Shown: positions 1 to 64,000 of the stretch, piece after piece
Layout: each line of letters begins with the position of its first letter
How positions within the stretch are numbered: the stretch's first letter is position 1
Source: Candidatus Omnitrophota bacterium
GTDB lineage: Bacteria > Omnitrophota > Gorgyraeia > Velamenicoccales > JABMQK01
Assembly (NCBI GenBank): GCA_028711115.1
Contig: JAQTSV010000001.1
Span: 902,032 to 966,031 of the forward strand
Direction of reading: 5' to 3'
Length of the DNA: 64,000 nucleotides
The notes under the pieces: model-generated
Database searches by the model: none
What the model saw: only the letters and a program-made list of their open reading frames with translations
What the model was told of the DNA's origin: nothing
Made by a program: the position numbers and the translations under genes

Positions 1-162
1 TTGGCATATCGGCAGGCATCGCATATACCGCCTTCATCAATATGTAAAGTCCTATGGCTCCTGTCTATCGTATGTTCGAATTCTGGCGATGAACACGGCC
101 GCTGATTTGATATAACGCAGTTATTGCAAAATACAACTTTTTGTGATAAACCGAACTTTGTT

Positions 163-879
163 TCAAGTTTTTCTGACAAAGCTGTTACTCCTTTCTTTTA
201 AATTTTGCATAACCTTCTTTTTGAAATTACAGAATATCATTAATCCTGCAGAACCACTCTTCTCTGGATGAAACTGACATGCAAAAATGTTGTTATATTG
301 CAACCCTGAACAAAACTCAATATTGCCATATCTAGTTTGCGAAACACATACTGAAAAATCATCTGGAATAATATAAAATGAGTGCACAAAATACATATAT
401 TCGTAATCTTTTATTCCTTCCAATATGGTTCCTTTCCAGGGGTCTTGGGAAGTTTGGTTTTTAAACCGGTAAATATTGTTCCATTGTACCTGAGGAACCT
501 TAAGATTCCTTCCTGATTTATCCCTGAGTTTATCGAAAATAACCACTGAACCAGGAATAATATTCAGCCCTTTATGTTCACCGAATTCAAAACTCATAGA
601 CATAAGTAACTGCATACCTAAACAAATTCCCAGCAGAGGTTTTCCCGAATTAATAAAATCTATCAATACTGGAATCAAATCCATTTTTTGCAACATATAC
701 ATGGCGTCACCAAATGCCCCAACACCAGGCAGAATTAATGCATCGGATTCCAGAATCTCGCTTTTGTGCGATGTTACACCTGAATCCATTCCTGCAGCAG
801 CACAAGCCCGCTTGACGTTTAATATGTTGCCCATTCCATAATCAACAATGGAAATCTTAGGGGTTGTTTGGTTAACCAT
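163..879 (-). CDS. hisH: Class I glutamine amidotransferase, HisH-like subunit (paralog sitting in a sugar-biosynthesis cluster)
   Basis: ORF 163..897. GICLGMQLL (Cys nucleophile) and FHPEKS (His-Glu) motifs. I prefer the second Met (MVNQTTPKISIVDYGMGN, ATG at 879) because GAGG lies about 6-7 nt upstream and the overlap with the upstream stop shrinks to 8 nt. Confidence 0.8.
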   Translation of the reverse strand: MVNQTTPKISIVDYGMGNILNVKRACAAAGMDSGVTSHKSEILESDALILPGVGAFGDAMYMLQKMDLIPVLIDFINSGKPLLGICLGMQLLMSMSFEFGEHKGLNIIPGSVVIFDKLRDKSGRNLKVPQVQWNNIYRFKNQTSQDPWKGTILEGIKDYEYMYFVHSFYIIPDDFSVCVSQTRYGNIEFCSGLQYNNIFACQFHPEKSGSAGLMIFCNFKKKVMQNLKERSNSFVRKT

Positions 880-1747
880 TAAAAACCTCGCATCCAACCG
901 GAAAACGACACGCTACTCCATTATTGGTTAAAAATTCTTTTATATCCTGCAGATAAACCGGAGTAACCCTAGAGAAAGTTTGTTCACTTTTTAAATATTC
1001 TGTATTGCCTTCTTCTGAGAAATCACCCTCGAGAGAATGGTTTGCAATAACATCGTAATGTATCATCGAAGAGATAGCTACGGCATCGGCTTTACCATCA
1101 ACAATAATCTGTCTTATGTGTTCTAATCTTCCTCCTCCTCCGCAAGCAATAACAGGTATTGTAACAGACTCCGCTACCCGCTGTGTCAATTCAATATCAT
1201 AACCCAATCCGGTTCCTTCTTTGTCCACAGAAGTTAAAAGAATTTCTCCTGCCCCGAGTTCAAATACACGTTTGGCCCATTCAAATACATCCAGACCAGT
1301 ATGCTCTCTGCCATTATCGGTAAACGCAAGATATCGTCCATCAGGCTGTTTTATGGCTTCTATAGATACAACTATTGTTGACGAACCAAACTTCCTCGCG
1401 GCTTTTCTAATGAACTCTGGATTTTTTACCGCCGCAGTATTAATAGATACCTTATCTGCGCCGGCGCGTAAAACTGCATTTATATCGTTAATGGTACGTA
1501 AGCCTCCACCTACGGTTAAAGGTATGAAAACCTCTTTTGCTGTCTTTTCGATAATTGGCAAAAGACTGTTGCGGCCATACAGGCTTGCCACAACATCCAT
1601 ATAAATCAATTCATCAGCACCTGCCTGATAATAATATTTAGCAAATGACTCCGGTTTTCCCAAAACCCGCAATCCCTCCAGATGAATGCCTTTAACTAAA
1701 TTTGGTCCTTTAATATCTAAACGTGGTATTATGCGGATATTTTTCAT
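872..1747 (-). CDS. hisF: HisF-like cyclase subunit (imidazole glycerol phosphate synthase family, TIM barrel)
   Basis: N-terminus IIPRLDIKGPNLVKG, then GADELIYMDV, and GGG..., SINTAAV and ACGGGG phosphate-binding stretches typical of HisF. Overlaps the hisH-like gene. Confidence 0.8.
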   Translation of the reverse strand: MKNIRIIPRLDIKGPNLVKGIHLEGLRVLGKPESFAKYYYQAGADELIYMDVVASLYGRNSLLPIIEKTAKEVFIPLTVGGGLRTINDINAVLRAGADKVSINTAAVKNPEFIRKAARKFGSSTIVVSIEAIKQPDGRYLAFTDNGREHTGLDVFEWAKRVFELGAGEILLTSVDKEGTGLGYDIELTQRVAESVTIPVIACGGGGRLEHIRQIIVDGKADAVAISSMIHYDVIANHSLEGDFSEEGNTEYLKSEQTFSRVTPVYLQDIKEFLTNNGVACRFPVGCEVFNG

Positions 1748-1769
1748 AGCAATTAACCGGTTTAATTTT

Positions 1770-2564
1770 TTATACTACCGTTAATCCTCCATCAACCATT
1801 ATAGTAGCGCCAGTAATATACGAAGAAGCATCTGAGGTTAGAAATAACACTACCGAAGCAACTTCTTCCGGTTTGCACATTCTCCCCAGAGGCACTCTTT
1901 TATTATAATTGCGAACAAATCTTCCATTCTGCTTGTTGAATATACCTCCCGGGCAGACTGTGTTTATTCGGATGCCATATTTACCGAAATAAGCTGCCAT
2001 ATACCTAGCAAGATTGACTATACCGCCTTTAATAGCAGCATAAGCCATCGGGCTAGTCATGGGCGTCCCCTCATATAAGTTAAAATCACTACCCTGAACC
2101 CCATATATAGAACCGAGGTTTACAATTGTACCCTTTGTTTTATTCTTCTTCATGATTAAAGCTGCATATCTGCTTGTCCAAGAATAAGAATTAAGATGCA
2201 TATCAACATTTTTACGCCAAGAGGAAAGCCTAACCTTTTCTATTGAATTACCCCAGTCGTTTGTCTTGGGGTAGGCGGCATTAATCCAGGCATCCATAGT
2301 TTTATATTTCTTGAGCAACTTATCCATATTTTTCTCTAAAGATTCTAATTTAGATATATCAAAATATTCATAAGATGCCTTGTGGCCAGATTTAAGTATT
2401 TGGTTCTGCAGAGATAATCCCTTCTTGCTATTAGTGTCTAATATAACTGTATCCGCACCAGCACAAGATAAGGCTATGGAAATTTCACTTCCAATAAGGC
2501 CTGCGCCTCCGGTTACAAATACGACTTTATTTTTTAAAATAAATTTCTGTAAATAATTAATCAT
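1770..2564 (-). CDS. Short-chain dehydrogenase/reductase (SDR) associated with the nonulosonic acid cluster
   Basis: TGGAGLIGS Rossmann motif, YAAIK (YxxxK) catalytic motif, 264 aa. 4-nt overlap with the upstream cytidylyltransferase gene. Confidence 0.75.
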
Positions 2565-3268
2565 AATTTAACCACTCCTTCTTTAACTAAAAATTCGATA
2601 AATTTAAAATCTAGCTCGCTATCTATATCTACCCCTGACAAGGATGGCATTTCGTAAATAAGAAATTTCTTAGAATATGGCATTCTGTTTTTTTCTTCAA
2701 GCAAGAATTCCCTTTTGTAAATATATATAGAACTATTCATATCATATACCAAAGGGGCATCCTGCCTTCTTAATATTATTTTAGGTCTTTGTTTGCATAG
2801 CTTGACGCCTTCCTTATCTTTCTCTATCATATTAAAATATGGATTTCTACGGCTCTTTACTACTGAAAAAACACAGTCTACGTTATTTTTAATAAATAAA
2901 TTTACAACACCTTCTATGTCATTGACAGTCCTAATGGGAGAAGTTGCGTCTATATCCAATAAGGCATCAAATCGTATTTTATAAAATTTTTCTGATTCTT
3001 TTAAGGCATGCCTTAAAGCCTCCAGTTTTCCGGTCTTATCGCCTGCCAATCTTTTAGGCCTGACAAAAGGCACTTCTGCACCATAAAACAGTGCTATATC
3101 TATAATTTTCTTGGAATCAGTTGAAACAATGAACTTTTCATATTTGCCCCATTTAATCATTTGTTCAATTGTATATGCAATCAACGGCTTTCCTAAAAGA
3201 TTACGGATATTTTTATTTTTTACTGACTTAGAACCGCCCCTGGCGGCAATGGTTCCTAGTATTTTCAT
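2561..3268 (-). CDS. Acylneuraminate cytidylyltransferase family (CMP-nonulosonic acid synthetase; NeuA/LegF-like)
   Basis: N-terminus [32 protein letters not shown] is the typical CTP_transf_3 start. 235 aa. Sits in a NeuB/NeuC context. Confidence 0.8.
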
Positions 3269-3286
3269 TTATTACCTTTCTTTTAA

Positions 3287-4342
3287 TCAAAAACCTAGAT
3301 TTTTAACTGCCCGATGATACTCTTCCCATTGACCAACATCTATCCATGAGTTTTCGTTAATAGGAAATACGCCAATCTTTTTATTTTTTTCTTTTAGTTT
3401 TTTAACCAAGTCTGTAATATGAAACTCTTGATTGTCTGGTATTAAATTAAGCGCTTTCTTTCTTAAAATATAAAAACCAGTATTAACCAAGAAATCATAT
3501 TCTGGTTTTTCGTGCATAGCTGTCAAAAAACCACCATTTTCTATCTTGCATATACCATACGGTATCGTATAGTGCTTCATTGAGGCAACGATTGTCATAT
3601 CATTTTTATTTTTTTCATGGAGTTCTAATACTTCTGTATAATCAGAATTAATAATGACATCACAATTGGTTACAAACAAAGAATCTTTTATTTCTTTACG
3701 TAAAAAACTAAGGCTGCCAATTGTACCCATAGGTTGTTTTTCTTCGATATAGCAAATAGTGTAACTGGTATTCATCTCTTCAAAATAAGATTTAATCATT
3801 CTTGATTTATGGTTGATGGTTATATAGAATTTCTTAATTCCATACTGAGAAAATTTATCCATAATAATATCTAATATTGTTTTCTCTCCAATAGGTATTA
3901 GTGGCTTCGGCAATATTTTTGTAAAAGGGTCAAGTCTTGTGCCTTTACCGCCAGCCATAATCACGACCGGGATGGATAGCTTTTCCCTGGAAGACAATAT
4001 TCTTTTACCAAAAGTAGCATCCCACAATAAAACATCTACCACTTCCTTGTTTTTATTTACCACGGGTATCCATTCAATTTTATTTCTTAGCATTAGCTTC
4101 TTTACTTCTTCAACAGAATAATTTTCTGATACTAAAATAGGATTTTTATTATAGATTTTACTGATTCCCCCGGATAAATTCCCTCCTGCTAAAATCCACC
4201 TGCGAATATCTCCGTCGGTAAGAGAGCCTATAAGTTTATTCTTACTATCTACTGCAAAGAGGACTTTTTCCCCGACATCCCCCATACGTTTCATTGCTTC
4301 TTTTACGGAAATATTTTTTGTAATCAATAGTGTTTTTTTCAT
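3287..4342 (-). CDS. CBS-domain plus sugar-phosphate nucleotidyltransferase (PtmE-like hexosamine-1-phosphate guanylyltransferase)
   Basis: N-terminal CBS pair (LTDGDIRRW, IEWIPVV) followed by [26 protein letters not shown], the nucleotidyltransferase G-loop. Same architecture as the Campylobacter legionaminic acid enzyme PtmE. Confidence 0.7.
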   Translation of the reverse strand: MKKTLLITKNISVKEAMKRMGDVGEKVLFAVDSKNKLIGSLTDGDIRRWILAGGNLSGGISKIYNKNPILVSENYSVEEVKKLMLRNKIEWIPVVNKNKEVVDVLLWDATFGKRILSSREKLSIPVVIMAGGKGTRLDPFTKILPKPLIPIGEKTILDIIMDKFSQYGIKKFYITINHKSRMIKSYFEEMNTSYTICYIEEKQPMGTIGSLSFLRKEIKDSLFVTNCDVIINSDYTEVLELHEKNKNDMTIVASMKHYTIPYGICKIENGGFLTAMHEKPEYDFLVNTGFYILRKKALNLIPDNQEFHITDLVKKLKEKNKKIGVFPINENSWIDVGQWEEYHRAVKNLGF

Positions 4343-4363
4343 TTCTATCTCCTAGGGAAATTA

Positions 4364-5398
4364 TTATTTAAAATCATCCCAAGTGAATACCTCATCTTTA
4401 TTTTTATCCCTTATTAATTCTAAGCCGATTATCTTATTGTAATCCTTTGGAGAAGTACCGTATCCCGGCCTTTTTATCTCAATCATTTCTCGACAAATCT
4501 TCTCGCCTGCCTTCAAGTCTCTTGCTACAATTAAACTTTTACGAACCACTTTTATATTTTCCATTTCGCAATGCTGCGGTTTCTTTATACCATCTCCTAA
4601 GCCAATCTCTATATTGCGTATTGCCTTTACAAGCCGACCTAATTCTTCTGGCTCTGAAGACGCTTTATGATCAGGGCCAGGCATATTTTTATCAAGCGTA
4701 AAATGTTTTTCTATTATTGTGGCCCCTAACGCAACTGCCGCGACTGAAGCCTCTACTCCTATAGTATGGTCAGAATAACCCACGGGAAGGCAAAATTCTT
4801 TTTTAAGTGTCTGAATCGCCAAAAGATTCGCCTCTTTATAAGGACAAGGATAACTTGTTGTACAATGCATTAACGTCAAAGGTTTAAACATGGTGGTTTT
4901 CTTCAAACACCCTTGATTATCAATAATAATTTTAACCGCTTCTTTTACTTCTTTTAAGGTAGCCATTCCTGTTGAAAGCAATACAGGTTTGTTTCTTTGA
5001 GCAATATATTTAAGAAAAGGCAAATTATTTAAATCTCCGGAGCCAATTTTATAGGCAGGGACAATTTTTTCCAAGAAATCAACGCTTTCATAGTCAAAAG
5101 GCGTTGATAAAAATAATATACCTTTACGGTCGCAATATTGTTTCAGGGATATGAAAGATTCATAAGATAACTGGAGCCTCCTTAACATTTCCAACTGTCC
5201 TTCTTTAACTCGGGAAGAAGATAATTGGTATCTTGCTTTCTTTGTTAATCTGGAGGCTAAGTTTCCCGCTTTAAAAGTCTGAAATTTAATAGCATCAGCA
5301 CCTGCTTTATAGGCAGCATCTATTAATTCTAAAGCACAGGATTTCTTTCCATTATGATTTACGCCTGCTTCTGCAATTATAAATATTTTTTTATCCAT
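4364..5398 (-). CDS. neuB: N-acetylneuraminate synthase family (NeuB/LegI-type nonulosonic acid synthase) with C-terminal SAF domain
   Basis: IIAEAGVNHNG...AGADAIKFQTF, GYSDHT and EKHFTLD motifs. The C-terminal VVRKSLIVARDLKAGE stretch looks like a SAF domain. Confidence 0.85.
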   Translation of the reverse strand: MDKKIFIIAEAGVNHNGKKSCALELIDAAYKAGADAIKFQTFKAGNLASRLTKKARYQLSSSRVKEGQLEMLRRLQLSYESFISLKQYCDRKGILFLSTPFDYESVDFLEKIVPAYKIGSGDLNNLPFLKYIAQRNKPVLLSTGMATLKEVKEAVKIIIDNQGCLKKTTMFKPLTLMHCTTSYPCPYKEANLLAIQTLKKEFCLPVGYSDHTIGVEASVAAVALGATIIEKHFTLDKNMPGPDHKASSEPEELGRLVKAIRNIEIGLGDGIKKPQHCEMENIKVVRKSLIVARDLKAGEKICREMIEIKRPGYGTSPKDYNKIIGLELIRDKNKDEVFTWDDFK

Positions 5399-6872
5399 TA
5401 TTCTTGACGGCTACAAACGGAACTCCATATCCAACTATATTATCTTGGATATCATGTGTTACTACGCTTCCAGAACCAATTAAACAATGTTTTCCTATTT
5501 TTAAATATTGGTTAATCACTGCCCCTGCCCCGATATGGCTATAATCACCGATCTTTACTCCCCCACACAACACTGCCCCGGGGGCGATATGTACAAAATC
5601 CCCTATTTCACAATCATGATCGACAGACGAAGATGTATTTATGATGGCGTTTTTACCAATTCTTACGCCCGGATTAATTTTAACTCCTGCTGCGATAAAA
5701 GTACCCTCGCCTATCTTACAATCAGAAGCAATTACAGAAGAAGGATGAATTACCGTTGCTAAATTAAATCCTATCTTCTTTATATATTCATAAATTCTTA
5801 TTCTCGTAGAACAATCTCCGATCGAACCCACAGATATAAACGCGATTCTTAAGTTGTTTTTATATAAAGATACTAACTTTTCATCGCTTCCAATCATATC
5901 AACATTATTTTTTTCTTCACCGTATTTAAATTTTGGGTCAAATATTGCCCCTATTTGAAATTCACCAGACTTATGAATGGCATCAATAATCACATTGCAA
6001 TGCCCACCACCACCTATTAAAACTATTTTCTCTATATGTTTAGCAGGGATGTATTTTTCACTTATTTTAAATGGTTTTAATAAATTATCCTCTCTTATTT
6101 GTTCCGATATCCTCTCATTTATGACAGTAAATTCTTTTCCTTTGATTTCAATAGAAGCGCCATCGTAAGGCGGAAACCAAAAGGCCCTAATTTTCCTTTC
6201 TATTGCTTCAATATCGTCAGAAGGATAGATTTTGCGTAAATTCTCGAAATCTTGTTTAGATATATAACGGCCATCACCTTGAGGACAGCTCGGTAGCGAC
6301 CTCTTGCTATACGCTAAATCAATTACCTCTTTGAACAAATCGAGCATTACCCCTAAGCTCTTTTGTTCTAAAGAATATGCTGTCTCAATATCAGAGTTAA
6401 TATCAAATCGCTTAATTTTAATAATTTCACCTGTGTCAAAAGTTTCATCCATAACAAAATGCGCTGCCACGCCCCACGAGGATAACTGTTCAAAAATAGC
6501 GAAATTATATCCTCCCACCCCCCTGAAATCAGGCAGTGGTGCCGGATGAAAGTTAATACATCCTATCTTTGGTAAATCAATTAATGGCTTTTTAAGCCTC
6601 TTCCAAAAAAGAAAAGAAATAACCAAATCAATATTTTTCAGTGAATAACTTGAATCTAGAGCTTTTGTTTTATTTTTAAGGCGATCATACAACTCATCAT
6701 CTGTAACTACGGGTATCCCAAGTTTGCATGCCACATCAATGAGGCGTGTTTCTTGGGGAGCGGCTTCTTGCGTAGGTGCAACTACAGCCACAACCTCTAT
6801 GCCTTTGCTAAGGAGATATTTCAAGCCCTCCACAACAGCAGGTTTATCTTTCCCCATATAAATTACTCTCAT
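5391..6872 (-). CDS. Fusion protein: N-terminal formyltransferase domain plus C-terminal left-handed beta-helix sugar N-acyltransferase (PglD/NeuD/LegH-like)
   Basis: Residues about 1-270 carry INFHPAPLPDFRG (Asn/His) and DETFDTGEII (Asp), the formyltransferase catalytic motifs. Residues about 283-493 begin IVLIGGGGHCNVIIDAI (NeuD/PglD Rossmann-like N-domain), followed by hexapeptide repeats (IGEGTFI, IGKNAII, IGDFVHI, IGDYSHI, IGKHCLI). Confidence 0.75.
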   Translation of the reverse strand: MRVIYMGKDKPAVVEGLKYLLSKGIEVVAVVAPTQEAAPQETRLIDVACKLGIPVVTDDELYDRLKNKTKALDSSYSLKNIDLVISFLFWKRLKKPLIDLPKIGCINFHPAPLPDFRGVGGYNFAIFEQLSSWGVAAHFVMDETFDTGEIIKIKRFDINSDIETAYSLEQKSLGVMLDLFKEVIDLAYSKRSLPSCPQGDGRYISKQDFENLRKIYPSDDIEAIERKIRAFWFPPYDGASIEIKGKEFTVINERISEQIREDNLLKPFKISEKYIPAKHIEKIVLIGGGGHCNVIIDAIHKSGEFQIGAIFDPKFKYGEEKNNVDMIGSDEKLVSLYKNNLRIAFISVGSIGDCSTRIRIYEYIKKIGFNLATVIHPSSVIASDCKIGEGTFIAAGVKINPGVRIGKNAIINTSSSVDHDCEIGDFVHIAPGAVLCGGVKIGDYSHIGAGAVINQYLKIGKHCLIGSGSVVTHDIQDNIVGYGVPFVAVKNNG

Positions 6873-6891
6873 TTTAGATACTTCCCCCTTT

Positions 6892-8064
6892 TTATTTACC
6901 GGTATAAAAAGTTTTTGCTAATAATCCTTTGCCTATCTTTATATTTTTCAATGTTTCTTTAATCCTTGAGGAAGTCCGGCCATCGCCAAAGGGATTTTTC
7001 AGATTAATCAGCCTCTTCTTAAATTCTTTGCTTAAAGCTATTCTGGCTGCTTTAACTATAGACTCAGTAATGCACACGCAATCAATTACATTTGCGGCCT
7101 TATATCTTGCCTCCTGTCTTCTTCCGATATTAACTACCGGCAATTTAAAAGAAGGCGCCTCGTGAATGCCGCTGGAAGAATTACCTATCATAATATCAGC
7201 GCATTTCAATAAAGATAAATATCTCCTCTGACCCAAAGAATTGAATATCCTTACTTTAGCTTGATTCTTTTTTGCATACTGCAATATTTGTTTATAAATA
7301 ATGCTCGAGCCTATATCGGCTCCGGGAAAAGTAAATACTGTTCTTAAGCCTAAAATATCAAGGGCTTCTAATAAATTTCTTATTTGGCCAAGAGGTTCGG
7401 CATTGCCTAATGTCTCGGGATGGTATGTTACTACTGCAATCGGATTATCTAGCAAAAAATTAAGTTCTTTTTCCAGTTGATGTTTAGATAATAATTCGCA
7501 TTTTTTAATGCCATCTACGGCCGGAGAGCCAAAAACAAAAACCCTGTCAGGGGATTCGCCCATACGTATTATTCTCTGGGCATATTTAGCCACGGAAGGA
7601 AAATGAATATAAGACATCTTTGTAATGGCGTGGCGGAATCCTTCATCGAGGCAACCAGCAGTAATTTCTCCACCGTGAATATGCGCTATAGGTATCCTGG
7701 CTACATACGCTGCTACTGCTGCTGCAAAAATTTCATACCTGTCACCAAGAAGCACTACCATATCCGGTTTTAATTTTCTGTAGGCCTTTACAAATCCTAA
7801 AACACCCTTGGATATAGCTTTAGCAATACCTAATTCAGTATCAGCATATTTTGAAGAAAGCACAGGAATTTTAGCATTGACATTAAAACCATCTTCTTTT
7901 ATTTGTTTATAAGTTAAACCATATTCGACAGATAAATGGGCGCCGGTTACCGCCAATTGTAGTTTTAATCCTCCATCTCCGCAGATTTCTTTCAATAGCC
8001 AGAATAAAATGCCATATTCAGCCCGGGAACCAGTAACTACGCAAATTTTCCGTTTCTTAGTCAT
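6892..8064 (-). CDS. neuC: Hydrolysing NDP-sugar 2-epimerase (NeuC/LegG family)
   Basis: KICVVTGSRAEYG start, HIHGGE and HPET motifs. 390 aa. Adjacent to the NeuB-like gene. Confidence 0.8.
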   Translation of the reverse strand: MTKKRKICVVTGSRAEYGILFWLLKEICGDGGLKLQLAVTGAHLSVEYGLTYKQIKEDGFNVNAKIPVLSSKYADTELGIAKAISKGVLGFVKAYRKLKPDMVVLLGDRYEIFAAAVAAYVARIPIAHIHGGEITAGCLDEGFRHAITKMSYIHFPSVAKYAQRIIRMGESPDRVFVFGSPAVDGIKKCELLSKHQLEKELNFLLDNPIAVVTYHPETLGNAEPLGQIRNLLEALDILGLRTVFTFPGADIGSSIIYKQILQYAKKNQAKVRIFNSLGQRRYLSLLKCADIMIGNSSSGIHEAPSFKLPVVNIGRRQEARYKAANVIDCVCITESIVKAARIALSKEFKKRLINLKNPFGDGRTSSRIKETLKNIKIGKGLLAKTFYTGK

Positions 8065-9235
8065 TTTTGAGTGCTTTTACTACTTTTTTAATTTCATTTT
8101 CCGTAATCCCTATGCTGCATGGAATATTCAAAATCCTCTCAGAAAAATAATAAGCCTTCTCAATCTTATAATTCTCGTAGTCTTTATACGGTTTCTGCAA
8201 ATGATTTAAATGCCACAAAAACCTGCTTTGTATTCCTTTTCTTTTTAACCGCTCATGTAACTGATCCCTATTCATACCATAAATCTTTTCTTCTACTATC
8301 AGAGAGTAGAACCAGAAATTTGAAAAACCGTAATCTGGCTCACCTATCAGTTTAAGCCCTTCAATTTCGTCGATATATTTTTTATAAGCGAGATAATTTC
8401 TCCTTTTGATTCCTATAAATTTATCCAGCTGTTCAAGTTGGGCACAACCTAAGGCAGCACTCAAATTAGTCATTCTATAATTATACCCGATTTCATTATG
8501 AATATATCTTAAGTTGTCGTCCTTTGCCTGGGTGGTAAGATATTTTGCTTGTTTAGCATAATAAGAATTATTGGTAAGCACCATACCGCCTGCGCCTGAG
8601 GTAATAATCTTATTCCCATTGAAGGAATAGCACCCTACATCTCCTATGGTGCCGGTCTTTTTGCCTTTTAATCTTCCCTTGGTATAAAATGACCCGATAG
8701 ATTCAGCTGCATCTTCAATTATTTTTAAATTATACTTTTTAGCAACATCGTCCAAGGATTCTAAATCTACAGGATTACCGAATACATGTACTGCGATAAC
8801 AGCTTTAATGTGTGAACCAGTTTTTTTGTTGATTAATTTTCCATTCATAAACTTGCATTCATATTTGCAGAATTCCCTGACTTTATTTACATCCATATTA
8901 AGAAAACCATCGCAATCCATAAATATGGGATCTGCCCCTACATACTTTGCGGCATTTACAGGGGCAATAAATGTAATTGTGGGGACTATTACGCTATCGC
9001 CTTTGGTTACTCCCGCTAAAATCAAAGCAATATGTAAAGCAGCTGTGCCGTTTACACAGCTAATTGCATATTTTGTTCCTGCATAATCAGCCACTTTATT
9101 CTCAAACATATCTACAAAACTACCAGCAGAAGAAATCCATTCCTTTTCTATGCATTCCTTAACATACTTCAGTTCTTTACCCCGCAAAAAAGGCACAGAC
9201 AGACTAATGTTATATTTAATAGCAGTATTAAACAT
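8057..9235 (-). CDS. DegT/DnrJ/EryC1/StrS family PLP aminotransferase (LegC/PglE-like)
   Basis: ORF runs to 9289, but I prefer the internal Met (MFNTAIKYNISLSVPFLRGKELKYV). It gives the usual family N-terminus and reduces the overlap with the upstream gene to 8 nt. YSFNGNKIITSGAGGMV carries the PLP lysine region. Confidence 0.8.
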   Translation of the reverse strand: MFNTAIKYNISLSVPFLRGKELKYVKECIEKEWISSAGSFVDMFENKVADYAGTKYAISCVNGTAALHIALILAGVTKGDSVIVPTITFIAPVNAAKYVGADPIFMDCDGFLNMDVNKVREFCKYECKFMNGKLINKKTGSHIKAVIAVHVFGNPVDLESLDDVAKKYNLKIIEDAAESIGSFYTKGRLKGKKTGTIGDVGCYSFNGNKIITSGAGGMVLTNNSYYAKQAKYLTTQAKDDNLRYIHNEIGYNYRMTNLSAALGCAQLEQLDKFIGIKRRNYLAYKKYIDEIEGLKLIGEPDYGFSNFWFYSLIVEEKIYGMNRDQLHERLKRKGIQSRFLWHLNHLQKPYKDYENYKIEKAYYFSERILNIPCSIGITENEIKKVVKALKND

Positions 9236-10232
9236 TATAAATATCCCATTTATATTTCGTGAAATTTTGTTTATTACTAAACCAATCAATAGTTTTTTTG
9301 ATACCTTCTTTCAAAGAAACCTTTGGCTTCCAGTTCGTCATCTCTTTTATAACGGTGTTATCACATAATAAACGTTCTACCTCGCTCTTCTCCGGCCTTT
9401 TTCTTATGCTGTCTGAAACGATTTTTGCCTTTGGATTTATCTGTTCTATTATCAGTTTTGCAAGGTTGCCGACGGTTATTTCCTGGCCAGAGCCTATATT
9501 AACTACTTTACCAATAGCGCCGCTGCATTTGGCAACCGCTACAAATCCTTCGCATGTATCGCTTACGTAAGTAAGATCTCTCGTGGGATGAAGCGAACCA
9601 AGTCTTATTTTGCTGCTATTGTTTAAAAGCTGGGTAATTATGGTGGGTATGAGTGCTCTTGCAGACTGACGTGGGCCATAAGTATTGAATGGCCTGGCAA
9701 TTACAACAGGAACATCAAAAGATCTATAAAAACTTTCCGCTATGGCATCTGCTCCGATTTTCGAAGCTGAATACGGCGATTGTGACTGTAAAGGATGTTT
9801 TTCGTCTATAGGAATATACCTGGCTGTACCATATACCTCAGACGTCGAAGTGACAACTACTCTTTCAATATTGCAATTCCGGCAGGCCTGCAAGATATTT
9901 AATGTGCCTTTGATATTTGTCTCAACATAAGAATCGGGGGAATTATAAGAAAAGGGTATGCCTATTAAGGCTGCCAGATGAAAAACTATATCTATGTTAT
10001 TATTCTTTATTACCGCACAAATACCGTTATGATCCCTGATATCTCCGGTAAAAACCTCAATGTTTTTTAACTTGTCCTTTGAAAGCGTATCTAACCATCC
10101 CCAAGAATTAAATGAATTATAATAGACGAAGGCCTTAACATTGCAATTTTCTTCCAGCAATCTTTCTACTAGATGGCTGCCGATAAATCCGCATGCGCCC
10201 GTAATAAGGACTGTTTTGTTTTTCAGTTTCAT
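9228..10232 (-). CDS. NAD-dependent NDP-sugar 4,6-dehydratase/epimerase (extended SDR; LegB/PglF-like)
   Basis: VLITGACGFIGSHL Rossmann motif, STSEVYG and YSASK (YxxxK). 334 aa. First gene of the nonulosonic acid block. Confidence 0.8.
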   Translation of the reverse strand: MKLKNKTVLITGACGFIGSHLVERLLEENCNVKAFVYYNSFNSWGWLDTLSKDKLKNIEVFTGDIRDHNGICAVIKNNNIDIVFHLAALIGIPFSYNSPDSYVETNIKGTLNILQACRNCNIERVVVTSTSEVYGTARYIPIDEKHPLQSQSPYSASKIGADAIAESFYRSFDVPVVIARPFNTYGPRQSARALIPTIITQLLNNSSKIRLGSLHPTRDLTYVSDTCEGFVAVAKCSGAIGKVVNIGSGQEITVGNLAKLIIEQINPKAKIVSDSIRKRPEKSEVERLLCDNTVIKEMTNWKPKVSLKEGIKKTIDWFSNKQNFTKYKWDIYNV

Positions 10233-10238
10233 AAAATT

Positions 10239-11780
10239 TTAGACTACACTCATAGTTTTCTTATTATTTTTATAAAAATCCTGGATAGCCTGGATTATGC
10301 TAATAGCATTTTCTTTTTGTGAAATGTTGGCCATTTTGTCATAATAATCGATCACGACATATCCTCTGTAACATGTTTTTTCCAAGGCATAAAGAAAAGC
10401 CTTTACTTTATCGCTATCTACTTTATATCCCTTTTGTATTTTTGATATGGCTTCTTTGCAGCTTTCTACCGTGGGTGTATAAAAAACGCCTTCGCAGGCC
10501 CTATACCAAGCATAACCGAAGATAAGCGCTGGCTTGCCTCTTACTACTGCCTCCCAACCCGCGGTTCCCGTTACGGTAGCAATTGCCATAGAATTATCAA
10601 TCAAATCAAATGTAGAAACTGAAAGAGGAATCAATTTTACATTCGGGAGTGAAGCTATATCATTATAAAAATCAAATGACCTGAAACGGTCTCCTGCGGT
10701 GTATTGGGCGAATTGGTTTAAATGTTCCTTGACATAAAGGCACCAGCCTTCCGGAATAGACTTGGAAAGTAAATCGACCATCAAGAATTGATTCACAAAA
10801 ACCCCGCCCCTTGGCGAAGTAGAATTTTCCGGTTGATAAGCAAGCGCCACATATATATATGGTTTGTCCAACGAGACTTTTTGGGTTAATTTATTATAAT
10901 GGTCCTTCAGCTTCTTTTTCTTTCTATTGGAATCGAATTTGCATAATTTAACAAACTTAAGATATGTCATCTGCGAATCCTCAAATCTTTTATTCTTCTG
11001 TTTTAAATAATTTGGCGGTGCAGGTTTATAGATAAAACCGATATACTTATACAAGGCCTTAATCTTATTGGTGATAAAAACTACAAAATTATAATTTCGT
11101 TTCTTTTCAATCAGCCCTTTCATATAAGTAGGCGAAGCTGTTGAGCGATCGCTGGAAACCTTATTCCAATAATTCTCCATAGACGGGGATAAGGTATATT
11201 GTAAAGTTTTTCCATTAGACAATAATTTATTATAAAAATTTATAGTGGCATCGAATTCATCTTCTACATTTTCTATGGGAAAGAAAAATCCACTGAACAT
11301 AAGAAACATAACTGTCTTTATTCTTTTCCTTTTGCATAACATATAGAGAATGTAATCAAATACTTCGTGGGGAGTAGTGGGAAATACTACCACATCAGGT
11401 TTATAATAATCCAATACAGCAAGCCAGTATTTAATCTGAAAATAATAAAGCCGCAATCGTTCCTGATAAGTGAAAGCATTGCCGGGGTCCATTCTTTCCA
11501 GCATATTGAATACTGTAGACTCATGGATTGATAAATCTTGAAGCAGGGTTTGATCTAATGCGGGAAGCGTAAATTGCGGACAATTGGAAGGCCTGATTCC
11601 CCTAATTGCATTCATATTGTTATGAAACACTGCATCGGGAAAAGCTTTCTTGATAACATCTGCTACTCTGGCCCCTCCGATCCAATAACAGATTTCCCAG
11701 CCGTCTTCTTTTTCAAGATGTTTGGCCACATCCACCCAAAAAGGCTCAGAACACTCCGCAAAAATCGCCCTTATAGACAC
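10239..11780 (-). CDS. Capsule_synth (KpsS/KpsC-like) family glycosyltransferase; candidate ulosonic/nonulosonic acid transferase
   Basis: The segment YIYVALAYQPENSTSPRGG...LYVKEH resembles the KpsS/KpsC core (Q..E/D...vKxHP). Lies between wzt and the nonulosonic acid genes with no gap to wzt. Assigned from memory of family motifs only. Confidence 0.45.
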   Translation of the reverse strand: MSIRAIFAECSEPFWVDVAKHLEKEDGWEICYWIGGARVADVIKKAFPDAVFHNNMNAIRGIRPSNCPQFTLPALDQTLLQDLSIHESTVFNMLERMDPGNAFTYQERLRLYYFQIKYWLAVLDYYKPDVVVFPTTPHEVFDYILYMLCKRKRIKTVMFLMFSGFFFPIENVEDEFDATINFYNKLLSNGKTLQYTLSPSMENYWNKVSSDRSTASPTYMKGLIEKKRNYNFVVFITNKIKALYKYIGFIYKPAPPNYLKQKNKRFEDSQMTYLKFVKLCKFDSNRKKKKLKDHYNKLTQKVSLDKPYIYVALAYQPENSTSPRGGVFVNQFLMVDLLSKSIPEGWCLYVKEHLNQFAQYTAGDRFRSFDFYNDIASLPNVKLIPLSVSTFDLIDNSMAIATVTGTAGWEAVVRGKPALIFGYAWYRACEGVFYTPTVESCKEAISKIQKGYKVDSDKVKAFLYALEKTCYRGYVVIDYYDKMANISQKENAISIIQAIQDFYKNNKKTMSVV

Positions 11781-13088
11781 TTATTTATTCTCCTTGTTCG
11801 GTGATGAGGAGTTTTCGCTGTATCTCCAAGAATGATCACACAGAAAAATCCCAAGATCACTCACTGATCTGCCTGTACCGTAAAAATCACCTGCCACAAC
11901 TTCAAATAAGGCGGCATCAGGTAATCTGTCTCCATGGACATTATTCACGTCAGCCTTTAAATCGATAATATATTTATTGGGCCTTAGCGGAAAACGTGGT
12001 ATACGGCAAATCAATTCCCCTTTTTTAGGTAATTTTTCAAAATCCTGCCCTGTTTTTCTGGACCACAAACAAAGCAAATCCCTTCCCAGGTCGTCACGAA
12101 TCCAAAACCAAACCGTAACATTACCAACTGTTTCATCTTTGCAAACATAACTGAAAACAAAATCTACAGTTTCTCCCGCGACTATACAATCAATGGGATT
12201 TCCGTCTTTATCCTGCAATCTAAATCCCGTAAAACGTATTGAGCCTGCGCCAACCCTGTCAGTGCGCTCCGCAATAGGAACCTGCCATACACCGCGCTCT
12301 ACATAAGAAGAAAGATATCTTTTTACAATTTGCTGCGAAGGTCCTTCATCTTCTTTTTCACCTTGATGTAACCAAATAGCCCTTGAGCATAAACCCATTA
12401 TGGCTTCCATATTATGGCTTACCAATAGCACTGTTCTTCCCTGATGAGTAACGCTGCTCATTTTATTTAGGCATTTTTTTTGAAAAGCAACGTCGCCGAC
12501 TGCCAAAACCTCGTCTACTAATAAAATTTCTGTCTCAAGGTGTGCTGCCACAGCAAATGCCAGACGCATATGCATTCCGCTGGAATAAAATTTTACAGGC
12601 GTATCTATAAATTCCTCCACGCCGGCAAAATCTACTATTTCATCAAATTTGCGAGTTATTTCTAGCCGTTTCATACCTAAGATTGCACCGTTTAAATATA
12701 TATTGTCCCTTCCGGTTAATTCCGGGTGGAATCCCGTACCTACTTCCAATAGAGAACCCACGCGGCCATAAATATCGCCAAAGCCGGTAGTCGGTTCGGT
12801 TATCCGGGAAAGTATCTTAAGAAGAGTTGTTTTTCCGGCGCCATTATGACCAATAATCCCCACAGCTTCTCCGTGTCTAACCTCTAAAGAAAGATTTTTA
12901 AGCGCCCACTTGGTTTTGGTAAGGCCGGATGCTGCGTAAGCCTGCCCGCGCAATAATTCCGCAGCTTTACGAAAAGGCGTCTTGAAGGCATCCGAAAGAG
13001 TATCCCTAAAAGTGCTGTATCTGGCCTTAAGCGTACCAATACGGTATTGTTTACTTATGTTTTCTACCTTTATAGCAATATTACTCAT
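11781..13088 (-). CDS. wzt: Polysaccharide ABC exporter ATP-binding protein with C-terminal glycan-binding domain (Wzt/TagH type)
   Basis: Walker A GHNGAGKTTLLK, signature YSSGMHMRLAFA and Walker B LLVDEVLAVGD. A roughly 170-aa C-terminal beta-rich extension is typical of Wzt_C. Confidence 0.85.
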   Translation of the reverse strand: MSNIAIKVENISKQYRIGTLKARYSTFRDTLSDAFKTPFRKAAELLRGQAYAASGLTKTKWALKNLSLEVRHGEAVGIIGHNGAGKTTLLKILSRITEPTTGFGDIYGRVGSLLEVGTGFHPELTGRDNIYLNGAILGMKRLEITRKFDEIVDFAGVEEFIDTPVKFYSSGMHMRLAFAVAAHLETEILLVDEVLAVGDVAFQKKCLNKMSSVTHQGRTVLLVSHNMEAIMGLCSRAIWLHQGEKEDEGPSQQIVKRYLSSYVERGVWQVPIAERTDRVGAGSIRFTGFRLQDKDGNPIDCIVAGETVDFVFSYVCKDETVGNVTVWFWIRDDLGRDLLCLWSRKTGQDFEKLPKKGELICRIPRFPLRPNKYIIDLKADVNNVHGDRLPDAALFEVVAGDFYGTGRSVSDLGIFLCDHSWRYSENSSSPNKENK

Positions 13089-13092
13089 GTTT

Positions 13093-13932
13093 TTAGATTA
13101 CATCTGCAAATGTTTTTTCCATACGACGAAAATATAAAGCCCCGCTAATTAATATAATAAATGCTGCCAAAGCCGAAATAAAAATAATAGGCCCCGGAGG
13201 AGTATTTATCCCCAATAATGCCCAGCGGAAACCTTCCACTACCCCTACCATAGGATTTATACCATACAGTGTTCGCCATGGCTCTTTTAATAAACTACTG
13301 GGATAGGCTATGGGCGTAGCAAACATCCAGACCTGGATAAAAAACGGTATGGCATACTGCACATCACGGAATTGAGCGTTCATTGCCGTAAACCATAACC
13401 CCACACCCAAGGATGTAATAACAACCAATAAACAAAGCAAGGGAAGCCATATAACTGCTGCAGTAGGAACGATACCATAACAAAACATCATCACCAGTAG
13501 CACTAAGAAAGCCAGCATAAAATCAATGCCTTTAGATAATATTGCCGAAAGAGGAATGAGTATGCGCGGGAAATAAATTTTCTTAATTAAATTCGCGTTA
13601 GATACTAAGCTGCTAGATGCATCAGATAAACCACTGGCAAAAAACGACCATGGCACTAATGCGGCATAACTGAAAATCGGATAAGGTATTCCGTCGGAAG
13701 GCATCTTGGCTAATTTTCCAAAAAAAAGCGTAAATACCACCATAGTAAACAGAGGTTGTATGATAGCCCAGGCTACGCCTATTACCGTCTGTTTATATCT
13801 TACTTTTATGTCTCTCCAGGAAAGGAAATAAAGCAACTCGCGGTATTTCCATACCTCCACAAAATCGATACCTCTCCATCCGCCAGTAGGTTTAATATGG
13901 ATATGTAATGTATCTGTTGTAGTTTCAGCCAT
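13093..13932 (-). CDS. wzm: ABC-2 type polysaccharide exporter permease (Wzm/TagG type)
   Basis: N-terminal WKYRELLYFLSWRDIKVRYKQTVIGVAWAIIQP is the ABC-2 permease signature region. About 6 TM segments. Immediately upstream of wzt. Confidence 0.85.
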   Translation of the reverse strand: MAETTTDTLHIHIKPTGGWRGIDFVEVWKYRELLYFLSWRDIKVRYKQTVIGVAWAIIQPLFTMVVFTLFFGKLAKMPSDGIPYPIFSYAALVPWSFFASGLSDASSSLVSNANLIKKIYFPRILIPLSAILSKGIDFMLAFLVLLVMMFCYGIVPTAAVIWLPLLCLLVVITSLGVGLWFTAMNAQFRDVQYAIPFFIQVWMFATPIAYPSSLLKEPWRTLYGINPMVGVVEGFRWALLGINTPPGPIIFISALAAFIILISGALYFRRMEKTFADVI

Positions 13933-14297
13933 CAGGATATCCTGTTTTCTAATAGATTATTCAATTTTTCCCACTCTTGTTTAATCTTCCCATACTCAGA
14001 TTCTTTCTTTTTTAAAAAACGATACATAAGGCTTATTTTTTCCTGCATCCCTTTCTTAGTTAGAAGGTATTTTATTCTTCTTAATTTATTAGGTTTGCGA
14101 GAAAAAGTCTTAACTTTAATCATGCCTTTTTTTAGCAATTCATTAATCAAATAATTGGTTTTACCAAGGGAGACATTAAGTTTTGAGGCAAGTTCTCTTT
14201 GGGTGAGATGCGGATATTTATCCAGCTCTGCAAGAAAAAAAAGAGTCTCTTCTTTTTCCAATTTATTTCTATTTGATGTGGGGGCTTGTTCAGACAT
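13932..14297 (-). CDS. EPS-associated MarR-family winged-helix transcriptional regulator
   Basis: LTQRELASKLNVSLGKTNYLINELLKKGMIKVK...KYLLTKKGMQEK...FLKKKESEYGKIKQE matches my recollection of the small EPS-associated MarR subfamily. 1-nt overlap with wzm. Confidence 0.65.
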   Translation of the reverse strand: MSEQAPTSNRNKLEKEETLFFLAELDKYPHLTQRELASKLNVSLGKTNYLINELLKKGMIKVKTFSRKPNKLRRIKYLLTKKGMQEKISLMYRFLKKKESEYGKIKQEWEKLNNLLENRIS

Positions 14298-14423
14298 TGA
14301 ACACTATTGTACTACAAGAACCTTAAATGTCAACATTTTTGTAGTTTAACCAGGGGTGAAAGTCTTTTGAAAACAAAAGGTTAGAAGATGCGGATATAAA
14401 ATACGGAGATGACAAAAAAACGG

Positions 14424-15377
<954 letters not shown>

Positions 15378-15392
15378 TTAATTCCTAAAAAA

Positions 15393-16457
<1,065 letters not shown>

Positions 16458-16471
16458 CTAATAGTGTGTTT

Positions 16472-17470
16472 TTATACTTTTGCTTCTCTTAGATATTTTA
16501 TTGCGACTTCCGGCGGGGTAACTACTGCATAGAATCCTGTTCCCCATTCAAAACCTGCGATACCTGTCAGTCGGGGCATTATCTCTATATGCCAATGATA
16601 ATATTCGTGGTCTTCTTTGTCGCAAGGAGCTGTGTGTACAATAAAATTATAAGAATGATCATCCAAAGCAATCTTTAACCTTAGCAATGTTTCTCTTAAG
16701 ATCTTGGCTAATTCCAATCTTTGCCTTTCATTCATTTCACAAAAATGGCTGGCATGTTCTTTAGGAATTATATGAACTTCGAAAGGAAATCTGGAGACAA
16801 ACGGACAAAAAGAAACAAAGTATTTATTCTCAATCAAAATTCTTTCTTTTTCCTGCAATTCCTGCCTGATAATATCACAGAATATACAGCGCTCTCGATA
16901 TTCGAAATAAGTACTTGCCCCGGATAATTCTTCCAAGACATTTTTGGGAATCATGGGAAGGGCAATCAGCTGCGTATGGGAATGTTCCAAGGAAGCCCCA
17001 GCTATTGCACCACGGTTTTTAAAAATTAAAATATATCTGAATCTGCTATCTTTTTGTAAATCTATGGATCGACGGCAATACATATTAATACTCATTGCTA
17101 CTTCTTCATCGGTCAAATCCGTAATGTCCTTATTATGATAAGGCGTTTCTATTACTACTTCGTGAGCTCCTATCCCATTGGACATATCATAAATACCTAT
17201 GCCTCTTCTTTCCAAATCTCCCTCGATTTGTAAGGCGGGAAATTTATTCGCCACTGTCCTTACCAACCAACCAGGAGTATTGGGATGGGTTTCTTCATGG
17301 CGAACGGCATCTATCTCCGGAGGGGTCATAAATTCATTACCGTAACAAAACGGACAAGGGCCACTGCGGGGTATGTGTTCTTCCTTTGCGAAATCGCTGG
17401 GAATCTTAGGTGTATCTACATTAATTATCACCCATCTACCGCCAACAGGATCTTTTCTCAGCTCTGCCAA
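16472..17470 (-). CDS. galT: Galactose-1-phosphate uridylyltransferase family (GalT, HIT branch III), catalytically complete copy
   Basis: ELRKDPVGGRWVII start, CPFC zinc motif, HSHTQ (His163/His165 equivalent to E. coli HPHGQ), second half-site HWHIEIMPR. Confidence 0.8.
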   Translation of the reverse strand: MAELRKDPVGGRWVIINVDTPKIPSDFAKEEHIPRSGPCPFCYGNEFMTPPEIDAVRHEETHPNTPGWLVRTVANKFPALQIEGDLERRGIGIYDMSNGIGAHEVVIETPYHNKDITDLTDEEVAMSINMYCRRSIDLQKDSRFRYILIFKNRGAIAGASLEHSHTQLIALPMIPKNVLEELSGASTYFEYRERCIFCDIIRQELQEKERILIENKYFVSFCPFVSRFPFEVHIIPKEHASHFCEMNERQRLELAKILRETLLRLKIALDDHSYNFIVHTAPCDKEDHEYYHWHIEIMPRLTGIAGFEWGTGFYAVVTPPEVAIKYLREAKV

Positions 17471-17472
17471 AA

Positions 17473-18495
17473 TTACACCTCTATTTCTTTTAAATACTTA
17501 GCAGCATTTTCCGGCGGAATAGGACAAATGTAAAAACCCGTCCCCCATTCAAATCCTGCTACTCTAGTCAAACGCGGCATTATCTCTATATGCCAATGAT
17601 AATCTTCCTGGATTGTCTTCCAATAACCTGTTTTCTTTCTTTTGAAAGGGGCTGTATGTAGAATTAAATTAAACGGCGGATCGTTTAAACCCTTTTTCAA
17701 TTTGAGAAGAGTCTTCTTGATTATGCGGGCTAGATCCAGATTATTCTCAAAACTCAAATTATAGAAATCACAGGAATGTTTTTTGGGTAAAATCCACATC
17801 TCAAAGGGAAAACGTGAAGCAAAAGGAACAATTGTAATAAAACCGTCTATATCGAGGACCATGCGACTCTGTTCTTCTATTTCTTGCTTGATGAGGTCGC
17901 AGAATATGCAACGTTCATGAATATCATAATAGTGGCGGGCACCTATCAGTTCTTCCTTTACCCTTTTGGGTGTAACCGGTGTGGCAATTAGTTGTGTTCT
18001 GGAATGTTTGAATCTTCCGCCTCCTGCAGACCAGCCATAATTTTTAAATACAAGGACATATTTGAAACGCGAATCTTTCTCTAAGTCCTTGGTTCTTTCT
18101 ACAAAACAAGTCAGCACCTTGGCAATCTGTTCTTCGTTTAAATCAGCCAAATTACTGATATGCTGCGGTGTTTCTATGACTATCTCATGGGCACCTATGC
18201 CATTCATTACGTCATAGACACCTTTGCCTCTTCTGCCTAAATCTCCTTCGATTCTTAGGAAGGGGGCCTTGCTGGGAACCACTCTGACATCCCAACCAGA
18301 TGAATTCTTTTTCGTCCCGAATTTCCTTATGGCATATATCTCCGGCGGAGTGTTGCCTTCCCTGCCTTCACAAAACGGACATTCACCTTCCGGCGGACCG
18401 CCGTTTTCTTTGGCAAAATCATCGGGACGCTTTGCCCTCTCTACAGAGATAATAACCCATCGTCCAATAATCGGATCTTTTCTTAGTTCTGGCAT
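17473..18495 (-). CDS. GalT-family paralog with the nucleophile His replaced by Arg (HSRTQ)
   Basis: Same architecture as the neighbouring galT (ELRKDPIIGRWVII, CPFC, HWHIEIMPR), but the active-site pentapeptide reads KHSRTQ. The Arg codon AGA is at 17998..18000 on the minus strand. Confidence 0.75.
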   Translation of the reverse strand: MPELRKDPIIGRWVIISVERAKRPDDFAKENGGPPEGECPFCEGREGNTPPEIYAIRKFGTKKNSSGWDVRVVPSKAPFLRIEGDLGRRGKGVYDVMNGIGAHEIVIETPQHISNLADLNEEQIAKVLTCFVERTKDLEKDSRFKYVLVFKNYGWSAGGGRFKHSRTQLIATPVTPKRVKEELIGARHYYDIHERCIFCDLIKQEIEEQSRMVLDIDGFITIVPFASRFPFEMWILPKKHSCDFYNLSFENNLDLARIIKKTLLKLKKGLNDPPFNLILHTAPFKRKKTGYWKTIQEDYHWHIEIMPRLTRVAGFEWGTGFYICPIPPENAAKYLKEIEV

Positions 18496-18563
18496 ATTAA
18501 GCGTAAATTATAGCATAAATATCTCGTATTTCAACCACTTTTTACATTTGTGGTTTATTAAAT

Positions 18564-19499
18564 TCAATCTAATTTGCTGCCTATTACAAATTTATGGCCT
18601 TGAATGAATTGCCAGGCACTAAGGCGCCTGCCAGAAGAAGACTGCAATTCTTTGATTAACAAAAAACCTTCCTTTGTGGCTACTAAAATACCTTTTTTAT
18701 CCAAAGAAATAATCGTTCCGCTAAGGCATTTATCCTTTTTCTGTATCTCGTTAATCACCTCGGCATCCCAAATTTTCAGCATTGTGCTTTTATAAAACGT
18801 AAACGCACCCGGCCAAGGCAAACACCCTCTGATTTGATTTCTTATTTGATGAGCCTGTTTATTCCAATTAATCCTCCCGTCTTCTTTCTTAAGTTTAGGT
18901 GCGTAACTCGCTTCTTTGTCTTCTTGTTTTATAAGACGAATTTCATTCTGATTAATTTTATATAATGCCTCCTGAAGAGACTTCGCTGCCAATTTGGATA
19001 TTTTTTCCTCTAAGGTTAAGACATTGTCAGAATAATCAATCCCGATTCCTTTCCTTAACAGAATGTTTCCTTCGTCCATTTTTTCATTCATCTTTATAAT
19101 TGTTATGCCTGTTTTTTCTTCGCCGTTTATTAAAGCCTGATTAATAGGGGCTGCCCCTCTGTATTTTGGTAATAAAGAGGCGTGGATATTCAAGGCAAAT
19201 AACTTTGGTATATCGAGTAAATCTCGAGAAAGGATCTTGCCAAATGAAAAAACAATAAAAACATCCGCATTTAATTTCTTGAGATATTCGATGGATTGTT
19301 TGGCTAAAATATCTTCCGGTTGGAAGATGTTCAGTTCTTTCTTTAAGGCAAATTCTTTAATTGGCGTAAAAGAAATGGGTAGGTGTCTGCCTTTTTTCTT
19401 ATCAGGTGCCGTTACCACGCAAGCAACGTCATTATTTTTAATTAAAGAATCCAAACTGGGAATAGCTATTTTACCGCTGCCGAAGAAAACTATTTTCAT
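18564..19499 (-). CDS. fmt: Methionyl-tRNA formyltransferase
   Basis: MKIVFFGSG start, NIHASLLPKYRGAAPI, MDEGNIL, plus a C-terminal Fmt beta-barrel domain. 311 aa. Confidence 0.9.
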   Translation of the reverse strand: MKIVFFGSGKIAIPSLDSLIKNNDVACVVTAPDKKKGRHLPISFTPIKEFALKKELNIFQPEDILAKQSIEYLKKLNADVFIVFSFGKILSRDLLDIPKLFALNIHASLLPKYRGAAPINQALINGEEKTGITIIKMNEKMDEGNILLRKGIGIDYSDNVLTLEEKISKLAAKSLQEALYKINQNEIRLIKQEDKEASYAPKLKKEDGRINWNKQAHQIRNQIRGCLPWPGAFTFYKSTMLKIWDAEVINEIQKKDKCLSGTIISLDKKGILVATKEGFLLIKELQSSSGRRLSAWQFIQGHKFVIGSKLD

Positions 19500-19520
19500 A
19501 AATAAAACTCTCTTTTTATT

Positions 19521-21371
19521 TCATGCCGGGTCGACATTTACTGTAATTATCACATTTCCGCTTCTGAATTTGCTCATCGATTTCTTAAAGACTCTGCTTA
19601 ACGATTCGATTTTGCTTGATTTTACTAATAAATATTTATAATATTTTTCTCTTAAGCGAGAACGCTGGGTTATATCAAAATTTGATACTTCTACTCCTTT
19701 TGTATTCATTCCCTTCAAAAACGAATACAACTTAGAATAAGACGCCTGAACACTTTTTTTATCAAAACTCCGAAGAGAAACAAGCCCGAGTTTATAATAC
19801 GGCGGCAGTTTTAAATCTTTTCTTGTGTTTAATTCTGTCTTGTAAAATATTTCCGGATCCAGATTCTTTAATGCTTTCAACAGATAGAAATCCTGATTCA
19901 GGCTGGAGCTGATCAGCATTTTTCTGAAAGTCATGATTAATAACTTGGACAATAATTGAAATGTCTCCTCGCCGGAATTGAAATCTCCCACGTTAAGCAG
20001 ATTATCCAGGCTCCAGATAATTGTTATGTCGGGTTTATACCCGGGGAAATTTAATATCTTTGTCGTAGCAATTACTATGTCGCAGTCCCTGATATCATTA
20101 TTTGTTTTTGGCAAAGCATCTAGTATGATAATTTTGGCCTGGGGAAAAAACCTTTTCAGATTGCTCTCTAGCTTTTCTATGCCGAAACCACCGTATTTTA
20201 CATAACCGGAATTACATTTCGGGCAGATTTCTACTAACTCTGTTTTAAAATTACAATATGGGCAGATCAGTTTTTTTTCTGAATAATCTAACCTTAAATT
20301 TCTGCTGCAGCGGCTGCACATAATTGTCTCTTTGCAATTCTTGCAATAAACAAATGTAGCAAATCCTTTCTTATTTAAAATTATCAAAATTTTTTCCTTG
20401 CTCTGTAGAGCTGAATCTATCTCCTTCTCCACCATTAAATCCATTTTATCCTTATAATTAATCCCCGTAAGCTGGATTTCTGGAAGAATTTTATTGCTAT
20501 CTGTCTCCTTCAATAAGACCTTCTTGCTTTGGATTAATTGATAAATCTGACTCGACGGCATTACTGACGAATAGATAACACCGCATCCTTCAATTTCGTA
20601 GCGCATCTGGGCAATTCTTGACGTATGATAATAAGGCACCTGGTCTTCTTTATAGGCATAGTTACTTTCATCGTCAATGATTATCAAATCCAAATTCTTC
20701 ACAGGCGCAAAAATACAGGAACGCGTTCCGATAATTAAATCTATCTCGTCTTTGGCCAAATCACTCCACAACTTAAGCATATCTTTTTTGGGAACCTTAC
20801 CGTGCCAAATGGCAATTCGTATACCTGGAATATCGGTAAAGCAGTTTTTGGCTTTATCAATCATTTTTATTTCCGGTACAACAAAAATAATTCTTTTTTT
20901 ATCTTTCATTACATTGATAATTTCATTCTTAAAATAAGCGTAGGTTTTATCATTTTCAATATTACGTATATAAATTAATTTACTTTTCTTATTCTTATCA
21001 TTCTGGCATTTTATCAAAGAAAAATCTGCGTTGATATTCCTGGATTTCTTTACGGCCTCTGGCAGCATCGATTCAATCGCCTCTCCCAGAGAACAAACAT
21101 AGTAATCTTTTATGCTGTGGGCCAATTGTAAATTATTGGCTGTTACGACGGGAAATTTATCTAGCGTATTGATGACGGGATTGAGTTTTTTTATTTTTGA
21201 TTTGGAGGAAAAACCTACGACAAAACCGATATTGTGTTTATTATTGAATAGCACATTCACCCGCATGCCCTGCTGTATCTTATTAATCAAATCCTTGGGT
21301 ATGGAATAATCGAATAACTTATCTATAGGTAAAGGAAGCGCCACTTTGGCGACTGCAAAATTTCTGTTCAT
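19521..21371 (-). CDS. priA: Primosomal protein N-prime (PriA) homolog with degenerate helicase motifs
   Basis: N-terminus AKVALPLPIDKLFDYSIP (3-prime-binding domain). Cys-rich zinc region CKNCKETIMCSRCS...CPYCN...CPKCN. The Walker A position reads RNIENDKT and the DEEH position reads DDES (see findings). Confidence 0.75.
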   Translation of the reverse strand: MNRNFAVAKVALPLPIDKLFDYSIPKDLINKIQQGMRVNVLFNNKHNIGFVVGFSSKSKIKKLNPVINTLDKFPVVTANNLQLAHSIKDYYVCSLGEAIESMLPEAVKKSRNINADFSLIKCQNDKNKKSKLIYIRNIENDKTYAYFKNEIINVMKDKKRIIFVVPEIKMIDKAKNCFTDIPGIRIAIWHGKVPKKDMLKLWSDLAKDEIDLIIGTRSCIFAPVKNLDLIIIDDESNYAYKEDQVPYYHTSRIAQMRYEIEGCGVIYSSVMPSSQIYQLIQSKKVLLKETDSNKILPEIQLTGINYKDKMDLMVEKEIDSALQSKEKILIILNKKGFATFVYCKNCKETIMCSRCSRNLRLDYSEKKLICPYCNFKTELVEICPKCNSGYVKYGGFGIEKLESNLKRFFPQAKIIILDALPKTNNDIRDCDIVIATTKILNFPGYKPDITIIWSLDNLLNVGDFNSGEETFQLLSKLLIMTFRKMLISSSLNQDFYLLKALKNLDPEIFYKTELNTRKDLKLPPYYKLGLVSLRSFDKKSVQASYSKLYSFLKGMNTKGVEVSNFDITQRSRLREKYYKYLLVKSSKIESLSRVFKKSMSKFRSGNVIITVNVDPA

Positions 21372-22465
21372 CGTCTCTCTATTAACTCTAAAACTCTGCG
21401 GCTGGAATCTGTTTGCCTGAAAACACTGATTTTATTCTTTATCGCCGTGATTTCGCCTGTATTATCTCTAAGAGATAAGATCTTTTCTTTTATCTTTTTG
21501 GGATTCTTGGGTATAAAGCCTAATCCGTGCTGGGTGATTATTCTGGCATTTTGTAATTCTTGTCCCGGGATAATGGAGAAAAATATCATCGGCAAATCCA
21601 TAACCAGACACTCAGAGATTGTCGAACCTCCCGGCTTGGTGACCACTACATCGCAAACAGCCATAACTTCCTGCACATAATCAATCCATCCCAAAACAAC
21701 CAAATTGCTATTATTCAGTTTTTTAAGACGGAAAAATAATTTTTCATTGTTACCGCAAATCACTATTACATTGATTTCTTTGGATAAAAGATTTACAATC
21801 TGATAAATAGGGCCTATGCCGATACCACCGCTCAATATTAAAGACGTAAAGCCACCTGTGTTTATCCCCAGCTTTTTTCTAACGGCATCTTTGTCTATCT
21901 GCCTTTGAAACTGTTTTCTGATGGGAATGCCTAAAACCTCAATTTTCTCTGAGTCAATTTGCTCAGAAATCAATATTTCTTTGGTTCTATCGCAAGCAGC
22001 AACATAGGTATCAATATTCTTGGCCAGCCAAAAACTATGCACGCCAAAATCTGTCACCACGGATATAATTCTTGTTTTTATTTGTTCTTTACCTTTTAGA
22101 TAAGAAACCAATTCATTTACTAGAAAGTGAGTAGAAATTATTACATCCGGTTGTTCGCTTTTTATAAAATCAAGAAATTTGTAACAAAACAGCTTACTGA
22201 TAAAACGCCTGAAATTACCGTTTATTAATCTTAGATATTTTGTATCTGCCAAGAAAAACAGAATCGACCAAAGCCACTTCATATTTGAAATGATAAAAAT
22301 ATAACCTTTCGAATACAGGAATCTGAAGAAATTGGGCGTGTAATCTAATACGTCGAGAAGAAAAACATTTTTCTTGTCATATATGTCAACCGCTGATTCG
22401 TAAATTGATTCAGCGATCTTCTTATGACCGAAACCGGCCGAGGCATGAATTATGAATATTTTCAC
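21368..22465 (-). CDS. MGDG-synthase-like GT28 glycosyltransferase (diacylglycerol glycosyltransferase family), copy 1
   Basis: MKIFIIHASAGFGHKKIAESI N-terminus is typical of the MGDG_synth domain. C-terminal TKPGGSTISE is the GT28 C-domain motif. Confidence 0.7.
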   Translation of the reverse strand: MKIFIIHASAGFGHKKIAESIYESAVDIYDKKNVFLLDVLDYTPNFFRFLYSKGYIFIISNMKWLWSILFFLADTKYLRLINGNFRRFISKLFCYKFLDFIKSEQPDVIISTHFLVNELVSYLKGKEQIKTRIISVVTDFGVHSFWLAKNIDTYVAACDRTKEILISEQIDSEKIEVLGIPIRKQFQRQIDKDAVRKKLGINTGGFTSLILSGGIGIGPIYQIVNLLSKEINVIVICGNNEKLFFRLKKLNNSNLVVLGWIDYVQEVMAVCDVVVTKPGGSTISECLVMDLPMIFFSIIPGQELQNARIITQHGLGFIPKNPKKIKEKILSLRDNTGEITAIKNKISVFRQTDSSRRVLELIERR

Positions 22466-23022
22466 TTTTTATTATTTAGATTTATTATAATATCACTGGC
22501 TTTATAGAGATTGACTGCAATAAAATCTGGCTGAACCTGCCATTCTTTTGCATTCTCCATCTTTTCCCTGCCTGATAAAACAAGTATCGTCTTACAACCA
22601 ACAGCTTTGCCTGTTTTTATATCCCTTATGCTGTCTCCGATAAAAAATGAATTCTTTATATCAACATCACCGGCGCTATTTAAAGCCTGCTCGATAAGCC
22701 CTGTCTTGGGTTTTCTGCAGCCGCAATCTTGTTCTTCGGTATGGATACAGTACAAAACTTTTTCTATTTTACCGCCTGCTTTGTCAATTTCTTCTGTCAT
22801 ATTCCGAGTAATATTGTCCAAAATCTCCTGGGAATACAGTCCTTTTGTCACACCGGCCTGATTTGAGATAACAAATAATTTATAGCCGGATTCAGAAAGC
22901 CGCTTAATCGCCTCTTTGGCCTTGGGCAAAAACTTAAATTCCTCCTGGCTGCAGACATATTTAAAGTGTCCTGGATATTTATTGATAACTCCGTCTCTGT
23001 CAAGGAAAACCAATCTGCTCAT
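22462..23022 (-). CDS. gmhB: D-glycero-D-manno-heptose 1,7-bisphosphate phosphatase (HAD family)
   Basis: FLDRDGVIN (DxDG), ISNQAG, C..H....CGCRKPKTGL zinc/loop motif, IGDSIRD. Confidence 0.8.
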   Translation of the reverse strand: MSRLVFLDRDGVINKYPGHFKYVCSQEEFKFLPKAKEAIKRLSESGYKLFVISNQAGVTKGLYSQEILDNITRNMTEEIDKAGGKIEKVLYCIHTEEQDCGCRKPKTGLIEQALNSAGDVDIKNSFFIGDSIRDIKTGKAVGCKTILVLSGREKMENAKEWQVQPDFIAVNLYKASDIIINLNNKK

Positions 23023-23024
23023 AA

Positions 23025-24266
23025 TTAATTCTCTGCGGTCAGTACGGGAAAGAATTTTATTTTTGAAAGCGCTATAAACAGAATAATAGCGCCTATGGTA
23101 ATAAATGAATACATCTCAAATAAACTTCCTGCCCATCTGCTAAAGAAAGAAGCGCTGAAAGAATGAATCAAAAAAGATAAAATCAATAAGCCAATCGTTA
23201 TCTTATCCAGGAATTTTACTTTAAACAAATAAAAGATTGCCGTCATATATCCGTAAGTAAGGAAAATAAATGCATGAGTCCAGGCATTGGGATTTAATAG
23301 CGCGGCGCAAACCGAAATCATGCCGATATTAACATTATCGAAAACTTCATCTTTTTTATCAGCCTTGTTTCTCGTCGGTAATAAACATAACAAATACAAT
23401 AAAACAACACAGGCGCCTGTTAAGAATCCCAAGAAATAATCCCCTAAATTGAGTATATTCTTACCATAACCTCCATAAGCAGAGAAAAATCGCATAATCA
23501 TAGACATTAAGGACTGATTGGAGGAATCAGACAAAGAATTAAAATCCAAACTGGTCTTACAAAGAAAAGGCAGGTATTGACTCTGTAAAGTCAGATTCTT
23601 CTGCCATCCCCAGAATAAAGCCGGCAATAACCAGAACAAAATCTGGGAAACAAAAATATAAAAGATTAACTTAAATTTCCTCTTGAATAGAAAATAGGGT
23701 ACAAAAATTGTCCCCATGTATTTGACCAAAATGGAAAAACCAATTAATAAACCGCCTAAAAAATCCTTATTTTTGCTTGAGGCGTAAATCCCCAAGAATA
23801 AAGTGGTCATCATCAAGAAATTAACCTGCCCTTCATCAAAATTATGCATATAAAATCTAGACGCCAAGAATAAAGACCAGAAATAAATCCAGTTTTTTTG
23901 TTTGGCTGATAACTTATCTTTAAAAATCATCTTCCCAGAATAATACATAAAGATGATTATGAGGATAAAATTAAATATAAACCAGATGGTGGCAGCCGTT
24001 CTTTCCGAAGTCAAAGCAAATAATGCCGTGATGGAAGCAAACAAAGGCGGGTATTTGAAATTTGGCATGCCGTCTTTTCTATTGGCGCTGACATCATAGA
24101 TATCCTGACCGCTTAACATCTTTTTGCCGGTATAGTAACTCGCATGGAAATCTGCAAAATTTCGTTTAGGCATTTTATATTCGTAACGTCCGATGAAAAT
24201 TGTGAATAAAAATGCGATGATCAAAACTTTTTTCCAGTGATCTTTCAGGTAGCTTATTATCTTCAT
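23025..24266 (-). CDS. Polytopic membrane glycosyltransferase, GT87/DUF2029-like (GT-C fold)
   Basis: 413 aa with about 10 or more TM segments. FKYPPLFA loop motif near the N-terminus. 4-nt overlap with the upstream polyprenyl-phosphate sugar synthase-like GT2. Confidence 0.5.
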   Translation of the reverse strand: MKIISYLKDHWKKVLIIAFLFTIFIGRYEYKMPKRNFADFHASYYTGKKMLSGQDIYDVSANRKDGMPNFKYPPLFASITALFALTSERTAATIWFIFNFILIIIFMYYSGKMIFKDKLSAKQKNWIYFWSLFLASRFYMHNFDEGQVNFLMMTTLFLGIYASSKNKDFLGGLLIGFSILVKYMGTIFVPYFLFKRKFKLIFYIFVSQILFWLLPALFWGWQKNLTLQSQYLPFLCKTSLDFNSLSDSSNQSLMSMIMRFFSAYGGYGKNILNLGDYFLGFLTGACVVLLYLLCLLPTRNKADKKDEVFDNVNIGMISVCAALLNPNAWTHAFIFLTYGYMTAIFYLFKVKFLDKITIGLLILSFLIHSFSASFFSRWAGSLFEMYSFITIGAIILFIALSKIKFFPVLTAEN

Positions 24267-24964
24267 TTTCTTACCCTCAATTTAGGATATAGATAAGCGA
24301 TATCCCTGAGTGTTGCCAATATATTGCTTAATTTTACAGTGCTCTTTCCAGCCCTCCGAGGAAAATGCGTCACCGGTAATTCTTTGATTTTAAGGTTCTC
24401 TAATTTTGCTTTCAGTAATAGTTCTGTATCCACAAAAAATTCATCTCTGTCTATAGATAGGCGCCTGAGGGAATTTCTTTTAAATAACTTGAAAGAACAA
24501 TCGATATCTCTTACATTTAAATTAAATAATAAAAAAATAAAACGATTATAGACAAAAGCACATAACTTTCTCAGCAACACATCATTTCTGTTCTTTCTAT
24601 ATCCAATCACCAAATCATAATCATCAATATAGGGCATAAAGTTAACTATTTCCTTAATGTCAAACTGATTATCGGCATCGGTATAAAAAACCAAATCTTT
24701 CTTGGCGCTAAACAATCCGGTCCTTAAGGCTGCTCCATAGCCTCTATTCTTCAGATGACGTATTACAATCAGCTTATCTTTATATGCTGACGTTAACTCC
24801 TCGCATACCTTAGGGGTATTATCTTTACTCCCGTCGTCAACCACAATAATCTCAAAATCGCTGAAGTTTCTGTTGAGAAAATTATAAGCGTCGCCAACAA
24901 TTTTTCTGATATTTTCTTGTTCGTTATAAGCAGGGGTTACAAAAGAAAAGCTATTTTTGTACAT
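24263..24964 (-). CDS. GT2 glycosyltransferase, polyprenyl-phosphate hexose synthase-like (Dpm1/GtrB type)
   Basis: FVTPAYNEQENI, VVDDGSKDNT, YTDADNQF (DxD region). 233 aa soluble GT-A. Confidence 0.7.
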   Translation of the reverse strand: MYKNSFSFVTPAYNEQENIRKIVGDAYNFLNRNFSDFEIIVVDDGSKDNTPKVCEELTSAYKDKLIVIRHLKNRGYGAALRTGLFSAKKDLVFYTDADNQFDIKEIVNFMPYIDDYDLVIGYRKNRNDVLLRKLCAFVYNRFIFLLFNLNVRDIDCSFKLFKRNSLRRLSIDRDEFFVDTELLLKAKLENLKIKELPVTHFPRRAGKSTVKLSNILATLRDIAYLYPKLRVRK

Positions 24965-25715
24965 TTCGTTTCATTTCCCAGTATTTAGCGTAACTTATAA
25001 TTTGATAGATGCTATCAAATACGGCTAACATAAAACCCATAAATCCGTCGAGATATCCTTTTTTGCCTATGAATTTTCTGAAGAACCTATCGACAGTACG
25101 CCAAAGCGCGCGCCCGAACGACATCTTTCTCCCCGTAGAAATCCATTTCTGGGCTTCCAGGGTCGTCTGCCTGTTTAATTTATTTAAAAAATCTGCGAAG
25201 TCTCGATAGGAATAATGAATAATATCTTTATCCAAGTGGCCGCATTTTCCTTCTAAAAACGCCCGCGGATGCACTTGGACTTCTTCGTACTTAAATTTAT
25301 CTTTTCTGAATAATTTCAATTGTGCCGCCGGATATTGTCCGCCGTGCTTTAACCAATAATTACCGATATGGTTTCTACGAGGAATAGTAAAAGCACTAAA
25401 TCCACAATTGTCGAATGTAATATTTCTAATTTCGTCCGACAATTCCGGAGTCGCCCTTTCATCGGCATCCAAACTTAAAACCCAATCATTTTCTGCTTGA
25501 GCATATGCCCAATTCCTGTGTTTTCCTTCGTTATCCATCCTTCTGATTAAAACTCTTGCGCCGTAAAGCTCAGCTGTCTTTACCGTATCATCCTGGCTAA
25601 AATCGTCTACAACGATAATTTCATTGGCTAAAGCCCTTACCGATCCAATACAATCCTTAATATTCTTAGACTCATTTTTAGTAAGTATGACTACCGATAA
25701 ATTAATTTTATCCAT
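24951..25715 (-). CDS. GT2 glycosyltransferase (LPS-core WaaE/KdtX-like)
   Basis: LSVVILTKNESKNI, VVDDFSQDDT, LSLDADERAT. Confidence 0.7.
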   Translation of the reverse strand: MDKINLSVVILTKNESKNIKDCIGSVRALANEIIVVDDFSQDDTVKTAELYGARVLIRRMDNEGKHRNWAYAQAENDWVLSLDADERATPELSDEIRNITFDNCGFSAFTIPRRNHIGNYWLKHGGQYPAAQLKLFRKDKFKYEEVQVHPRAFLEGKCGHLDKDIIHYSYRDFADFLNKLNRQTTLEAQKWISTGRKMSFGRALWRTVDRFFRKFIGKKGYLDGFMGFMLAVFDSIYQIISYAKYWEMKRNVQK

Positions 25716-26814
25716 TATGCACTTTCCTTATGATTGAAACTATTCTGACAATATCTTTCTTTTGCATATGCGGGTGCACAGGAAGAGCCAAAATATCTCT
25801 GCAAACTCTCTCTGCAACGGGAAAATCTCCTCGTTTATACCCTAAATAACTATTTGCCTTCTGAAGATGCAGTGGCAACGGATAGAATACAGTAAAAGGT
25901 ATTTTGTGTTTTTTGAATTCCTTCTCGAGTTTACCTCTTTTATTGGTCCTTATAGAATACACATGAAAAACATGCTTGAAATCTCTGGGAATTCTGGGAG
26001 TAATTATACCGCTGGTTTCCTTTAAAAGCCGGGAATAGGTCTTGGCATTATTGATTCTAGCCTCATTCCATTTACTAAGCCGCCTCAATTTAAGACGCAA
26101 AAAAGCAGCCTGAACATTATCCAGCCTGGAATTATAACCTATTATATTGTGTAAATATCTTTTCGTGGACCTTCCGCAATCTCTTAATTGCAATAACTTA
26201 TCGTAGAGTTTCTTCGAATTTGTAGTCACCATTCCTGCGTCACCGCAAGCACTCAAATTCTTGGTAGGATAAAAACTAAAACACCCTGTACCCCCCATTG
26301 ATCCGGCAATGCGATTTTTGATTCTGGCTCCGTGTGACTGCGCAGCATCCTCAATTACCCATAAATTATATCTCTTGGCAATTCTTAAAATTTCCGGCAT
26401 ATTAGCGCAGAGACCAAAAAGATGCACAGGAATTATCGCCTTGGTTTTTTTGGTAATTGCTTTTTCTATTTTCTTGGGATTTATTGTATACGTATCTCCT
26501 TCTATATCCACAAAAACAGGTTTAGCTCCGGTAAAACTTACCGCAAAGCTTGTAGCAATAAAAGTAAAGGCAGGAATAATAACTTCATCTCCTGGACCTA
26601 TGCCAAGTGTTTTTAGGCTGAGGAAAAGTGCATCCGTGCCGGAATTTAAACCTACGGCATATTTCGTCTGGCAAAATTTGGCAAATTCTCTTTCAAAAGA
26701 CCTTACTTCTTCACCGAGGATAAAATCACCTTTGGACATAATCGCTTTTAATTTCTGCGAAAATTCTTTGCTTATCTCTAAATATTGCTTGTCTAAATCA
26801 AGAAAATTCATCAT
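25708..26814 (-). CDS. DegT/DnrJ/EryC1/StrS family PLP aminotransferase
   Basis: GDFILGEEV..FE..FA, NSGTDAL, and FSFYPTKNLSACGDAGMV containing the PLP lysine. Confidence 0.85.
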   Translation of the reverse strand: MMNFLDLDKQYLEISKEFSQKLKAIMSKGDFILGEEVRSFEREFAKFCQTKYAVGLNSGTDALFLSLKTLGIGPGDEVIIPAFTFIATSFAVSFTGAKPVFVDIEGDTYTINPKKIEKAITKKTKAIIPVHLFGLCANMPEILRIAKRYNLWVIEDAAQSHGARIKNRIAGSMGGTGCFSFYPTKNLSACGDAGMVTTNSKKLYDKLLQLRDCGRSTKRYLHNIIGYNSRLDNVQAAFLRLKLRRLSKWNEARINNAKTYSRLLKETSGIITPRIPRDFKHVFHVYSIRTNKRGKLEKEFKKHKIPFTVFYPLPLHLQKANSYLGYKRGDFPVAERVCRDILALPVHPHMQKKDIVRIVSIIRKVHNG

Positions 26815-26820
26815 TCTAAC

Positions 26821-27615
26821 CTATTTAATGGCTTTGAGCCGTAAGTAAATTGGCCCACCGGCTGAAACTACTTTTATCATTAACGGTACTCTTACTTTTC
26901 CATTTCTTACCCATAATGTAAACTTAGCTCCGTGAGCAGAACTTTTATCGCTTCTATGCACTTCTCCGTTCAATTTATAAATATTATTCTTAAGTTCTAC
27001 GGGCGTTACGTTAAAAGCATAGACTTCTTCTTTCGTTAACAAATTCAAGGTAATTGTCTCTCCTAAAACATAATTTTTATCTAAAAGATTAAAGAAGGCC
27101 GATAGAGGATCATGGGTATATGGCGGGATTTTAAACTTGATTCCTTCTCTTGCAGCGATATGCGCTTGTGGGTCAAAAACGATTTCTTTGGATTTGTTAT
27201 TCTCTGGCGTATAAGATTCCTCGCGGTACCATAGAGGTATTTTTGTATCCTTTGCAACCGCGTCACTAATTACCATCTTGGCGTCATACATTTTTTTTAA
27301 AAAAGTACTGAGCTCCACTGTTGCTTCCATAATGTAAACCGGCGTATTATTTAAATTAGTCTCTCCTGCTACATGCATTTTTGCTGTCCCGGGAGAAAAA
27401 ATATTCATATAGATAACATCGAAAACAAAAGTCCTGTCTAATTGCCATAACCAATCCTGATAGGTCTTAAACTGATTAATTTGTGTAGCTTCAATTTCTT
27501 TTTTTAGGTTTTTTGCTATAAGTTCGGGATTACTTTTATATGTATTAGAAACAACATCTGCCAGCACTACGATCACAACAACTCCTGCCAATCCTAGGAA
27601 AAGTCTTTTAATCAT
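26821..27615 (-). CDS. Secreted/periplasmic protein, DUF3108-like
   Basis: N-terminal signal/anchor LFLGLAGVVVIVVLA and a beta-rich body. Weak resemblance to the second DUF3108-like ORF at 57987..58796. Confidence 0.35.
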   Translation of the reverse strand: MIKRLFLGLAGVVVIVVLADVVSNTYKSNPELIAKNLKKEIEATQINQFKTYQDWLWQLDRTFVFDVIYMNIFSPGTAKMHVAGETNLNNTPVYIMEATVELSTFLKKMYDAKMVISDAVAKDTKIPLWYREESYTPENNKSKEIVFDPQAHIAAREGIKFKIPPYTHDPLSAFFNLLDKNYVLGETITLNLLTKEEVYAFNVTPVELKNNIYKLNGEVHRSDKSSAHGAKFTLWVRNGKVRVPLMIKVVSAGGPIYLRLKAIK

Positions 27616-27661
27616 CCATATCTCCTTTTATCTATAAGATTGGTAAATAATGCTACTGAAA

Positions 27662-28354
27662 TCAAATCCACAGAATACCCGACACATATTTTGAGTTTTG
27701 GGAAATCCTGAAAGGAAAATGATTTATTACTTTATCAAGCTGAATATTTTTATTTAAGTCTGACTTTATCTCTAAGACCAGGGCCTCTGACACGGGATTT
27801 TGAAAATGCAGATTAGGATTAGGATAGACCCGCTGATCATAAACTCGCTGATTGTAGTCCAGTGTAATTCTGCAACTACTGTCAAGCGTCTCATAATAAT
27901 AACGATAATAACTGTTGATGATCATCGGTTCGCTTGCATAAAAGAATTCTACTTTTAATAAGTCAGTGAGATTTTCTTGTATAGTAAACCTAATTTCATC
28001 CCAATCAAGCCTGCTGAAATCGATTGGCTTATCTATCTCCTGAGATGCCTTGGTAATAAGCATGCCTTTTTTTTCCTTCAGCTCCAAACTCCCTTTTGCC
28101 TGAGAAACAGATTCCCCATACCATCGAAAACGCAGTTTTGAACGCCTGTTGCAGCCAGACAGAGCATCGTGATAATTAGAAAGATTGTAAGTATCGAAGT
28201 AGGCATTATTTACCTTGCGCATGGGATAGCGCTCGATGAAAGACTTGGGATGGAGTAAAATCTGCGTCTTCGCTTCGTCGAGTGTTAAATTCTTGATAAC
28301 CATTTTATATTCGTATCGCCAATTTTTTGTAGCAATCATTTCGTGTCTTTCCAT
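27662..28354 (-). CDS. VTC-domain protein (polyphosphate polymerase / triphosphate tunnel metalloenzyme-like)
   Basis: RYEYKMVI...VNNAYFDT...RSKLRFRWYG...LELKEKKG pattern is typical of bacterial VTC (Vtc4-like) domains. An alternative start (ATG at 28339) forms an ATGA overlap with the CotH-like stop. Confidence 0.65.
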   Translation of the reverse strand: MERHEMIATKNWRYEYKMVIKNLTLDEAKTQILLHPKSFIERYPMRKVNNAYFDTYNLSNYHDALSGCNRRSKLRFRWYGESVSQAKGSLELKEKKGMLITKASQEIDKPIDFSRLDWDEIRFTIQENLTDLLKVEFFYASEPMIINSYYRYYYETLDSSCRITLDYNQRVYDQRVYPNPNLHFQNPVSEALVLEIKSDLNKNIQLDKVINHFPFRISQNSKYVSGILWI

Positions 28355-31059
28355 TTCTCGTAAAGCTTATCAATGTCCACATCTTTTGCGGCACATTCTT
28401 TGCCGTTTGCCGTAATGAATGAACCAGTCTGGCACAGGACTTCTTCAGCCACTTGGTTAAAAGATACATTATTCGCCCTAATTTCTGCAGGACCGTATTC
28501 GGGTTTTTTCTGATAAGCAGCCAGACCAAACTTGGTGCCGGTAATTTGCATATTATCTATTTCTAGTTTTGACAAATCTTTTGACGCTGCACCGAAATCT
28601 GCGTATTCTACGACAATATTCTGCGCATAGACATCGCTTTTTTCGCCTACGCTTAATCCTTTATCGCCCAGGCGATAAGCCTTCATATTTTCTACTTTAA
28701 GATTGGTTCCGCTTACATCTAAGGCATCAGCCTTTATATCCATAAAAATCGTGTCTTTAACTATACCTTGGCAAAAATCATTATCAAGTGCGTCTGAGGA
28801 GATATTTTTAAACAGTGAATTATACATCGCATATCCAACGCGAACCAGATTAACCGCATCTTCGCAATGGTTATTTTGCGCTGTAAAATTATTAAAGACT
28901 GCAGTTGTGTTATAAAATGTTACTCCTCCAGTCAATATCCAACCGGCCCTCTCTATGCCAGTATAATTTTCCACTGTTACGTGATTTAAGATTGACTTGC
29001 CGTTAGCATTAAGCACAACCAACCCTCCCCATCCTGCTGCTTGCGAAGAAAGCCTGACGGGATTATCTTCGCTGCCTTCAAAAATAATAGGCGATGTAGT
29101 TAATAACACAGCCCCTTCTTCAAATTTCAAAGTTGTACCTGACATAGCCATCAGCTTTACATCCGGAGGTATTATCAAATCACCTTTTACTTGCCAGCTT
29201 CCCTGTTTTATAACTAACGCATTAGCCTCCTTATCAAAATCCAGAAAGGGATGTTTATTCAACAAGTCCTCTACAGTGTCCGTCTGCTGAGGAATACTCT
29301 CGATAAATTTCGGCATCGGGAATCTGATAATTTCTGTAAAATGATTCTTCGTGCTGCCTAAAAGCCGGCTTACAACTTCAACTTTTATCTTACTGTCAAG
29401 CTTGTTACCTACGATATATTTGGAAGGGACAAGAATGGAAGTATGATATATCTGTTTGTCTGCAGGCAATTGATATCCCGCCAAGCCATCCAAAATAACT
29501 CTTTGATTAACAGAAAAAGGTATCAGATTTTCGTCGCCAATTCTTATACCTATTAATTCTACCGGTAGATTAAGTAAATTGCTGATGCTTAAGTTAATGC
29601 GACTATCAGTACCTTCTTTATTAATTGAATTCTCGACATATGCCTCAACCTGAACAACGGGATTAATAACCTCGTATAAGAATTTCCTATTGAATTCTAT
29701 GGCCTCCCAATCAATTGTCTCTGGTTTTTCTCTCCATAATATTTTAAGCTGCTGGCTCAAAGGAACTTTCAACGTCTGTTTCAGATGCTCTAAATATTCC
29801 GGTGAAGTAATTCTCTCACATTCCTTTATGTATTTTTCCGCTATTTCCCTGTCTCTCAGCACCCGGAGAACCCAATCCTGCTGTCCGTAAGGATAACCGA
29901 AGAATCTCTTCCCGCTTGCAATTTCGCCATAATCCTCATTGCTTATCAGGCCTCCTGCTTTCGCGTTAAATCCTATGGGTTCTAATTTTGAGGTGATGGG
30001 ATTATAGTAAAAATTGATATTTTGCCAAAGCAAGGCATGGTCTCCTGCCCATAAGTAAGTTATGGCTAAAAATTTTGCCATTAAATCACTGTCAAAAACC
30101 TCGGAAGCCTTTTTCTCCCCGGAGATAAATGCCGCCAATAGGCCAAGCGCCGTGTCCCGCTGTTTTACCAAAGAAGGATCTTTTGCAACATACTCTTTAT
30201 TAAAAACATCCAAATCGACATTTAGCCATGCCCTGGGAGTAAGAATAAAATAGGATGGATTGACAATATCAAAAGATCTGTCTATACGGTCAGGCCAATC
30301 AGCCAACTGTTTCCAATAAGAATCCTCCTTAAATTTTACTATGACGCCTGTCCTTCTGTTCTGCGATTCGATAAGTTCTTTTGAAAAATTCTCCTCAAGG
30401 GCATATATTCCTTTATTCTTCCCATTAATTACCACATCAATAAATTCATATCGTGGCGCCAGAATCCCCTCTGATCTTAAATGAGTTAAATAAGCAAACT
30501 CATTGGCATAGGTTCTAAATTTAGGATCATGTATGGAAAACACCCTCATGCCTTTGAACCTTGCATCGCCTTCTGTCCTTATGCGGAATGCCCATTTATC
30601 TCCCGATATCTGTTCAATCACATCTCCTTTTAATCTAAGTTTTATAGGTATGGTCTGGTTTTCATATCTAATGGTAGCCGGTACAAATTCCTTTTCCTCC
30701 AGAAACAGAAAACCTCTCTTTACGGCATCATCTCTATTGTTGAGCAATTTCTTATAATTTTTAAATTTGATGTCTATATAAGTCTTAGGGATATCGGGTA
30801 TTATATAACTCTGGGCACGATAGATTAAACCCAGCGTTTGCCGTTTAAATTTATTCTTGGCGTTTTCAAAAGACCGCTGGAAATTGCCTTTTTTGATGGC
30901 TTTTTGTATTGTAATCCCGCCGCCAATAATGACCCCGCCAATGACAATTATATTTATAGCGAGGGAAAGTATTAAAAGGATACGCCACCAGCGTCTTCCC
31001 TTTATCTTCTTTCGTTCTACTCTATCTTTTTTAATTCTGCGTTCACTATGAATTATCAC
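28336..31059 (-). CDS. Membrane-anchored CotH kinase-family protein with C-terminal parallel beta-helix domain
   Basis: N-terminal TM WWRILLILSLAINIIVIGGVIIGG. Central region ...IDVVINGKNKGIYALEENFSKE... is CotH-like. The last 250 aa or so show repetitive N/G/V-rich turns typical of right-handed beta-helices. Sits between DUF4956 and VTC genes. Confidence 0.6.
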   Translation of the reverse strand: MIIHSERRIKKDRVERKKIKGRRWWRILLILSLAINIIVIGGVIIGGGITIQKAIKKGNFQRSFENAKNKFKRQTLGLIYRAQSYIIPDIPKTYIDIKFKNYKKLLNNRDDAVKRGFLFLEEKEFVPATIRYENQTIPIKLRLKGDVIEQISGDKWAFRIRTEGDARFKGMRVFSIHDPKFRTYANEFAYLTHLRSEGILAPRYEFIDVVINGKNKGIYALEENFSKELIESQNRRTGVIVKFKEDSYWKQLADWPDRIDRSFDIVNPSYFILTPRAWLNVDLDVFNKEYVAKDPSLVKQRDTALGLLAAFISGEKKASEVFDSDLMAKFLAITYLWAGDHALLWQNINFYYNPITSKLEPIGFNAKAGGLISNEDYGEIASGKRFFGYPYGQQDWVLRVLRDREIAEKYIKECERITSPEYLEHLKQTLKVPLSQQLKILWREKPETIDWEAIEFNRKFLYEVINPVVQVEAYVENSINKEGTDSRINLSISNLLNLPVELIGIRIGDENLIPFSVNQRVILDGLAGYQLPADKQIYHTSILVPSKYIVGNKLDSKIKVEVVSRLLGSTKNHFTEIIRFPMPKFIESIPQQTDTVEDLLNKHPFLDFDKEANALVIKQGSWQVKGDLIIPPDVKLMAMSGTTLKFEEGAVLLTTSPIIFEGSEDNPVRLSSQAAGWGGLVVLNANGKSILNHVTVENYTGIERAGWILTGGVTFYNTTAVFNNFTAQNNHCEDAVNLVRVGYAMYNSLFKNISSDALDNDFCQGIVKDTIFMDIKADALDVSGTNLKVENMKAYRLGDKGLSVGEKSDVYAQNIVVEYADFGAASKDLSKLEIDNMQITGTKFGLAAYQKKPEYGPAEIRANNVSFNQVAEEVLCQTGSFITANGKECAAKDVDIDKLYEKWKDTK

Positions 31060-31061
31060 AG

Positions 31062-31748
31062 CTATCCTCTTGTCTCCCTGTCCTGGTCGATAAAAGTTAT
31101 CGCCACATTGGGAATTGATTTCTTTAAATTTTCCAATACGCTCATCAACAGTTCATTATTATCGAAATCCACATAATAAGTTGCATGCAGAATATTATCC
31201 CTCATATCTACACGCCTGATATCAATGATATTAGAATGTTCTTTAAGGATAGAATCTATCTGTTTCAAGGCATCTTTTTCTGAAGCAATCTTGGGGATTT
31301 CTATATTTAAATAAAGATTGTGATTCTCTGCTGTCTTCTTCATTCCCTGCCAACGTACAATTACAAAGAGGATCAAAAGAACTACTATTATGGTGGGAAA
31401 CATCTGATCTGCCCCCATACCCAGACCTATGGCAATTGTTAAGAATAGATAAGCCAGTTCTTCTGGTTCTTTAATGGGTGCCCTGAATCTTACGATAGAT
31501 AACGCACCGACTAAACCCAAAGATAAAGCCAAAGAAGATTTGATTATTGTAATTACCAAAAAAGTTGTAGCAGCTATGATAGAAAAGTTATTGGCAAAAA
31601 TCCTTCTGTTAGAAAGTGCGTGCCCGTAGCGGATATAAAAGTATTTAAGCAAAAGTGACAAAATTACCACTACAGCAAAATTTATCATCAGCGGTATAAT
31701 GGAAATTTGCGAATTGGTGAAAAGGACTAATTTGTTAACTGCATTCAT
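31062..31748 (-). CDS. DUF4956-family membrane protein
   Basis: About 4 TM segments with LSIVRFRAPIKEPEELAYLFLTIAIGLGMGA, which matches my memory of the DUF4956 core. Has a soluble C-terminal domain. AGGAGG RBS 6 nt upstream, preceded by a 198-bp intergenic gap. Confidence 0.6.
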   Translation of the reverse strand: MNAVNKLVLFTNSQISIIPLMINFAVVVILSLLLKYFYIRYGHALSNRRIFANNFSIIAATTFLVITIIKSSLALSLGLVGALSIVRFRAPIKEPEELAYLFLTIAIGLGMGADQMFPTIIVVLLILFVIVRWQGMKKTAENHNLYLNIEIPKIASEKDALKQIDSILKEHSNIIDIRRVDMRDNILHATYYVDFDNNELLMSVLENLKKSIPNVAITFIDQDRETRG

Positions 31749-31946
31749 CTCTATCCTCCTTTAATTTGACCATTTTATGATATCTTTGCTATAAATGTAT
31801 AACGCCCCTAGCAGATGGGTGCGACTTCACATTAACACAAGATTTTATCATAAATTTCACTATTGTCTAAGAACTTTTTATAAATATAGTCTTCTTGATG
31901 GCTAACTTATTGCTAAATCATTTTATAGCCAATAATAACCTGTCTG

Positions 31947-32984
31947 TTAGTATTTGGGCCCGCGTAAATAACCCCATGCTTCTCTAAGATAAAACCATAA
32001 CGAATGTCTTATTATTAGTTTATCGAATATCTTATCATCAATTTTTCTTAACTTCTGCTGCACAAACGTCCTTTTTATTAAAATTTCTTTTATATGAAAC
32101 AAATTCCAAAGAATCCCTTTCAATATCAAGACCGAATCAGTAAGCTTACCACGAAAGAAAAATAAGGCTGATAGACAAATCCAGCTAAAGATATGAACAG
32201 GCAAAATCTTAAGTAAATTCCTGCAGCCTAAGTTCTTCAGGAGAGTCATAATATAATTCCTGCAACCTAAAAATCTAATCATATAAGTTGAATAATATCT
32301 CTTTGACTCTTTTAAGGGAGTATTAAATGCATGCCAGACTACAGCCCGGGGCACAAATACCACCCTGTAACCTGAAAGCCACGCCCGGAAACAAAAATCA
32401 GTCTCTTCCAGAAAAATAAAATAAGAATCGTCGTACATGCCTAATTCTCTATACACAGAACTTCTGATCATCGTGGCTGCTGATTTTGCGCTAAGAATAT
32501 CCTCGACCTTGTCAAATTGGCCTTTATCGATACAGTGTCGTGAGCGTTCATATAAAAATCCCAATGGGGTTAAATAGTCGCCGGCGTGGTCGAATTTCTT
32601 CCTCTCCACCATATTGAGCAACTTGCACTGCGCTACGGCAATATTAGGATCGTTTTCAAATACTTTAACCAGTTCATTAATCCATTCGTTGTCTACTTCT
32701 GTATCGTTATCCAAAAAAGCAATATACTCGCCTTTAGCTTTCTCGAATCCAATATTTCTGGCAGCAGAAGGTCCGTAATTCTTATTATTCCGGACCATAA
32801 CAATACGTTCGTCTTTAAAATGATTCCTGACATATTCAGCGCTTCCGTCTGTAGAAGCATTATCAACAAAAATCACCTCAAATTCCTTATAGTTAGTCTT
32901 TAATAATGAACGGAAAAACCTGTCTACAAAATCTTTACCGTTAAAATTTATAACTATAACAGAAATTAATTCTAGGGTAGGCAT
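31947..32984 (-). CDS. GT2 glycosyltransferase, type A copy 1
   Basis: VIVINFNGKDF, FVDNASTDGS, FLDNDTEV, EETDFCFRAWLSGYRV. Clear paralog of 36467..37510. Confidence 0.8.
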   Translation of the reverse strand: MPTLELISVIVINFNGKDFVDRFFRSLLKTNYKEFEVIFVDNASTDGSAEYVRNHFKDERIVMVRNNKNYGPSAARNIGFEKAKGEYIAFLDNDTEVDNEWINELVKVFENDPNIAVAQCKLLNMVERKKFDHAGDYLTPLGFLYERSRHCIDKGQFDKVEDILSAKSAATMIRSSVYRELGMYDDSYFIFLEETDFCFRAWLSGYRVVFVPRAVVWHAFNTPLKESKRYYSTYMIRFLGCRNYIMTLLKNLGCRNLLKILPVHIFSWICLSALFFFRGKLTDSVLILKGILWNLFHIKEILIKRTFVQQKLRKIDDKIFDKLIIRHSLWFYLREAWGYLRGPKY

Positions 32985-33973
32985 TTAGGAATCATATTTT
33001 TAATCAAACCGAAAATTGTTCCTGATATACCGGAAAGCCAATCCAGATTTCTCGTTTCCAACGTCTTATAAACCCAGTAACAATTTATAAAAAACAAATA
33101 TGAATAAAATCTTATAAATTTCTGAAATGTATCCGGTTTTATGTGCCTGAAATAAAAAGTTATAAAATTAGCGCTCCTGTCGAAAGCATGGGTCCTGGCT
33201 CCAAAAACCCCTCTTATGCTTACGCGGTGTTCCGTGACCGCTCTGGGATTAAATACAAGCCTGTATCCTAATTTTTTTATCCTGAAGGCCAAATCCGGTT
33301 CGCTCCAGTCGCCCACACCGCCGTAACAATAATCAAAACCGCCGACTTCCTCAATAAGTTTTCTGCGCATACACATATGGCATGCCTCAAGGTAATCCAC
33401 TTCCAATAATCCTTCTTTTTTCAAACAGTCAGGGAAATTAGAACCTAAGGTAAATATGCCGCCTCGCAGAATCCTACCGACTTCATTTACTCTGCCTTCT
33501 AATATAAAATTCAGATAAAAACTTCCTAAACTTCTCCAGAAAATATTACCTTTTTCAAACCTCTTTACCAATAAAATTAAGTCTCTCAGTTTCCTTCTTC
33601 TTTCGCTGATTAGAGTAGGTCCGCTTACGCCGCCTATTTTCTCATCAGATAAAAATGTTTCTACGATTTCTTTAAGCCAAAAAGGTGAAACAACCAAATC
33701 ATCGTCGATTATACAGACTATGTCACTGTGTGTCTGCCTCCAGCAGAGATTTCTTGCCTCAACCAGTCCTGTCTTGCCTTGTTGAATAATCCGAATAGGT
33801 AAATTAAAATTCTTGACCAATTCCCCGACGGGTTTTTTGTCTCCGCCATTTACAATCGCAACATCAAAATTCCTGTAAGATTGTTTACTCAGGGAATCCA
33901 GGCATTTTGACAAATCCCTAGGCCGGTTAAAAGTATTAATGGCCACAGTAACAGTCAAATTATTATTTATCAT
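32972..33973 (-). CDS. GT2 glycosyltransferase, type B copy 1
   Basis: TVAINTFNRPRDL, IIDDDLVVSP, KGNIFW. Paralog of 39796..40797. Confidence 0.75.
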   Translation of the reverse strand: MINNNLTVTVAINTFNRPRDLSKCLDSLSKQSYRNFDVAIVNGGDKKPVGELVKNFNLPIRIIQQGKTGLVEARNLCWRQTHSDIVCIIDDDLVVSPFWLKEIVETFLSDEKIGGVSGPTLISERRRKLRDLILLVKRFEKGNIFWRSLGSFYLNFILEGRVNEVGRILRGGIFTLGSNFPDCLKKEGLLEVDYLEACHMCMRRKLIEEVGGFDYCYGGVGDWSEPDLAFRIKKLGYRLVFNPRAVTEHRVSIRGVFGARTHAFDRSANFITFYFRHIKPDTFQKFIRFYSYLFFINCYWVYKTLETRNLDWLSGISGTIFGLIKNMIPKCLP

Positions 33974-33984
33974 AAGAGCCAGAT

Positions 33985-35757
33985 TTAATGATTAGCCACT
34001 ATTTCGTAAACTTCGTCGTTATCAAATTTATTTATAAATTTGAAATCCTTTGATTTTGATAAATCCGGGGTTTCTCCTACTACGTCTATGGCTTCTTTAT
34101 TATTACCGGCCAAATAGTCATTCAGATGCAATATTACGTATTTCACTCCTAGGGCACTTAATATTTTCGGGGTAGCTGGATCAGTTATCCGTAATATACT
34201 CTTCTTAATCTCAGAACCCAGAGTCCCCGGTTCCGATCCCTCAATAATAGCCTTCCGGTGAAATCGCTGGTATAGAATGTTGTCTAGATTAATATATCCT
34301 TCTGCCATATCTCCTAAGGTCAAAGGATATTCGGCAATTACAAAAAATTCTTTTTGTTTACCTAGCCAGCTATATACCGGAGGACATTTGTCAATTTCCG
34401 TTACTCTTGAAGGTGGGATATTGGCAAAGTCTAAGAGAATTAAAAAAGAAAACAAACCTATAAAGAACTTATGCTTATGTTTTGTATTCATTAGACTGTT
34501 AAATCCATAACCGGCCAGTATGCTTATTGATAAAACACTAAGTACGCCAAACCTTGCATATGCCCTGAAAACAGGAAAAACTTTATATAAAAAGAAAGAC
34601 GGAAAATATATCTTAAAAAACAAAAGATTCCAATACGGAGGCATGGAAATAAGTACTGCTGAAATAAAAATAAATAAAAATAGCTGTTTAACAAATTTTG
34701 TTTGCTCAAGACTGTAATTTTGTACATGGGAAATTACATTCTCGCGCCTACGTATAGCAATAAATGACAAAATAAGCCCAACCCAACCCAAATAGAGAGT
34801 CTGCTCAATCGAACCCCGGCCAAAAAATATGCTGCCCTCCAGCGAACGCGCCAATCCTCCCCATAAAGGATGGTATTTGGAAGGAATCAGATACGCAAGT
34901 ATACTGGCGGATTGAGTGAACAAATAGTGAAATGACCTTATTGCAACATTCTGCGCTGCAGATATAGAATCATTACTGTGAGAAACTGTGACCGCTGCTT
35001 TTATCGAAGGCATAAGCAAAGGCAATACCATAAGTAATGATAAAATCCCCATTGTGAAGAAATTGATAAACAGCCTCGAGAATTCTTTAACAGGATATCT
35101 GTTTCTTAAATAATAAAAAACACAAAACAAAATATACAAAACAGAAAAAATAAAAATAATGTAGGAATATGTTAAATCGCTTAAAATAACCAGAGTCAAA
35201 CTTAATGAACAGAATATTAAATTACTGATATTCGGCTTATCTTTTAATTTCAGAAGGAAAAGTATGTATAACGGGATAAATTCTATAAACATAAGCCCGA
35301 AATGCTCCCAGGATTTATTTATATGATACGGGCTAAAGGTATAGATTAACCCTGAAATAAATGCCGCCGAATGGCGCTTGGTCAAATAAAAAACCAAAGC
35401 GTACATGCATAAAAACGAAAGAATAAAACTGCCTAATATCAGCGCGTTATAGGCAAATATCTCATTAAAAATAACGGAAAATAAATAAGCCGGAATCATA
35501 CAGAGAGGGAAAATCTGCGGGGCCATATATTTTACTCCAAATGGGTAATTGGTGAGTACATTGGTATCTACGTTTAAATTATTCTCTGCAGAATAATTAA
35601 ACCACCAAAAATGCCAAATGGCAGCTCTGTTATCCGTCCCATACAAAGGGCCATAAACAGCTTTGTCCATTTTGAACACCAATGGGAACGTAAAAACAAA
35701 AAGTATCACTAAAAAAGTAATAAAATAAATAATATGCTGTTTGGTATTTTTTCTCAT
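33985..35757 (-). CDS. Large polytopic membrane protein, candidate GT-C glycosyltransferase or polymerase
   Basis: 590 aa with about 12 or more TM segments in the first 450 aa, then a soluble C-terminal domain. No motif I can assign confidently. Embedded among GT2 genes. Confidence 0.4.
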   Translation of the reverse strand: MRKNTKQHIIYFITFLVILFVFTFPLVFKMDKAVYGPLYGTDNRAAIWHFWWFNYSAENNLNVDTNVLTNYPFGVKYMAPQIFPLCMIPAYLFSVIFNEIFAYNALILGSFILSFLCMYALVFYLTKRHSAAFISGLIYTFSPYHINKSWEHFGLMFIEFIPLYILFLLKLKDKPNISNLIFCSLSLTLVILSDLTYSYIIFIFSVLYILFCVFYYLRNRYPVKEFSRLFINFFTMGILSLLMVLPLLMPSIKAAVTVSHSNDSISAAQNVAIRSFHYLFTQSASILAYLIPSKYHPLWGGLARSLEGSIFFGRGSIEQTLYLGWVGLILSFIAIRRRENVISHVQNYSLEQTKFVKQLFLFIFISAVLISMPPYWNLLFFKIYFPSFFLYKVFPVFRAYARFGVLSVLSISILAGYGFNSLMNTKHKHKFFIGLFSFLILLDFANIPPSRVTEIDKCPPVYSWLGKQKEFFVIAEYPLTLGDMAEGYINLDNILYQRFHRKAIIEGSEPGTLGSEIKKSILRITDPATPKILSALGVKYVILHLNDYLAGNNKEAIDVVGETPDLSKSKDFKFINKFDNDEVYEIVANH

Positions 35758-36467
35758 ATAGCCTTCCTGAAAATCATAAGGTTATCGCAATACCACCAGA
35801 GAATCTTTTTTTCTCTCATGGCAGCCTTAACTCTCTCGGTTATTTTATCGTCGTAATCATAATTTCTTTCTTTGAAAATATTAACCCAGAACTCGTGTGG
35901 CTGCTCGTTTATGTGGAAATGCCCGCCCTGGCCTGGCGTTGCCGCTGTAAAAATAATTGTATCGCTTAAATTCGTAAGGTTCTCCACAAGCCTTTGGGAA
36001 AATTTATTCTCAATATGTTCGGCTACTTCCAGACATAATGCCAAATCATATCTTTTATCAAGTTCGATTTTATTCCTTAAATCAAATAACTGGATGTATT
36101 TTTTGTCTACCAGTGCCTTTTCTATAGCAGAGCGGCTGCCTTCATAACCCTGTATAGGAATACCTCTCTTTTGAAATTCGCTAAGGAATTCTGCGTTACC
36201 GCAGCCTAAATCTACAACCGAACTAGGATTAAAATAATCAATCAAAACTCCGGTTAATTTAGCCGCAATAGGAACATTCCATTCTAAATTCTTATTAAAA
36301 AACTTATCGTCATAAATTATGTCTTTGTGATTACTTCTTGCTTTCAAGATATAGTATTTTGACTTCTGATACAAAACTTTTGCTTTTTTAAGCAGCTTAT
36401 ATAAAGTCGGCAGATTATTTGCTACAAACTCTTCAAGATTATGCAGTTGTTTTTCGAAAAATTTCAT
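35754..36467 (-). CDS. Class I SAM-dependent methyltransferase
   Basis: VVDLGCGNAEF (motif I), LCLEVAEHI. 237 aa. Confidence 0.75.
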   Translation of the reverse strand: MKFFEKQLHNLEEFVANNLPTLYKLLKKAKVLYQKSKYYILKARSNHKDIIYDDKFFNKNLEWNVPIAAKLTGVLIDYFNPSSVVDLGCGNAEFLSEFQKRGIPIQGYEGSRSAIEKALVDKKYIQLFDLRNKIELDKRYDLALCLEVAEHIENKFSQRLVENLTNLSDTIIFTAATPGQGGHFHINEQPHEFWVNIFKERNYDYDDKITERVKAAMREKKILWWYCDNLMIFRKAI

Positions 36468-37510
36468 TAGTAAGGTCGTCCTGTGACGTATCTGGTTGCT
36501 ATAAGAAAATAATAACTAAGCGGCTTTTTTTGCATTATCAAATTAAATATATCGCGGTCTTTTACCTTTCTTATATTTTTCTGTACAAGATTTCTCTTTG
36601 AGATAATCTTTGGAAAATCCCAGATCACACTAAAAATGGCCTTGAGGATAAAAAATGCGTCGCTGAATTTTCCTCTCAATAAAAATAATAGCGATAAAAT
36701 TAAGAAACCTGAAACCTGAAAAAATAACATCTTGAACACATTGAAGAAATTTGCGTTCTTTAAAACAGTAATCAAATAATTTCTACAGCCAAAGTATCGG
36801 ACGATATAATTTGAGTAGTATTTCTTTTCATCTTTGAGCTTAGTTATATAAGCGTGCCAGACTATCGACTTTGGCGAAAAAACGACCCTGCAACCTGAAA
36901 GCCACGCCCGCCAGCAAAAGTCAGTTTCTTCCAGATACATAAAATAAGAATCGTCATACATACCTAATTCTTTAAACGCCGAGCTCTTTATCATTGTGGC
37001 GGCGCCTTTGGCATTAAAAATATTTTCTACTCTATCGAATTGGCCTGTGTCTTTTGCACCATTAGAGCGTTCTACCAAAAATCCGAATGGTGTAATAAAA
37101 TCTCCGGCGTGGTCAAACCTGTCTTTTTGCGCCATATTAAGAAGTTTTGCCTGCGCTACAGCAATCTTTTCATCTTTAGAAAATACACTTAAAAATTCTT
37201 CAATCCAGCCTTTCTCCACCACAGTATCATTATCCAGAAAAATTATATATTCGCCTTTGGAATAGTTAAAACCGATATTCCTTCCTCCAGGCACGCCGTA
37301 GTTTTTTCTTTCGCTTACAATATTAATCTTGGCAGAATAATTATTCCTTAAAAATAGCACGCTATCGTCAGTGGAGGCGTTATCCACTACGATTATTTCA
37401 AAGTTTTGATATGTGGAGGCCAAAACCGAATCCAGGCAGGACTTGAGAAATTCTTTTCCGTTGTAATTTAGTATTATTATGGAAACCAAAGGTTGGGCGT
37501 GGCTTTGCAA
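36467..37510 (-). CDS. GT2 glycosyltransferase, type A copy 2
   Basis: SIIILNYNGKEF, VVDNASTDDS, FLDNDTVV, EETDFCWRAWLSGCRV. Roughly half of the positions are identical to 31947..32984 by eye. Confidence 0.8.
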   Translation of the reverse strand: MQSHAQPLVSIIILNYNGKEFLKSCLDSVLASTYQNFEIIVVDNASTDDSVLFLRNNYSAKINIVSERKNYGVPGGRNIGFNYSKGEYIIFLDNDTVVEKGWIEEFLSVFSKDEKIAVAQAKLLNMAQKDRFDHAGDFITPFGFLVERSNGAKDTGQFDRVENIFNAKGAATMIKSSAFKELGMYDDSYFMYLEETDFCWRAWLSGCRVVFSPKSIVWHAYITKLKDEKKYYSNYIVRYFGCRNYLITVLKNANFFNVFKMLFFQVSGFLILSLLFLLRGKFSDAFFILKAIFSVIWDFPKIISKRNLVQKNIRKVKDRDIFNLIMQKKPLSYYFLIATRYVTGRPY

Positions 37511-37512
37511 AA

Positions 37513-38286
37513 TTAACCCCGTTTTTTCGCTACTACGGTAATATCCCAGTCGCTGGGCTTAATTTTTCTTTTAAGATTCGAAAAAGGAAAAACTCCCAAT
37601 ACGCTAAAACCGTTTTTCTCTAGTATCGACTTCATCTCATTAACAAAAAAATACCTTACGAGGTGAGATTCTCTGGACTGGCTTCTTTCTTTGGTCGCTT
37701 TATCCAAAACGCTGACCTTATAATTTACGCGGCATAGGTTCTTCGTAGGAAAAATATCTGTTTTTGACTCGCGTTCGATCACTAAATTCTTATAAACGAA
37801 CTTTTTCTTTTTATAAGGCGTATAATTTTTAACAACTACCGCGCCGTTCCAAAAATCAAAAATAAAAAGAGAATCTTTTTTAAGGCATTGCCGCACATTA
37901 AATATAAATCTTTCAAGATCTTTATAGTCGGTAAGGTAATCTATTGTGGAAAACATGGAGATAATGGCGTCAAACTTTTTATCGCACTTTAAATTTTGCA
38001 TCTTCATGCAACAATATTTGACCTTCAAAGAATTTGTTTTTGCTTTCTCGCCAGCCCTTTTAAGCATATGCTTCGATGCGTCTATACCGGTGACGGAGTA
38101 ACCCATTTTGGCAAGAATGTTCGCGTGGCCGCCGGTTCCGCAAGCAACATCAAGGATGGATTTGGGTTTATTTATAGAGAATTTCTTAAAAATATCCTCT
38201 AAAAACCTGCATTCTTTCTTATAGTCTTTATTTCTATAAAAAATATCGTAAAAAAAGGCGTAATCTTTATCAAAAACTTTTTTCAT
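37513..38286 (-). CDS. Class I SAM-dependent methyltransferase
   Basis: ILDVACGTGGHANILAKMGYSVTGIDAS (motifs I/II). Confidence 0.8.
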   Translation of the reverse strand: MKKVFDKDYAFFYDIFYRNKDYKKECRFLEDIFKKFSINKPKSILDVACGTGGHANILAKMGYSVTGIDASKHMLKRAGEKAKTNSLKVKYCCMKMQNLKCDKKFDAIISMFSTIDYLTDYKDLERFIFNVRQCLKKDSLFIFDFWNGAVVVKNYTPYKKKKFVYKNLVIERESKTDIFPTKNLCRVNYKVSVLDKATKERSQSRESHLVRYFFVNEMKSILEKNGFSVLGVFPFSNLKRKIKPSDWDITVVAKKRG

Positions 38287-38288
38287 GC

Positions 38289-39386
38289 TTAAAATGATTT
38301 TATAATTTTTACAACTGACTTTATCTGTTCTTCTTTTAAGCCGCTCCCCGAGGGTAAATATAGGCCTGTGGCCGCCAATATGTCTGTCGTGGGATATTTT
38401 TCACCGCGGAATAATCCCATCTTCTTAAAAACCGGCTGCCTGTGCATTCCTATAAAGAAATCCCGGGTTTCGACTCCTTTGTCTTTCAGGTAACTCACAA
38501 AAGCCTTTTTCTTATTCTTCATTTTACCCTTCAAAGTAATGCCATACATCCAATAAACATTTTTAGCGTAGGATTTTTCTACGGGAGTATTTATCCAATC
38601 AATATCATTTAACAAGTTGTTGTAAAGAAAAGCGTGCTTTCTTCTTAAATTGACAAATTTATCTATGTTTTCCAATTGCGCCAGGCCTATTGCCGCCTGA
38701 ATGTTTGTCATGCGATAATTAAAACCTATCTCATGATGGATAAACCTTCTTTTTATGAAAGACAAATTTTTGAGCAATTTTAATTTCTCAGCTATCTTTT
38801 TATTGCTGGTTAAAACCATGCCGCCTTCGCCGCAAGTTATAATTTTATTGGCGTAAAAACTAAAACAAGCCACATCGCTCAACGAACCGATAATCTTTCC
38901 CTTGTAGAACGCTCCATGCGCTTCTGCCGCGTCTTCTACAACGTATAAATTATATTTTTTGGCGATTTGTCTTATGGGATCCATATCGCAGGGATGGCCG
39001 TAAATATGCACAGGGAGTATTGCTTTTGTTTTTTTGGTGATTTTCTTTTCAATCAGACTTACGTCGATATTTCCCGTATCTAATTCTGCGTCTACCAATA
39101 CGGGCTTTGCGCCTACATAACAAATTGCAAAGACAGTGGAAATCATGGTAAAAGACGGAACAATTACTTCGTCGCCTTTTTTAATACCCAATGCCGCTAG
39201 CGCTAAATGCAGAGCTGTTGTTCCGTTTGTCGTGGCTACGCCGAATTTTACATTGCAATAAACAGAAAATTTCTCCTCGAATTCCGAGATATATTTACCT
39301 TGAGAAGAAATCCAATTCGTCTTAAAACAATCTGTTACATATTGCAATTCTTTTCCTGTTAAAAACGGAGTGCAAACCGGTATCAT
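38289..39386 (-). CDS. DegT/DnrJ/EryC1/StrS family PLP aminotransferase (NDP-4-keto-sugar aminotransferase)
   Basis: CTPFLTGKELQYV, NGTTALHLAL, and FSFYANKIITCGEGGMV containing the PLP lysine. Confidence 0.85.
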   Translation of the reverse strand: MIPVCTPFLTGKELQYVTDCFKTNWISSQGKYISEFEEKFSVYCNVKFGVATTNGTTALHLALAALGIKKGDEVIVPSFTMISTVFAICYVGAKPVLVDAELDTGNIDVSLIEKKITKKTKAILPVHIYGHPCDMDPIRQIAKKYNLYVVEDAAEAHGAFYKGKIIGSLSDVACFSFYANKIITCGEGGMVLTSNKKIAEKLKLLKNLSFIKRRFIHHEIGFNYRMTNIQAAIGLAQLENIDKFVNLRRKHAFLYNNLLNDIDWINTPVEKSYAKNVYWMYGITLKGKMKNKKKAFVSYLKDKGVETRDFFIGMHRQPVFKKMGLFRGEKYPTTDILAATGLYLPSGSGLKEEQIKSVVKIIKSF

Positions 39387-39387
39387 G

Positions 39388-39792
39388 TTACTCCTTTACT
39401 TTAAGGTATACTTTATTTTTTTCGCTGTATGGGCCTTCTTTCACTTCTATCAGATGCGATTTCTCCAGAAATTTGAATCCGTGCGCACCGCTTAACAAAA
39501 TCAAAAGGTCTCCTGTTTTAATTACCTTTTTACAAAATAACTTTGTGCCTTTTACATAGAAATGGACTTCGACTTTACCTTTTTTAACATAAAGCACTTC
39601 CTGTGTCGGCTCTTCACGCACCACCTTCAACTCTCTGTGCTTATGAGGTTTTATATTATGTTCTTTTGGATAAATCAGCATACCAACCTGAAAGGCGCTG
39701 TTTGCGCTGGTAAAGAAATGAGCGCCGTCCTCTAAAAAACTATTTCTTACAATCATACCCAAAATCTTATTCTTGTATTTAATTGTTTCCAT
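39388..39792 (-). CDS. Small cupin-fold protein (FdtA/WbuC-like sugar-nucleotide isomerase candidate)
   Basis: 134 aa. IKPHKHRE His pair and beta-rich cupin pattern. 2 nt from the aminotransferase start. Confidence 0.45.
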   Translation of the reverse strand: METIKYKNKILGMIVRNSFLEDGAHFFTSANSAFQVGMLIYPKEHNIKPHKHRELKVVREEPTQEVLYVKKGKVEVHFYVKGTKLFCKKVIKTGDLLILLSGAHGFKFLEKSHLIEVKEGPYSEKNKVYLKVKE

Positions 39793-39795
39793 ATT

Positions 39796-40797
39796 TCACT
39801 CCTCTTTTTTAAAAATACTCCTTAAAGAATATTTAAATAAATTAATTATCGTAGAAGGGATTGAACCCAACGCCTCAATTTTTCCCGTAGTTAAAAATAT
39901 ATAAAAGAAATAACAGTTCTGGAACCCTAAATAAAGGATAAAGCGAGTAGCTTTATCCAGAGTATTTGGCTTAATGTATCTAAAGTAAAACCTGATAAAA
40001 TTTTCAATTCTATGATAGGAATTAAACCTTTTGGAGAAAAAACCTTGTTTGCTGGGAAAATGCGAGATAATCGCCATGGGGTTAAATACCGTAATAAAAC
40101 CCAGCCGCCTTAATTTATAGGCAACATCGGAATCGCTGAATTCTGAAGTCACAATGTAGCTGTCGTCGAAACCGCCGATTTTCAAAAGTAAATCCATCCT
40201 CACCGCCATATTGCAGGATTCGTGGTGGTCGACTTCGATAATCTTATCTATCTTCAGAGCGTCGGGAAAATTGGCGCCAAAAGAAAACGCACCGCTTCTG
40301 AAATCTTTACAAACCGAAAAAGCCTGTCCTTCCAGGAAATAATCAAAGTATATTTTCCCCAGCAACTTCCAAAATATATTTCCTTTCTTGAATTTCTCAT
40401 GGAATATAAAAACGTCCCTGTTTTTTAAATATTCTTCAGGTGTAATAACCGGGCCTGTAACGCCGCCTATCTTAGGAGAAGATTCAAATGTAGCATTAAC
40501 CGCATTAAGCCAGTCCGGCGTAACGGTAATATCATCGTCTGCTCTGAGAAAAATCTCTCCGCTACTAACTTGTATCCCGGTGTTTACTGCATCGGTAAAA
40601 CCTTTGCCTTTTTGCACAATATATTTTATGGCCAGAGAATCTTTGAATTCATCCGGCAACATATCCGTTCCGTCAGTAGAACATGCGTCTACAATAACCA
40701 CTTCAAAGTTTTTATATGTCTGTTTCTTAAGGGACTCCAAAAGCCTTGCCAGATTATCCCGACGATTATATGTAGGAATTACTATTGATATTTTCAT
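39796..40797 (-). CDS. GT2 glycosyltransferase, type B copy 2
   Basis: SIVIPTYNRRDNL, IVDACSTDGT, RADDDITVTP, KGNIFW. Paralog of 32972..33973. Confidence 0.8.
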   Translation of the reverse strand: MKISIVIPTYNRRDNLARLLESLKKQTYKNFEVVIVDACSTDGTDMLPDEFKDSLAIKYIVQKGKGFTDAVNTGIQVSSGEIFLRADDDITVTPDWLNAVNATFESSPKIGGVTGPVITPEEYLKNRDVFIFHEKFKKGNIFWKLLGKIYFDYFLEGQAFSVCKDFRSGAFSFGANFPDALKIDKIIEVDHHESCNMAVRMDLLLKIGGFDDSYIVTSEFSDSDVAYKLRRLGFITVFNPMAIISHFPSKQGFFSKRFNSYHRIENFIRFYFRYIKPNTLDKATRFILYLGFQNCYFFYIFLTTGKIEALGSIPSTIINLFKYSLRSIFKKEE

Positions 40798-41468
40798 TAA
40801 ATTCTAATTAGACTTAAACAAACGACGCCTTTAACTTCCTGGCGGCTATCCACATCCTCAACATCTTGTCTTTCAACCTTTGTCCACACCGGCCATCTCT
40901 TTTTAAAGTATGCTGCTTCTTCAATTTTAATCCCCGGTATATCTAATAAGTTTTTTAATAATTTCTCATTGTATATTTTATGCGGCGCCTCGATATATAA
41001 ATTATTTATCTCACCACTACCATATGGCATAGAAATAAATATCTGACCATCCTTCTTCGTTACCCTGACAATCTCTTCCAGCGCTTTTTTGTCCCCGGAG
41101 AGGATATGTTCCAGGGTAGAAATTGAAATGGATGCGTCAAATTTCTCATTCTCAAAAGGTAAACTGCAAATATCAGACCGGACAAAACTATAGTTTGGGT
41201 AATTATGGATAAATTTTGAATCATCTCCTTCTTTAAAATCAACACCAAACACATCAAAACCCAAAGAAGCCAAATAAGAAATCATCAAGCTATTGGCACA
41301 GCCAAAGTCTGCCACTTTTCCTTTTTTTAATTTAAGTCTGGTAAGCACAAAAGGATACTCGCAAGTCCTCTCTTGATACATAGGCGATAAACGGCAGTTT
41401 AATTTCCAGAACAACCGAATAAATCCCTGTCCTATAAAATTTATTACGCGCCCAACTATCATAAACAT
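40797..41468 (-). CDS. Class I SAM-dependent methyltransferase
   Basis: VADFGCANSLMISYLASLGFDVFGVD (motifs I/II), ISTLEHI, DGQIFISMP. Confidence 0.6.
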   Translation of the reverse strand: MFMIVGRVINFIGQGFIRLFWKLNCRLSPMYQERTCEYPFVLTRLKLKKGKVADFGCANSLMISYLASLGFDVFGVDFKEGDDSKFIHNYPNYSFVRSDICSLPFENEKFDASISISTLEHILSGDKKALEEIVRVTKKDGQIFISMPYGSGEINNLYIEAPHKIYNEKLLKNLLDIPGIKIEEAAYFKKRWPVWTKVERQDVEDVDSRQEVKGVVCLSLIRI

Positions 41469-41530
41469 CTCCTGTGTTTTCTATTTATTGAAGCCTTCTT
41501 AATCTTAAACAAAAATGGTAATACATACCT

Positions 41531-42931
41531 TCATGACGGTTTTCTTGCATTAAAATCATTGATTGCTCTATTCCTGAAAAATAAACTAAAGCCCTCCCTT
41601 AGGTCTCTTTTTATTTTTACCCAGGAAGTAAAATCTCTCCTGATTCTGTTAAGTATATAGCTTGGGCGGAGATAAAATTTGCGATATGTTAAATCTCTCA
41701 TCTCTATTAAATAATCCTGCGTTAACCCCCGAGGAACATAATAAGGCCAACACCCCTCATATCCTTCACCATAACTACCGTTGATAAACTTATCTATCAC
41801 ATCCTTATCTATTATGCCTTCCTGGATAGCCTGTTCGAACAAAGGCGCGCCCGGTAAAGGCATAACAAGAAAAACTCCTATTATATTAGGCTCAAATCTC
41901 AGAGAACAATCAACCGTGTCTAAAATCTCCTTCTTGGTCTCCGTAGGCTGGCCTATCATTAAATAGTGATCTGGTTCTATGCCCGCCTGCCAGCAAAGAG
42001 CAGTAGCTTCTATAATCTGTTTATCGGTAATGCCTTTGCCGATAATCTGATTTCTTATTCTTTCATTTCCCGATTCTATGCCGAATAATAATTTCTGACA
42101 ACCCGCCCTTTTCATAGTCTTAAGGAGTGGTTTGTCCACATAGTTGATACGAGACTGCGCCTCCCATATAATCCGAAACGGTAACCTCATAATATGCTCA
42201 CAAAGCGAATACACAAATTTCTTATCTATGGTCAAAGCATCGTCACAAAAAATAATCGCCTTTCTGCCGGTTAGCTTGACGCACTCTTTTATTTCCTCAA
42301 CTATAAGTTGCGGCGAGCGGAAACGCACTCTTTTGTCTATAGCCGGAATACTGCAAAAATTACAATGATAAGGGCAGCCTCGCGTAGCAAAAACAGCACT
42401 TGCCCAGGACCCCCTCTTAAAATATGTTTTATAATCTATAATATTCCTGGCGGGAAAAGGCAACCTGTCTAAATCCAAAGGCGTCTGGCCTTTAATAAAC
42501 CCGCGAATTCCCTTCCCGCTGATTAAGTCTTTTGCAACTTCAGGAAAAGTCAACTCCGCTTCCCCTCCGATACCCACATCAAAATAAGGAAAACGCTCTA
42601 TCAAAGTATTGTCGGCACTTATGTGTGGGCCGCCCAAGACAATATTCTTACAGCCACCCTCTTTTAAAAACCTGGCTAATTGCACAGCCCCCTTTATATT
42701 CTGGGTCATCGCCGTGATGCCGATAACATCAAAATTTTGTTCTTTGATAATATGTATTATTTTATCTAGGCTGAGATTATTATTAGAGGCGTCGAGGTAT
42801 TTGACAAAAAAACCTTCCTTGATAAGGGAAGATGCCAGATAAAGTAAACCCAAATTCGGACAATCAGGAATCTTTGCAGAAACCTTTTCCTTAAAAGAAA
42901 CCGGAGGTTGTATTAAAAGTACTTTTCCCAT
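41531..42931 (-). CDS. B12-binding-domain radical SAM enzyme (class B), copy 1
   Basis: N-terminal cobalamin-binding-like domain (GLLYLASSL..., DVIGITAMT, VLGGPH), then ATRGCPYHCNFCS (CX3CX2C). Confidence 0.8.
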   Translation of the reverse strand: MGKVLLIQPPVSFKEKVSAKIPDCPNLGLLYLASSLIKEGFFVKYLDASNNNLSLDKIIHIIKEQNFDVIGITAMTQNIKGAVQLARFLKEGGCKNIVLGGPHISADNTLIERFPYFDVGIGGEAELTFPEVAKDLISGKGIRGFIKGQTPLDLDRLPFPARNIIDYKTYFKRGSWASAVFATRGCPYHCNFCSIPAIDKRVRFRSPQLIVEEIKECVKLTGRKAIIFCDDALTIDKKFVYSLCEHIMRLPFRIIWEAQSRINYVDKPLLKTMKRAGCQKLLFGIESGNERIRNQIIGKGITDKQIIEATALCWQAGIEPDHYLMIGQPTETKKEILDTVDCSLRFEPNIIGVFLVMPLPGAPLFEQAIQEGIIDKDVIDKFINGSYGEGYEGCWPYYVPRGLTQDYLIEMRDLTYRKFYLRPSYILNRIRRDFTSWVKIKRDLREGFSLFFRNRAINDFNARKPS

Positions 42932-42934
42932 TGG

Positions 42935-43756
42935 TTAAGGATTATTCTTTCTGGCTACACACCATATGTCGGTTGAAAAAAAATGTCTGAGCACAGGCAA
43001 GGTCAAAACTTTAGAGATTAAATAATTATCGCAGATAATATCCAATAATTCTGCGGTTCTTTTTAAAATAAGATTATAGTCCGGCCCTAAATTTTGGCAC
43101 CAGAAAGCCTTTCTCTTTTCATACCAGATTTTTGCGCTGCTGCCGAAAACCGGAATCAATAATCTCTTCATGGAAATTGCAGTCTGAACATTAGGATGAA
43201 GATGTTTGGAAGAAGACTTTACGCCCAAAATCCCCATTATAAAATGGATAGTATTAATTAACCATTTAGTAGGATAAGTATGAATAATTAATACACCGTT
43301 GGGTTTTAACATTTTACGAATTTTGGGGATTATAATTTCTAATTCCCAGGTGTATAAATGCTCAAAAACATCGAGCATAAAAATTACATCAAACATATTG
43401 TCTTTAAAATCTATTTCTTTCAAATCTTTCTGTATAAGATAGATATTTTCTTTTTGTTCTTTTGGCAAAGCATTAATCGATTCTTTAGCTATGTCCACTG
43501 CGCTCTGGGCATAATCAACACCATAGCAAATATCGCCCCTTTTGGCATATTCTCTGAGCAATTCGCCCCTTCCGCAGCCTAAATCAAGAATAACTTTTTT
43601 CTCTATATTCTTAGTCATGCTTTCAGACAATCCCATAACTCTTATATAAATCTCGCCTAACTTATTATTAAGATATTCACTGGCCCCACCAGCATGCATA
43701 AAATAATCATGGGTATACTGAGCGGAATCAACGCTGGGCTGTTTATGATTTCCCAT
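42935..43756 (-). CDS. Class I SAM-dependent methyltransferase
   Basis: ILDLGCGRGELL, YGVDYA, FMLDVFEHL, NGVLIIHT. Confidence 0.8.
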   Translation of the reverse strand: MGNHKQPSVDSAQYTHDYFMHAGGASEYLNNKLGEIYIRVMGLSESMTKNIEKKVILDLGCGRGELLREYAKRGDICYGVDYAQSAVDIAKESINALPKEQKENIYLIQKDLKEIDFKDNMFDVIFMLDVFEHLYTWELEIIIPKIRKMLKPNGVLIIHTYPTKWLINTIHFIMGILGVKSSSKHLHPNVQTAISMKRLLIPVFGSSAKIWYEKRKAFWCQNLGPDYNLILKRTAELLDIICDNYLISKVLTLPVLRHFFSTDIWCVARKNNP

Positions 43757-43782
43757 TATAATAACATCCTCCGAGATTATGC

Positions 43783-45231
43783 TTATCTCAGTTGCCCTGA
43801 AAGAAACGCATAAATAATTTGTCCAATTTTATTGTTCAGCGCAAAATCACTGAACAACTTCCGCAAACCCGGAATTACAGTAACATAATAAACCACCGAA
43901 CCCAATGCGCCTCCCAAACGCCATATTAAGATTCTCTTATAGTAATAATTATGACCAAGTTTGGTAATTCTCTTTCTCTGTCTCTCCGTAAATTCCTTTG
44001 TTTCGAAAATAGGCATATCATCATAAGTAGACAAATTCCTTAGATATTTATTCTTATCTACCAGAAAACGGCCATTGCTTAATATCCACTCGTACGCCTC
44101 TGTGCCGGGATAAGGAATAAGATTGGAAAAATTTACATAATTAGAATCCAGGGATTTGGCAAATTTTAAAGTATCCAGCGCCTGTTTATACGTTTCGGTG
44201 GGATGGCCTATGATAAAATTAACGCAACTATCAATTCCTGCTTCTTTCGTCCATTTTACGGCATTGCGGACCTGATCTAATGTTATATTCTTTTTTATAT
44301 TCTTTAGGACTTCGGGGTTTCCGCTCTCACAGCCGAAAGCCAGAAAATAAAAACCCGCCTTTTTCATTTTCTTAAACAATTCTAAATTCACCCTATCAAC
44401 ACGCAGGCCGCTGTAGCATTGAAAACGGATTTTTAAACCGCTGTCTATTACTAAATCACAAATTTTATTTGCACGTTCGATATCCAAAGAAAAACAATCA
44501 TCATTTATATCAAATGCCCTGTAGCCTTCATTAAAGCGCTGTTTTATTTCCTGAAAAACATTTTCGGCTGAACGGCTTCGGAATGTCTTCCCCATAGATA
44601 ATAGCGTGGAACAATATGTACAGCTGTAAGGACAACCCCTGGAAGTAATCAGTGCGGTCGAATGATGTTGTGCGCAAAAATATTCGTTAACATCGAAAAG
44701 GCTGTAATCGGGAAAAGGCAGTTCATCTAAATTCAAATTATTCATAAATTCCCTGTCCTGATTTTCAATAATTTGGCCATCTTTTTTCCAAATAAGATTA
44801 TTTATATCGGAGAAATCTTTTTTATTCCGGGTAAGCGCCTCTGCCAATTCTAATAAACTATATTCTCCTTCCTTTTTAACCGCAAAATCTACTTTAGAAT
44901 CTCCTAAAACAGCACTCTTCGCTACAGAAACATGCGGACCGCCTAAAACCACAGGAATATCAAAATTAGTTTTTATTTTTTCTATACAATCTACGGCGTA
45001 ATCATAACAATAGCTGAAAGAAGTAACACCCACCAAATCAGGTCTAAATTCCTTAACCGAATCCACCAAAGAAAGGCTATTCTTTAAGCCGTCATCGTAA
45101 ACCTTCACTTCGTAGCCATGCTTTTTTAAAAAAGCTCCCAAATAGGCAATACCGATATGAGGATGCCCTGGCGGCGTATATTTATGTCCGAGTAAAGACT
45201 TGTTTTTGGGAATAATTAACTGAATTCTCAT
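43783..45231 (-). CDS. B12-binding-domain radical SAM enzyme (class B), copy 2
   Basis: GIAYLGAFL, LVGVTS, VLGGPH, then TSRGCPYSCTYCS (CX3CX2C). Confidence 0.8.
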   Translation of the reverse strand: MRIQLIIPKNKSLLGHKYTPPGHPHIGIAYLGAFLKKHGYEVKVYDDGLKNSLSLVDSVKEFRPDLVGVTSFSYCYDYAVDCIEKIKTNFDIPVVLGGPHVSVAKSAVLGDSKVDFAVKKEGEYSLLELAEALTRNKKDFSDINNLIWKKDGQIIENQDREFMNNLNLDELPFPDYSLFDVNEYFCAQHHSTALITSRGCPYSCTYCSTLLSMGKTFRSRSAENVFQEIKQRFNEGYRAFDINDDCFSLDIERANKICDLVIDSGLKIRFQCYSGLRVDRVNLELFKKMKKAGFYFLAFGCESGNPEVLKNIKKNITLDQVRNAVKWTKEAGIDSCVNFIIGHPTETYKQALDTLKFAKSLDSNYVNFSNLIPYPGTEAYEWILSNGRFLVDKNKYLRNLSTYDDMPIFETKEFTERQRKRITKLGHNYYYKRILIWRLGGALGSVVYYVTVIPGLRKLFSDFALNNKIGQIIYAFLSGQLR

Positions 45232-46061
45232 GGTTTTCTGATAATTTTATCCTTAAAATAGCTGAGAATACCCGCAAAAGTTGCAATACCTTTTACAAAA
45301 TAGAGATAAAACAAACCCATCAATAAAAGCGGATTTTTGAATGCCTTTGGCGAAAAATATGCCCGTCGAGGTAAACTATGGTGAAAAACCAAGTTTGCAT
45401 CTTTTTTTAAAGCTGGCACATAGTAATATCCGTATCTTTTAAATTTCTTAAATACGTCCCGAAATGTCGGTGTTTCATAATGATAGATATGCGAATCTAT
45501 AAATTTTACCTTTGCACCCATCTTGACTATTTCATTATGTATCATGGAATGCTCAAAGGTTATGGGTGGATTATTCAGAAAATCAATTCTTTTCATATAT
45601 TCTGCCTTAAAGAACCTGGGAATTGCAGTGCCATGGATGGGATCATCATCGTGCAGCGAATGGAACAGCCACTTATCATAGGCGATAATTCTTTCAGCGA
45701 GCGTATTCTTGGTTATCCTTGATTTTTCAAAAAGAGTAACTACGTCAAACCCTCTTTCTTCGCAAACCGCTACACATCTTTCTACGGTATCATTATCTAA
45801 AGTCTGATCCGAATCTACCAAGAAGATATATTTACCAGAACTATTTTCCACTCCGACTTTTCTGGCAAGCGCAAGTGAATCTGCAGTAAAAATATTTGCG
45901 CCATATTTTTTTGCTATCTCAATGGTTCTGTCCTTGCTGAAAGAATCTATAATAATCACCTCTATATTTTTGTAGGTCTGATTGGCAATTGAAACCAAAG
46001 TTTCCTCAAGTGTCTTGCCGGAATTATATGTAGGAATATTTATAGAAACGCGTTCGCTCAT
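45228..46061 (-). CDS. GT2 glycosyltransferase
   Basis: ORF extends to 46133, but the internal Met (MSERVSINIPTYNSGKTL) gives a typical GT2 N-terminus and removes a 70-nt overlap with the upstream gene. IIDSFSKDRT, LVDSDQ. Confidence 0.75.
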   Translation of the reverse strand: MSERVSINIPTYNSGKTLEETLVSIANQTYKNIEVIIIDSFSKDRTIEIAKKYGANIFTADSLALARKVGVENSSGKYIFLVDSDQTLDNDTVERCVAVCEERGFDVVTLFEKSRITKNTLAERIIAYDKWLFHSLHDDDPIHGTAIPRFFKAEYMKRIDFLNNPPITFEHSMIHNEIVKMGAKVKFIDSHIYHYETPTFRDVFKKFKRYGYYYVPALKKDANLVFHHSLPRRAYFSPKAFKNPLLLMGLFYLYFVKGIATFAGILSYFKDKIIRKP

Positions 46062-46063
46062 TA

Positions 46064-47017
46064 TTAAACCCTTTCTCTCCAGTAATCCAATAAATCCTGT
46101 AGTGTTCTTTCCAGGGGAATTTCTGGCTTCCATCCGGTTTGCTTTCTGAATTTAGAACAATCCCCTATTAAAATTTCAACATCAGAAGGCCTTAAGCGCC
46201 TGGGGTCTTTCTTTATGGAAATCTTTTCATTTGTAAGTTTTAATAATATCTTGAGGGCTTCTTTTATAATTATGCCTTTGCCGCTGCAAATATTATATTC
46301 CTCTCCGGGTTTTCCTTTTTCTAAAGCCAGCCAATACCCTTTTACCATATCCCTGACATCCGTAAAATCCCGTATGGCGTTTAAATTTCCCACTTCCATC
46401 ACCGGCTTTTGGCTGCCTTTTTCTATTAACGCTATTTGTTTTGCAAAATTAGAGGTAACAAAATTCTCTCCTCGCCTCGGTCCTGTATGATTAAAACCTC
46501 TGGTCCTTACAATAAACATGTTGTAACTTTGATAATATTGATAACCCAACAAATCCTGCGCAACCTTGCTTACCCCGTAAGGGCTTAAAGGCCTTAAAGG
46601 ATTTGTTTCTTTGATAGGAACCTCATTTTTATATACCATTCCGTACTCTTCGCTGGAACAGGCTATTTGAATTTTTGTTTTCAGTCTTAACTTTCTTACG
46701 GCCTCGAATATATTGAGTTCACCGATAATATTGGTAGTCAGAGTATCGTGTGGCGCTGACCACGATGTGGGAACGAATGACTGAGCGGCGAGATGAAAGA
46801 TTAAATCCGGTCGTATCTTTTCAATTACAGAATTTGTAGAAAAAGGATCTGTTAAATCGCATTCGATGAGTTTTATCTTGTCTTTTATGTGCTGAATATT
46901 ATCCAATCTGCTCAACCACCTATCAATTCCAAATACGTTTACATTATTCTTATCGAGTAAGAATTCTGCCAAATGGCTGCCTACGAACCCTGCTATTCCT
47001 GTGATTACTACTTTCAT
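46064..47017 (-). CDS. GDP-mannose 4,6-dehydratase family extended SDR (Gmd/Rmd-like)
   Basis: VVITGIAGFVGSHLAEFLL, CSSEEYG, YGVSK (YxxxK). 317 aa. Directly downstream of manC. Confidence 0.65.
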   Translation of the reverse strand: MKVVITGIAGFVGSHLAEFLLDKNNVNVFGIDRWLSRLDNIQHIKDKIKLIECDLTDPFSTNSVIEKIRPDLIFHLAAQSFVPTSWSAPHDTLTTNIIGELNIFEAVRKLRLKTKIQIACSSEEYGMVYKNEVPIKETNPLRPLSPYGVSKVAQDLLGYQYYQSYNMFIVRTRGFNHTGPRRGENFVTSNFAKQIALIEKGSQKPVMEVGNLNAIRDFTDVRDMVKGYWLALEKGKPGEEYNICSGKGIIIKEALKILLKLTNEKISIKKDPRRLRPSDVEILIGDCSKFRKQTGWKPEIPLERTLQDLLDYWRERV

Positions 47018-47061
47018 GTTTTGCCTTCCTTTCGCTATGGCTATAGACTTTTCTGCTAAGA

Positions 47062-48486
47062 TTAGTTTTTATTCTTATGTGATTTTAGCCGTTCGAAATC
47101 ATCCTCAAATCTTTCTATATCATCCTCACCCAAGTAACTGCCTGTCTGCACTTCGATAAAAGTGAGTTTGTGATTTTCGTTATTTTCTATTCTGTGTCTT
47201 TGGCCGCGCGGCACATAAATACTCTCGTTACTCTTTACAAAATAAGTTTTATTTCCTATGGTAACTTTTGCAATGCCTTCCACGACTATCCAGTGCTCTG
47301 CGCGTCTTTGATGCAACTGAAGGCTGAGGCGTCTATGCGGCTCAACTTCTACCATTTTGGTTTTGAATCTTCCGGTATCATTCAAAACAAAATACCTCCC
47401 CCATGGTCTATTGACTAATCGTGGAGTCATATACTCAAAACGCTTCCTGGCTTTAAGAATATCTACTACTTCGGAAACTCTTTGTGCCTGTTCTTTGGGA
47501 CAAACTAAAAGCGCATCCGGCGTATCGGCGATAATCATATCTTTCAAACCCATAGCCACTACTAAATGATGACCACCCCAGACTGTAGTATTTTTAGTAT
47601 TTAAGGTTAAGACATCTCCGTAAATGGCATTCTTATTCTTATCACGATTCAGCACAAAATCTATGGTGTTCCAGTTTCCTAAATCTGTCCAGCCGCAATC
47701 CAAAGGCGCAACATATAAGCTGTCTTTACATTTCTCCATAATTCCGTAATCAATGGAAACGCTGTCCAGGGCATTCCATTTTCTTGTAAGCGACTTTTTG
47801 TTTTTCTCACCAAGCACGGAATAAAGTCTAGGCATAAATTTTTTAATCTTTTCTAACAAAACAGAGGCCTTCCAGATAAAAATCCCTCCATTCCAATAGA
47901 CTGTGCCTTGTTTGATAAGATTTTCCGCTAAACCAAGTTTGGGTTTCTCAATAAATTTTTCTACTTTGAAAGCAATCCTTTTCAAAGGCGATACCTTCTT
48001 ATTTATCTTAATGTACCCATAAGCGCTTTCCGCCCGCAAAGGCTTAATACCAAAAATTAACATAGTATTGAGTTTAGCCAATGCAAAAGATTTCTTTAAA
48101 ATAGCTGAGAAGACATTTTCTTTCTTGATAAAATGATCCGCCGGAAAAACAGCCATTACACCGTCGGGGTCTTTTTCTTGGATGATTTTTGCTACCAGCC
48201 CTATAGACGCAGCTGTATTTTTTGGCGAGATTTCTACGATTATATTATCTAAACAAAAACCTAATTCCTTAAGCTGATATCTTATGGCCTCGTCATAATC
48301 CTTATTGGTCACCACGTAAACATTTCGCGCTGGTATAATTTTAGAGATGCGTAAATACGTATGCTGCAAAAGAGAATAATTACCGAATATCTTGAGCAAC
48401 TGCTTTGGTTCTTCCTGCCTGCTCAAAGGCCAGAATCTTATTCCCTTACCACCTGCTAAGATTACTGCGTAATTCATCTTTTTCAC
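47062..48486 (-). CDS. manC: Mannose-1-phosphate guanylyltransferase / mannose-6-phosphate isomerase (bifunctional, type II PMI cupin)
   Basis: AVILAGGKGIRFWPLSR nucleotidyltransferase loop. C-terminal RPWGRY...LQLHQRRAEHWIVVEG...PRGQRHRIEN cupin. Confidence 0.9.
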   Translation of the reverse strand: MKKMNYAVILAGGKGIRFWPLSRQEEPKQLLKIFGNYSLLQHTYLRISKIIPARNVYVVTNKDYDEAIRYQLKELGFCLDNIIVEISPKNTAASIGLVAKIIQEKDPDGVMAVFPADHFIKKENVFSAILKKSFALAKLNTMLIFGIKPLRAESAYGYIKINKKVSPLKRIAFKVEKFIEKPKLGLAENLIKQGTVYWNGGIFIWKASVLLEKIKKFMPRLYSVLGEKNKKSLTRKWNALDSVSIDYGIMEKCKDSLYVAPLDCGWTDLGNWNTIDFVLNRDKNKNAIYGDVLTLNTKNTTVWGGHHLVVAMGLKDMIIADTPDALLVCPKEQAQRVSEVVDILKARKRFEYMTPRLVNRPWGRYFVLNDTGRFKTKMVEVEPHRRLSLQLHQRRAEHWIVVEGIAKVTIGNKTYFVKSNESIYVPRGQRHRIENNENHKLTFIEVQTGSYLGEDDIERFEDDFERLKSHKNKN

Positions 48487-48520
48487 TCCCTTAAATTATA
48501 TTTACGTTGTTAGAACCAAA

Positions 48521-49441
48521 TCATTCTAAACTTGCGATAGCAACGATTTCTCTGTCCTTAGAGCCAAATCGTATATTGTCTAAAATAGACATTATTTCTC
48601 CGTAGATGTGTTTCAGCAGGAAATAAAACTTTTTCTTGTCTGAAGGCACTCTGTAATTTAAATTTTGCCAGGAATTGCCCAGAACCACCTTGGACCTGAA
48701 GTAACAATTTAAAAGATTCCCAATGCTGGCTTGTCCGTCTGTCTTCATAAAGCCTTTTAAACCCGCTTTATCAAATAATAAATTCAGGGTGTCTTTACTA
48801 AAGTAAAAAAGATGCTCAAAAGGTTTTAAGTCTCCAAGGAAACTTTGAATTTTAGAAGAAAGCATAACGCTTTCAACGTTCGGTACTCTGATGTAAATAA
48901 TCCCGTCTTTGGCTAAAAAATTTTTAACCAGTTTTAAATATTCGAGAGGATTTTCAAAATGTTCCAACACATTATCCATCACAATCACATCAAATTTATT
49001 ATTATGTCTGAAATTTGCGATATCAGCCATATAGCAATCTAATCCTTGTTTTCTTGCATATGTTATAGCATTTTCACAAATATCCATGCCTGTGGCATTC
49101 CAGCCCTTAGAAATAAAAAACTCCATCAAAAAACCATAAGAGCATCCGATATCAAACAAGTTGCCCGGCTTTTTCTTATAACGAGAAATCTCTTGGTAGC
49201 ACGCCTTCATTTTATTTTTCCAATAATATTTATTCTTGATAACATAAGGACTGCTCTCATAAATATTATTATATATCGCCTCCAAAGAGCCGACTTGCCT
49301 GATTGTCTGTTGATAGCATAGATTGCATTTCTTACAATGAATGATTACAAAATCTTTGTGATTAATATAAATCTCTGCGCTACTATTATCATCACAAATT
49401 ATACAATTTTTAATTACCATTGTATCTTTATTTGAAATCAA
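48521..49441 (-). CDS. Class I SAM-dependent methyltransferase with N-terminal CxxC...CxxC zinc ribbon
   Basis: CIICDD...CKKCNLCY, then LFDIGCSYGFLMEFF, GMDI, MDNVLEHF, DGIIYIRVPN. Confidence 0.8.
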   Translation of the reverse strand: MISNKDTMVIKNCIICDDNSSAEIYINHKDFVIIHCKKCNLCYQQTIRQVGSLEAIYNNIYESSPYVIKNKYYWKNKMKACYQEISRYKKKPGNLFDIGCSYGFLMEFFISKGWNATGMDICENAITYARKQGLDCYMADIANFRHNNKFDVIVMDNVLEHFENPLEYLKLVKNFLAKDGIIYIRVPNVESVMLSSKIQSFLGDLKPFEHLFYFSKDTLNLLFDKAGLKGFMKTDGQASIGNLLNCYFRSKVVLGNSWQNLNYRVPSDKKKFYFLLKHIYGEIMSILDNIRFGSKDREIVAIASLE

Positions 49442-50879
49442 ATATATGCCCTATGACCTTTTTAAAACCCCTGAAGAAATATTTGATATCATTTGCATCT
49501 CTTATGGACATCATTCTTCTTAGAATAAATTCGGGGTTATAAGCAACGCTATAAATACCGTAAACCAATTCTGACATTTTATTCTTATCAAAAGCAGTTT
49601 TCATGACAGGATTCTTCATATCGTAATCATCCCAGTCTTGGCTTGTCAATTCACCACAGGATTTACATTCTTCAAATAATTTGCTGCCCGGATAAGGTAT
49701 GACTATTGTAGCCTGTACTGTATAGGCAATGCCTTTCTTTAAAAGCCATCTACCCAATTCAAGAGTCTTTAATGCATCTTCGTATGTCTCCCAGGGATAA
49801 CCGAACATTATGGTAATGTGAGGATAAAGCCCTGCTGCCTTTGCCATTTTGCACGACTTAATTATATCTTGGACGTTCAAATTCTTATTTATTTTATCCA
49901 GAGTCTTCTGATTGGCAGATTCAAGGCCGAACAATACCAATCTAAAGCCAGCCTTTTTCATCATCGCGTATTCTTCTTGCCCCAAGACTCCAAATCTCAT
50001 ATTGCAATCAATATTGACTTTTCTGTTAAGCCTTCTATTCATCATGCCTTCACAAAATTCAACAAGCCACTTTCCGACGGGGAAAGTGCCGGTGTCGTCC
50101 ATTATCTCCCTTACCCTGTATTTTTCCACCAACATATCTATTTCGTCGAGAACGCTGACAGGAGTCCTGGCTCTGAATTGCGGATATAACGTCGGCCAAG
50201 AACAGAATTTGCACTTACCCCACCAGCAATCACGCCCGGACATTATATATGTTCCCGGGGTCCTTTTGAAATTGCCGTTCTTGAAGGCGTATAATTTCCA
50301 ATTTGTCAATTCCCTGTCAATAAAAGGTAAACCGTCCAAATTGTGATTTAAAATAAACTGACCGGAGTTTTTAATTTCTGCATTATTCCTATAATATATG
50401 CCTGGCTCAAAACTATCATATGAACCCCCGTCTTTTAAAACACGGCATAAATTAAGCAGAAGGAAGTCGTAGTCGCCGCCGGTTAAAATAAAGTCGACTT
50501 GGGAATTTCGCATTGATTCTTCCGGCAATGCCGTAACATGATCGCCGCACAATACAACTTTAATTTTTGGATTCTGTTTTTTAATCTCGTCTATTATCTT
50601 CCAGTGTTGTTTGACAACAGGCGTCTTTGTTTCCATGGCAATGATATCGGGACTTTCTTTCTGAATAAATTCATAAAACTCGGGTTTTTCTATATTTTTA
50701 GCGATACAGTCTTTCCATAAAATATCAAAACCATCTTCTTTCAATAAAGTAGCTGCACAAGCTGGCACCACAGGATAAATATATGTCGGTTCCTTAAAAT
50801 ATTGAAACTGCCTGTTCTGGGAAAGCAGAGGCGTCCCCTTGGTTTTATCAAGCGGCGGATAGGTAAAGATTATCTTCAT
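49428..50879 (-). CDS. B12-binding-domain radical SAM enzyme, copy 3, with atypical CX4CX2C cluster motif
   Basis: N-terminal B12-like domain (DIIAMETKT, VVLCGDH). The cluster motif reads GRDCWWGKCKFCSW, verified on the DNA at 50202..50228. Confidence 0.7.
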   Translation of the reverse strand: MKIIFTYPPLDKTKGTPLLSQNRQFQYFKEPTYIYPVVPACAATLLKEDGFDILWKDCIAKNIEKPEFYEFIQKESPDIIAMETKTPVVKQHWKIIDEIKKQNPKIKVVLCGDHVTALPEESMRNSQVDFILTGGDYDFLLLNLCRVLKDGGSYDSFEPGIYYRNNAEIKNSGQFILNHNLDGLPFIDRELTNWKLYAFKNGNFKRTPGTYIMSGRDCWWGKCKFCSWPTLYPQFRARTPVSVLDEIDMLVEKYRVREIMDDTGTFPVGKWLVEFCEGMMNRRLNRKVNIDCNMRFGVLGQEEYAMMKKAGFRLVLFGLESANQKTLDKINKNLNVQDIIKSCKMAKAAGLYPHITIMFGYPWETYEDALKTLELGRWLLKKGIAYTVQATIVIPYPGSKLFEECKSCGELTSQDWDDYDMKNPVMKTAFDKNKMSELVYGIYSVAYNPEFILRRMMSIRDANDIKYFFRGFKKVIGHIFDFK

Positions 50880-51832
50880 AGCTCTTCTCTTAATCTAAAC
50901 GATAAAAAACCTTTAATAAAATTTAGCCCGTATGTCAAATGAGTCAATATTGAACCGGCGAATACATAAAAAGATAACTTAAGGCTTTTCTGAATACTGA
51001 AAACAAAAACAAAAAGTAAATAAAAAAGGGGCACATAAAAGAATCTTAAATCTGAAACCAAACCAAGGATTAACGAACCTAAAATAATAGCCGTCATAAT
51101 AGAAGGAATAAAGTATCCGAATTTAAGCGAAGTTTGCGGATAGCGTTTCAAAAAATAACCTCTGTGTGTAGCATAACTGACTATCTGGGAGAGATGTTTC
51201 TTAAAAAGCTGCCTTCTGTGGTGATATACAATAACCGCAGGGTCGTATAATATTCTTTTCTTTAGTTTATGCACAACCTCAAGGCACAAAATCGTATCCT
51301 CGCCAGGCCAAAACTTTGTCTTGAAACCTCCTATCTCTTGGAAAATATTATTTCTTATAAAAAAGTTACACGACGGAAAATCGTCTGTAAAACGCTTTCT
51401 TAAGGGGACATAGCGGAATCTGGCCGGACCACTGATTATCAAAGACTCATACACCTTACCGCTGGCTTTATTCAAAAATGGCTCGTTTTCCGGAGTTACA
51501 GCCGGGCCGCCTACGCAGGCGATTGATTCCTCATTAAAATTTATCACTGCATTCTTTAGCCAATCGGCTGTGGGATAGGTATCATCATCTAAGAAAGCAA
51601 GTATTTCGCCGCTGGCGTTACTGGCACCGATATCTCTTTTTGCAGCTGGCAGGGCCTTACCAGTGGCGATAATTTTTATATGTCTTTCATTATAAACACC
51701 CATCATATCGTCTGGCAGAATAATAACTTCAAAAAAAGGATAATCTAACTTAATGCAATGATCCACGCATTCTTCCAGCAAAGGATTATTCTGTTTTACG
51801 GCAATTATTATGGACACCGAGGGAAATATCAT
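50876..51832 (-). CDS. GT2 glycosyltransferase with C-terminal TM segments
   Basis: VSIIIAVKQNN, FLDDDTYP. C-terminal hydrophobic helices (FIPSIMTAIILGSLILGLV, FYVPLFYLLFVFVF). Confidence 0.7.
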   Translation of the reverse strand: MIFPSVSIIIAVKQNNPLLEECVDHCIKLDYPFFEVIILPDDMMGVYNERHIKIIATGKALPAAKRDIGASNASGEILAFLDDDTYPTADWLKNAVINFNEESIACVGGPAVTPENEPFLNKASGKVYESLIISGPARFRYVPLRKRFTDDFPSCNFFIRNNIFQEIGGFKTKFWPGEDTILCLEVVHKLKKRILYDPAVIVYHHRRQLFKKHLSQIVSYATHRGYFLKRYPQTSLKFGYFIPSIMTAIILGSLILGLVSDLRFFYVPLFYLLFVFVFSIQKSLKLSFYVFAGSILTHLTYGLNFIKGFLSFRLREEL

Positions 51833-51842
51833 ACCTAGACGT

Positions 51843-53255
51843 CTACTGCTCCTGGTTTTTAAACATATTATGTAAAACTAATTTTATGGCATTGAATACT
51901 AACCGCAATTGCTTTATGGATTTTACCCTTCTAATCTGTGAAATTATCTTGCCCGGCCTTAGATAGAATTCCCTGTATGCCCTCTTTTGCCAATAAATTA
52001 TTCTCTGGGGCTCTAAACCTGCCAACCGGTGTACTGGTTTGGTGTATATGCCATAATCATCGTAATTATCGCTTAATAGTAAATTATCTTTTTTCAATTG
52101 CTTATAAACCTCACTACCCGGGTAAGGTTTTAAAATATAGAATTTTGCAAAATCGGGGTCTATCTCTTTAGAAAAATCTATTGTCTCTCTGATAGTATAC
52201 TCTGACTCTCCGGGTAATCCGAATATCAAAAAAGCCCACGTTTCGAAGCCTAATTCTTTAGAAAGCTTGAAGGCTTTTTTTGTTGTCTCAAGAGGTATAT
52301 GTTTTTTGATATTCTTTAAAATTTCGGGATTTGCCGATTCAACGCCGTAACCAACCGTTTTAAAACCTGTTTCCTTCAGTGCCGTCAATATATCCCTATC
52401 TACAAAATCGGCTCGCAAGCCATTCATGAACTGAAAATTTACTTTAATATTCTGGTTTTTTATCTCCCTGCAAAAATCCAGAACTCTTTGCTTTATCAGA
52501 GTAAAGGTATCGTCCGCTATGTGAATTTCTTTTATGCCATTTCTATTAATGAGCTCTTTAATCTCTGCAATTATATTTTTAACGCTTCTTGCGCGAAATC
52601 TCCTGGAAAAAATTTGTTTTACGCAACAAAAAGAACATTCACCCGGACAGCCTCTGGAAGTAATTATTGTAGCGACTGGTAAGTCTGTCGCATCCGGCGG
52701 CATAAAGGCATTGGCATTCTTAATCAGGGCTATGTCTGGAAAAGGAAGCATATCTAAATTATCTATCAAAGGCCGCGCAGCGCATATTGTCGGACGGCCT
52801 TTTTCCTTAAACCAAATGCCCTTGATATTTCTCAAGTTCGGTGAGGGCTGTTCTAATTCCCTGAATAATTCATCAGCCGTTGCCTCCCCTTCGCCTACCA
52901 CGACAATATCAACAGAATCATTTACTATAATTTCTTCCGCGGTTATCGTGGCGTGGATTCCACCTAAAACGACAGGTATATTCTTAATCCCTTTTGATAT
53001 CCTTGCCCACTTTAGGGCATCATTTATTGTGGGCGTAACGCTTGTTATGCCCACGGCAGCGGGGTCAAATTCCTTAAAGACATCTTTAAATTTGTCTTCG
53101 TTTATACCTTCTGTATCAATATCTAATAATCGCACCTCGTGGCCAGAATTCTTTAAAACTGTCCCCACATACAATAAACCTAATGGCGGATAGGCCGGCA
53201 TTAGCTTTATACCGTATACTTTCTCCTGAGAAGGATTAATCAAAAGTATCTTCAT
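51843..53255 (-). CDS. B12-binding-domain radical SAM enzyme (class B), copy 4
   Basis: PLGLLYVGTVL, AVGITS, VLGGIH, then TSRGCPGECSFCC (CX3CX2C). Confidence 0.8.
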   Translation of the reverse strand: MKILLINPSQEKVYGIKLMPAYPPLGLLYVGTVLKNSGHEVRLLDIDTEGINEDKFKDVFKEFDPAAVGITSVTPTINDALKWARISKGIKNIPVVLGGIHATITAEEIIVNDSVDIVVVGEGEATADELFRELEQPSPNLRNIKGIWFKEKGRPTICAARPLIDNLDMLPFPDIALIKNANAFMPPDATDLPVATIITSRGCPGECSFCCVKQIFSRRFRARSVKNIIAEIKELINRNGIKEIHIADDTFTLIKQRVLDFCREIKNQNIKVNFQFMNGLRADFVDRDILTALKETGFKTVGYGVESANPEILKNIKKHIPLETTKKAFKLSKELGFETWAFLIFGLPGESEYTIRETIDFSKEIDPDFAKFYILKPYPGSEVYKQLKKDNLLLSDNYDDYGIYTKPVHRLAGLEPQRIIYWQKRAYREFYLRPGKIISQIRRVKSIKQLRLVFNAIKLVLHNMFKNQEQ

Positions 53256-53998
53256 TATCCAATCTTGTCGTAGTACTTTAAAATATACATCCTGTAAAAT
53301 ATCGCCATTGTGTCAACCCACATTTCAATAATTTCATAAATTCCGATACGATTAAATTCCCTTTTGGAATCAATTATTACAGGCGCCTCGGCAATCTTAT
53401 AGCCCAGGCGATGTGCGTTAACTAAAACTTCCAAATCAAAAGCAAAGGCCTTGACTACAATCTTGGGAAAAACCCTCTTCAGTACCTCGTACTTAAATAA
53501 CTTTAATCCGGTCTGAGTATCTTTTATGGGCAAACCAAACATAATTTTTATTAAGAAGAAATAAACCGAACTTATAATCTTTCTCTGCAAGGGATAATTT
53601 AATACAGAATTAGGATGCCTTTTCGAGCCTATAACTATATCCGCATTATCCAATTTCATAATATCGAAGAAAGTTTCTATCTGGGCGGGGTGCAAATCAA
53701 TATCCGAATCCAGGAATACTACATACTGACCTGTGGCAAGGCGGAAACCCTTCTTCAGCGCTCTTCCCTTGCCGTAATTTTCCATGTTCCTGGTAACTTT
53801 AACATTCGTAAATTTTTCTGATATATTTTTAATTTTCTGCAAGGTATCATCTGTGCTGCCGTCATCAATAACGATGATCTCAAAGTCTAAATTAAATCTT
53901 TTAAATGTATCTATGGTCTCAAGAATATTTCTTTCGATAACCTCTGCTTCATTAAACGCAGGCATAATAACTGAGATTTTTTCTTTTATGTCCATCAT
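53255..53998 (-). CDS. GT2 glycosyltransferase, polyprenyl-phosphate hexose synthase-like (Dpm1/GtrB type)
   Basis: SVIMPAFNEAEVI, VIDDGSTDDT, FLDSDIDL, QTGLKLF. Confidence 0.75.
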   Translation of the reverse strand: MMDIKEKISVIMPAFNEAEVIERNILETIDTFKRFNLDFEIIVIDDGSTDDTLQKIKNISEKFTNVKVTRNMENYGKGRALKKGFRLATGQYVVFLDSDIDLHPAQIETFFDIMKLDNADIVIGSKRHPNSVLNYPLQRKIISSVYFFLIKIMFGLPIKDTQTGLKLFKYEVLKRVFPKIVVKAFAFDLEVLVNAHRLGYKIAEAPVIIDSKREFNRIGIYEIIEMWVDTMAIFYRMYILKYYDKIG

Positions 53999-55935
53999 GC
54001 CTTCTTTTCCTTAAAGCTATACATGCTTCGTAAACCCAAATAAAACACCAACAGCGAAGAAATAAATAATATCGCTATTATTTCAAACAAAGTTTGGTGG
54101 AATAAAATTATGGCGATAATCTGCAAAAGCGAAATTATTAAGACAGAAACAATAAACCGTACATTGCTAAAAGACAGATTGTAAAATATAAAAATGTAAT
54201 CTAAAGCGAACAAGGCCATGGGGAAAATAATCAATCTCACCAAGGGGACACATTCTGCCAGGGCATTCCCGGAAATAACCCTTAAAACAAAACGAGGAAA
54301 GATAAATGTAAACACAATGGCCATAATGCATATTGCCGATACAAAAAATAGACTTTTCTTCAATAAGGGGACTATGTTTTTATTCTGCGTCTTATGCTGG
54401 ATGGTTACGGGAAAAAATACAAGCGCCAATGCGCTAGGAAGAAACAAAAGAATCTTACCGACTGTCTGGACGACAGAATAGATACCGGTATCATAGTCGC
54501 TGAAAAAATGTTTCACAAATATAACATCAGTACTTGTAAAAATAGTATAGGCTATCAAGGATATGCTCACAGGCAGAAAATAACCATAAATATCTTTTAA
54601 TCCAAGGCCGGTTTTATGCCGAACGTAATCCTTTCTATTCATCTTAAATACCCAAGAAGGAATCTGGAACAATGAGAATATGAAAGCAAGCGCTGCTGAG
54701 AGGATAAACCCTAAAAACGCGCCCAACGCCTTAAAGCCCAAAAATACAAGCAATATGCCTATAAAAAACTTACTCAACGACTGAATAATTGAATTGACGG
54801 CGATACCGTTAAAAAGGTGTATTCCCTGCATCGTGCCTATGGTCAATATCGACAAATTGCTAAAAAACATAAATAACGTAGAAAGGTATATAAATGTTTT
54901 GCTGTCTAAATTCAGGAAATTAGCGATATTCGGAGTAAACAATATAAAAATAAAAACAACCGCCAAGTTTATGATTACAATCCTCTTCAAAAAGGCACGA
55001 AATAGCGCCTGGATTTCTTCTTTCTTATCCAATGCCTTAAATTCTGAGAAATATTTTGCCAATACAGTCTGGATAATCACCGTGGGAAGCCCTGACACAA
55101 TAAGAAAAGAAGACATTGAATTCAATATCCCGTAATCCGTATAGCTGAGTTTTCTTATCATGAACAACCAAAATGCCAGGCTGAAAATATTCCCTAAAAG
55201 CGAAGATAAAAATATAATGCTGCCGTGTTTTATGACAGTATCATCCAAAAATAATTTAAGAATATGAAATCCTTCTTTAATCAGGTCTTTAAGGATAAAC
55301 CTGAAAAATCTTATCGTGTCCACGACAGGATTTATCTGGCTCTCCTGGCCTTCATAGATACTTTTTATTTCGGTGGAAGTTATGCGGTAATTCTTCTTGG
55401 CCGCCTGGATGAGGAGCTCCGATTCAATTTCATAATTCGAAGTGGAAAAAATCATATCTTTTAATACAGATTTCTTTATAAAACGAAAACCACACTGACT
55501 ATCTGGAATGTAAGTTTTACAGATGGAAGAAATTATCATAGACATAACTTTATTGGTAATCCAGCGGTGCAGCGGCATATTTTTGGGGTCGTCCATCCTG
55601 TTACCGACAATTATATCGCTGTTACTTTGAGAAAATTCGCGGATAAAATTATCTATGTCCTCCGGGCGGTGCTGGCCATCACCGTCCATTGTAATAATAA
55701 AATCATAGTCTTGGTTTATAACTTTATTGAAACCTGTGCGAAGCGACGCTCCTTTGCCCATATTACGGGTATGACGAATCACCTCGGCGCCTGCCTTCCT
55801 GGCAAACCCTGCAGTATCGTCTCTTGAACCGTCATCCACAACCAAAACGTCCAAACCAAATATCTTAACCTTAGAGATAAGGTTGTGGATAATTTTCGCT
55901 TCATTAAAAGTCGGTATTATTACACAACCTTTCAT
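53995..55935 (-). CDS. Fusion protein: N-terminal Dpm1/GtrB-like GT2 domain plus C-terminal MOP-superfamily polysaccharide flippase (Wzx-like)
   Basis: ORF extends to 55965, but the Met at 55935 (MKGCVIIPTFNEAK) forms an ATGA overlap with the upstream stop. GT2 motifs VVDDGSRDDT, TMDGDGQH, SQCGFRF. From about residue 235 there are about 12 TM helices with polysaccharide-biosynthesis/flippase-like composition. Confidence 0.7.
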   Translation of the reverse strand: MKGCVIIPTFNEAKIIHNLISKVKIFGLDVLVVDDGSRDDTAGFARKAGAEVIRHTRNMGKGASLRTGFNKVINQDYDFIITMDGDGQHRPEDIDNFIREFSQSNSDIIVGNRMDDPKNMPLHRWITNKVMSMIISSICKTYIPDSQCGFRFIKKSVLKDMIFSTSNYEIESELLIQAAKKNYRITSTEIKSIYEGQESQINPVVDTIRFFRFILKDLIKEGFHILKLFLDDTVIKHGSIIFLSSLLGNIFSLAFWLFMIRKLSYTDYGILNSMSSFLIVSGLPTVIIQTVLAKYFSEFKALDKKEEIQALFRAFLKRIVIINLAVVFIFILFTPNIANFLNLDSKTFIYLSTLFMFFSNLSILTIGTMQGIHLFNGIAVNSIIQSLSKFFIGILLVFLGFKALGAFLGFILSAALAFIFSLFQIPSWVFKMNRKDYVRHKTGLGLKDIYGYFLPVSISLIAYTIFTSTDVIFVKHFFSDYDTGIYSVVQTVGKILLFLPSALALVFFPVTIQHKTQNKNIVPLLKKSLFFVSAICIMAIVFTFIFPRFVLRVISGNALAECVPLVRLIIFPMALFALDYIFIFYNLSFSNVRFIVSVLIISLLQIIAIILFHQTLFEIIAILFISSLLVFYLGLRSMYSFKEKKA

Positions 55936-56774
55936 TCTTTCCAAAACTCCCGAAACATTAGCCATTGAGAAGGATCTTCGGCAATTTCTTGCTCTATTAT
56001 TTTGGTATACTTTTTCATCACTTCCAGCTCATTCATTTCACTTGAAATTTCTATAGGAGGCAGGCATTCCATTACGCAACGATCAAGCGATTGCCGCGTA
56101 ACAATTGTAGGCAAAATAGGCGCCCCTGTACGCAATGACAAAACAGCAGGACCTCGCGGAATGCTCTTCTTCCTCCCGAAGAAATCCAAAGGATAACCTG
56201 AATTACTAAAATCCCTGTCCCCCAGAATAGCGAGTACTTTGTTATCCTTCAAACCCTTGTAACACTGTTTTATAGAGCTACCCAGAGAAATAACTTCTAT
56301 GCCTTTGCTTTGTCTTCTTCTCTTGAAAAAATTATTTATCTCTGAATCCTTGTGGTCTAAAGCCACAACCATTAATTTATATCCTAAAATCGACAATGCC
56401 ATCCCAGCCAATTCCCAATTTCCAAGATGAGCAGCTAACAATATCACTCCCTTTCCTTTTTTCAGGGCATTATCTAAATTATCTCTTCCCTTTATAGAAA
56501 AATGCTTCTCAATATAGGCTTTATCTATCTGTGAAAAACGAAAGAACTCTATTAAATATAAACCGAAATTTACAAATACCTCTATTGCCTTCTTTCTTAT
56601 GACGTCTTCCTTTTCGTTTGGTAAAATAACCCGCAGGTTATTCATTACAGCATCTCTGTCTTTTTTAGAAATTGAAAATTGTAATTTTGCCAAGAAAACA
56701 GCCATCTTATAGGCGATATTCCACGGCAAAATAACGGCCAATATTTCACCAACTTTATATAAAATATTTAACAT
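55932..56774 (-). CDS. Lysophospholipid/lipid A-type late acyltransferase family (LpxL/HtrB/PatA-like)
   Basis: N-terminal membrane anchor. LAAHLGNWELAG (HX4E acyltransferase motif). 280 aa. Confidence 0.7.
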   Translation of the reverse strand: MLNILYKVGEILAVILPWNIAYKMAVFLAKLQFSISKKDRDAVMNNLRVILPNEKEDVIRKKAIEVFVNFGLYLIEFFRFSQIDKAYIEKHFSIKGRDNLDNALKKGKGVILLAAHLGNWELAGMALSILGYKLMVVALDHKDSEINNFFKRRRQSKGIEVISLGSSIKQCYKGLKDNKVLAILGDRDFSNSGYPLDFFGRKKSIPRGPAVLSLRTGAPILPTIVTRQSLDRCVMECLPPIEISSEMNELEVMKKYTKIIEQEIAEDPSQWLMFREFWKE

Positions 56775-57895
56775 AATCTCAAAGCTAGTTCTGCGATTTT
56801 TTGCGAAGATAAAGGTTTGGCTATTCTTGATATTTTTTCTTTAATAGAATCTAATTCGCGGGGGTTATTTAAAAGAAAAACCAATCTCTCAACCGCATCC
56901 TTAATATTGTCAGCTTTCTGTACAACGCCTTGTTTTACTAAAAAATTTGTATTATTCTGCTCTTGGCCTGGTAAGGGCTGGACTATTAACATAGGAAGGT
57001 ACTTTGCCAGGGCTTCAGCCGTAGTGACGCCGCCTGGTTTTGTGATTAAAATATCCGCTATTGTCATCAATTTGTCCACATAACCTATATATCCATAAAT
57101 ATGCATCTTATTCCTAAAATTACTATTCTTTAAATAATCATAAAGTCTTTTATTTATCCCCGTAACAATTAGAAAATGCGCATTGATTTTGGATTTATCC
57201 AGCGTATTTATAAGCTGCTTGATAGGACCTATTCCTCGGCCACCTCCCATAATTAAGATTACCGGCTTATCTAAGTTTATATTCAACTCTGCTGCGGTTC
57301 TATATTTATCCAATGGTTCTGAAAATCTAGGATCAATCGGTATACCCCAGAGCTTAATCTTATTGTCGGCCACTCCTTTCTTAAGTAGCGCCTTCCTGGC
57401 TTCTTCTGAGCCCACTGTATAGAAATCAATTTCATCATAAACCCAATAAGCATGAGGCATAAAATCCGTGACTACGGCGATTAATTTTATATCGGGATTG
57501 CAGTGCTTCTTGTAATCAGCAACCATGCCACAGGGAAAGGCCTGCGAGCATATAACGACTTTACAGTTCTCGGTTTCAATCAACCTTTTAATTTTATCGC
57601 GATTCTTTCTATAGACAGATTGTCTGAGATTACTTATCCTTCTGGCTACGGCAGGGTTATCATATAAAAAATCCCAAATTGCAGGGGCTTTATTTATAAC
57701 ACCCATATATATGGCATGGGTGACTTTTTCCATTATTGGATTGGTATAGCCAAAACCATCTATATTCAGCACCTGCGGATGGGGATTGAAGGCGTTAATC
57801 GCCTTTTCAATAGCCATAGTAGCACTGTGATGGCCGGATACATTGGTTATATACATAAGAAGTATCTTTTTATCCATAAACTGATAATTTAGCAT
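56768..57895 (-). CDS. MGDG-synthase-like GT28 glycosyltransferase, copy 2
   Basis: ILLMYITNVSGHHSATMAIEKAI N-terminus and TKPGGVTTAEA C-domain motif. Paralog of 21368..22465. Confidence 0.7.
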   Translation of the reverse strand: MLNYQFMDKKILLMYITNVSGHHSATMAIEKAINAFNPHPQVLNIDGFGYTNPIMEKVTHAIYMGVINKAPAIWDFLYDNPAVARRISNLRQSVYRKNRDKIKRLIETENCKVVICSQAFPCGMVADYKKHCNPDIKLIAVVTDFMPHAYWVYDEIDFYTVGSEEARKALLKKGVADNKIKLWGIPIDPRFSEPLDKYRTAAELNINLDKPVILIMGGGRGIGPIKQLINTLDKSKINAHFLIVTGINKRLYDYLKNSNFRNKMHIYGYIGYVDKLMTIADILITKPGGVTTAEALAKYLPMLIVQPLPGQEQNNTNFLVKQGVVQKADNIKDAVERLVFLLNNPRELDSIKEKISRIAKPLSSQKIAELALRLC

Positions 57896-57986
57896 AAAAC
57901 TTCTTATTTTACAACTAGTTTTGAATTCTGAACCCCTTTTGCCCTGAGTGGGCGAGGTAGGCTAAAATAGCGGTTTTTTGACTGGT

Positions 57987-58796
57987 TTAATCTAGTAAAG
58001 CGAGGTAGGTATTGCCCACACCTATGGCTCCCTGGATACGTAAAGGTATGCTATCTTTATCCTTTAGGAACCAAACTTTAAAACGCGGAGGAATACTCTT
58101 TATAAAAATGGCTTTGAATTGGCCTTTGGGTACTTTAATCTCGGTTTCCTTCTCTACCAGCATCTTTAACTGTTCAGTGGGAAGGCTGAATTCTATCTCG
58201 TCACCGATCTTATAGCTGTTATTCTTATATCGAAAATAATATAAAAGCAAAATTATGTTACTGATTTTACCTTTGCATTTAATCTTTTCGATGGTTGTTT
58301 TTCTGGCTTTGCGGGTAATTGTTACTTCATTTTTCTTTACGTCGTATTCTTCCAGAATATTTATGTTCTCACCTAGCAAATAAATTTTTCTCTCTACTCT
58401 TAAGGGAGTAAAACTACTGATATCGCCATAAATTATCTCTACATCACTAAAACCAGGGGCTCGTGATTCAAGAATAACAACGTCAGCCGAAACTCCACTT
58501 ATTTCTTTCTGGCCTAAGTAAGTTATGCCCACATTCCCGACTTTAAAACCTGCAGAATAAATACCGTATCTTAATTTTTCTCCTATCGGGAAAGGATACT
58601 TGGAAATGTTAACTTTAACTTCTTTTCCGACGAGATCAGCCTTTACGCCTTTGGCAAAACCTATAATTTCTTCGTAGGCGCTCTTTTTATATTCATTTAT
58701 ACGAGTCTCATAACAACTGAATATAAAAAAAAGTGCTGAAAAGAAAATTACCAAAATTAAAATAACAACCGTATTGTATTTTTTATGGATATTCAC
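57987..58796 (-). CDS. DUF3108-like exported protein
   Basis: N-terminal anchor VVILILVIFFSALFFIF. GEKLRYGIYSAGFKVGNVGITYLG... and a beta-rich body, as in DUF3108 family members. Confidence 0.45.
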   Translation of the reverse strand: MNIHKKYNTVVILILVIFFSALFFIFSCYETRINEYKKSAYEEIIGFAKGVKADLVGKEVKVNISKYPFPIGEKLRYGIYSAGFKVGNVGITYLGQKEISGVSADVVILESRAPGFSDVEIIYGDISSFTPLRVERKIYLLGENINILEEYDVKKNEVTITRKARKTTIEKIKCKGKISNIILLLYYFRYKNNSYKIGDEIEFSLPTEQLKMLVEKETEIKVPKGQFKAIFIKSIPPRFKVWFLKDKDSIPLRIQGAIGVGNTYLALLD

Positions 58797-59102
58797 TTAG
58801 GATAGGAAATCTCTCGCCTTTTCTCTGCTCTGGTGATGTTTTAAATCATTAAACTCAATACAAATAAGATCCGGTCTCTTTCTGCAGAGGATAGAGAGAT
58901 TCTTCAGACCAAAGTCGCTGGTTTTACGGCTGGTAATATAGCGAAATTCTGTATTGCATTTGGGGCAGGATTTTACGTTAGCATAATTCAAACCTAATTC
59001 TCTACACTTGAAACAATCGCCAGTCAAATCTCCTACTACCAACAGGTGCTGGCAAATTTCATCTAAATCAAATTCCTTTATTGTGCGTATCAAAACCTTC
59101 AT
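58797..59102 (-). CDS. Small hypothetical protein with CxxC...CxxC zinc-ribbon
   Basis: 101 aa. CFKCRE and CPKCN pairs. Abuts the downstream gene with no gap. No family recognised. Confidence 0.4.
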   Translation of the reverse strand: MKVLIRTIKEFDLDEICQHLLVVGDLTGDCFKCRELGLNYANVKSCPKCNTEFRYITSRKTSDFGLKNLSILCRKRPDLICIEFNDLKHHQSREKARDFLS

Positions 59103-59107
59103 TTTAA

Positions 59108-59512
59108 CTAAATCTTATAAACCTTGTCCTTGTGCCTTACTTTGCCTTTCACTAAAATGCCCATCTCCTGGCCTTTTTTTACCGATTGGACAGGCTGATG
59201 ATCAATTTGCATACTCGTAACCGGCTGTGTAAAATCAGTGGTATAACCTTTTATGCGAATCTTATCGCCTATTTGTAACGGGCCTTTCATTTTTAATACA
59301 ACTACTTTGATTTTAGAGAAATAATGAACTGCCTGCCCGACTAATTCTTCTTTTCTAACTGCGGGCTTCCTTAAGGATTTAGCGGCTGGCTTCTTCCTGG
59401 TTTTTCTGGTAACTGTTATCTTCTTTTTTATCTTCTTGCGGGGAGTTCTTTTAACGATATTTTTCTTAACCTTTTTCTTCTTTAAGAATTTCATTAATTT
59501 TCCGAAAACCAT
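59108..59512 (-). CDS. Small protein: polybasic Lys/Arg-rich N-terminal tail plus EF-Tu-domain-2-like beta-barrel
   Basis: The first 55 residues or so are about half Lys/Arg (KFLKKKKVKKNIVKRTPRKKIKKKITVTRKTRKK...). The C-terminus HYFSKIKVVVLKMKGPLQIGDKIRIKGYTTDFTQPVTSMQ resembles the small translation-elongation-factor-like proteins. GGGAGG RBS 6 nt upstream. Confidence 0.55.
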   Translation of the reverse strand: MVFGKLMKFLKKKKVKKNIVKRTPRKKIKKKITVTRKTRKKPAAKSLRKPAVRKEELVGQAVHYFSKIKVVVLKMKGPLQIGDKIRIKGYTTDFTQPVTSMQIDHQPVQSVKKGQEMGILVKGKVRHKDKVYKI

Positions 59513-59538
59513 TTGTTACCTCCCTGAGGCAATAATTT

Positions 59539-60630
59539 TTATTTAATATCAACTACTGAATTAAGCTCGCCGTAAGGATTAGGGGCCGTATGTGGATTCC
59601 TGGGATCGTTTAACCACTGGCCATCAACAACAAAACGATACTGATGACTGCCTTTGCTTAAGGGTATTTTTCTTATCCAAATGCCATCTCTTTTTTCCAG
59701 CATACTCTTTTCATCCATAGACCAATTATTAAAATCTCCGACGACAAATACAGAATGTGCTGCAGGCGCGCTAACAGAAAAAGTAACCATACCAAATTCT
59801 TTTAGTTTTGAGTGCGTGACTTTCTTAAACTCCTCAGAAATTTTCTCCATAGTTACCTGTTTTCCCGGAATATTCCTCTGCCCGGAAATAATTTCACGGG
59901 AAAGAGTAAAGTAATCCTTCGCTCCTCTGCAATACTTGTCATAATCTAAGACAGACTTTCCTGCGGCTTGGGATTCTTTAAGCTTAACATTTATATGTAT
60001 AATCGTTGAAAAAACTTTTTCTTTAAAATTGTTTTGTATGCGCCTTAATATATCGAAAGAATGGCGCAGGCGGGAATCAAAGATTGACACCAATACTCTG
60101 TAATCTACCTTGTGGCTGAGGCGTTCGCAGATTAAATCAATAATTTCGATAAGTCTAGCAACACCATCCACAGAAAAACGAGATGCCTCTACAGGTATAA
60201 TCGCTGAATTCGCTGCACGTAATGCGTTTATGGTTAATAAACCTAAATTGGGAGGGCAATCTATTAGGATATAATCATATTCGCTGCTCACTTCCGCAAG
60301 CACATCGCTCAACCTGCATTCCCTGCCTATCTCGTCGGAAAGTTCCTGCTCGATTGTACTCAAAATAATGGAAGACGGAACCAGATAAAAATTTTTGTCT
60401 AATTCAACTATGATATCTTTTAGCCTGCACTTATTTTTGGATATTTTCGATAACACGTCGTAAATACTGCGTTTGTTATCGATATTTAAGCCCATCGTTG
60501 CATGGGCCTGAGGGTCAAAATCAATAAGTAAAACTTTCTTACCGTTCATCGCCAGAGCAGCTGATAAATTTATTGCCGTTGTGGTCTTGCCAGTACCGCC
60601 CTTCTGATTACAAACAGCCGCTATCTCCAT
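59539..60630 (-). CDS. ParA/Soj-family deviant Walker A ATPase fused to a C-terminal CBM48 (AMPK-beta-type glycogen-binding) domain
   Basis: NQKGGTGKTTTAINLSAALA (deviant Walker A with signature Lys), LLIDFDPQ, ILIDCPP. Residues about 280-363, VTFSVSAPAAHSVFVVGDFNNWS...GSHQYRFVVDGQWLNDP, match the CBM48/AMPK1_CBM consensus. Confidence 0.8.
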   Translation of the reverse strand: MEIAAVCNQKGGTGKTTTAINLSAALAMNGKKVLLIDFDPQAHATMGLNIDNKRSIYDVLSKISKNKCRLKDIIVELDKNFYLVPSSIILSTIEQELSDEIGRECRLSDVLAEVSSEYDYILIDCPPNLGLLTINALRAANSAIIPVEASRFSVDGVARLIEIIDLICERLSHKVDYRVLVSIFDSRLRHSFDILRRIQNNFKEKVFSTIIHINVKLKESQAAGKSVLDYDKYCRGAKDYFTLSREIISGQRNIPGKQVTMEKISEEFKKVTHSKLKEFGMVTFSVSAPAAHSVFVVGDFNNWSMDEKSMLEKRDGIWIRKIPLSKGSHQYRFVVDGQWLNDPRNPHTAPNPYGELNSVVDIK

Positions 60631-60683
60631 TAATATCCTCCGTTCTTTAATTTTTATAAATAAATTTTAATAATGTTCTAATT

Positions 60684-61283
60684 TTACTCTGTAAAACGGA
60701 CTTCATCAATAAGAATTTTATCATTTTTGTCAGTGACATTCCAGTCTTCTACCATAAAAGTCAAAGTCTTTATTTGCGACCAATCTTTAACCAGCTTAAA
60801 ATCCGCCAAAGGCAGAACAAATCTCCTCCATTTGGAATTTATACCGGAGATATATTCCGCATCTTTCTCTAAAAGCGAATTCTCAATCTGTACTTTTATC
60901 GTAGAGTCGATTTTTGTTTTTTCTTCTGTCCTAATAGATAAAGTTAGAAAATGGTAACCGCTTAAATCTAAATTATCCAGATTAAATGACAAGGCCTTTA
61001 CCTTGCTGTTGCCTAATGAAGTGAAATCATACTTAATTACAATAGGTGTTTTATCGTGGAGAAGATATAAGCTTTTAGAGAATATTCTTTTCTCAACCAA
61101 AAAATAGTTTGATGCCAAAAACATTACCACGCAAATAATAGAAAATGCTGCTAAAATCCATAGAATTTTTCTCTTGGGTTTTTGTTTTACTTTTTTGTCA
61201 ATGAACGTCTTGGCAAGATGCTCGTAAACATCTTGTTTCATTCTAACATATTTCTTACTACTGTCAATAGCAGTATAGCTCAT
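60684..61283 (-). CDS. Single-pass membrane protein with extracytoplasmic beta-sandwich (CBM11/CIA30-like) domain
   Basis: TM ILWILAAFSIICVVMFLASNYFLV. The C-terminal 130 aa or so end ...TLTFMVEDWNVTDKNDKILIDEVRF, reminiscent of carbohydrate-binding beta-sandwich modules. Tentative. Confidence 0.35.
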   Translation of the reverse strand: MSYTAIDSSKKYVRMKQDVYEHLAKTFIDKKVKQKPKRKILWILAAFSIICVVMFLASNYFLVEKRIFSKSLYLLHDKTPIVIKYDFTSLGNSKVKALSFNLDNLDLSGYHFLTLSIRTEEKTKIDSTIKVQIENSLLEKDAEYISGINSKWRRFVLPLADFKLVKDWSQIKTLTFMVEDWNVTDKNDKILIDEVRFTE

Positions 61284-61327
61284 TTTAAATTAAATTTGAA
61301 ATCGGCTTTCCCGTCGGAAAAAACTAT

Positions 61328-62866
61328 TCATTCTAAAGGCTTATCCAAATCAACAGACGGCGACTGATTAATTATTTTATAAAAATTCCTCAGATGCATC
61401 CTGAACAATTCGTCAAACTGGCGCTGCTTGTCTCCATACCACCAAAACCAATCACTGCCTTCCAGTATATGAATCTGTTTCCAGGCTAATTCTGAAGGAT
61501 TCTCCGTTTGTTCTAATAATTTTCTGGCGCCAAGCAATAAATCCCATGCCTTATTTTTTGCAGGATTTCCAATCCATTTTGTAAAATCACCATTTATCCA
61601 CGAACCGGCTGCAATATTAGAAAGCTTGCCGATGTTTGGCTTTAAAGCTAAATATTCGCTCACCGTAACTGCCTTTATAAATTCTGAATTAGAAATTTTG
61701 GAATAAAGTAAATTCAAAAAATCCCTGCCATCATTTTTATAGTACTCCCAGGCATTCTCTCCATCCAAAGCCACAACCACCAGGCAATCTTTATTCTTAA
61801 AATGTTTATTTATGGAAGTAAGGTGGAACATAAAATCATCCACCGCTTTTTCTGTCTCCCAATATTGATAAACAAAACCAATCAAATCTGAAATATTCCT
61901 GTCACGGAATAAAACATTCAAATCTCCGTCGGGACACTCTAAGGCATATGATTTATAAATAAGCTCCGGTGTCCTGACTTTTCTCTTCAGCCTCTTTAAT
62001 AAAATTGATTCATCGGTAACTACCCAATTTATACCGTTTTCGATAAATAACGGCATAACCTGTTTTGCCACGGCTTCCTCGGAAGGCCACATACCCTGCG
62101 GTGGCTTGCCGAAATTTTCTTTATAACATTTTACTGCCTCCCGGATATGCCAGCGGCAATCATCAGGATAGCTAAAGTCTTTTTCCAGAAGCACCGTTTC
62201 CTTATTGGCATCCTTGGCTATCTTGGTATTATATAATAAAGGTAAGATAGGATGGTAAAAAGGGCTTATGCTTATTTCTATCTGCCCCTTGTCCTGGTAT
62301 TTCTTATATGTGGGGATTATCTCTTTTAAGATTTCTATCTGTTTATTTAAAATAATATTCTTATCTTCTTCATTGAAAAATCTTGCCTTTTTAACTAAAA
62401 TCTTCAGTTCCGGGATATTTTCTCTGAAATAAGGGTCGAACCAGGCAAGATTAAACCAAACCTGCAAATCCAGTAAATCCTGAGCGCTGAATTTCTTTTT
62501 ACTTTTGGCATTGAAATAAAGTTCATAATACCTGGGATGCAAAGCAAGAATCTTCTGCTTGTCAGCCATAAAGAAATTCCCTGTGATGAACTGACTCTCT
62601 TCTGCCGACAGTGAATCTGCCCTCTTTTTAGACAGCTCAAAGAATTTGTCGTTAGCACTGCCGTCCGTATAAGAATTGATCTGCTCAATTAAAGACGGCA
62701 CTAAATTAAATGTCTGGTGGATATTTGGGTATCCCTCCAGAATAGTCACCATATCCAGATAATCTTTTATGCCGTGCAGTCTTACCCAGGGTAAATTCGC
62801 TTTACCGCTTAAGAGATCGCGGTAATAAGGCTGGTGCATATGCCAGATGAAACTAAGATAAAGCAT
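61328..62866 (-). CDS. Glycoside hydrolase family 57 alpha-glucan-active enzyme (amylase / glucanotransferase / branching-type)
   Basis: N-terminal FIWHMHQPYYRD (GH57 region I), GMWPSEEAV (nucleophile Glu region), ALDGENAWEY (acid/base Asp region). Confidence 0.8.
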   Translation of the reverse strand: MLYLSFIWHMHQPYYRDLLSGKANLPWVRLHGIKDYLDMVTILEGYPNIHQTFNLVPSLIEQINSYTDGSANDKFFELSKKRADSLSAEESQFITGNFFMADKQKILALHPRYYELYFNAKSKKKFSAQDLLDLQVWFNLAWFDPYFRENIPELKILVKKARFFNEEDKNIILNKQIEILKEIIPTYKKYQDKGQIEISISPFYHPILPLLYNTKIAKDANKETVLLEKDFSYPDDCRWHIREAVKCYKENFGKPPQGMWPSEEAVAKQVMPLFIENGINWVVTDESILLKRLKRKVRTPELIYKSYALECPDGDLNVLFRDRNISDLIGFVYQYWETEKAVDDFMFHLTSINKHFKNKDCLVVVALDGENAWEYYKNDGRDFLNLLYSKISNSEFIKAVTVSEYLALKPNIGKLSNIAAGSWINGDFTKWIGNPAKNKAWDLLLGARKLLEQTENPSELAWKQIHILEGSDWFWWYGDKQRQFDELFRMHLRNFYKIINQSPSVDLDKPLE

Positions 62867-62982
62867 AACGGTTATGATCTGCGGTGATTACTTATTTTAG
62901 TAGAATTTTTTTAAACTCAACAATAATTATATAAAATTTACAGACAAAAAGAAACATTTTTATTTTATTTGCCGATTAGGAA

Positions 62983-63147
62983 TTACTTAGCGGATTTATC
63001 GTCGGAGTCCTTTCCTTTTACTTCCTTTTTGAATTCTTTGATTGCCTTGCCTAAGGCGCGGCCAATCTCAGGCAGACGCGAAGCGCCGAATACAAGCAAA
63101 ACAATCAACAAAATTACTATAAGCTCTCCTATACCAATCCTAAACAT
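62983..63147 (-). CDS. tatA: Twin-arginine translocase subunit TatA/E
   Basis: [42 protein letters not shown] is canonical TatA. I prefer the internal Met at 63147 over the ORF start at 63198 because AAAGGAGG lies about 7 nt upstream of it. Confidence 0.85.
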
Positions 63148-63456
63148 CGCTAAGCCTCCTTTTGCTAAACAATCAGCCGTCCCGTATTTTGTGGACAAGA
63201 AGCAAGATTATTAAGTTCGTACGCCAAAAATAGCTTTGGCTTCATTTGATTATAACAAAAATAATAAAAATATCCATTAAATAAATGGATAATTGTGTAC
63301 GTATTATGTTACGCTTTATCCCGTCTCGTATAAATGTATCAAAATTTTCTTCCTGTGAAAAATGCTACGATTCCACAAATTCAATCCTTTAGAACCGATA
63401 ATTTTGATACACTCGGCGGGATTGTCTTATATAAAAAGAAATACTAAGGTGGACAT

Positions 63457-63491
63457 AAAAAAACCCTTGACGCCCAATCGGACGTCAAGGG
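63457..63491 (-). terminator. Rho-independent terminator downstream of the porin-like gene
   Basis: Perfect 9-bp stem, cccttgacg (63464..63472) with cgtcaaggg (63483..63491), and a 10-nt loop. On the minus strand the hairpin is followed by a T7 run (A-run 63457..63463 on plus). Lies 30 nt after the stop at 63521. Confidence 0.8.
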
Positions 63492-63520
63492 TTTAAAAAA
63501 CCTTGACTAAGGAATTATGC

Positions 63521-64000
63521 TTAGAAGGAAACCTTTATTGATGCGATTGCTTCCTTAACATCGCCAAAACGATGATCAGATACTGCAAAAGCCTGGCCAG
63601 GCCTAAAGTAACCGGCCATTAAGCCAAGTTGTACGTCTGCTGTGTAATCATAAGTTAAAGTTAAGTCAATCTCGTCTCCAAGATGCCTATTGCCTGAATA
63701 TGCATTAGTATGTGCCACGTGGCTCGGATTACGAGTATTAATAAGTACGCTATTTGCATCCAGATCATTAGAAAGATTAAGCCATACATAGTCTAATGTC
63801 AACTTCAGGTCTTCAGCGGGAACTATACTACCGCGTAAATTCAACACTTGTGACTGGGTTGCATTAAACAAAACATTGATAATATGGCCGCTTGTCTGAT
63901 TCTCAAACATCGGATCCCAAGAGTGTGCCGCGCTTCCACTGTCACTGCAAGAATAAACGCTGTAGATTGCCATTAATACAGGGCTGTATTTCATATTCAA
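63521..64000 (-). CDS. Outer-membrane beta-barrel protein, C-terminal fragment (gene continues beyond the window)
   Basis: Alternating amphipathic beta-strand pattern (LTLTYDYTADVQLGLMAGYF) and a C-terminal ...IKVSF aromatic terminus typical of OMPs. Family not assigned. Confidence 0.45.
   Translation of the reverse strand: MNMKYSPVLMAIYSVYSCSDSGSAAHSWDPMFENQTSGHIINVLFNATQSQVLNLRGSIVPAEDLKLTLDYVWLNLSNDLDANSVLINTRNPSHVAHTNAYSGNRHLGDEIDLTLTYDYTADVQLGLMAGYFRPGQAFAVSDHRFGDVKEAIASIKVSF

Follow-up and report, generated by a model that had tools for sequence, protein, structure and literature searches.

B12-domain radical SAM enzymes coupled to GT2 glycosyltransferases in a putative envelope-glycan locus of an Omnitrophota bacterium

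In gentamicin biosynthesis, the enzymes that tailor garosamine are clustered with glycosyltransferases and comprise an aminotransferase of the DegT family, a class I N-methyltransferase and a radical SAM enzyme (rSAM) that depends on cobalamin. The rSAM C-methylates a sugar that is already on its scaffold; GenD2/GenS2/GenN/GenD1, and likewise GenK, tailor sugars after glycosylation (PMC4340712). Three-component glycosylation systems (GtrB/GtrA/Gtr*, CsbB-GtcA-YfhO, ArnC-ArnD-ArnE/F-ArnT and the polyprenyl-phosphoribose systems with auxiliary epimerases) combine a polyprenyl-phosphate sugar synthase of the GT2 type with a flippase of the MOP/MATE type and a GT-C transferase (PMC11127046, PMC8035078), and their auxiliary epimerases diversify the incorporated sugar, a pentofuranose (PMC11127046). 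No such system is known to include a radical SAM enzyme, and the literature searched on them mentions none. In the pathways of the hopanoid cyclitol ether (HpnI-HpnK-HpnJ) and of calditol synthase (Cds), a hexosamine or hexose is attached to a lipid by a GT2; ring contraction of this lipid-linked sugar by a radical SAM enzyme is the proposed next step, and the products are lipid head groups rather than polymers (PMC13459092).

To these systems we compared a locus from a Candidatus Omnitrophica metagenome-assembled genome (MAG), whose host is uncultivated. In the window, the whole 64-kb stretch of DNA analyzed, the ORF list gives 22 ORFs for the span 31947-55965, all on the minus strand and nearly gap-free (junctions from -70 to +62 nt, with 11 overlaps); all features described below lie on this strand. 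As the original prediction had stated from the letters, the 22 genes encode four B12-domain rSAMs, five class I SAM methyltransferases (MTs), ManC, an Rmd/Gmd-like SDR, a DegT aminotransferase and a 590-aa polytopic protein, together with a cupin and a GT2-flippase fusion. The nine GT2 domains of that prediction were reduced to eight, the number of coordinates that it had itself given, as PF00535 was found in the proteins at 53995, 53255, 50876, 45228, 39796, 36467, 32972 and 31947. A single operon of about 26 kb probably runs from ~31947 to 57895, with 31947-55965 as its core, because two genes upstream of g01 overlap successively: that of an LpxL/PatA-type lipid acyltransferase (55932..56774; PF03279, 175.6 bits) overlaps g01 by 34 nt and in turn shares 7 nt with that of a GT28/MGDG-synthase-like glycosyltransferase (56768..57895; PF06925, 81 bits, with PF00534 and PF04101). 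This GT28 gene probably heads the operon, and its product may be the enzyme that makes a glycolipid anchor. The boundary first given for the locus was probably too short. Beyond g22, the final gene, there is a 198-nt gap. No cobalamin riboswitch was found in the window, a point against the reading proposed next. We propose, with a probability of roughly 0.5, that the locus assembles a heavily tailored envelope glycan of the LPS-side-chain or lipoglycan type, and that the rSAMs tailor lipid-linked sugars, most likely by C-methylation.

The sugar-nucleotide genes resemble the GDP-perosamine/GDP-D-rhamnose O-antigen pathways (ManC-Gmd-Per/Rmd). The mannose-1-phosphate guanylyltransferase/PMI ManC (g07, 47062..48486) scored 453 bits on TIGR01479, above the cut-off of 373, and the best PDB match of the Rmd/Gmd-like GDP-sugar SDR (g08, 46064..47017; PF16363, 298.7 bits) was the GDP-6-deoxy-D-lyxo-4-hexulose reductase Rmd (2PK3, 2e-88). 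The aminotransferase (g16, 38289..39386; PF01041, 408.6 bits) best matched the Caulobacter GDP-perosamine synthase (3BN1, 1e-94), with 3DR7 also at about 1e-94. Unlike these pathways, the locus has no canonical Gmd (g08 reached 197 bits on the gmd equivalog, cut-off 415) and no N-acyltransferase gene, and it contains an extra cupin (g15, 39388..39792) and an MT (g17, 37513..38286) that resembles sugar N,N-dimethyltransferases in the PDB (DesVI 3BXO, 5e-14; TylM1 3PFG, 7.5e-10). The assignment of g15 as a cupin is weakly supported: this small protein has a WbuC-like match (TIGR04366, E 5e-5) that lies below the cut-off, with no Pfam or PDB match, and it is possibly a ketoisomerase or epimerase. 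The extra cupin and the DesVI-like MT suggest that the locus sugar is an isomerised and/or N-methylated amino sugar. Judged by these matches, the GDP-mannose branch (ManC, SDR, cupin, aminotransferase and g17) can supply 6-deoxy and (N-methyl)amino-6-deoxy hexoses, in line with the mannose/6-deoxyhexose glycan originally predicted. Pfam class I MT domains were found at 48521, 42935, 40797, 37513 and 35754, the four MTs besides g17 being g06 (48521..49441; PF13489, 79.6 bits), g11 between rSAM3 and rSAM4 (42935..43756; PF08241, 70 bits; best NCBIfam match CpaM, below cut-off), g13 (40797..41468; PF08241, 60 bits) and g19 (35754..36467; PF13489, 43 bits), directly upstream of g20.

Pfam domain assignments were judged against gathering scores, and NCBIfam assignments against family or equivalog cut-offs. 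In all four rSAMs, both PF02310, the B12-binding domain anticipated earlier, and PF04055 exceeded the gathering score: rSAM1 (51843..53255; 87.9 and 98.2 bits; C203xxxCxxC), rSAM2 (49428..50879; 45.2 and 69.5 bits; non-canonical C218x4CxxC), rSAM3 (43783..45231; 61.3 and 82.2 bits; C200xxxCxxC) and rSAM4 (41531..42931; 69.5 and 74.9 bits; C186xxxCxxC). The unusual rSAM2 spacing is retained in two orthologues of about 50% identity, from a Woesearchaeota locus (L014) and a Gammaproteobacteria MAG (L065). Three GT2-rSAM junctions overlap by 1-4 nt: the small soluble GT2 g02 (53255..53998, 247 aa; PF00535, 123.5 bits) shares 1 nt with the start of rSAM1, and 4-nt overlaps join rSAM2 to g04 (50876..51832; 55 bits), a GT2 with a C-terminal two-helix membrane hairpin (241-259 and 262-280), and rSAM3 to g09 (45228..46133; 88 bits), the true start of which is probably internal to the ORF (277 aa in the public annotation). 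As read from these overlaps, translation of three of the rSAMs is coupled to that of the GT2 gene preceding each, and the gene order arranges the rSAMs as GT2-rSAM(-MT) cassettes, an organization that the original prediction had missed, as it had the GT-C identity of the 590-aa protein.

None of the four rSAMs reached any curated NCBIfam cut-off (BchE, HpnJ, AprD4, MgmA, PhpK and others), so no function transfers by homology, and none falls inside a characterised non-glycan family. HpnJ was the top NCBIfam match for three of them and the best or second-best for all four (149-204 bits, cut-off 577.6), and scores on the AprD4 family NF033070 were 34-100 bits (cut-off 500). Among solved structures, the best sequence match of rSAM1 and rSAM2 was MgmA/QCMT (9CCB), the cobalamin-dependent glutamine C-methyltransferase of methyl-coenzyme M reductase. 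It is the closest to rSAM1 by both sequence (1.3e-23) and fold (2.9e-25, TM 0.68/0.76) and shares its two domains and length of about 450 aa, but it is 23% identical, acts on a peptide in a methanogen context, and its family TIGR04014 gave 121 bits against a cut-off of 360. For rSAM3 (1e-20) and rSAM4 (2e-20), the best match was AprD4 (6FD2), the radical SAM 1,2-diol dehydratase of apramycin biosynthesis, which like the proposed enzymes acts on a sugar but binds no cobalamin (PMC12931638). MgmA and AprD4 tied in the fold search with the rSAM1 AF2 model (pLDDT 91). Since one of the closest solved relatives is a C-methylase that depends on cobalamin and the other a sugar dehydratase that does without it, the radical C-methylation put forward originally is not established. 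The rSAMs could instead tailor sugars by non-methylating radical chemistry, methyl groups coming only from the five class I MTs: AprD4-/BtrN-like oxidation or 1,2-diol dehydration might create the keto group on which the DegT aminotransferase then acts, or the sugar might be ring-contracted or rearranged, in the way proposed for HpnJ and Cds or by chemistry like that of OxsB. Besides the AprD4 matches and the rank of HpnJ, a putative ring-contraction enzyme, this is consistent with the 4-nt overlap of the rSAM1 orthologue with a downstream DegT gene in the sister loci L005, L077 and L078, with the order GT2-rSAM-DegT in L007/L018, and with four rSAM3 homologues that bear a fused C-terminal class I MT domain, in which the rSAM would prepare a site that the MT then methylates. 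However, only the rSAM core resembles AprD4, the N-terminal domains (45-88 bits on PF02310) align with the cobalamin binders MgmA, TokK, CysS and OxsB, methyl transfer is the reaction of most class B enzymes characterised so far (PMC12931638), and the HpnJ and AprD4 scores lie far under their cut-offs. We therefore regard non-methylating chemistry as possible but rather unlikely. A glycan-tailoring role of the rSAMs is likely, and C-methylation specifically is a tentative assignment with somewhat less than an even chance.

The transfer machinery resembles the three-component systems. The GT2 half of g01 (53995..55965; PF00535, 88 bits) is polyprenyl-phosphate-sugar-synthase-like, with AglJ (125 bits) and PpgS (116 bits) as best NCBIfam matches, and this part of the predicted GT2-flippase fusion held. 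The MOP/Polysacc_synt-type half (about 12 TM; 13 hydrophobic segments) remained under the PF01943 gathering score (25.1 against 28.2 bits), but it aligns with a stand-alone Polysacc_synt protein of the syntenic locus L079 (32.5% identity over 375 aa). Unlike in the described systems, synthase and flippase are fused here. The soluble g02 is possibly a polyprenyl-phosphate sugar synthase as well: in NCBIfam and the PDB, alignments longer than about 170 residues were obtained only with PpgS, AglJ, a haloarchaeal dolichyl-phosphate hexose transferase and the P. furiosus DPMS 5MLZ; ArnC and PgfS aligned over about 170 residues, and most other matches over the N-terminal 100-130 residues only. The other GT2s form two pairs of paralogues, g14 (39796..40797; 98 bits) with g21 (32972..33973; 73 bits), at 40% identity, and g18 (36467..37510; 109.8 bits), which has a C-terminal TM hairpin, with g22 (31947..32984; 120.7 bits), at 51%. 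The sequence of the 590-aa polytopic g20 (33985..35757) has no Pfam match, and its homologues have PF19830 or PF09586. According to its AF2 model (pLDDT 86.4, pTM 0.89), g20 has a GT-C glycosyltransferase fold, with Foldseek matches to STT3, AglB, PglB, DPY19, ArnT and AftA (E 3e-9 to 2e-4), and its donor is expected to be a polyprenyl-phosphate-linked sugar. Together, the GT2s g01 and g02, the g01 flippase domain and the GT-C fold of g20 provide the parts of a three-component extracytoplasmic glycosylation route.

The acceptor could also be protein, with general O- or N-glycosylation in place of LPS, lipoglycan or capsule; g20 would then transfer oligosaccharides or monosaccharides to surface proteins. 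In structure, g20 best matches the oligosaccharyltransferases STT3, AglB and PglB and the C-mannosyltransferase DPY19, a Woesearchaeota locus with rSAM1 and rSAM2 orthologues also has STT3/AglB, and the PMT_2 family found beside rSAM1 orthologues includes protein O-mannosyltransferases. However, the g20 homologues bear YfhO or DUF6311 domains rather than STT3, the significant fold matches also include ArnT and AftA, whose acceptors are lipids or glycans, and the operon is headed by the GT28 glycolipid-synthase-like and LpxL/PatA-like acyltransferase genes. The locus type is tied to LPS by its sister L078, where genes for a WecA-like transferase, Wzy_C and a GT9 heptosyltransferase are also present. 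We thus consider a protein acceptor improbable and retain an envelope glycan as the preferred product.

The arrangement is not confined to this genome. L079 keeps, in order, g02, g04, rSAM2, g09, rSAM3, rSAM4 and g14-g20 at 47-81% identity (rSAM2 65%; the cupin g15, beside the DegT gene, 81%) and is without rSAM1, and L080 keeps g08, g09, rSAM3, rSAM4 and g19-g22, its g21 orthologue (61%) following that of g20 and its g22 orthologue at 63%. In both loci the rSAM4 orthologues adjoin rSAM3 (69-71%), the g19 orthologues adjoin that of g20 (60-62%), and the g09 orthologues (74-80%) lie upstream of the rSAM3 orthologue, adjacent in L079 and with an MT and a small ORF between them in L080. Orthologues of rSAM1 (42-81% identity) are spread across Omnitrophota, Planctomycetota, Patescibacteria, Lentisphaerota and DPANN archaea. 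In neighbour counts made with a crude ORF caller, the gene immediately upstream was a GT2 in 18 of 47 loci, the gene immediately downstream a PMT_2 GT-C in 12 of 49, and a colinear GT2-rSAM-GT-C (PMT_2) triad occurred in eight loci from three phyla. The window differs from these triads: a GT2 follows rSAM1, and g02 is only 25-34% identical to their tightly conserved GT2, both of which count against the preferred reading, as does the lack of rSAM1 in L079. Its GT-C is YfhO/DUF6311-like instead of PMT_2-like. Among the 41 related loci of at least 15 kb, 34 had glycan-gene homologues within 10 kb and 21 at least two B12-rSAMs; sister Omnitrophota loci bear four each, so the four rSAMs are not as singular as first supposed. 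Because related contigs repeat the same arrangement, clustering of these genes by chance is excluded.

This conservation also bears on whether the rSAMs might modify a lipid (a glycolipid anchor, acyl or alkyl chains or a polyprenyl carrier), like HpnP/HpnR, GrsA/B and Hgm. The GT28 and acyltransferase genes heading the operon, NCBIfam matches that include the ladderane-lipid rSAM (84-138 bits) and HpnR, and the membrane-spanning-lipid enzymes encoded by Omnitrophota (bioRxiv 10.1101/2023.10.20.563219) are compatible with a lipid target. But all these scores are far under the cut-offs, the genes kept alongside the rSAMs encode GT2, DegT, class I MT and GT-C proteins rather than enzymes of lipid synthesis, and rSAM paralogues vary between loci as much as glycosyltransferases do, which is typical of glycan-specific tailoring; a lipid target is thus very unlikely. 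That the rSAMs are unrelated passengers, namely BchE-type cofactor enzymes (BchE is the top NCBIfam match of rSAM1, 217 bits) or MgmA-like peptide/RiPP modifiers (MgmA modifies a protein; PMC11796369), with about eight rSAM1-orthologue loci among housekeeping genes, is already disfavoured and hardly credible, given the unmet BchE cut-off of 481 bits, a window without tetrapyrrole genes or obvious precursor-peptide or RiPP genes, the coupling to GT2 genes and the gene order kept across loci and phyla. Some rSAM homologues are publicly annotated as 'anaerobic Mg-protoporphyrin cyclase'.

In the preferred reading, an envelope glycan with rSAM-tailored sugars, each coupled rSAM would act right after its own GT2 (g02-rSAM1, g04-rSAM2, g09-rSAM3), usually paired with a class I MT (rSAM2-g06, rSAM3-g11, rSAM4-g13). 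The substrates would be lipid-linked sugars that are still on the cytoplasmic side, yet to be flipped and then transferred by the GT-C enzyme; we infer this timing, as well as the identity of the acceptor. ArnD and DprE1/E2 are precedents for the modification of a sugar while it is lipid-linked. The likeliest reaction would be methylcobalamin-dependent methylation at an unactivated sugar carbon, by analogy with GenD1/GenK, and the end product a glycan with C-, O- and N-methyl groups. The reaction described for gentamicin is a proposal here, and the likeness of GenK/GenD1 to these rSAMs, compared by description rather than by sequence, was shown at the superfamily level only. Aerobic actinomycetes make gentamicin as a soluble secondary metabolite, whereas here GT2, flippase and GT-C genes form an envelope glycan operon in an anaerobic candidate phylum. 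The locus differs from the HpnJ system further in that no hpn or shc genes are present.

No described polymer is known among the organisms with syntenic loci, all of which are MAGs, SAGs or metagenome contigs, and such multi-B12-rSAM glycan loci were not described in the literature searched. Because multi-B12-rSAM loci are common in these lineages, the window, as judged from comparative sequence data, is one case of an undescribed recurring theme and not a singleton. Pairings of rSAMs with glycosyltransferases recur across many uncultivated bacteria and archaea.

The locus under study occupies 31947-55965 on the minus strand, the strand that carries all plausibly coding ORFs of at least 120 aa in the 64-kb window. 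ORF calls returned the expected run of 22 consecutive co-directional genes (g01-g22), with junctions of -70 to +62 nt, 11 of them overlapping. Pfam agreed with the original prediction on five class I methyltransferases, and it found eight GT2 domains in place of the nine announced, eight also being the number in the prediction's own list. On its upstream side g01 overlaps with an LpxL/PatA-type acyltransferase gene (55932-56774), which is in turn overlapped by a GT28 MGDG-synthase-like gene (56768-57895), so the transcription unit probably begins near 57895. The glycan of the operon may be built on a glycolipid anchor. At either border of the locus, scans for promoters and terminators gave results at or below shuffle expectation, so no boundaries were set from them; the sole 10/12 promoter-like site on the minus strand falls within the 198-nt gap after g22. 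Across the whole window, an Rfam scan found nothing, cobalamin riboswitches included, and a tRNA scan found no tRNA. Recent horizontal acquisition was unsupported, as the GC content (0.35-0.385) and skew of the locus are like those of the rest of the window. A protein identical to rSAM1, the first radical SAM (rSAM) enzyme of the operon, is encoded on contig JAQUPK010000001.1 (GCA_028716625.1, a Candidatus Omnitrophica MAG) and on shorter contigs from runs SRR22315506-09.

A second small module on the minus strand (21368-27615) parallels the head of the main operon and comprises a GT28 MGDG-synthase-like gene, a HAD phosphatase, a GT87 (GT-C) gene, two small GT2 genes, a DegT gene and a DUF3108 gene; another DUF3108 gene (57987-58796) lies a short way upstream of that operon. 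Nearby, a ParA/MinD-type ATPase fused to a CBM48/AMPK glycogen-binding module adjoins a GH57 glycoside hydrolase (59539-60630 and 61328-62866), a pairing that points to a role in positioning granules of glycogen or alpha-glucan.

Three of the rSAM genes are translationally coupled to an upstream GT2 gene: g02 and rSAM1 (51843-53255) share 1 nt, and g04/rSAM2 (rSAM2, 49428-50879) and g09/rSAM3 (rSAM3, also g10, 43783-45231) overlap by 4 nt. A class I methyltransferase gene directly follows three of them (rSAM2-g06, rSAM3-g11 and rSAM4-g13, with rSAM4 at 41531-42931). The prediction of four B12-domain radical SAM enzymes was borne out, PF02310 (87.9, 45.2, 61.3, and 69.5 bits for rSAM1 to rSAM4, respectively, all above the gathering score of 32.1) and the radical SAM core PF04055 (69-98 bits) being found in all four. 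The [4Fe-4S] motif CxxxCxxC is present in rSAM1, rSAM3, and rSAM4. rSAM2 departs from this canonical form with Cx4CxxC. Two of its orthologues, each about 50% identical to it, have the same spacing; one comes from a Woesearchaeota locus (CPYGKCKFC) and the other from a gammaproteobacterial MAG (CWWGRCTFC). The four rSAM proteins are old paralogues that share 25-34% identity.

Class B radical SAM enzymes are very numerous, and most of them are uncharacterised (PMC12931638). No characterised non-glycan family takes in the four proteins, as had been anticipated, and all NCBIfam equivalogs scored far below their cut-offs. For rSAM1 to rSAM4, respectively, the scores were 203.7, 148.7, 174.2, and 164.4 bits with HpnJ (TIGR03471, cut-off 577.6), 217, 112, 137, and 137 bits with the anaerobic Mg-protoporphyrin cyclase BchE (TIGR02026, cut-off 481), 98, 34, 101, and 93 bits with AprD4 (NF033070, cut-off 500; mostly from the rSAM core only), and 121, 52, 116, and 69 bits with MgmA/QCMT (TIGR04014, cut-off 360). 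They were also far below the cut-offs for HpnR and for the P-methyltransferases PhpK and Sden_1168, KedN5, TsrM, and the RiPP C-methyltransferases (282-700 bits for all of these but HpnR). Neither hopanoid (hpn/shc) genes nor bch genes nor a tetrapyrrole context for the rSAMs was found in the window. Annotations of these rSAM genes as 'BchE-like cyclase', 'YgiQ', and the like are misleading.

Among solved structures, rSAM1 and rSAM2 matched best in sequence to 9CCB (MgmA/QCMT), a true cobalamin-dependent C-methyltransferase (PMC11796369, PMC12931638), and rSAM3 and rSAM4 to 6FD2 (AprD4), a sugar 1,2-diol dehydratase that binds no cobalamin, indicating that a B12-type domain can be without the cofactor (PMC12931638). 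When the AlphaFold model of rSAM1 (pLDDT 91.3) was used for a fold search, MgmA and AprD4 tied (2.9e-25 and 3.3e-25), and methylase and dehydratase were not told apart. The AprD4 likeness of the rSAMs is confined to the radical SAM core, whereas their N-terminal domains align with MgmA, TokK, CysS, and OxsB; this comparison favours real cobalamin domains. The MgmA paper offers no transferable cobalamin-binding motif, and we know of no sequence motif diagnostic of actual cobalamin binding and methyl transfer.

The glycosylation genes were then compared with known families. The GT2 part of g01 matched AglJ (125 bits) and PpgS (116 bits) best, both below cut-off. Its second half is a 12-13-helix domain with 13 hydrophobic segments, which gave a sub-threshold match to PF01943 (25.1 vs 28.2 bits), 28 bits with HfsF, and no match in a PDB sequence search. 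Over 375 aa this domain shares 32.5% identity with a stand-alone flippase (a strong Polysacc_synt match) of L079, a related locus on a 124.8-kb metagenome contig. The GT2 protein g02 (247 aa) scored 72 bits with PgfS, 62.5 with ArnC, and 61 with PpgS, all below cut-off, and matched P. furiosus DPMS (5MLZ) at 2.8e-19. It aligned over the greatest length (about 170-200 residues) with enzymes that make polyprenyl-phosphate sugars, namely PpgS, AglJ, ArnC, PgfS, and P. furiosus DPMS; with most other matches only the N-terminal 100-130 residues aligned. The 590-aa protein g20 had no Pfam match, and its homologues bear DUF6311 or YfhO domains; some are fused to DUF3108. Its model (pLDDT 86.4, pTM 0.89) matched STT3, AglB, PglB, DPY19, ArnT, and AftA in Foldseek with a probability of 1.00, so that the predicted structure has a GT-C fold. 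Synthase, flippase, and GT-C transferase make up three-component extracytoplasmic glycosylation (PMC11127046, PMC8035078), and the synthase-like GT2, flippase-like domain, and GT-C protein of the locus would be parts of such a route. WecA/WbaP and Wzy were absent within 31947-57895. The locus does not qualify as a Wzm/Wzt ABC-transporter-dependent O-antigen route, which would have its transporter and chain terminator inside the locus; the Wzm and Wzt genes (11781-13932) are about 18 kb away with housekeeping genes between.

These two genes belong to a separate minus-strand cluster (163-14297) that looks like one for synthesis and export of a legionaminic/pseudaminic-type nonulosonic acid. It encodes a GATase and HisF-like amidotransferase pair, two SDRs, a CMP-sugar synthetase, a CBS-nucleotidyltransferase, NeuB, a formyltransferase-PglD fusion, a UDP-GlcNAc 2-epimerase, and a DegT aminotransferase; a KpsS-like protein, Wzt with a Wzt_C carbohydrate-binding domain, Wzm, and MarR complete it. 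Two tandem GalT-like (galactose-1-phosphate uridylyltransferase/HIT) paralogues (16472-18495) lie beside GAPDH, among the housekeeping genes (PriA, Fmt) between the glycan clusters.

As for sugar-nucleotide genes, the ManC assignment of g07 was upheld by its NCBIfam equivalog (453 vs 373 bits). The best PDB match of the SDR g08 was Rmd 2PK3, a GDP-6-deoxy-D-lyxo-4-hexulose reductase (2e-88), and its score with the Gmd equivalog was 197 bits against a cut-off of 415. The DegT aminotransferase g16 is closest to GDP-perosamine synthase (1e-94, on a PDB basis only), and the methyltransferase g17, directly after it, resembles the sugar N,N-dimethyltransferases DesVI and TylM1. Compared with the GDP-perosamine pathway (ManC, Gmd, and Per), the locus has ManC, no protein at the level of the Gmd equivalog, and a protein that is Per-like by PDB match only. 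The small cupin g15 is weakly WbuC-like and had no match in a PDB sequence search.

Locus L079 retains, in order and at 47-81% identity, g02, g04, rSAM2, g09, rSAM3, rSAM4, g14, the cupin, the DegT gene, and g17-g20, and is without rSAM1, g11, g13, g21, and g22; another related locus, L080, keeps g08, g09, rSAM3, rSAM4, g19, g20, g21, and g22. In the window, a trio of DUF4956, CotH-like (907 aa), and VTC-domain genes (27662-31748, minus strand) lies directly downstream of the operon. The DUF4956-CotH pair also stands immediately after the g20 orthologue in L079 (19787-21464; 78% and 55% identity to the window's genes), and this shared position suggests that the pair may be functionally linked to the glycan locus. 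In L079, an AbiEii toxin/HTH antitoxin-like gene pair (389-1614) takes the place of rSAM1 and a second one (2676-4080) separates the orthologues of g04 and rSAM2; the glycan operon is broken up there by mobile or defence genes.

Sister loci L076 and L078 have rSAM1 orthologues of 63-67% identity. L076 holds four B12-rSAMs in 21 kb with two PMT_2 GT-C genes, and L078 holds four with PMT_2, a WecA-like transferase, Wzy_C, and a GT9 heptosyltransferase, a gene set that points to LPS. The remaining rSAMs of these loci share 24-32% identity with any paralogue of the window, indicating that the paralogue pool varies by locus, as glycosyltransferases do. A conserved four-rSAM quartet across the rSAM1 sister loci was rejected, rSAM1 alone being orthologous in L005, L076, and L078; rSAM2, rSAM3, and rSAM4 are conserved in L079 and L080, not in these sister loci. 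Four homologues of rSAM3 (P0299, P0327, P0334, and P0348; 50-52% identity) are natural fusions of 686-753 aa with a class I methyltransferase domain at the C-terminus, mirroring the g10-g11 adjacency. P0299, at least, comes from an Omnitrophica MAG. Such fusions would be a handy single-polypeptide target for biochemistry.

A scan of species-representative genomes for rSAM1 orthologues gave 68 loci, all from MAGs or SAGs, spanning Woesearchaeota, Pacearchaeota, and Methanospirillum among the archaea and Omnitrophota, Patescibacteria/Saccharibacteria, Planctomycetia, Lentisphaerae, Elusimicrobia, Desulfovibrionaceae, and Cloacimonadota among the bacteria. By approximate counts from a simple ORF caller, a GT2 gene was immediately upstream in 18/47 loci, often of about 245 aa and with a 4-nt overlap, and a PMT_2 GT-C gene was immediately downstream in 12/49. 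Colinear GT2-rSAM-GT-C triads occurred in eight loci from three phyla. Most triad GT2s form a tight group (47-79% identity across phyla), that of L012 being only about 30% identical to the others and g02 of the window only 25-34%. Orthology of g20 with the PMT_2 proteins of the triads was rejected, as jackhmmer found no link between g20 and a PMT_2 protein from L008, so the GT-C enzymes of window and triads are of different families. Two or more B12-rSAMs were present in 21 of the 41 loci of at least 15 kb. With the four each in L076 and L078, this makes a theme that recurs, and the idea that a four-rSAM glycan locus is unique had to be given up; the window, with four rSAMs and five methyltransferases, illustrates this uncharacterised theme richly.

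On the established domain content, GT-C fold of g20, GT2-rSAM coupling, synteny, and rSAM-methyltransferase fusions, we propose that each rSAM would tailor the sugar placed by its partner GT2, probably while it is still lipid-linked at the cytoplasmic face, and that flipping and GT-C transfer would follow. ArnD and DprE1/E2 are parallels for the modification of lipid-linked sugars. HpnJ and Cds have been proposed to act on such substrates (PMC13459092), and auxiliary epimerases diversify the sugar used by three-component systems (PMC11127046). The single most likely rSAM reaction is cobalamin-dependent C-methylation, with a probability of roughly 0.4, because methylases make up most of the class B enzymes characterised (PMC12931638), the rSAM N-terminal domains resemble true cobalamin binders, and GenD1 and GenK provide a sugar precedent (PMC4340712). 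The latter two are accompanied by the same classes as here, a DegT aminotransferase and a class I N-methyltransferase, as a functional analogy only.

The main rival, non-methylating chemistry, seems to us somewhat less probable. It would be either an oxidation or dehydration feeding the DegT aminotransferase, whose gene directly overlaps the rSAM1 orthologue in L005, L077, and L078, or a ring contraction of the HpnJ/Cds type. A lipid-directed role of the rSAMs is unlikely, as is a role unrelated to glycan. Homologues of glycan genes lie within 10 kb in 34/41 loci of at least 15 kb, and about eight loci are without detectable ones and lie among housekeeping genes, so the linkage of rSAM1 orthologues to glycan genes is strong, not universal.

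Glycan operons and class B rSAMs are each of known kinds. In the literature searched, B12-rSAMs were not described from loci for envelope glycans or beside GT-C enzymes, an absence that is not proof, and neither was the GT2-rSAM(-methyltransferase)-GT-C pairing across uncultivated bacteria and archaea. We suggest, tentatively, that this pairing might be an unrecognised cross-domain three-component type, ranging over Omnitrophota, Planctomycetota, Lentisphaerota, Patescibacteria, and DPANN archaea, in which a polyprenyl-phosphate-linked monosaccharide undergoes cobalamin-dependent radical remodelling, by C-methylation or skeletal rearrangement, before flip and transfer. If so, much of the uncultivated anaerobic biosphere would bear C-branched or carbocyclic sugars on its cell envelopes, and rSAM paralogues would diversify by locus like serotype-specific glycosyltransferases.

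To our knowledge, the substrates of all known sugar-directed class B rSAMs are soluble antibiotics or lipid head groups. If those described here tailor envelope glycans, radical C-H functionalisation would be part of ordinary cell-surface polysaccharide assembly, and the GT2-rSAM(-GT-C) cassettes, which are compact and translationally coupled, would be good targets for reconstitution. The surfaces of Omnitrophota, CPR, and DPANN mediate episymbiotic contacts and phage recognition; new sugar structures (C-methyl or rearranged) would be expected on them, and how diverse surface antigens are in anoxic habitats would be linked to the supply of cobalamin.

Follow-up and report, generated by a model that had tools for sequence, protein, structure and literature searches.

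The B12-dependent radical SAM enzymes GenK, GenD1, MoeK5 and Fms7 are sugar C-methylases (PMC12931638), and MoeK5, which acts on a lipid-linked sugar, is a plausible analogue of the four radical SAM enzymes (rSAM1-4) encoded in the locus described here. As in rSAM1-4, an N-terminal B12-binding Rossmann domain is joined to a radical SAM core in GenK, GenD1/GntE, Fms7 and MoeK5, and their genes likewise lie amid sugar-activating and glycosyltransferase genes. However, these enzymes belong to antibiotic clusters, whereas the present genes appear to form part of a conserved Omnitrophota cell-envelope glycan operon with three to five such enzymes per locus. Close sequence kinship between the two groups is not established, and here, where rSAM3 carries a CX4CX2C motif, B12 binding and activity are predictions from sequence. 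By sequence, rSAM1 is closest in the PDB to AprD4 (6FD2; E 2e-20), the radical SAM 1,2-diol dehydratase of the apramycin pathway, which acts on a sugar ring, although the likeness is mainly confined to the radical SAM core (~18% identity). AprD4 does not bind cobalamin (PMC12931638), and among the genes of the locus none was noted as an AprD3-like reductase partner. In an AlphaFold model of a fusion between rSAM1 and a class I methyltransferase (rSAM1::MT5) the fold matched TsrM, AprD4, MgmA, CysS, TokK and OxsB, with the highest target-normalised TM-score to AprD4 (0.72), and the modelled rSAM1 would have a fold in common with the class B enzymes TsrM, TokK, CysS and OxsB. Among NCBIfam models, HpnJ and BchE scored highest with all four rSAMs (149-217 bits, far below the cut-offs of 577.6 and 481.35), and none of rSAM1-4 reached any equivalog cut-off. 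HpnJ and BchE are B12-dependent radical SAM enzymes of non-methylating chemistry, HpnJ remodelling a sugar head group, but no hopanoid or bacteriochlorophyll genes lie near the rSAM genes.

O-antigen and capsule tailoring loci with accessory methyltransferases (MTs) are alike in having a glycosyltransferase-rich operon, NDP-sugar genes, Wzm/Wzt and tailoring genes that come and go from strain to strain, but differ from the present locus in its several B12-binding rSAM genes and rSAM::MT fusion, a combination of which we found no description in envelope polysaccharide loci in the literature searched. The sugar N,N-dimethyltransferases TylM1 and DesVI are resembled by MT4, which adjoins a DegT aminotransferase gene and matches DesVI (3BXO) at E 5e-14 and TylM1 at ~1e-9.

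The window analysed, a 64-kb stretch of DNA from Candidatus Omnitrophota, encodes surface-glycan functions across its whole length, including Wzm/Wzt and NDP-sugar genes. Within it a GT2-rich operon of ~26 kb occupies the minus strand, with 24 genes in the cluster (four rSAM and five MT), and starts with an MGDG-synthase-like glycosyltransferase and an LpxL/PatA-like acyltransferase. Proteins from metagenome-assembled genomes named Candidatus Omnitrophota or Omnitrophica match rSAM1-4, MT2, MT3 and a neighbouring GAPDH. The open reading frames named in an initial annotation of this DNA were all recovered on the minus strand (Table 1), and the three gene pairs that it described, in which a B12-binding radical SAM gene is directly followed by a class I methyltransferase gene, are real, as is the GT2 gene that follows rSAM4. 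Using Pfam, rSAM1-4 each matched B12-binding (45-88 bits; cut-off 32.1) and Radical_SAM (70-98 bits; cut-off 29.5), and MT1-3 matched Methyltransf_11/25/23 (50-80 bits), as expected of class I SAM methyltransferases. The MTs are also unlike each other, as had been noted, with a zinc ribbon in MT3 and a motif I that varies among them, and the operon holds two more, MT4 and MT5, neither adjoining an rSAM gene. A 14-nt overlap between rSAM3 and MT3 exists only with a TTG start at 49441, and an ATG at 49420, 7 nt past the rSAM3 stop, is favoured by the NCBI model (299 aa) and by ortholog alignments starting at residue 4-8. MT1 probably starts at its second ATG (41462), which is preceded by an AGGAG site.

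Table 1. Features of the operon discussed in the text, with positions in the window.
Feature	Position	Strand	Basis or remark
rSAM4, accessory B12-binding radical SAM gene	51843-53255	minus	Pfam domains
GT2, conserved core	50876-51832	minus	Domain match and synteny
rSAM3, core B12-binding radical SAM gene	49428-50879	minus	Pfam; CX4CX2C motif
MT3, class I MT with N-terminal zinc ribbon CxxC...CxxC	48521-49441	minus	Probable start 49420
ManC-type mannose-1-phosphate guanylyltransferase / mannose-6-phosphate isomerase	47062-48486	minus	Domain match
NDP-sugar 4,6-dehydratase-like SDR	46064-47017	minus	GMD/LegB-related, below equivalog cut-offs
GT2, conserved core	45228-46133	minus	Directly upstream of rSAM2 in most relatives
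rSAM2, core B12-binding radical SAM gene	43783-45231	minus	Pfam; usual downstream neighbour rSAM1
MT2, accessory class I MT	42935-43756	minus	Wedged between rSAM2 and rSAM1; rare gene
rSAM1, core B12-binding radical SAM gene	41531-42931	minus	Pfam; synteny with MT5
MT1, accessory class I MT	40797-41468	minus	Between rSAM1 and amino-sugar cassette
Amino-sugar cassette (five genes)	36467-40797	minus	Pfam domains
GT2 of cassette	39796-40797	minus	Pfam
134-aa protein of cassette	39388-39792	minus	
DegT aminotransferase of cassette	38289-39386	minus	Pfam
MT4 of cassette, DesVI/TylM1-like	37513-38286	minus	Pfam
GT2 of cassette	36467-37510	minus	Pfam
MT5, class I MT, evolutionarily conserved rSAM1 partner	35754-36467	minus	Synteny and fusions
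590-aa polytopic membrane protein, GT-C-like, ~10 TM and C-terminal domain	33985-35757	minus	Hydropathy

Comparison with ~20 related loci, a small and phylogenetically non-independent sample that includes many short contigs and whose gene-order strings were encoded by hand, points with some confidence to a backbone ordered GT2 - GT2 - rSAM3 - (ManC - 4,6-dehydratase) - GT2 - rSAM2 - rSAM1 - MT5 - GT-C-like membrane protein. The GT2 gene next to rSAM3 in the window has its ortholog immediately upstream of rSAM3 in five loci (L001, L002, L003, L083, L091) and two genes upstream in L080, rSAM2 abuts rSAM1 in 11 (L001, L002, L004, L070, L071, L077, L080, L083, L085, L088, L091), and an ortholog of the 590-aa membrane protein, that of L083 with a weak DUF6311 match, lies within one or two genes past MT5 wherever the locus of a relative reaches that far, directly after it in most. 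The rSAM3 family is highly conserved and has 6212 homologs at E<=1e-20, the best 120 of which are 64-78% identical to rSAM3; source-named matches are nearly all Omnitrophota, and C218, C223 and C226 are invariant in 40/40 representatives. To this backbone the window lineage would have added rSAM4, MT2, MT1 and the amino-sugar cassette (GT2, 134-aa protein, DegT, MT4, GT2), and the cassette, together with MT1, would now part rSAM1 from MT5. In L001, L002, L003 and L083 nothing separates the two GT2 genes that flank rSAM4 in the window, and the best rSAM4 homologs among the fetched loci are only 35-38% identical. The cassette is gained or lost as a block between rSAM1 and MT5, being complete in L080 and L081/82, represented by its upstream part or more in L070 and L071, short contigs that end inside it, reduced by the 134-aa gene and DegT in L083/84, and absent between rSAM1 and MT5 in L002, L085 and L088.

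Judged by gene order and sequence, the only evolutionarily kept, and even fused, pairing is that of rSAM1 with MT5, which had not been flagged. MT5 adjoins rSAM1 in four relatives (L002, L073, L085, L088), follows it after the cassette in L080, L081/82 and L083/84, and is fused to it as a ~707-aa protein in three (P0135 in L091, P0145 in L001, P0147 in L086). Fusion probably occurred in two independent events; in the rSAM1 tree the fusions of L001 and L086 fall in separate clades, L086 pairing with the unfused, adjacent L085 (97% bootstrap) and L001 grouping with L072 and L088 (64%), of which L088 is unfused and adjacent, while the window clusters with the MT-less L070 and L071 (100% bootstrap). 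We propose that rSAM1 and MT5 act consecutively on one shared substrate, which would account for their repeated adjacency and fusion. The suggestion that an rSAM and a polar MT form a functional unit therefore holds as an idea, but with MT5 rather than MT1 as the partner of rSAM1.

The three pairs of the window fared differently across the related loci. Adjacency of rSAM1 and MT1 is found in the window only, the sole MT1 ortholog found (65% identity; L086:2519-3178) lying directly upstream of the rSAM1::MT5 fusion, and rSAM1 is followed by another MT, neither MT1 nor MT5, in L074 and L087. MT2 follows rSAM2 in the window and in just one close relative, L089, where it is flanked by rSAM2 (82%) and rSAM1 (74%), and it has only two close homologs (64%) among 5.8 billion clusters. 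Conservation as a dyad is not supported for either of these two pairs. As for rSAM3 and MT3, the order is retained in 3/7 loci, but MT3 shifts in position (after rSAM3 in L002 and L091, after ManC in L083, before rSAM2 in L085) and is absent from L001, L080 and L088. Orthologous rSAM genes mostly lack an adjacent MT, and for the 51 downstream neighbours extractable from 65 distant homolog loci the 25 commonest Pfam families include none of the class I MTs. Shuffling the order of the 24 genes gave a mean of 0.83 rSAM-MT adjacencies, against the three observed in the window, and the pattern is nominally unusual in the window genome because at least three occurred in only 1.8% of shuffles (p = 0.018). 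Across 12 related loci pooled, however, such adjacency is not unusual (6/36 versus 4.9 expected, p = 0.37; 9 versus 6.0, p = 0.11, with fusions counted as adjacencies), and with rSAM1-MT5 set aside it stands at three versus 4.0 expected.

We therefore favour, as the likely explanation, that the three adjacencies are a by-product of accessory-gene insertion into a tightly packed operon and are not module copies. The initial annotation had instead suggested that the pairs could be functional two-enzyme modules that may have arisen by duplication. In its strict form, with an ancestral rSAM and MT module copied as a unit and forming obligate complexes, this model has in its favour only the local pattern itself and the fact that relatives contain rSAM::MT fusions. 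Duplication is largely refuted by the sequences, the rSAM paralogs being 25-34% identical to one another yet 60-80% identical to their orthologs in other Omnitrophota, and the MTs sharing 19-30% in the Rossmann core only, no closer than unrelated class I MTs. Under co-duplication MT1 and MT2 should be close, but they are the weakest MT pair (19%, E 2e-5), while rSAM1 and rSAM2 are among the closest rSAM pairs. MTs are also missing beside rSAM orthologs in relatives, MT2 is rare while the rSAM families are large, and the fused MT is MT5, none of the three dyad MTs. In L087, where the MT-rSAM-GT2 order is most regular, significant similarity is lacking for two of three MT pairs, the third (M_a-M_c) having 33% identity over 108 aa. 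The module model is very improbable. A more credible alternative, though still an unlikely one, is that accessory MTs were inserted and retained beside a particular rSAM and methylate its product further, for example by O-methylating a residue to which the rSAM has just added a C-methyl group, so that adjacency would be meaningful within the lineage but neither ancient nor duplicated. Consistent with this, an MT follows three of four rSAM genes in the window, the MT1 ortholog of L086 adjoins rSAM1 again, on its other side, L089 has retained MT2 between rSAM2 and rSAM1, the rSAM3-MT3 order recurs, the MT-rSAM-GT2 order repeats in L087, and the fusions prove rSAM/MT cooperation in the system. 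MT3 also lies within the rSAM3-ManC-dehydratase-GT2 block in four of five MT3 loci (window, L002, L083, L091), the exception being L085, where it comes after the GT2. Against it, pooled adjacency is at chance without rSAM1-MT5, MT position varies from locus to locus, and MT4, beside DegT, shows that MTs of the locus can have non-rSAM partners; adjacency alone is, moreover, weakly informative because every gene in the operon is tightly packed.

Two further alternatives concern the chemistry. Lipid-modifying rSAM genes are reported in Omnitrophota (10.1101/2023.10.20.563219), and the rSAMs might modify a lipid anchor, for instance by acyl-chain methylation or cross-linking, with the MTs tailoring the glycan independently; the glycosyltransferase and acyltransferase at the operon start and sub-threshold NCBIfam matches including a ladderane-lipid B12-rSAM and the hopanoid enzymes HpnJ and HpnR are in keeping with this. 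However, the rSAM genes are interspersed with GT2, ManC and 4,6-dehydratase genes rather than lipid genes, hydropathy predicts no TM segments for the rSAMs, AprD4, the closest sequence relative of known structure, has an aminoglycoside sugar as its substrate, and the MT fused to rSAM1 is from a family whose members are elsewhere fused to glycosyltransferase (GT1/GT4), FkbM, TylF and sulfotransferase domains, all of which makes a lipid target improbable. The least probable explanation we considered is that the MTs service cobalamin, re-methylating cob(I)/cob(II)alamin or acting as reductive-activation partners of the rSAMs. Re-methylation, raised at the outset, is unsupported: the best NCBIfam match of MT2 is the corrinoid protein-associated methyltransferase CpaM, but its 65.7 bits are far under the cut-off of 180, and MT3 and the non-rSAM-adjacent MT4 (52 bits) match CpaM too. 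In relatives, rSAM orthologs mostly stand without an MT alongside, and in L072 four rSAM genes lie in tandem with no MT at all. Structurally characterised class B enzymes such as TokK, TsrM and Mmp10 use SAM to methylate cobalamin within the active site of the enzyme itself, a precedent that also speaks against a separate servicing enzyme.

The rSAMs and MTs are likely to be independent sugar-tailoring enzymes. The rSAMs, predicted to be soluble and B12-binding, would probably functionalise C-H bonds of sugar residues or sugar nucleotides by radical chemistry, most plausibly C-methylation in view of GenK, GenD1 and MoeK5, although C-methylation is the commonest precedent only, because neither the best NCBIfam matches (HpnJ, BchE) nor AprD4 are methylases. 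The class I MTs probably perform ordinary polar O- or N-methylation, and each tailoring enzyme would act on the residue placed by a neighbouring GT2. Taken in this way, the locus seems likely to be the tailoring core of a conserved yet variable envelope-glycan or glycolipid operon of Candidatus Omnitrophota.

The minus strand of the window carries a near-unbroken run of genes, and analysis of its ORFs with Pfam agreed with the initial annotation that three B12-binding radical SAM genes (rSAM1, rSAM2 and rSAM3) are each directly followed by a class I SAM methyltransferase gene (MT1, MT2 and MT3), with rSAM4 followed by a GT2 gene. The 14-nt overlap it had described between rSAM3 and MT3 exists only if MT3 begins at a TTG and is lost with the ATG at 49420, which lies 7 nt past the rSAM3 stop, is used in the NCBI model and agrees with the orthologs; for MT1, the second ATG is the probable start. 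In the direction of transcription the operon reads MGDG-like GT, LpxL-like, GT2-flippase, GT2, rSAM4, GT2, rSAM3, MT3, ManC, dehydratase, GT2, rSAM2, MT2, rSAM1, MT1, GT2, 134-aa protein, DegT, MT4, GT2, MT5, 590-aa polytopic membrane protein, GT2 and GT2.

Coordinates of the radical SAM and methyltransferase genes of the operon (positions in the window) and of rSAM1::MT5 fusion proteins in related loci
Feature	Coordinates	Strand	Description
rSAM1	41531-42931	-	Pfam B12-binding and Radical_SAM
rSAM2	43783-45231	-	Pfam B12-binding and Radical_SAM
rSAM3	49428-50879	-	Pfam B12-binding and Radical_SAM
rSAM4	51843-53255	-	Pfam B12-binding and Radical_SAM; GT2 next downstream
MT1	40797-41468	-	class I methyltransferase (Pfam), directly downstream of rSAM1
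MT2	42935-43756	-	class I methyltransferase (Pfam), directly downstream of rSAM2; C-terminal extension
MT3	48521-49441	-	class I methyltransferase (Pfam), directly downstream of rSAM3; zinc ribbon
MT4	37513-38286	-	class I methyltransferase, same operon, no radical SAM gene beside it
MT5	35754-36467	-	class I methyltransferase, same operon, no radical SAM gene beside it
P0145	L001:16269-18392		rSAM1::MT5 fusion, 707 aa
P0147	L086:3217-5340		rSAM1::MT5 fusion, 707 aa
P0135	L091:7544-9670		rSAM1::MT5 fusion, 708 aa

Proteins encoded here are identical to those of Candidatus Omnitrophota MAGs on a 1.57-Mb contig. Envelope-glycan functions fill the whole window, including many GT2, one GT87, two MGDG-synthase-like GTs, an LpxL/PatA-like acyltransferase and a GT2-flippase fusion, together with ManC, 4,6-dehydratase-like SDRs, two DegT aminotransferases and Wzm/Wzt with a Wzt_C domain, and the operon shares the architecture of variable surface-glycan loci. 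Nonulosonic-acid pathway genes lie at 163-10232, and within 163-13932 a legionaminic/pseudaminic-like set (NeuB, 2-epimerase, PglD-like acetyltransferase, DegT, 4,6-dehydratase and cytidylyltransferase) adjoins the Wzm/Wzt ABC exporter, whose Wzt bears a C-terminal glycan-cap-binding domain. After the glycan operon comes a trio of genes (27662-31748) for DUF4956, CotH-like (907 aa) and VTC-domain proteins; DUF4956 and CotH-like genes also follow the operon in related loci L080-L084, where the contigs stop short of the VTC position. A ParA/MinD-type ATPase fused to a CBM48/AMPK glycogen-binding module (59539-60630), which might position glycogen granules, is encoded near a GH57 glycoside hydrolase (61328-62866), with a 199-aa ORF (60684-61283) between the two, and this arrangement is kept in L001.

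The four radical SAM proteins, all predicted to be soluble, have a B12-binding domain (PF02310, 45.2-87.9 bits; gathering score 32.1) N-terminal to the radical SAM core (PF04055, 69.5-98.2 bits; gathering score 29.5), which is the architecture of class B radical SAM enzymes, with cobalamin binding and methyl transfer as predictions only. The CX3CX2C [4Fe-4S] motif is present in rSAM1 (CPYHCNFC), rSAM2 (CPYSCTYC) and rSAM4 (CPGECSFC), and rSAM3 has the CX4CX2C variant CWWGKCKFC (cysteines C218/C223/C226, context RDCWWGKCxFCSW), invariant in 40 orthologs (cluster representatives). Conservation of the rSAM3 family is unusually high, with a mean column identity of 70%, and the family has 6212 homologs at E<=1e-20. 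In profile comparison no radical SAM protein or methyltransferase reached an NCBIfam cut-off, the best radical SAM scores being 149-217 bits against cut-offs of 360-750 (HpnJ, BchE, HpnR, PhpK, MgmA, ladderane rSAM and AprD4), with HpnJ and BchE the top sub-threshold models. By sequence, the nearest solved proteins are MgmA, TokK and the sugar diol-dehydratase AprD4. A Foldseek search with the AF2 model of P0145, a fused rSAM1 ortholog (pLDDT ~95 in the radical SAM part; mean pLDDT 85.9 and pTM 0.69 for the whole fusion), matched TsrM, TokK, OxsB, MgmA and CysS at E 1e-15 to 1e-20 and did not separate methylases from non-methylases, and since the non-cobalamin proteins AprD4 and even MiaB match too, the fold does not discriminate for class B. 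AprD4 is an example that proteins with a B12-like domain do not all bind cobalamin (PMC12931638).

All five methyltransferases match Methyltransf_11/23/25 above gathering scores, and their glycine-rich motif I reads, from MT1 to MT5, DFGCANS, DLGCGRG, DIGCSYG, DVACGTG and DLGCGNA. The suggestion that these enzymes might re-methylate or partner with the cobalamin enzyme found no backing in the NCBIfam model of the corrinoid-protein-associated methyltransferase CpaM, where MT2 scored 65.7 bits, MT4 52.1 and MT3 20.4 against a cut-off of 180, which no methyltransferase reached. MT4 matched the sugar N,N-dimethyltransferases DesVI (3BXO, E 4.8e-14) and TylM1 (~1e-9), although unnamed methyltransferases scored higher, and a DegT gene adjoins it. 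Representatives of the MT5 family elsewhere are fused to GT1/GT4, FkbM, TylF, sulfotransferase and SPASM radical SAM domains, partners that are typical for glycan tailoring.

Conservation of the three pairs was evaluated in ~20 related loci, with ORFs assigned to window proteins by BLASTP. A search of genome contigs with rSAM1 recovered two true orthologous loci, the rest being 21-32% identical paralogs from other phyla that were used solely as a superfamily-level control, and a metagenome search with the rSAM1 ortholog alignment added 10 contigs, mostly short. As kept pairs, two of the dyads did not hold up, with rSAM2 followed by MT2 in 2/15 loci and rSAM1 by MT1 in 1/17, whereas rSAM3 was followed by MT3 in 3/7. 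There is no gene-sized gap between rSAM2 and rSAM1, which directly abut, in L001, L002, L004, L070, L071, L077, L080, L083, L085, L088 and L091; the sole locus besides the window with MT2 between them is L089, a close relative's 1.9-kb contig. MT2 is itself rare: 5.8 billion clusters contain just two homologs at 64%, followed by one at 37%. The rSAM1 tree places the window with L070/L071 (100% bootstrap), both of which lack MT1 and MT2, and L089 joins this clade at 89%, so that MT2 is confined to a small clade around the window. The only MT1 ortholog (65%), in L086, lies directly upstream, not downstream, of rSAM1, and neither the GC nor the GC3 of MT1 and MT2 is anomalous, so their composition does not point to a recent foreign source. 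MT3 comes after rSAM3 in L002 and L091, after ManC in L083 and before rSAM2 in L085, and is absent from L001, L080 and L088. For rSAM4 there is no counterpart, and the two GT2 genes that flank it abut in L001, L002, L003 and L083.

It had been proposed that the dyads arose by duplication of a two-gene module, which would require the relationships of the methyltransferases to follow those of the radical SAM proteins. Pairwise comparison within the window showed the radical SAM paralogs to be 25-34% identical over >370 aa, with rSAM3 as the outlier, and the methyltransferases to be 19-30% identical in the Rossmann core only (38-131 aa, E 1e-4 to 1e-8), with MT1-MT2 the weakest pair. The radical SAM paralogy must be far older than these species, since rSAM1, rSAM2 and rSAM3 each have 60-80% identical orthologs in other metagenomes. 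The distant locus L087 has MT, rSAM and GT2 genes in regular succession; of its three methyltransferase pairs, two lacked significant similarity and the third (M_a-M_c) was 33% identical over 108 aa. In neither the window nor L087 do the methyltransferases mirror the radical SAM pattern, and a duplicated two-gene module was rejected on this divergence together with the rarity with which adjacency is kept in orthologous loci. Chance placement could instead account for the dyads. When the 24 cluster genes of the window were shuffled, three or more rSAM-to-MT adjacencies arose in 1.8% of trials (0.83 expected), which makes the pattern nominally non-random in this single genome; when 12 related loci were pooled, 6/36 adjacencies were seen against 4.9 expected (p = 0.37), 9 against 6.0 with fusions counted as adjacencies (p = 0.11), and 3 against 4.0 without rSAM1-MT5. 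Furthermore, among the downstream neighbours extracted for 51 of 65 distant rSAM1-like loci from other phyla, no class I methyltransferase family ranked in the 25 commonest Pfam families. Single-genome adjacency is weak evidence in densely packed, recombining glycan loci, and the three-dyad pattern mostly reflects accidental gene order; the label 'module' should not be passed on for these pairs.

A different pairing is kept. An MT5 ortholog directly follows the rSAM1 ortholog in L002, L073, L085 and L088, with a 1 nt gap or 4 nt overlap in L088 and L085, and MT5 lies downstream of rSAM1 in 11/12 loci long enough to judge. Moreover, rSAM1 and MT5 form a Rosetta-stone pair, being joined in a single polypeptide in other genomes (P0135, P0145 and P0147), where the rSAM1 part is 65-70% and the MT5 part 55-61% identical to the window orthologs. 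As the fusions fall in two clades of the rSAM1 tree, with fused L086 pairing with unfused L085 (97%) and L001 grouping with L072/L088 (64%), at least two independent events are suggested, and the fusion probably arose at least twice. The P0145 model, taken as a proxy for a Multimer prediction, gave no confident inter-domain interface, the linker (465-540) and part of the methyltransferase domain being of low confidence. Thus the general idea that a radical SAM enzyme and a methyltransferase form one unit, adjacent or fused, survives, but the partners are rSAM1 and MT5; it does not extend to duplication or to two of the three dyads.

A block of GT2, 134-aa protein, DegT, MT4 and GT2 genes (36467-40797) separates rSAM1 from MT5 in the window, L080, L081/82 and L083/84, the L083/84 version lacking the 134-aa gene and DegT; in L070 and L071 its upstream part follows rSAM1 and the contigs stop before MT5. 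Because MT4 resembles DesVI and TylM1, this block reads as an amino-sugar cassette, and across different Omnitrophota it behaves as a unit that is either present or absent between rSAM1 and MT5. The 134-aa protein had no PDB match and, from its size and context, our guess would be a cupin-type ketoisomerase.

Other variation was seen around these genes. Four tandem B12-radical SAM genes, an rSAM1 ortholog and three paralogs, occupy L072:6838-12406, with no methyltransferase anywhere on this 15.7-kb contig, while L081:8108-8509 retains only a short rSAM2 fragment upstream of rSAM1, an apparent pseudogene or deletion. Further variable tailoring content includes a NodU/CmcH-type carbamoyltransferase inserted between rSAM1 and rSAM2 (L003:11954-13765). 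A fifth B12-radical SAM orthogroup of ~515-525 aa, ~30% identical to rSAM4 and absent from the window, was found at L001:18481-19950, L083:14995-16542, L086:5351-6904 and L002:11526-13076; in the first three it separates MT5 from the gene for the 590-aa membrane protein, and L002 ends at this gene. L002 and L004 are labelled Thermoproteota and Nanoarchaeota yet are syntenic with the window locus, with 68-72% identical genes, and are probably mis-binned; the Woesearchaeota-labelled L009 has just a 28% identical radical SAM homolog.

In the glycan pathway the radical SAM enzymes would act on sugars by radical C–H chemistry and the class I methyltransferases would add polar methyl groups. C-methylation is the commonest precedent for the former, and GenK, GenD1, MoeK5 and Fms7 are listed as examples among B12-radical SAM enzymes (PMC12931638); AprD4-like or HpnJ-like chemistry may be other options. 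As rSAM3 adjoins ManC and a 4,6-dehydratase, its substrate may be a GDP-sugar. A fuller reading, which we consider rather unlikely as a whole, is that sugars of a conserved Omnitrophota envelope glycan are modified by three to five radical SAM enzymes that depend on cobalamin, that rSAM1-MT5 is bifunctional and yields sugars both C-alkylated and O-methylated, of a type undescribed in bacterial surface polysaccharides, and that the rSAM3 family, with its CX4CX2C motif, is a new functional class of B12-radical SAM enzyme acting on a GDP-mannose-derived sugar. Sugar C-methylation by B12-radical SAM enzymes is known in antibiotic pathways; we found none described for cell-envelope polysaccharide synthesis, and our literature search on such enzymes in O-antigen, capsule, LPS or Omnitrophota glycan loci returned nothing relevant. 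It is unusual for several B12-radical SAM orthogroups to occur in one kept envelope-glycan operon, and for one to be recurrently fused to a glycan-type methyltransferase; our literature search turned up no account of such an arrangement. The single-polypeptide rSAM1::MT5 fusion and the very conserved rSAM3 are concrete experimental targets. Uncultured Omnitrophota have in common a kept surface-glycan operon with several B12-radical SAM orthogroups that are uncharacterised, and among these rSAM1 has a clear, fusion-supported methyltransferase partner.

Follow-up and report, generated by a model that had tools for sequence, protein, structure and literature searches.

Results

Organization of the locus

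Within the 64,000-nucleotide stretch of Omnitrophota DNA analysed here (the window), an open reading frame at 53995..55965 encodes a GT2 glycosyltransferase half (GT2a) and a MOP flippase half in a single polypeptide. This gene and the neighbours described in this section are all read from the minus strand. GT2a is the last member of a conserved trio, whose first gene (56768..57895) encodes an MGDG-synthase/UgtP-like GT28 glycosyl-diacylglycerol synthase homologue. Between the two, and conserved next to the GT2 half on its upstream side, lies the gene for an LpxL/PatA-like acyltransferase (55932..56774; Pfam Lip_A_acyltrans, E 2e-51) whose top NCBIfam match is a PIM acyltransferase. A gene for a DUF3108 protein (57987..58796) is found upstream of the trio.

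On the other side, the fusion gene is translationally coupled to a second gene for a soluble, DPMS-like GT2 of 247 aa (GT2b, 53255..53998), which matches the Pyrococcus furiosus dolichyl-phosphate mannose synthase (PfDPMS) in the PDB with an E value of 2.8e-19 over aa 7-195. The preliminary description of this DNA had reported the 4-nt overlap between the two genes correctly (the shared nucleotides are 53995..53998) but placed GT2b ahead of the fusion; on the coding strand it comes after. Further downstream are the genes for a membrane-anchored GT2 of 318 aa (GT2tm, 50876..51832) and for a B12-binding radical SAM protein of the HpnJ/BchE-like type (rSAM1, 49428..50879), both of which recur with the flippase gene in what we call the MOP module. 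rSAM1 shows the strongest conservation in the module: its copy at the related locus L028 is 64% identical, and phmmer comparisons across module loci score 500-770 bits. Between GT2b and GT2tm sits a further B12 radical SAM gene (rSAM2, 51843..53255), which is missing from the corresponding position in two other loci (L081 and L082). No phosphoglycosyltransferase (PGT), Wzy or Wzz gene was seen in the fusion operon.

The glycosyltransferase half

As listed, the fusion frame comprises 656 aa. Initiation at M11 (ATG at 55935) gives a protein of 646 aa, and this ATG shares an ATGA sequence with the stop codon of the acyltransferase gene that precedes it. The M11 position is the start in 17 of 20 orthologues, and it is probably the true start of the fusion protein. 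The motifs by which the frame had originally been recognized (VVDDGSRDDT, TMDGDGQH and QCGFRF) are all found in its translation, and the proposed combination of a Dpm1/GtrB-like GT-A domain with a Wzx-like region of about 12 transmembrane (TM) helices in one frame is borne out by AlphaFold2 (AF2) and Foldseek.

The GT-A catalytic domain (aa 13-200; 55366..55929) resembles polyprenyl-phosphate glycosyltransferases of the DPMS, AglJ and PpgS kinds. Pfam detects Glycos_transf_2 (PF00535) at aa 14-170 (E 8e-25). All NCBIfam matches fall far below the curated cut-offs, including the best two, AglJ (TIGR04182; 124.8 bits against a cut-off of 325) and PpgS (NF058614; 115.9 bits against 370); judged by these scores, the domain is related to the two families but belongs to neither. 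Its closest PDB sequence match in a profile search is PfDPMS (5mlz, E 1.6e-17), and Foldseek matches the N-terminal half of the AF2 model to ArnC, DPMS and GtrB. The motif D94-G-D-G-Q-H99 (55669..55686) aligns with residues 89-DADLQH-94 of PfDPMS, for which a role in metal and donor binding has been described (PMC5526996), and is invariant in 21 orthologues. Equally invariant across orthologues are the acceptor-phosphate arginines R123 and R134, which correspond to R117 and R131 of PfDPMS. Two other positions differ: an invariant Asn138 takes the place of Ser135 of PfDPMS, and an invariant Glu179 that of Lys178, which contacts the phosphoester. These replacements suggest that the domain is not a bona fide DPMS, that its acceptor could differ and that the sugar is probably not mannose.

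After the GT-A core, the AF2 model shows an amphipathic, membrane-docking interface helix (aa 213-240, DTIRFFRFILKDLIKEGFHILKLF), and stand-alone orthologues of the GT2 domain terminate in the corresponding helix. Among the relatives of this domain, fusions to GtrA (PF00535 with PF04138) are common, and near relatives are also fused to DUF2062, to a DUF368/Und-P-translocase-like domain or to a PMT-type GT-C. This choice of partners suggests polyprenyl-phosphate chemistry. We infer that the GT2 half is probably a cytoplasmic, polyprenyl-phosphate glycosyltransferase-like enzyme, predicted from its sequence relationships to load a sugar onto a lipid carrier in the membrane.

The flippase half

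The remainder of the protein (aa 243-655; 54001..55239) is a Wzx-like MOP flippase domain. In the fused protein itself, Polysacc_synt (PF01943) scores 25.1 bits at aa 246-521, just below the gathering cut-off of 28.2; precomputed annotation assigns PF01943, PF13440 (Polysacc_synt_3) or both to most orthologues and unfused relatives. The AF2 model (pLDDT 91.6) consists of the GT-A domain, the long amphipathic helix and twelve TM helices arranged in the two-lobe MOP fold. The C-terminal half is matched by Foldseek to the lipid III flippase WzxE (9g95/9g9o, TM-score 0.71-0.72), with MATE transporters next, so that both the Pfam annotation of orthologues and the fold place this region among MOP-type flippases rather than in some other membrane family. 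Hydropathy and the distribution of K/R residues, which are enriched ahead of TM1, within the central loop and at the C-terminal end, agree with an N-in/C-in topology; this pattern puts the GT domain in the cytoplasm, as had been supposed. Among CPR bacteria and DPANN archaea there are relatives of the MOP domain that are not fused.

Origin of the fusion

We found 20 full-length orthologues of the fusion protein (641-657 aa, 59-91% identity), with mean identities of 73% in the N-terminal and 61% in the C-terminal half. The fusion is present in only one cluster among 1.84 billion 50%-identity representatives. In a neighbor-joining tree the MOP domains of the fusion proteins fall into a clade of their own, and its sister group contains all five loci (L007, L028, L083, L088 and L090) in which GT2 and MOP are encoded by separate, adjacent genes in window-like synteny. 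There, the GT2 proteins end in RFFxFxFKK and the flippases restart with MKK, stop and start codons being overlapped in ATGA. The junction region of the fused protein (aa 213-242; 55240..55329) thus combines, by comparison with the split orthologues, the former C-terminal helix of a stand-alone GT2 with the former N-terminus of a flippase. Since the split sister genes overlap in ATGA, the fusion corresponds to a collapsed ATGA junction. It has a single origin, and it is real, conserved and confined to one Omnitrophota clade. That a sequencing or assembly frameshift merged two genes is hardly credible: related lineages do have the split state, and the two states differ by a mere 1-2 nt, but the fused frame recurs, with its junction kept and without a stop, in 20 or more assemblies that were made independently and come from four sources (NCBI, ENA, JGI and Logan).

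Genomic context of the two halves

Across Omnitrophota, the GT2 orthologue is usually a stand-alone protein of about 225 aa, positioned behind the MGDG-synthase-like glycosyltransferase and the acyltransferase; the trio is present in almost every one of 80 Omnitrophota loci. In 78 of these 80 genomes no MOP homologue lies near the GT2 orthologue in the fetched flanks (up to 10 kb on each side). Only lineages with the MOP module show a DUF3108 gene in synteny upstream of the trio.

The flippase subfamily has recurrent neighbours of its own, namely GT2b, GT2tm and rSAM1. Of 61 evaluable loci, 27 have a GT2b-type gene as the immediate downstream neighbour of the MOP gene. The module MOP–GT2b–GT2tm–rSAM1 is found repeatedly in the absence of the fused GT2, and at least one Omnitrophota genome has the module and lacks this GT2 altogether. 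Module records come from Omnitrophota, Elusimicrobiota and many unclassified metagenome contigs. An Elusimicrobiota protein (P0207) combines GT2b, MOP and GT2tm in one chain, with radical SAM genes on its flanks; in it, GT2b lies directly N-terminal to the MOP domain and GT2tm is fused to the MOP C-terminus. A DPMS-like GT2 has been placed N-terminal to this MOP subfamily twice independently, as GT2a in the window and as GT2b in P0207. Other fusions of MOP domains with GT2, some including a GT4, are numerous in metagenomes.

Discussion

Related architectures

The preliminary description took it as given that lipid-phosphate-sugar synthases and their flippases are separate proteins. This premise is contradicted by type III DPMS and by the GT2–GtrA, GT2–DUF368-like and MOP–GT2(–GT4) fusions. 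The joining of a synthase to a flippase is a known design (type III DPMS, GT2–GtrA, MprF), of which the protein described here is a local variant in a narrow clade.

A close parallel is the type III DPMS of Pyrococcus furiosus (5mlz/5mm1), which has the same GT2 GT-A domain, DxDxQH motif and acceptor-phosphate arginines, and in which amphipathic interface helices likewise form the covalent connection between catalytic and TM domains. Its TM domain is GtrA-like, with 4 TM helices, and has been proposed to flip the product (PMC5526996, PMC12992685); here, in contrast, the partner is a 12-TM MOP/Wzx domain, the host is bacterial, and Asn138 and Glu179 stand in place of Ser135 and Lys178. In the GtrB/GtrA/GtrC and ArnC/ArnEF/ArnT systems, too, a cytoplasmic GT2, structurally similar to the N-terminal domain of the fusion, makes a polyprenyl-phosphate sugar. 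However, GtrB and ArnC possess their own C-terminal TM helices, the flippase is a separate small membrane protein of the GtrA or SMR type rather than a MOP protein, and the linked GT-C of those systems was not found here. Mycobacterial PpgS/Rv3632 and Ppm1 (D1-D2) offer another comparison: there a soluble DPMS-like synthase needs, or is fused to, a polytopic membrane partner, which is a small GtrA-like protein or an Lnt-like domain and not a MOP protein. MprF/PplT-domain fusions resemble the present case in joining a lipid-modifying enzyme to a domain that translocates its product (10.1101/2022.03.11.483950), although folds and substrates are unrelated, involving an aminoacyl-phospholipid and a non-MOP flippase.

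Two further systems have the MOP component. WzxE (9g95) has the same 12-TM fold, and its gene, too, lies among glycosyltransferase genes, but its sequence identity to the MOP half of the fusion is about 16%, and classical Wzx proteins stand alone and act on Und-PP-linked repeat units begun by a phosphoglycosyltransferase. In the haloarchaeal Agl pathway (AglJ, AglG/I/E, AglR/Agl15), a DPMS-like GT2 starts a glycan on a polyprenyl monophosphate, more GT2s extend it and flipping has been linked to a Wzx-like protein (PMC3871713). The differences are the bacterial host, the fused proteins and the lack of a linked oligosaccharyltransferase at the locus described here.

A model for the fusion protein

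The reading that we favour, and to which we give an even chance, is that of a lineage-specific fusion between a DPMS/AglJ-like polyprenyl-phosphate glycosyltransferase and a Wzx-like flippase that exports the lipid-linked glycan of the operon. Two adjacent, translationally coupled genes became one when their ATGA overlap collapsed, no linker being added. On the inner side of the membrane, the GT2 half would most likely load a polyprenyl monophosphate with a non-mannose sugar taken from a nucleotide donor, and the MOP half would most likely carry the operon's lipid-linked glycan to the periplasmic face. There are precedents in the MOP/MATE flippases proposed for polyprenyl-monophosphate-linked sugars, namely AglR and Agl15 (PMC3871713) and the flippase of the undP-Ribf system (PMC11127046). 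As the flippase subfamily accompanies GT2b, the membrane GT2 and the B12 radical SAM protein, its substrate should be the product of that assembly line, which seems a likelier cargo than a lone monosaccharide made by the fused GT domain. That domain might start this product or contribute to it, much as AglJ initiates the haloarchaeal Dol-P-linked glycan that is later extended and flipped. Through the fusion, an enzyme that would otherwise be peripheral could be held at the entrance of the flippase in a 1:1 stoichiometry, conceivably with channelling between the halves. Several observations speak against the model: the NCBIfam scores are all far below cut-off, two DPMS residues are replaced, the GT2 orthologue mostly occurs with no MOP gene in its fetched flanks, the module exists without this GT2, and no conserved periplasmic acceptor enzyme was found beside the fusion. 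Of the earlier proposal, the covalent architecture is confirmed, and coupling of synthesis to translocation may follow from it; the comparative context does not mark the fused GT2 as a partner dedicated to the flippase.

One could alternatively envision a strict three-component arrangement, as first proposed for this locus, in which the MOP half flips the polyprenyl-phosphate monosaccharide of its own GT domain to provide a donor for a periplasmic GT-C. The DPMS-like motifs and the two independent N-terminal fusions are in keeping with this, as are the proposals of AglR as a flippase for Dol-P-Man and of a MATE-family flippase for undP-Ribf (PMC11127046). One of the suggested acceptor enzymes, at 23025..24266, is indeed a GT-C of family GT87, but it lies about 30 kb from the fusion and adjoins an ArnC-like GT2 of its own; for the other, a 590-aa protein at 33985..35757, no family, PDB or usable fold assignment was found. 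Neither is linked to the fusion, and homologues of neither were seen in the flanks of any related locus. No linked GT-C was seen in the operon, in related-locus flanks or in module loci such as L084. Furthermore, the recurrent partners of the flippase are GT2b, GT2tm and rSAM1, not the fused GT2. We consider this arrangement unlikely.

No more probable, in our view, is a purely incidental fusion, with the GT2 serving the upstream trio, the MOP domain serving the downstream module and acting as a mere membrane anchor, and no hand-off between them. Because the GT2 and the MOP module are each found apart, the halves can function independently, and the fusion could be a matter of chance; its linker-free junction departs from the split forms only around ATGA, and it is limited to one 50%-identity cluster. 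Against this, the fusion has been retained, with its junction helix conserved, down to 59% identity; the split ancestors were already co-oriented and translationally coupled in one operon; and this MOP subfamily has been joined to other GT2s in separate events, which suggests a functional physical association.

The universal proximity of the GT2 to the MGDG/UgtP-like glycosyltransferase and the PatA/LpxL-like acyltransferase raises the question of whether the acceptor might be a glycerolipid. The GT domain would then elongate the (possibly acylated) glycosyl-diacylglycerol that the acyltransferase and the GT28 homologue produce, and the MOP domain would flip the glycolipid in the manner of LtaA, which exports the lipoteichoic-acid anchor. 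The loss of the DPMS residues Ser135 and Lys178 agrees with this scheme, but the nearest relatives in sequence and structure are polyprenyl-phosphate glycosyltransferases, both phosphate-binding arginines are invariant, and the domain partners of the relatives (GtrA, DUF368, PMT) point to polyprenyl phosphate. To our knowledge, no MOP member transports diacylglycerol glycolipids. A glycerolipid acceptor therefore appears very improbable.

Implications

Returning to the favoured model of a fused synthase and flippase handling the operon's lipid-linked glycan, it is tempting to speculate further, although we regard the following as rather doubtful, that the MOP–GT2b–membrane GT2–rSAM module represents a widespread, uncharacterised pathway in which a radical-SAM-remodelled sugar head group is built on a polyprenyl monophosphate or other lipid and exported. 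The clade represented in the window would then have captured a housekeeping DPMS-like enzyme to yield a self-contained synthesize-and-flip protein. Were this view of the module true, that protein would show directly, and in a testable way, that sugars linked to a polyprenyl monophosphate are handled by a MOP transporter.

The flippases of such sugars (the Dol-P-Man, Und-P-Glc and Und-P-Ara4N donors) are still debated, mostly on evidence from genetic context and with little direct evidence to draw on (PMC11127046, PMC12992685). The natural joining of a DPMS-like synthase and a Wzx-type MOP domain, its split ancestors and the second, independent fusion of a paralogous GT2 constitute Rosetta-stone evidence that MOP transporters can serve these enzymes. 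As a single polypeptide, the protein also lends itself to reconstitution and to cryo-EM of a putative synthesis-coupled flipping process. A secondary lead is the conserved and unstudied envelope-glycolipid gene set that the locus reveals in Omnitrophota.

A GT2 glycosyltransferase and a MOP-type flippase in one reading frame

The ORF at 53995..55965 (minus strand) encodes 656 amino acids and, as the preliminary description maintained, unites a GT2 half with a flippase-like half; the motifs VVDDGSRDDT, TMDGDGQH and QCGFRF are all found in its translation. Four nucleotides are shared with the neighboring ORF 53255..53998 (minus strand, 247 aa), a second DPMS-like GT2 (GT2b) matched in the PDB by the type III DPMS of Pyrococcus furiosus (PfDPMS; E 2.8e-19, aa 7-195). 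Said to precede the fusion, GT2b comes after it on the coding strand. Translation of the fusion probably starts at M11, yielding 646 residues (53995..55935), since the acyltransferase gene upstream ends in a TGA that shares bases with the M11 ATG (…GAATGAAAGG…) and since 17 of 20 orthologues begin with MKGC or MNGC.

In the N-terminal half, Pfam places Glycos_transf_2 at aa 14-170 (E 8e-25). For this part the top NCBIfam ranks go to two polyprenyl-phosphate sugar synthases, AglJ with 124.8 bits and PpgS with 115.9 bits; neither comes near its curated cut-off. The AF2 model, for which 55 sequences were aligned, is of high confidence (pLDDT 91.6, pTM 0.73) and comprises a GT-A domain (aa 13-200), a single long amphipathic helix (aa 213-240) and twelve TM helices. 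Foldseek searches of the PDB matched the N-half to ArnC, DPMS, GtrB and GpgS, and when the 21 fused proteins were turned into a profile, PfDPMS ranked first among PDB sequences (E 1.6e-17 over 179 positions). A GpgS-like function was rejected: GpgS aligns in sequence over no more than the first ~55 residues (E ~6e-4), DPMS over 179 positions. We then mapped the functional PfDPMS residues identified by Gandini et al. (PMC5526996) onto the window protein. The 89-DADLQH-94 motif corresponds to D94-GDGQH-99, and the acceptor-phosphate residues Arg117 and Arg131 to R123 and R134, all conserved and invariant; Ser135 and Lys178 are replaced by Asn138 and Glu179, each of them invariant as well. By this mapping the domain is related to the polyprenyl-phosphate glycosyltransferases but is no bona fide mannose synthase.

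For the C-terminal half, Pfam reports Polysacc_synt at aa 246-521 with 25.1 bits, slightly below the gathering score of 28.2. In the PDB, Foldseek ranks the lipid III flippase WzxE first (9g95/9g9o, TM-score 0.71-0.72) and MATE transporters next. Membership in a non-flippase family, for which the preliminary description had left room, was ruled out by this match and by the annotation of the orthologues; the region is of MOP type. Its residues D480 and H486 are conserved throughout the MOP subfamily. K/R-rich segments lie before TM1, in the central loop (KMNRKDYVRHK) and at the C-terminus (KEKKA). Hydropathy and the K/R distribution support an N-in/C-in topology and so place the GT domain in the cytoplasm, as had been anticipated.

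Neighborhoods and partner modules

Among 80 genome loci, the stand-alone counterpart of the fused GT2 is nearly always preceded by genes for an MGDG-synthase/UgtP-like GT and for an LpxL/PatA-like acyltransferase, and these two upstream enzymes are the core partners of the fused GT2. The genes that follow it are unrelated and housekeeping-looking; one resembles, by eye, a protein-L-isoaspartate methyltransferase. The trio, its GT2 some 225 aa long, is kept in nearly all of the Omnitrophota loci L001-L080; in the window it covers 55932..57895 and the GT2 part of 53995..55965. It may represent a phylum-wide envelope glycolipid pathway.

The flippase keeps different company. A MOP-subfamily alignment was used to scan metagenome contigs, and neighbors were classified at 80 loci. 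The fused state was seen at 2 of these 80; a gene of the fused GT2 type (GT2a) lies directly upstream of the MOP at 4 of 54 evaluable loci, and a GT2b-type gene directly downstream at 27 of 61. The membrane GT2 (GT2tm; 50876..51832, minus strand) and the highly conserved B12 radical SAM (rSAM1; 49428..50879, minus strand; phmmer 500-770 bits) recur at MOP loci, their order sometimes permuted. The Omnitrophota genome locus L084 reads MOP–GT2b–GT2tm–rSAM1, and no GT2a, MGDG-like GT or acyltransferase was found near this module; the idea of a divergent GT2 upstream of its MOP was discarded (hhalign probability 0.9%, no Pfam match). The 1103-aa protein P0207 (L166:7001-10312, Elusimicrobiota GCA_042563375.1) carries GT2b, MOP and GT2tm in a single chain, and two B12 radical SAM genes flank it. 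Here the MOP subfamily was fused independently and to other partners. From the neighbor counts, L084 and P0207, the core partners of the flippase are therefore GT2b, GT2tm and rSAM1. The fusion joins two modules, each of which also works without the other.

The four-gene module of Wzx-like MOP, DPMS-like GT2b, GT2tm and HpnJ/BchE-like B12 radical SAM occupies 49428..55239 in the window and occurs at L084, L091, L092, L095, L102, L129, L136, L158, L164 and L166. Its records come from Omnitrophota, Elusimicrobiota and many unclassified metagenome contigs; between the window and locus L028 the radical SAM is 64% identical and the other members 36-52%. We found no published description of this module.

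Proposed function

According to the preliminary description, the fused GT2 would make a polyprenyl-P-sugar that the flippase exports to a periplasmic GT-C enzyme encoded at 23025..24266 or 33985..35757. The interpretation is supported in part. The GT2–flippase architecture is real and the GT domain is cytoplasmic by its topology, so this much stands; the proposed GT-C partners find no support, and the premise of a synthase always separate from its flippase fails. The product of 23025..24266 is a GT87 (PF09594, E 6e-27) encoded 30 kb from the fusion, directly after its own ArnC-like GT2 (24263..24964). No Pfam, NCBIfam or PDB sequence match was obtained for 33985..35757, whose single-sequence AF2 model is unusable (pLDDT 41.9), and no homologue of either protein was found in the flanks of any related locus. 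As for the premise, several synthase-flippase fusions exist: GT2+GtrA proteins are frequent among relatives of the N-domain; type III DPMS has its own GT2 fused to a GtrA-like TM domain, proposed in a 2026 paper to flip Dol-P-Man (PMC12992685); MprF and PplT proteins are of this kind (10.1101/2022.03.11.483950); and metagenomes contain many multi-domain MOP+GT2(+GT4) proteins, 770-1680 aa in length. A strict three-component reading is, in our estimate, unlikely.

We favor the following scheme instead. At the cytoplasmic face, the GT domain would most likely load a non-mannose sugar onto polyprenyl monophosphate, and the MOP domain would most likely flip the lipid-linked glycan of this operon. 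The cargo is more likely to be a product elaborated by GT2b, GT2tm and the radical SAM enzyme than a bare monosaccharide, by analogy with the Agl pathway of haloarchaea, where a Dol-P-linked glycan is initiated by AglJ and lengthened by further GT2s, with the Wzx-like AglR and Agl15 implicated in flipping (PMC3871713). A MATE-family flippase (MOP superfamily) has also been proposed for a polyprenyl-P-pentofuranose donor (PMC11127046). The fusion would anchor a peripheral enzyme at the flippase and set a 1:1 stoichiometry, and one could envision some channelling between the two domains; that the joining is incidental, or serves for anchoring and nothing else, we likewise rather doubt. A glycerolipid in place of the polyprenyl acceptor seems very improbable.

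Evolutionary origin of the fusion

A search of 5.8 billion protein clusters returned 20 full-length fusion orthologues (641-657 aa, 59-91% identity), drawn from assemblies of NCBI, ENA, JGI and Logan. Across their alignment the junction (…DTIRFFRFILKD / QIREGWFILKEFFND…), around 55280..55290 in the window, shows conservation and no stop, the catalytic residues are invariant among the fused proteins, and both halves are conserved (mean identity 73% for the N-half, 61% for the C-half); two orthologue-bearing contigs keep the gene order of the window. With the joined ORF recurring in at least 20 independent assemblies, the suspicion that a sequencing or assembly error created it, also voiced in the preliminary description, is therefore excluded for all practical purposes.

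The organism is a member of the Omnitrophota. Every one of the closest genome matches bears this label or, in the case of MAGs from this group, one of Planctomycetes type. ORFs were called at the 80 genome loci and searched with separate N-half and C-half profiles. At 78 of them the N-half orthologue stands alone (~220-250 aa, 44-58% identity), with no MOP homologue nearby in fetched flanks of up to 10 kb per side. At L007 and L028, GT2 and MOP are separate, adjacent genes in a wider synteny like that of the window: ParA/CBM48–small protein–DUF3108–MGDG-like–acyltransferase–GT2–MOP–GT2b–GT2tm, followed by rSAM1 in L028, the L007 contig stopping inside GT2tm. The split arrangement also occurs at L083, L088 and L090. 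At each of the five split loci an ATGA holds both the stop of GT2 and the start of MOP; the split GT2 ends …RFFxFxFKK, the split MOP begins MKK…, and the fused proteins read through this point without an added linker. In an NJ tree of 100 MOP domains the 21 fused sequences make up one exclusive clade, whose sister group holds all five split loci. When 1.84 billion 50%-identity representatives were searched exhaustively with HMMER, only a single fused cluster turned up, the other top matches being stand-alone MOP (27-40% identity) or stand-alone GT2. The split loci with their ATGA, the exclusive clade and the single cluster mean that the fusion arose once, and recently, when a translational-coupling overlap collapsed.

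What is new here is the attachment of a DPMS-like GT to the N-terminus of a Wzx-like MOP, together with a clear evolutionary history. A limited literature search, which leaves absence unproven, found no paper on a GT2–Wzx/MOP fusion or on the Omnitrophota trio. The distribution is narrow and the design known; the protein makes a neat Rosetta-stone case and might serve for reconstituting putative synthesis-coupled flipping.

Other observations

Among related proteins, P0104 and P0187 carry GT2-half relatives (40-45% identity) fused to PF04018 (VCA0040/DUF368 undecaprenyl-phosphate translocase-like), which would join a carrier-recycling translocase to a carrier-charging enzyme. P0332-P0356 and P0360-P0376 belong to large, metagenome-wide MOP+GT2+GT4 families bearing generic names only, with MOP–GT2–GT4 (~1040-1150 aa) and GT2–GT2–MOP–GT4 (~1550-1680 aa) among their domain orders.

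A second, partly paralogous locus (21368..27615) encodes DUF3108–DegT aminotransferase–GT2–ArnC-like GT2–GT87 GT-C–HAD phosphatase–MGDG-synthase-like GT, the last being 30% identical to 56768..57895. The locus resembles an Arn-like system for a lipid-linked aminosugar; no flippase gene is evident there. The 590-aa protein of 33985..35757 has numerous predicted TM helices, its C-terminal part being soluble; it lies among GT2 and methyltransferase genes and appears, by eye only, GT-C or polymerase-like.

Four B12-binding radical SAM genes (41531..42931, 43783..45231, 49428..50879 and 51843..53255) are interleaved across 41531..53255 with GT2s, SAM methyltransferases, a GDP-mannose pyrophosphorylase (47062..48486) and a GDP-mannose-dehydratase-like gene; of these, the orthologous loci L081 and L082 lack the one at 51843..53255 in the corresponding place. 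A ParA/MinD-type ATPase–CBM48/AMPK glycogen-binding fusion adjoins a GH57 enzyme (59539..60630 and 61328..62866); in L081 and L082 both lie in synteny upstream of the cluster, and L028 and L083 have parts of the pair. At 27662..31748, a VTC-domain protein, a protein of 907 aa whose one match, to CotH, is weak, and a DUF4956 protein occur together. Throughout the window (1..64000), practically all long ORFs are on the minus strand, many overlapping by 1-4 nt, and GC skew is negative.
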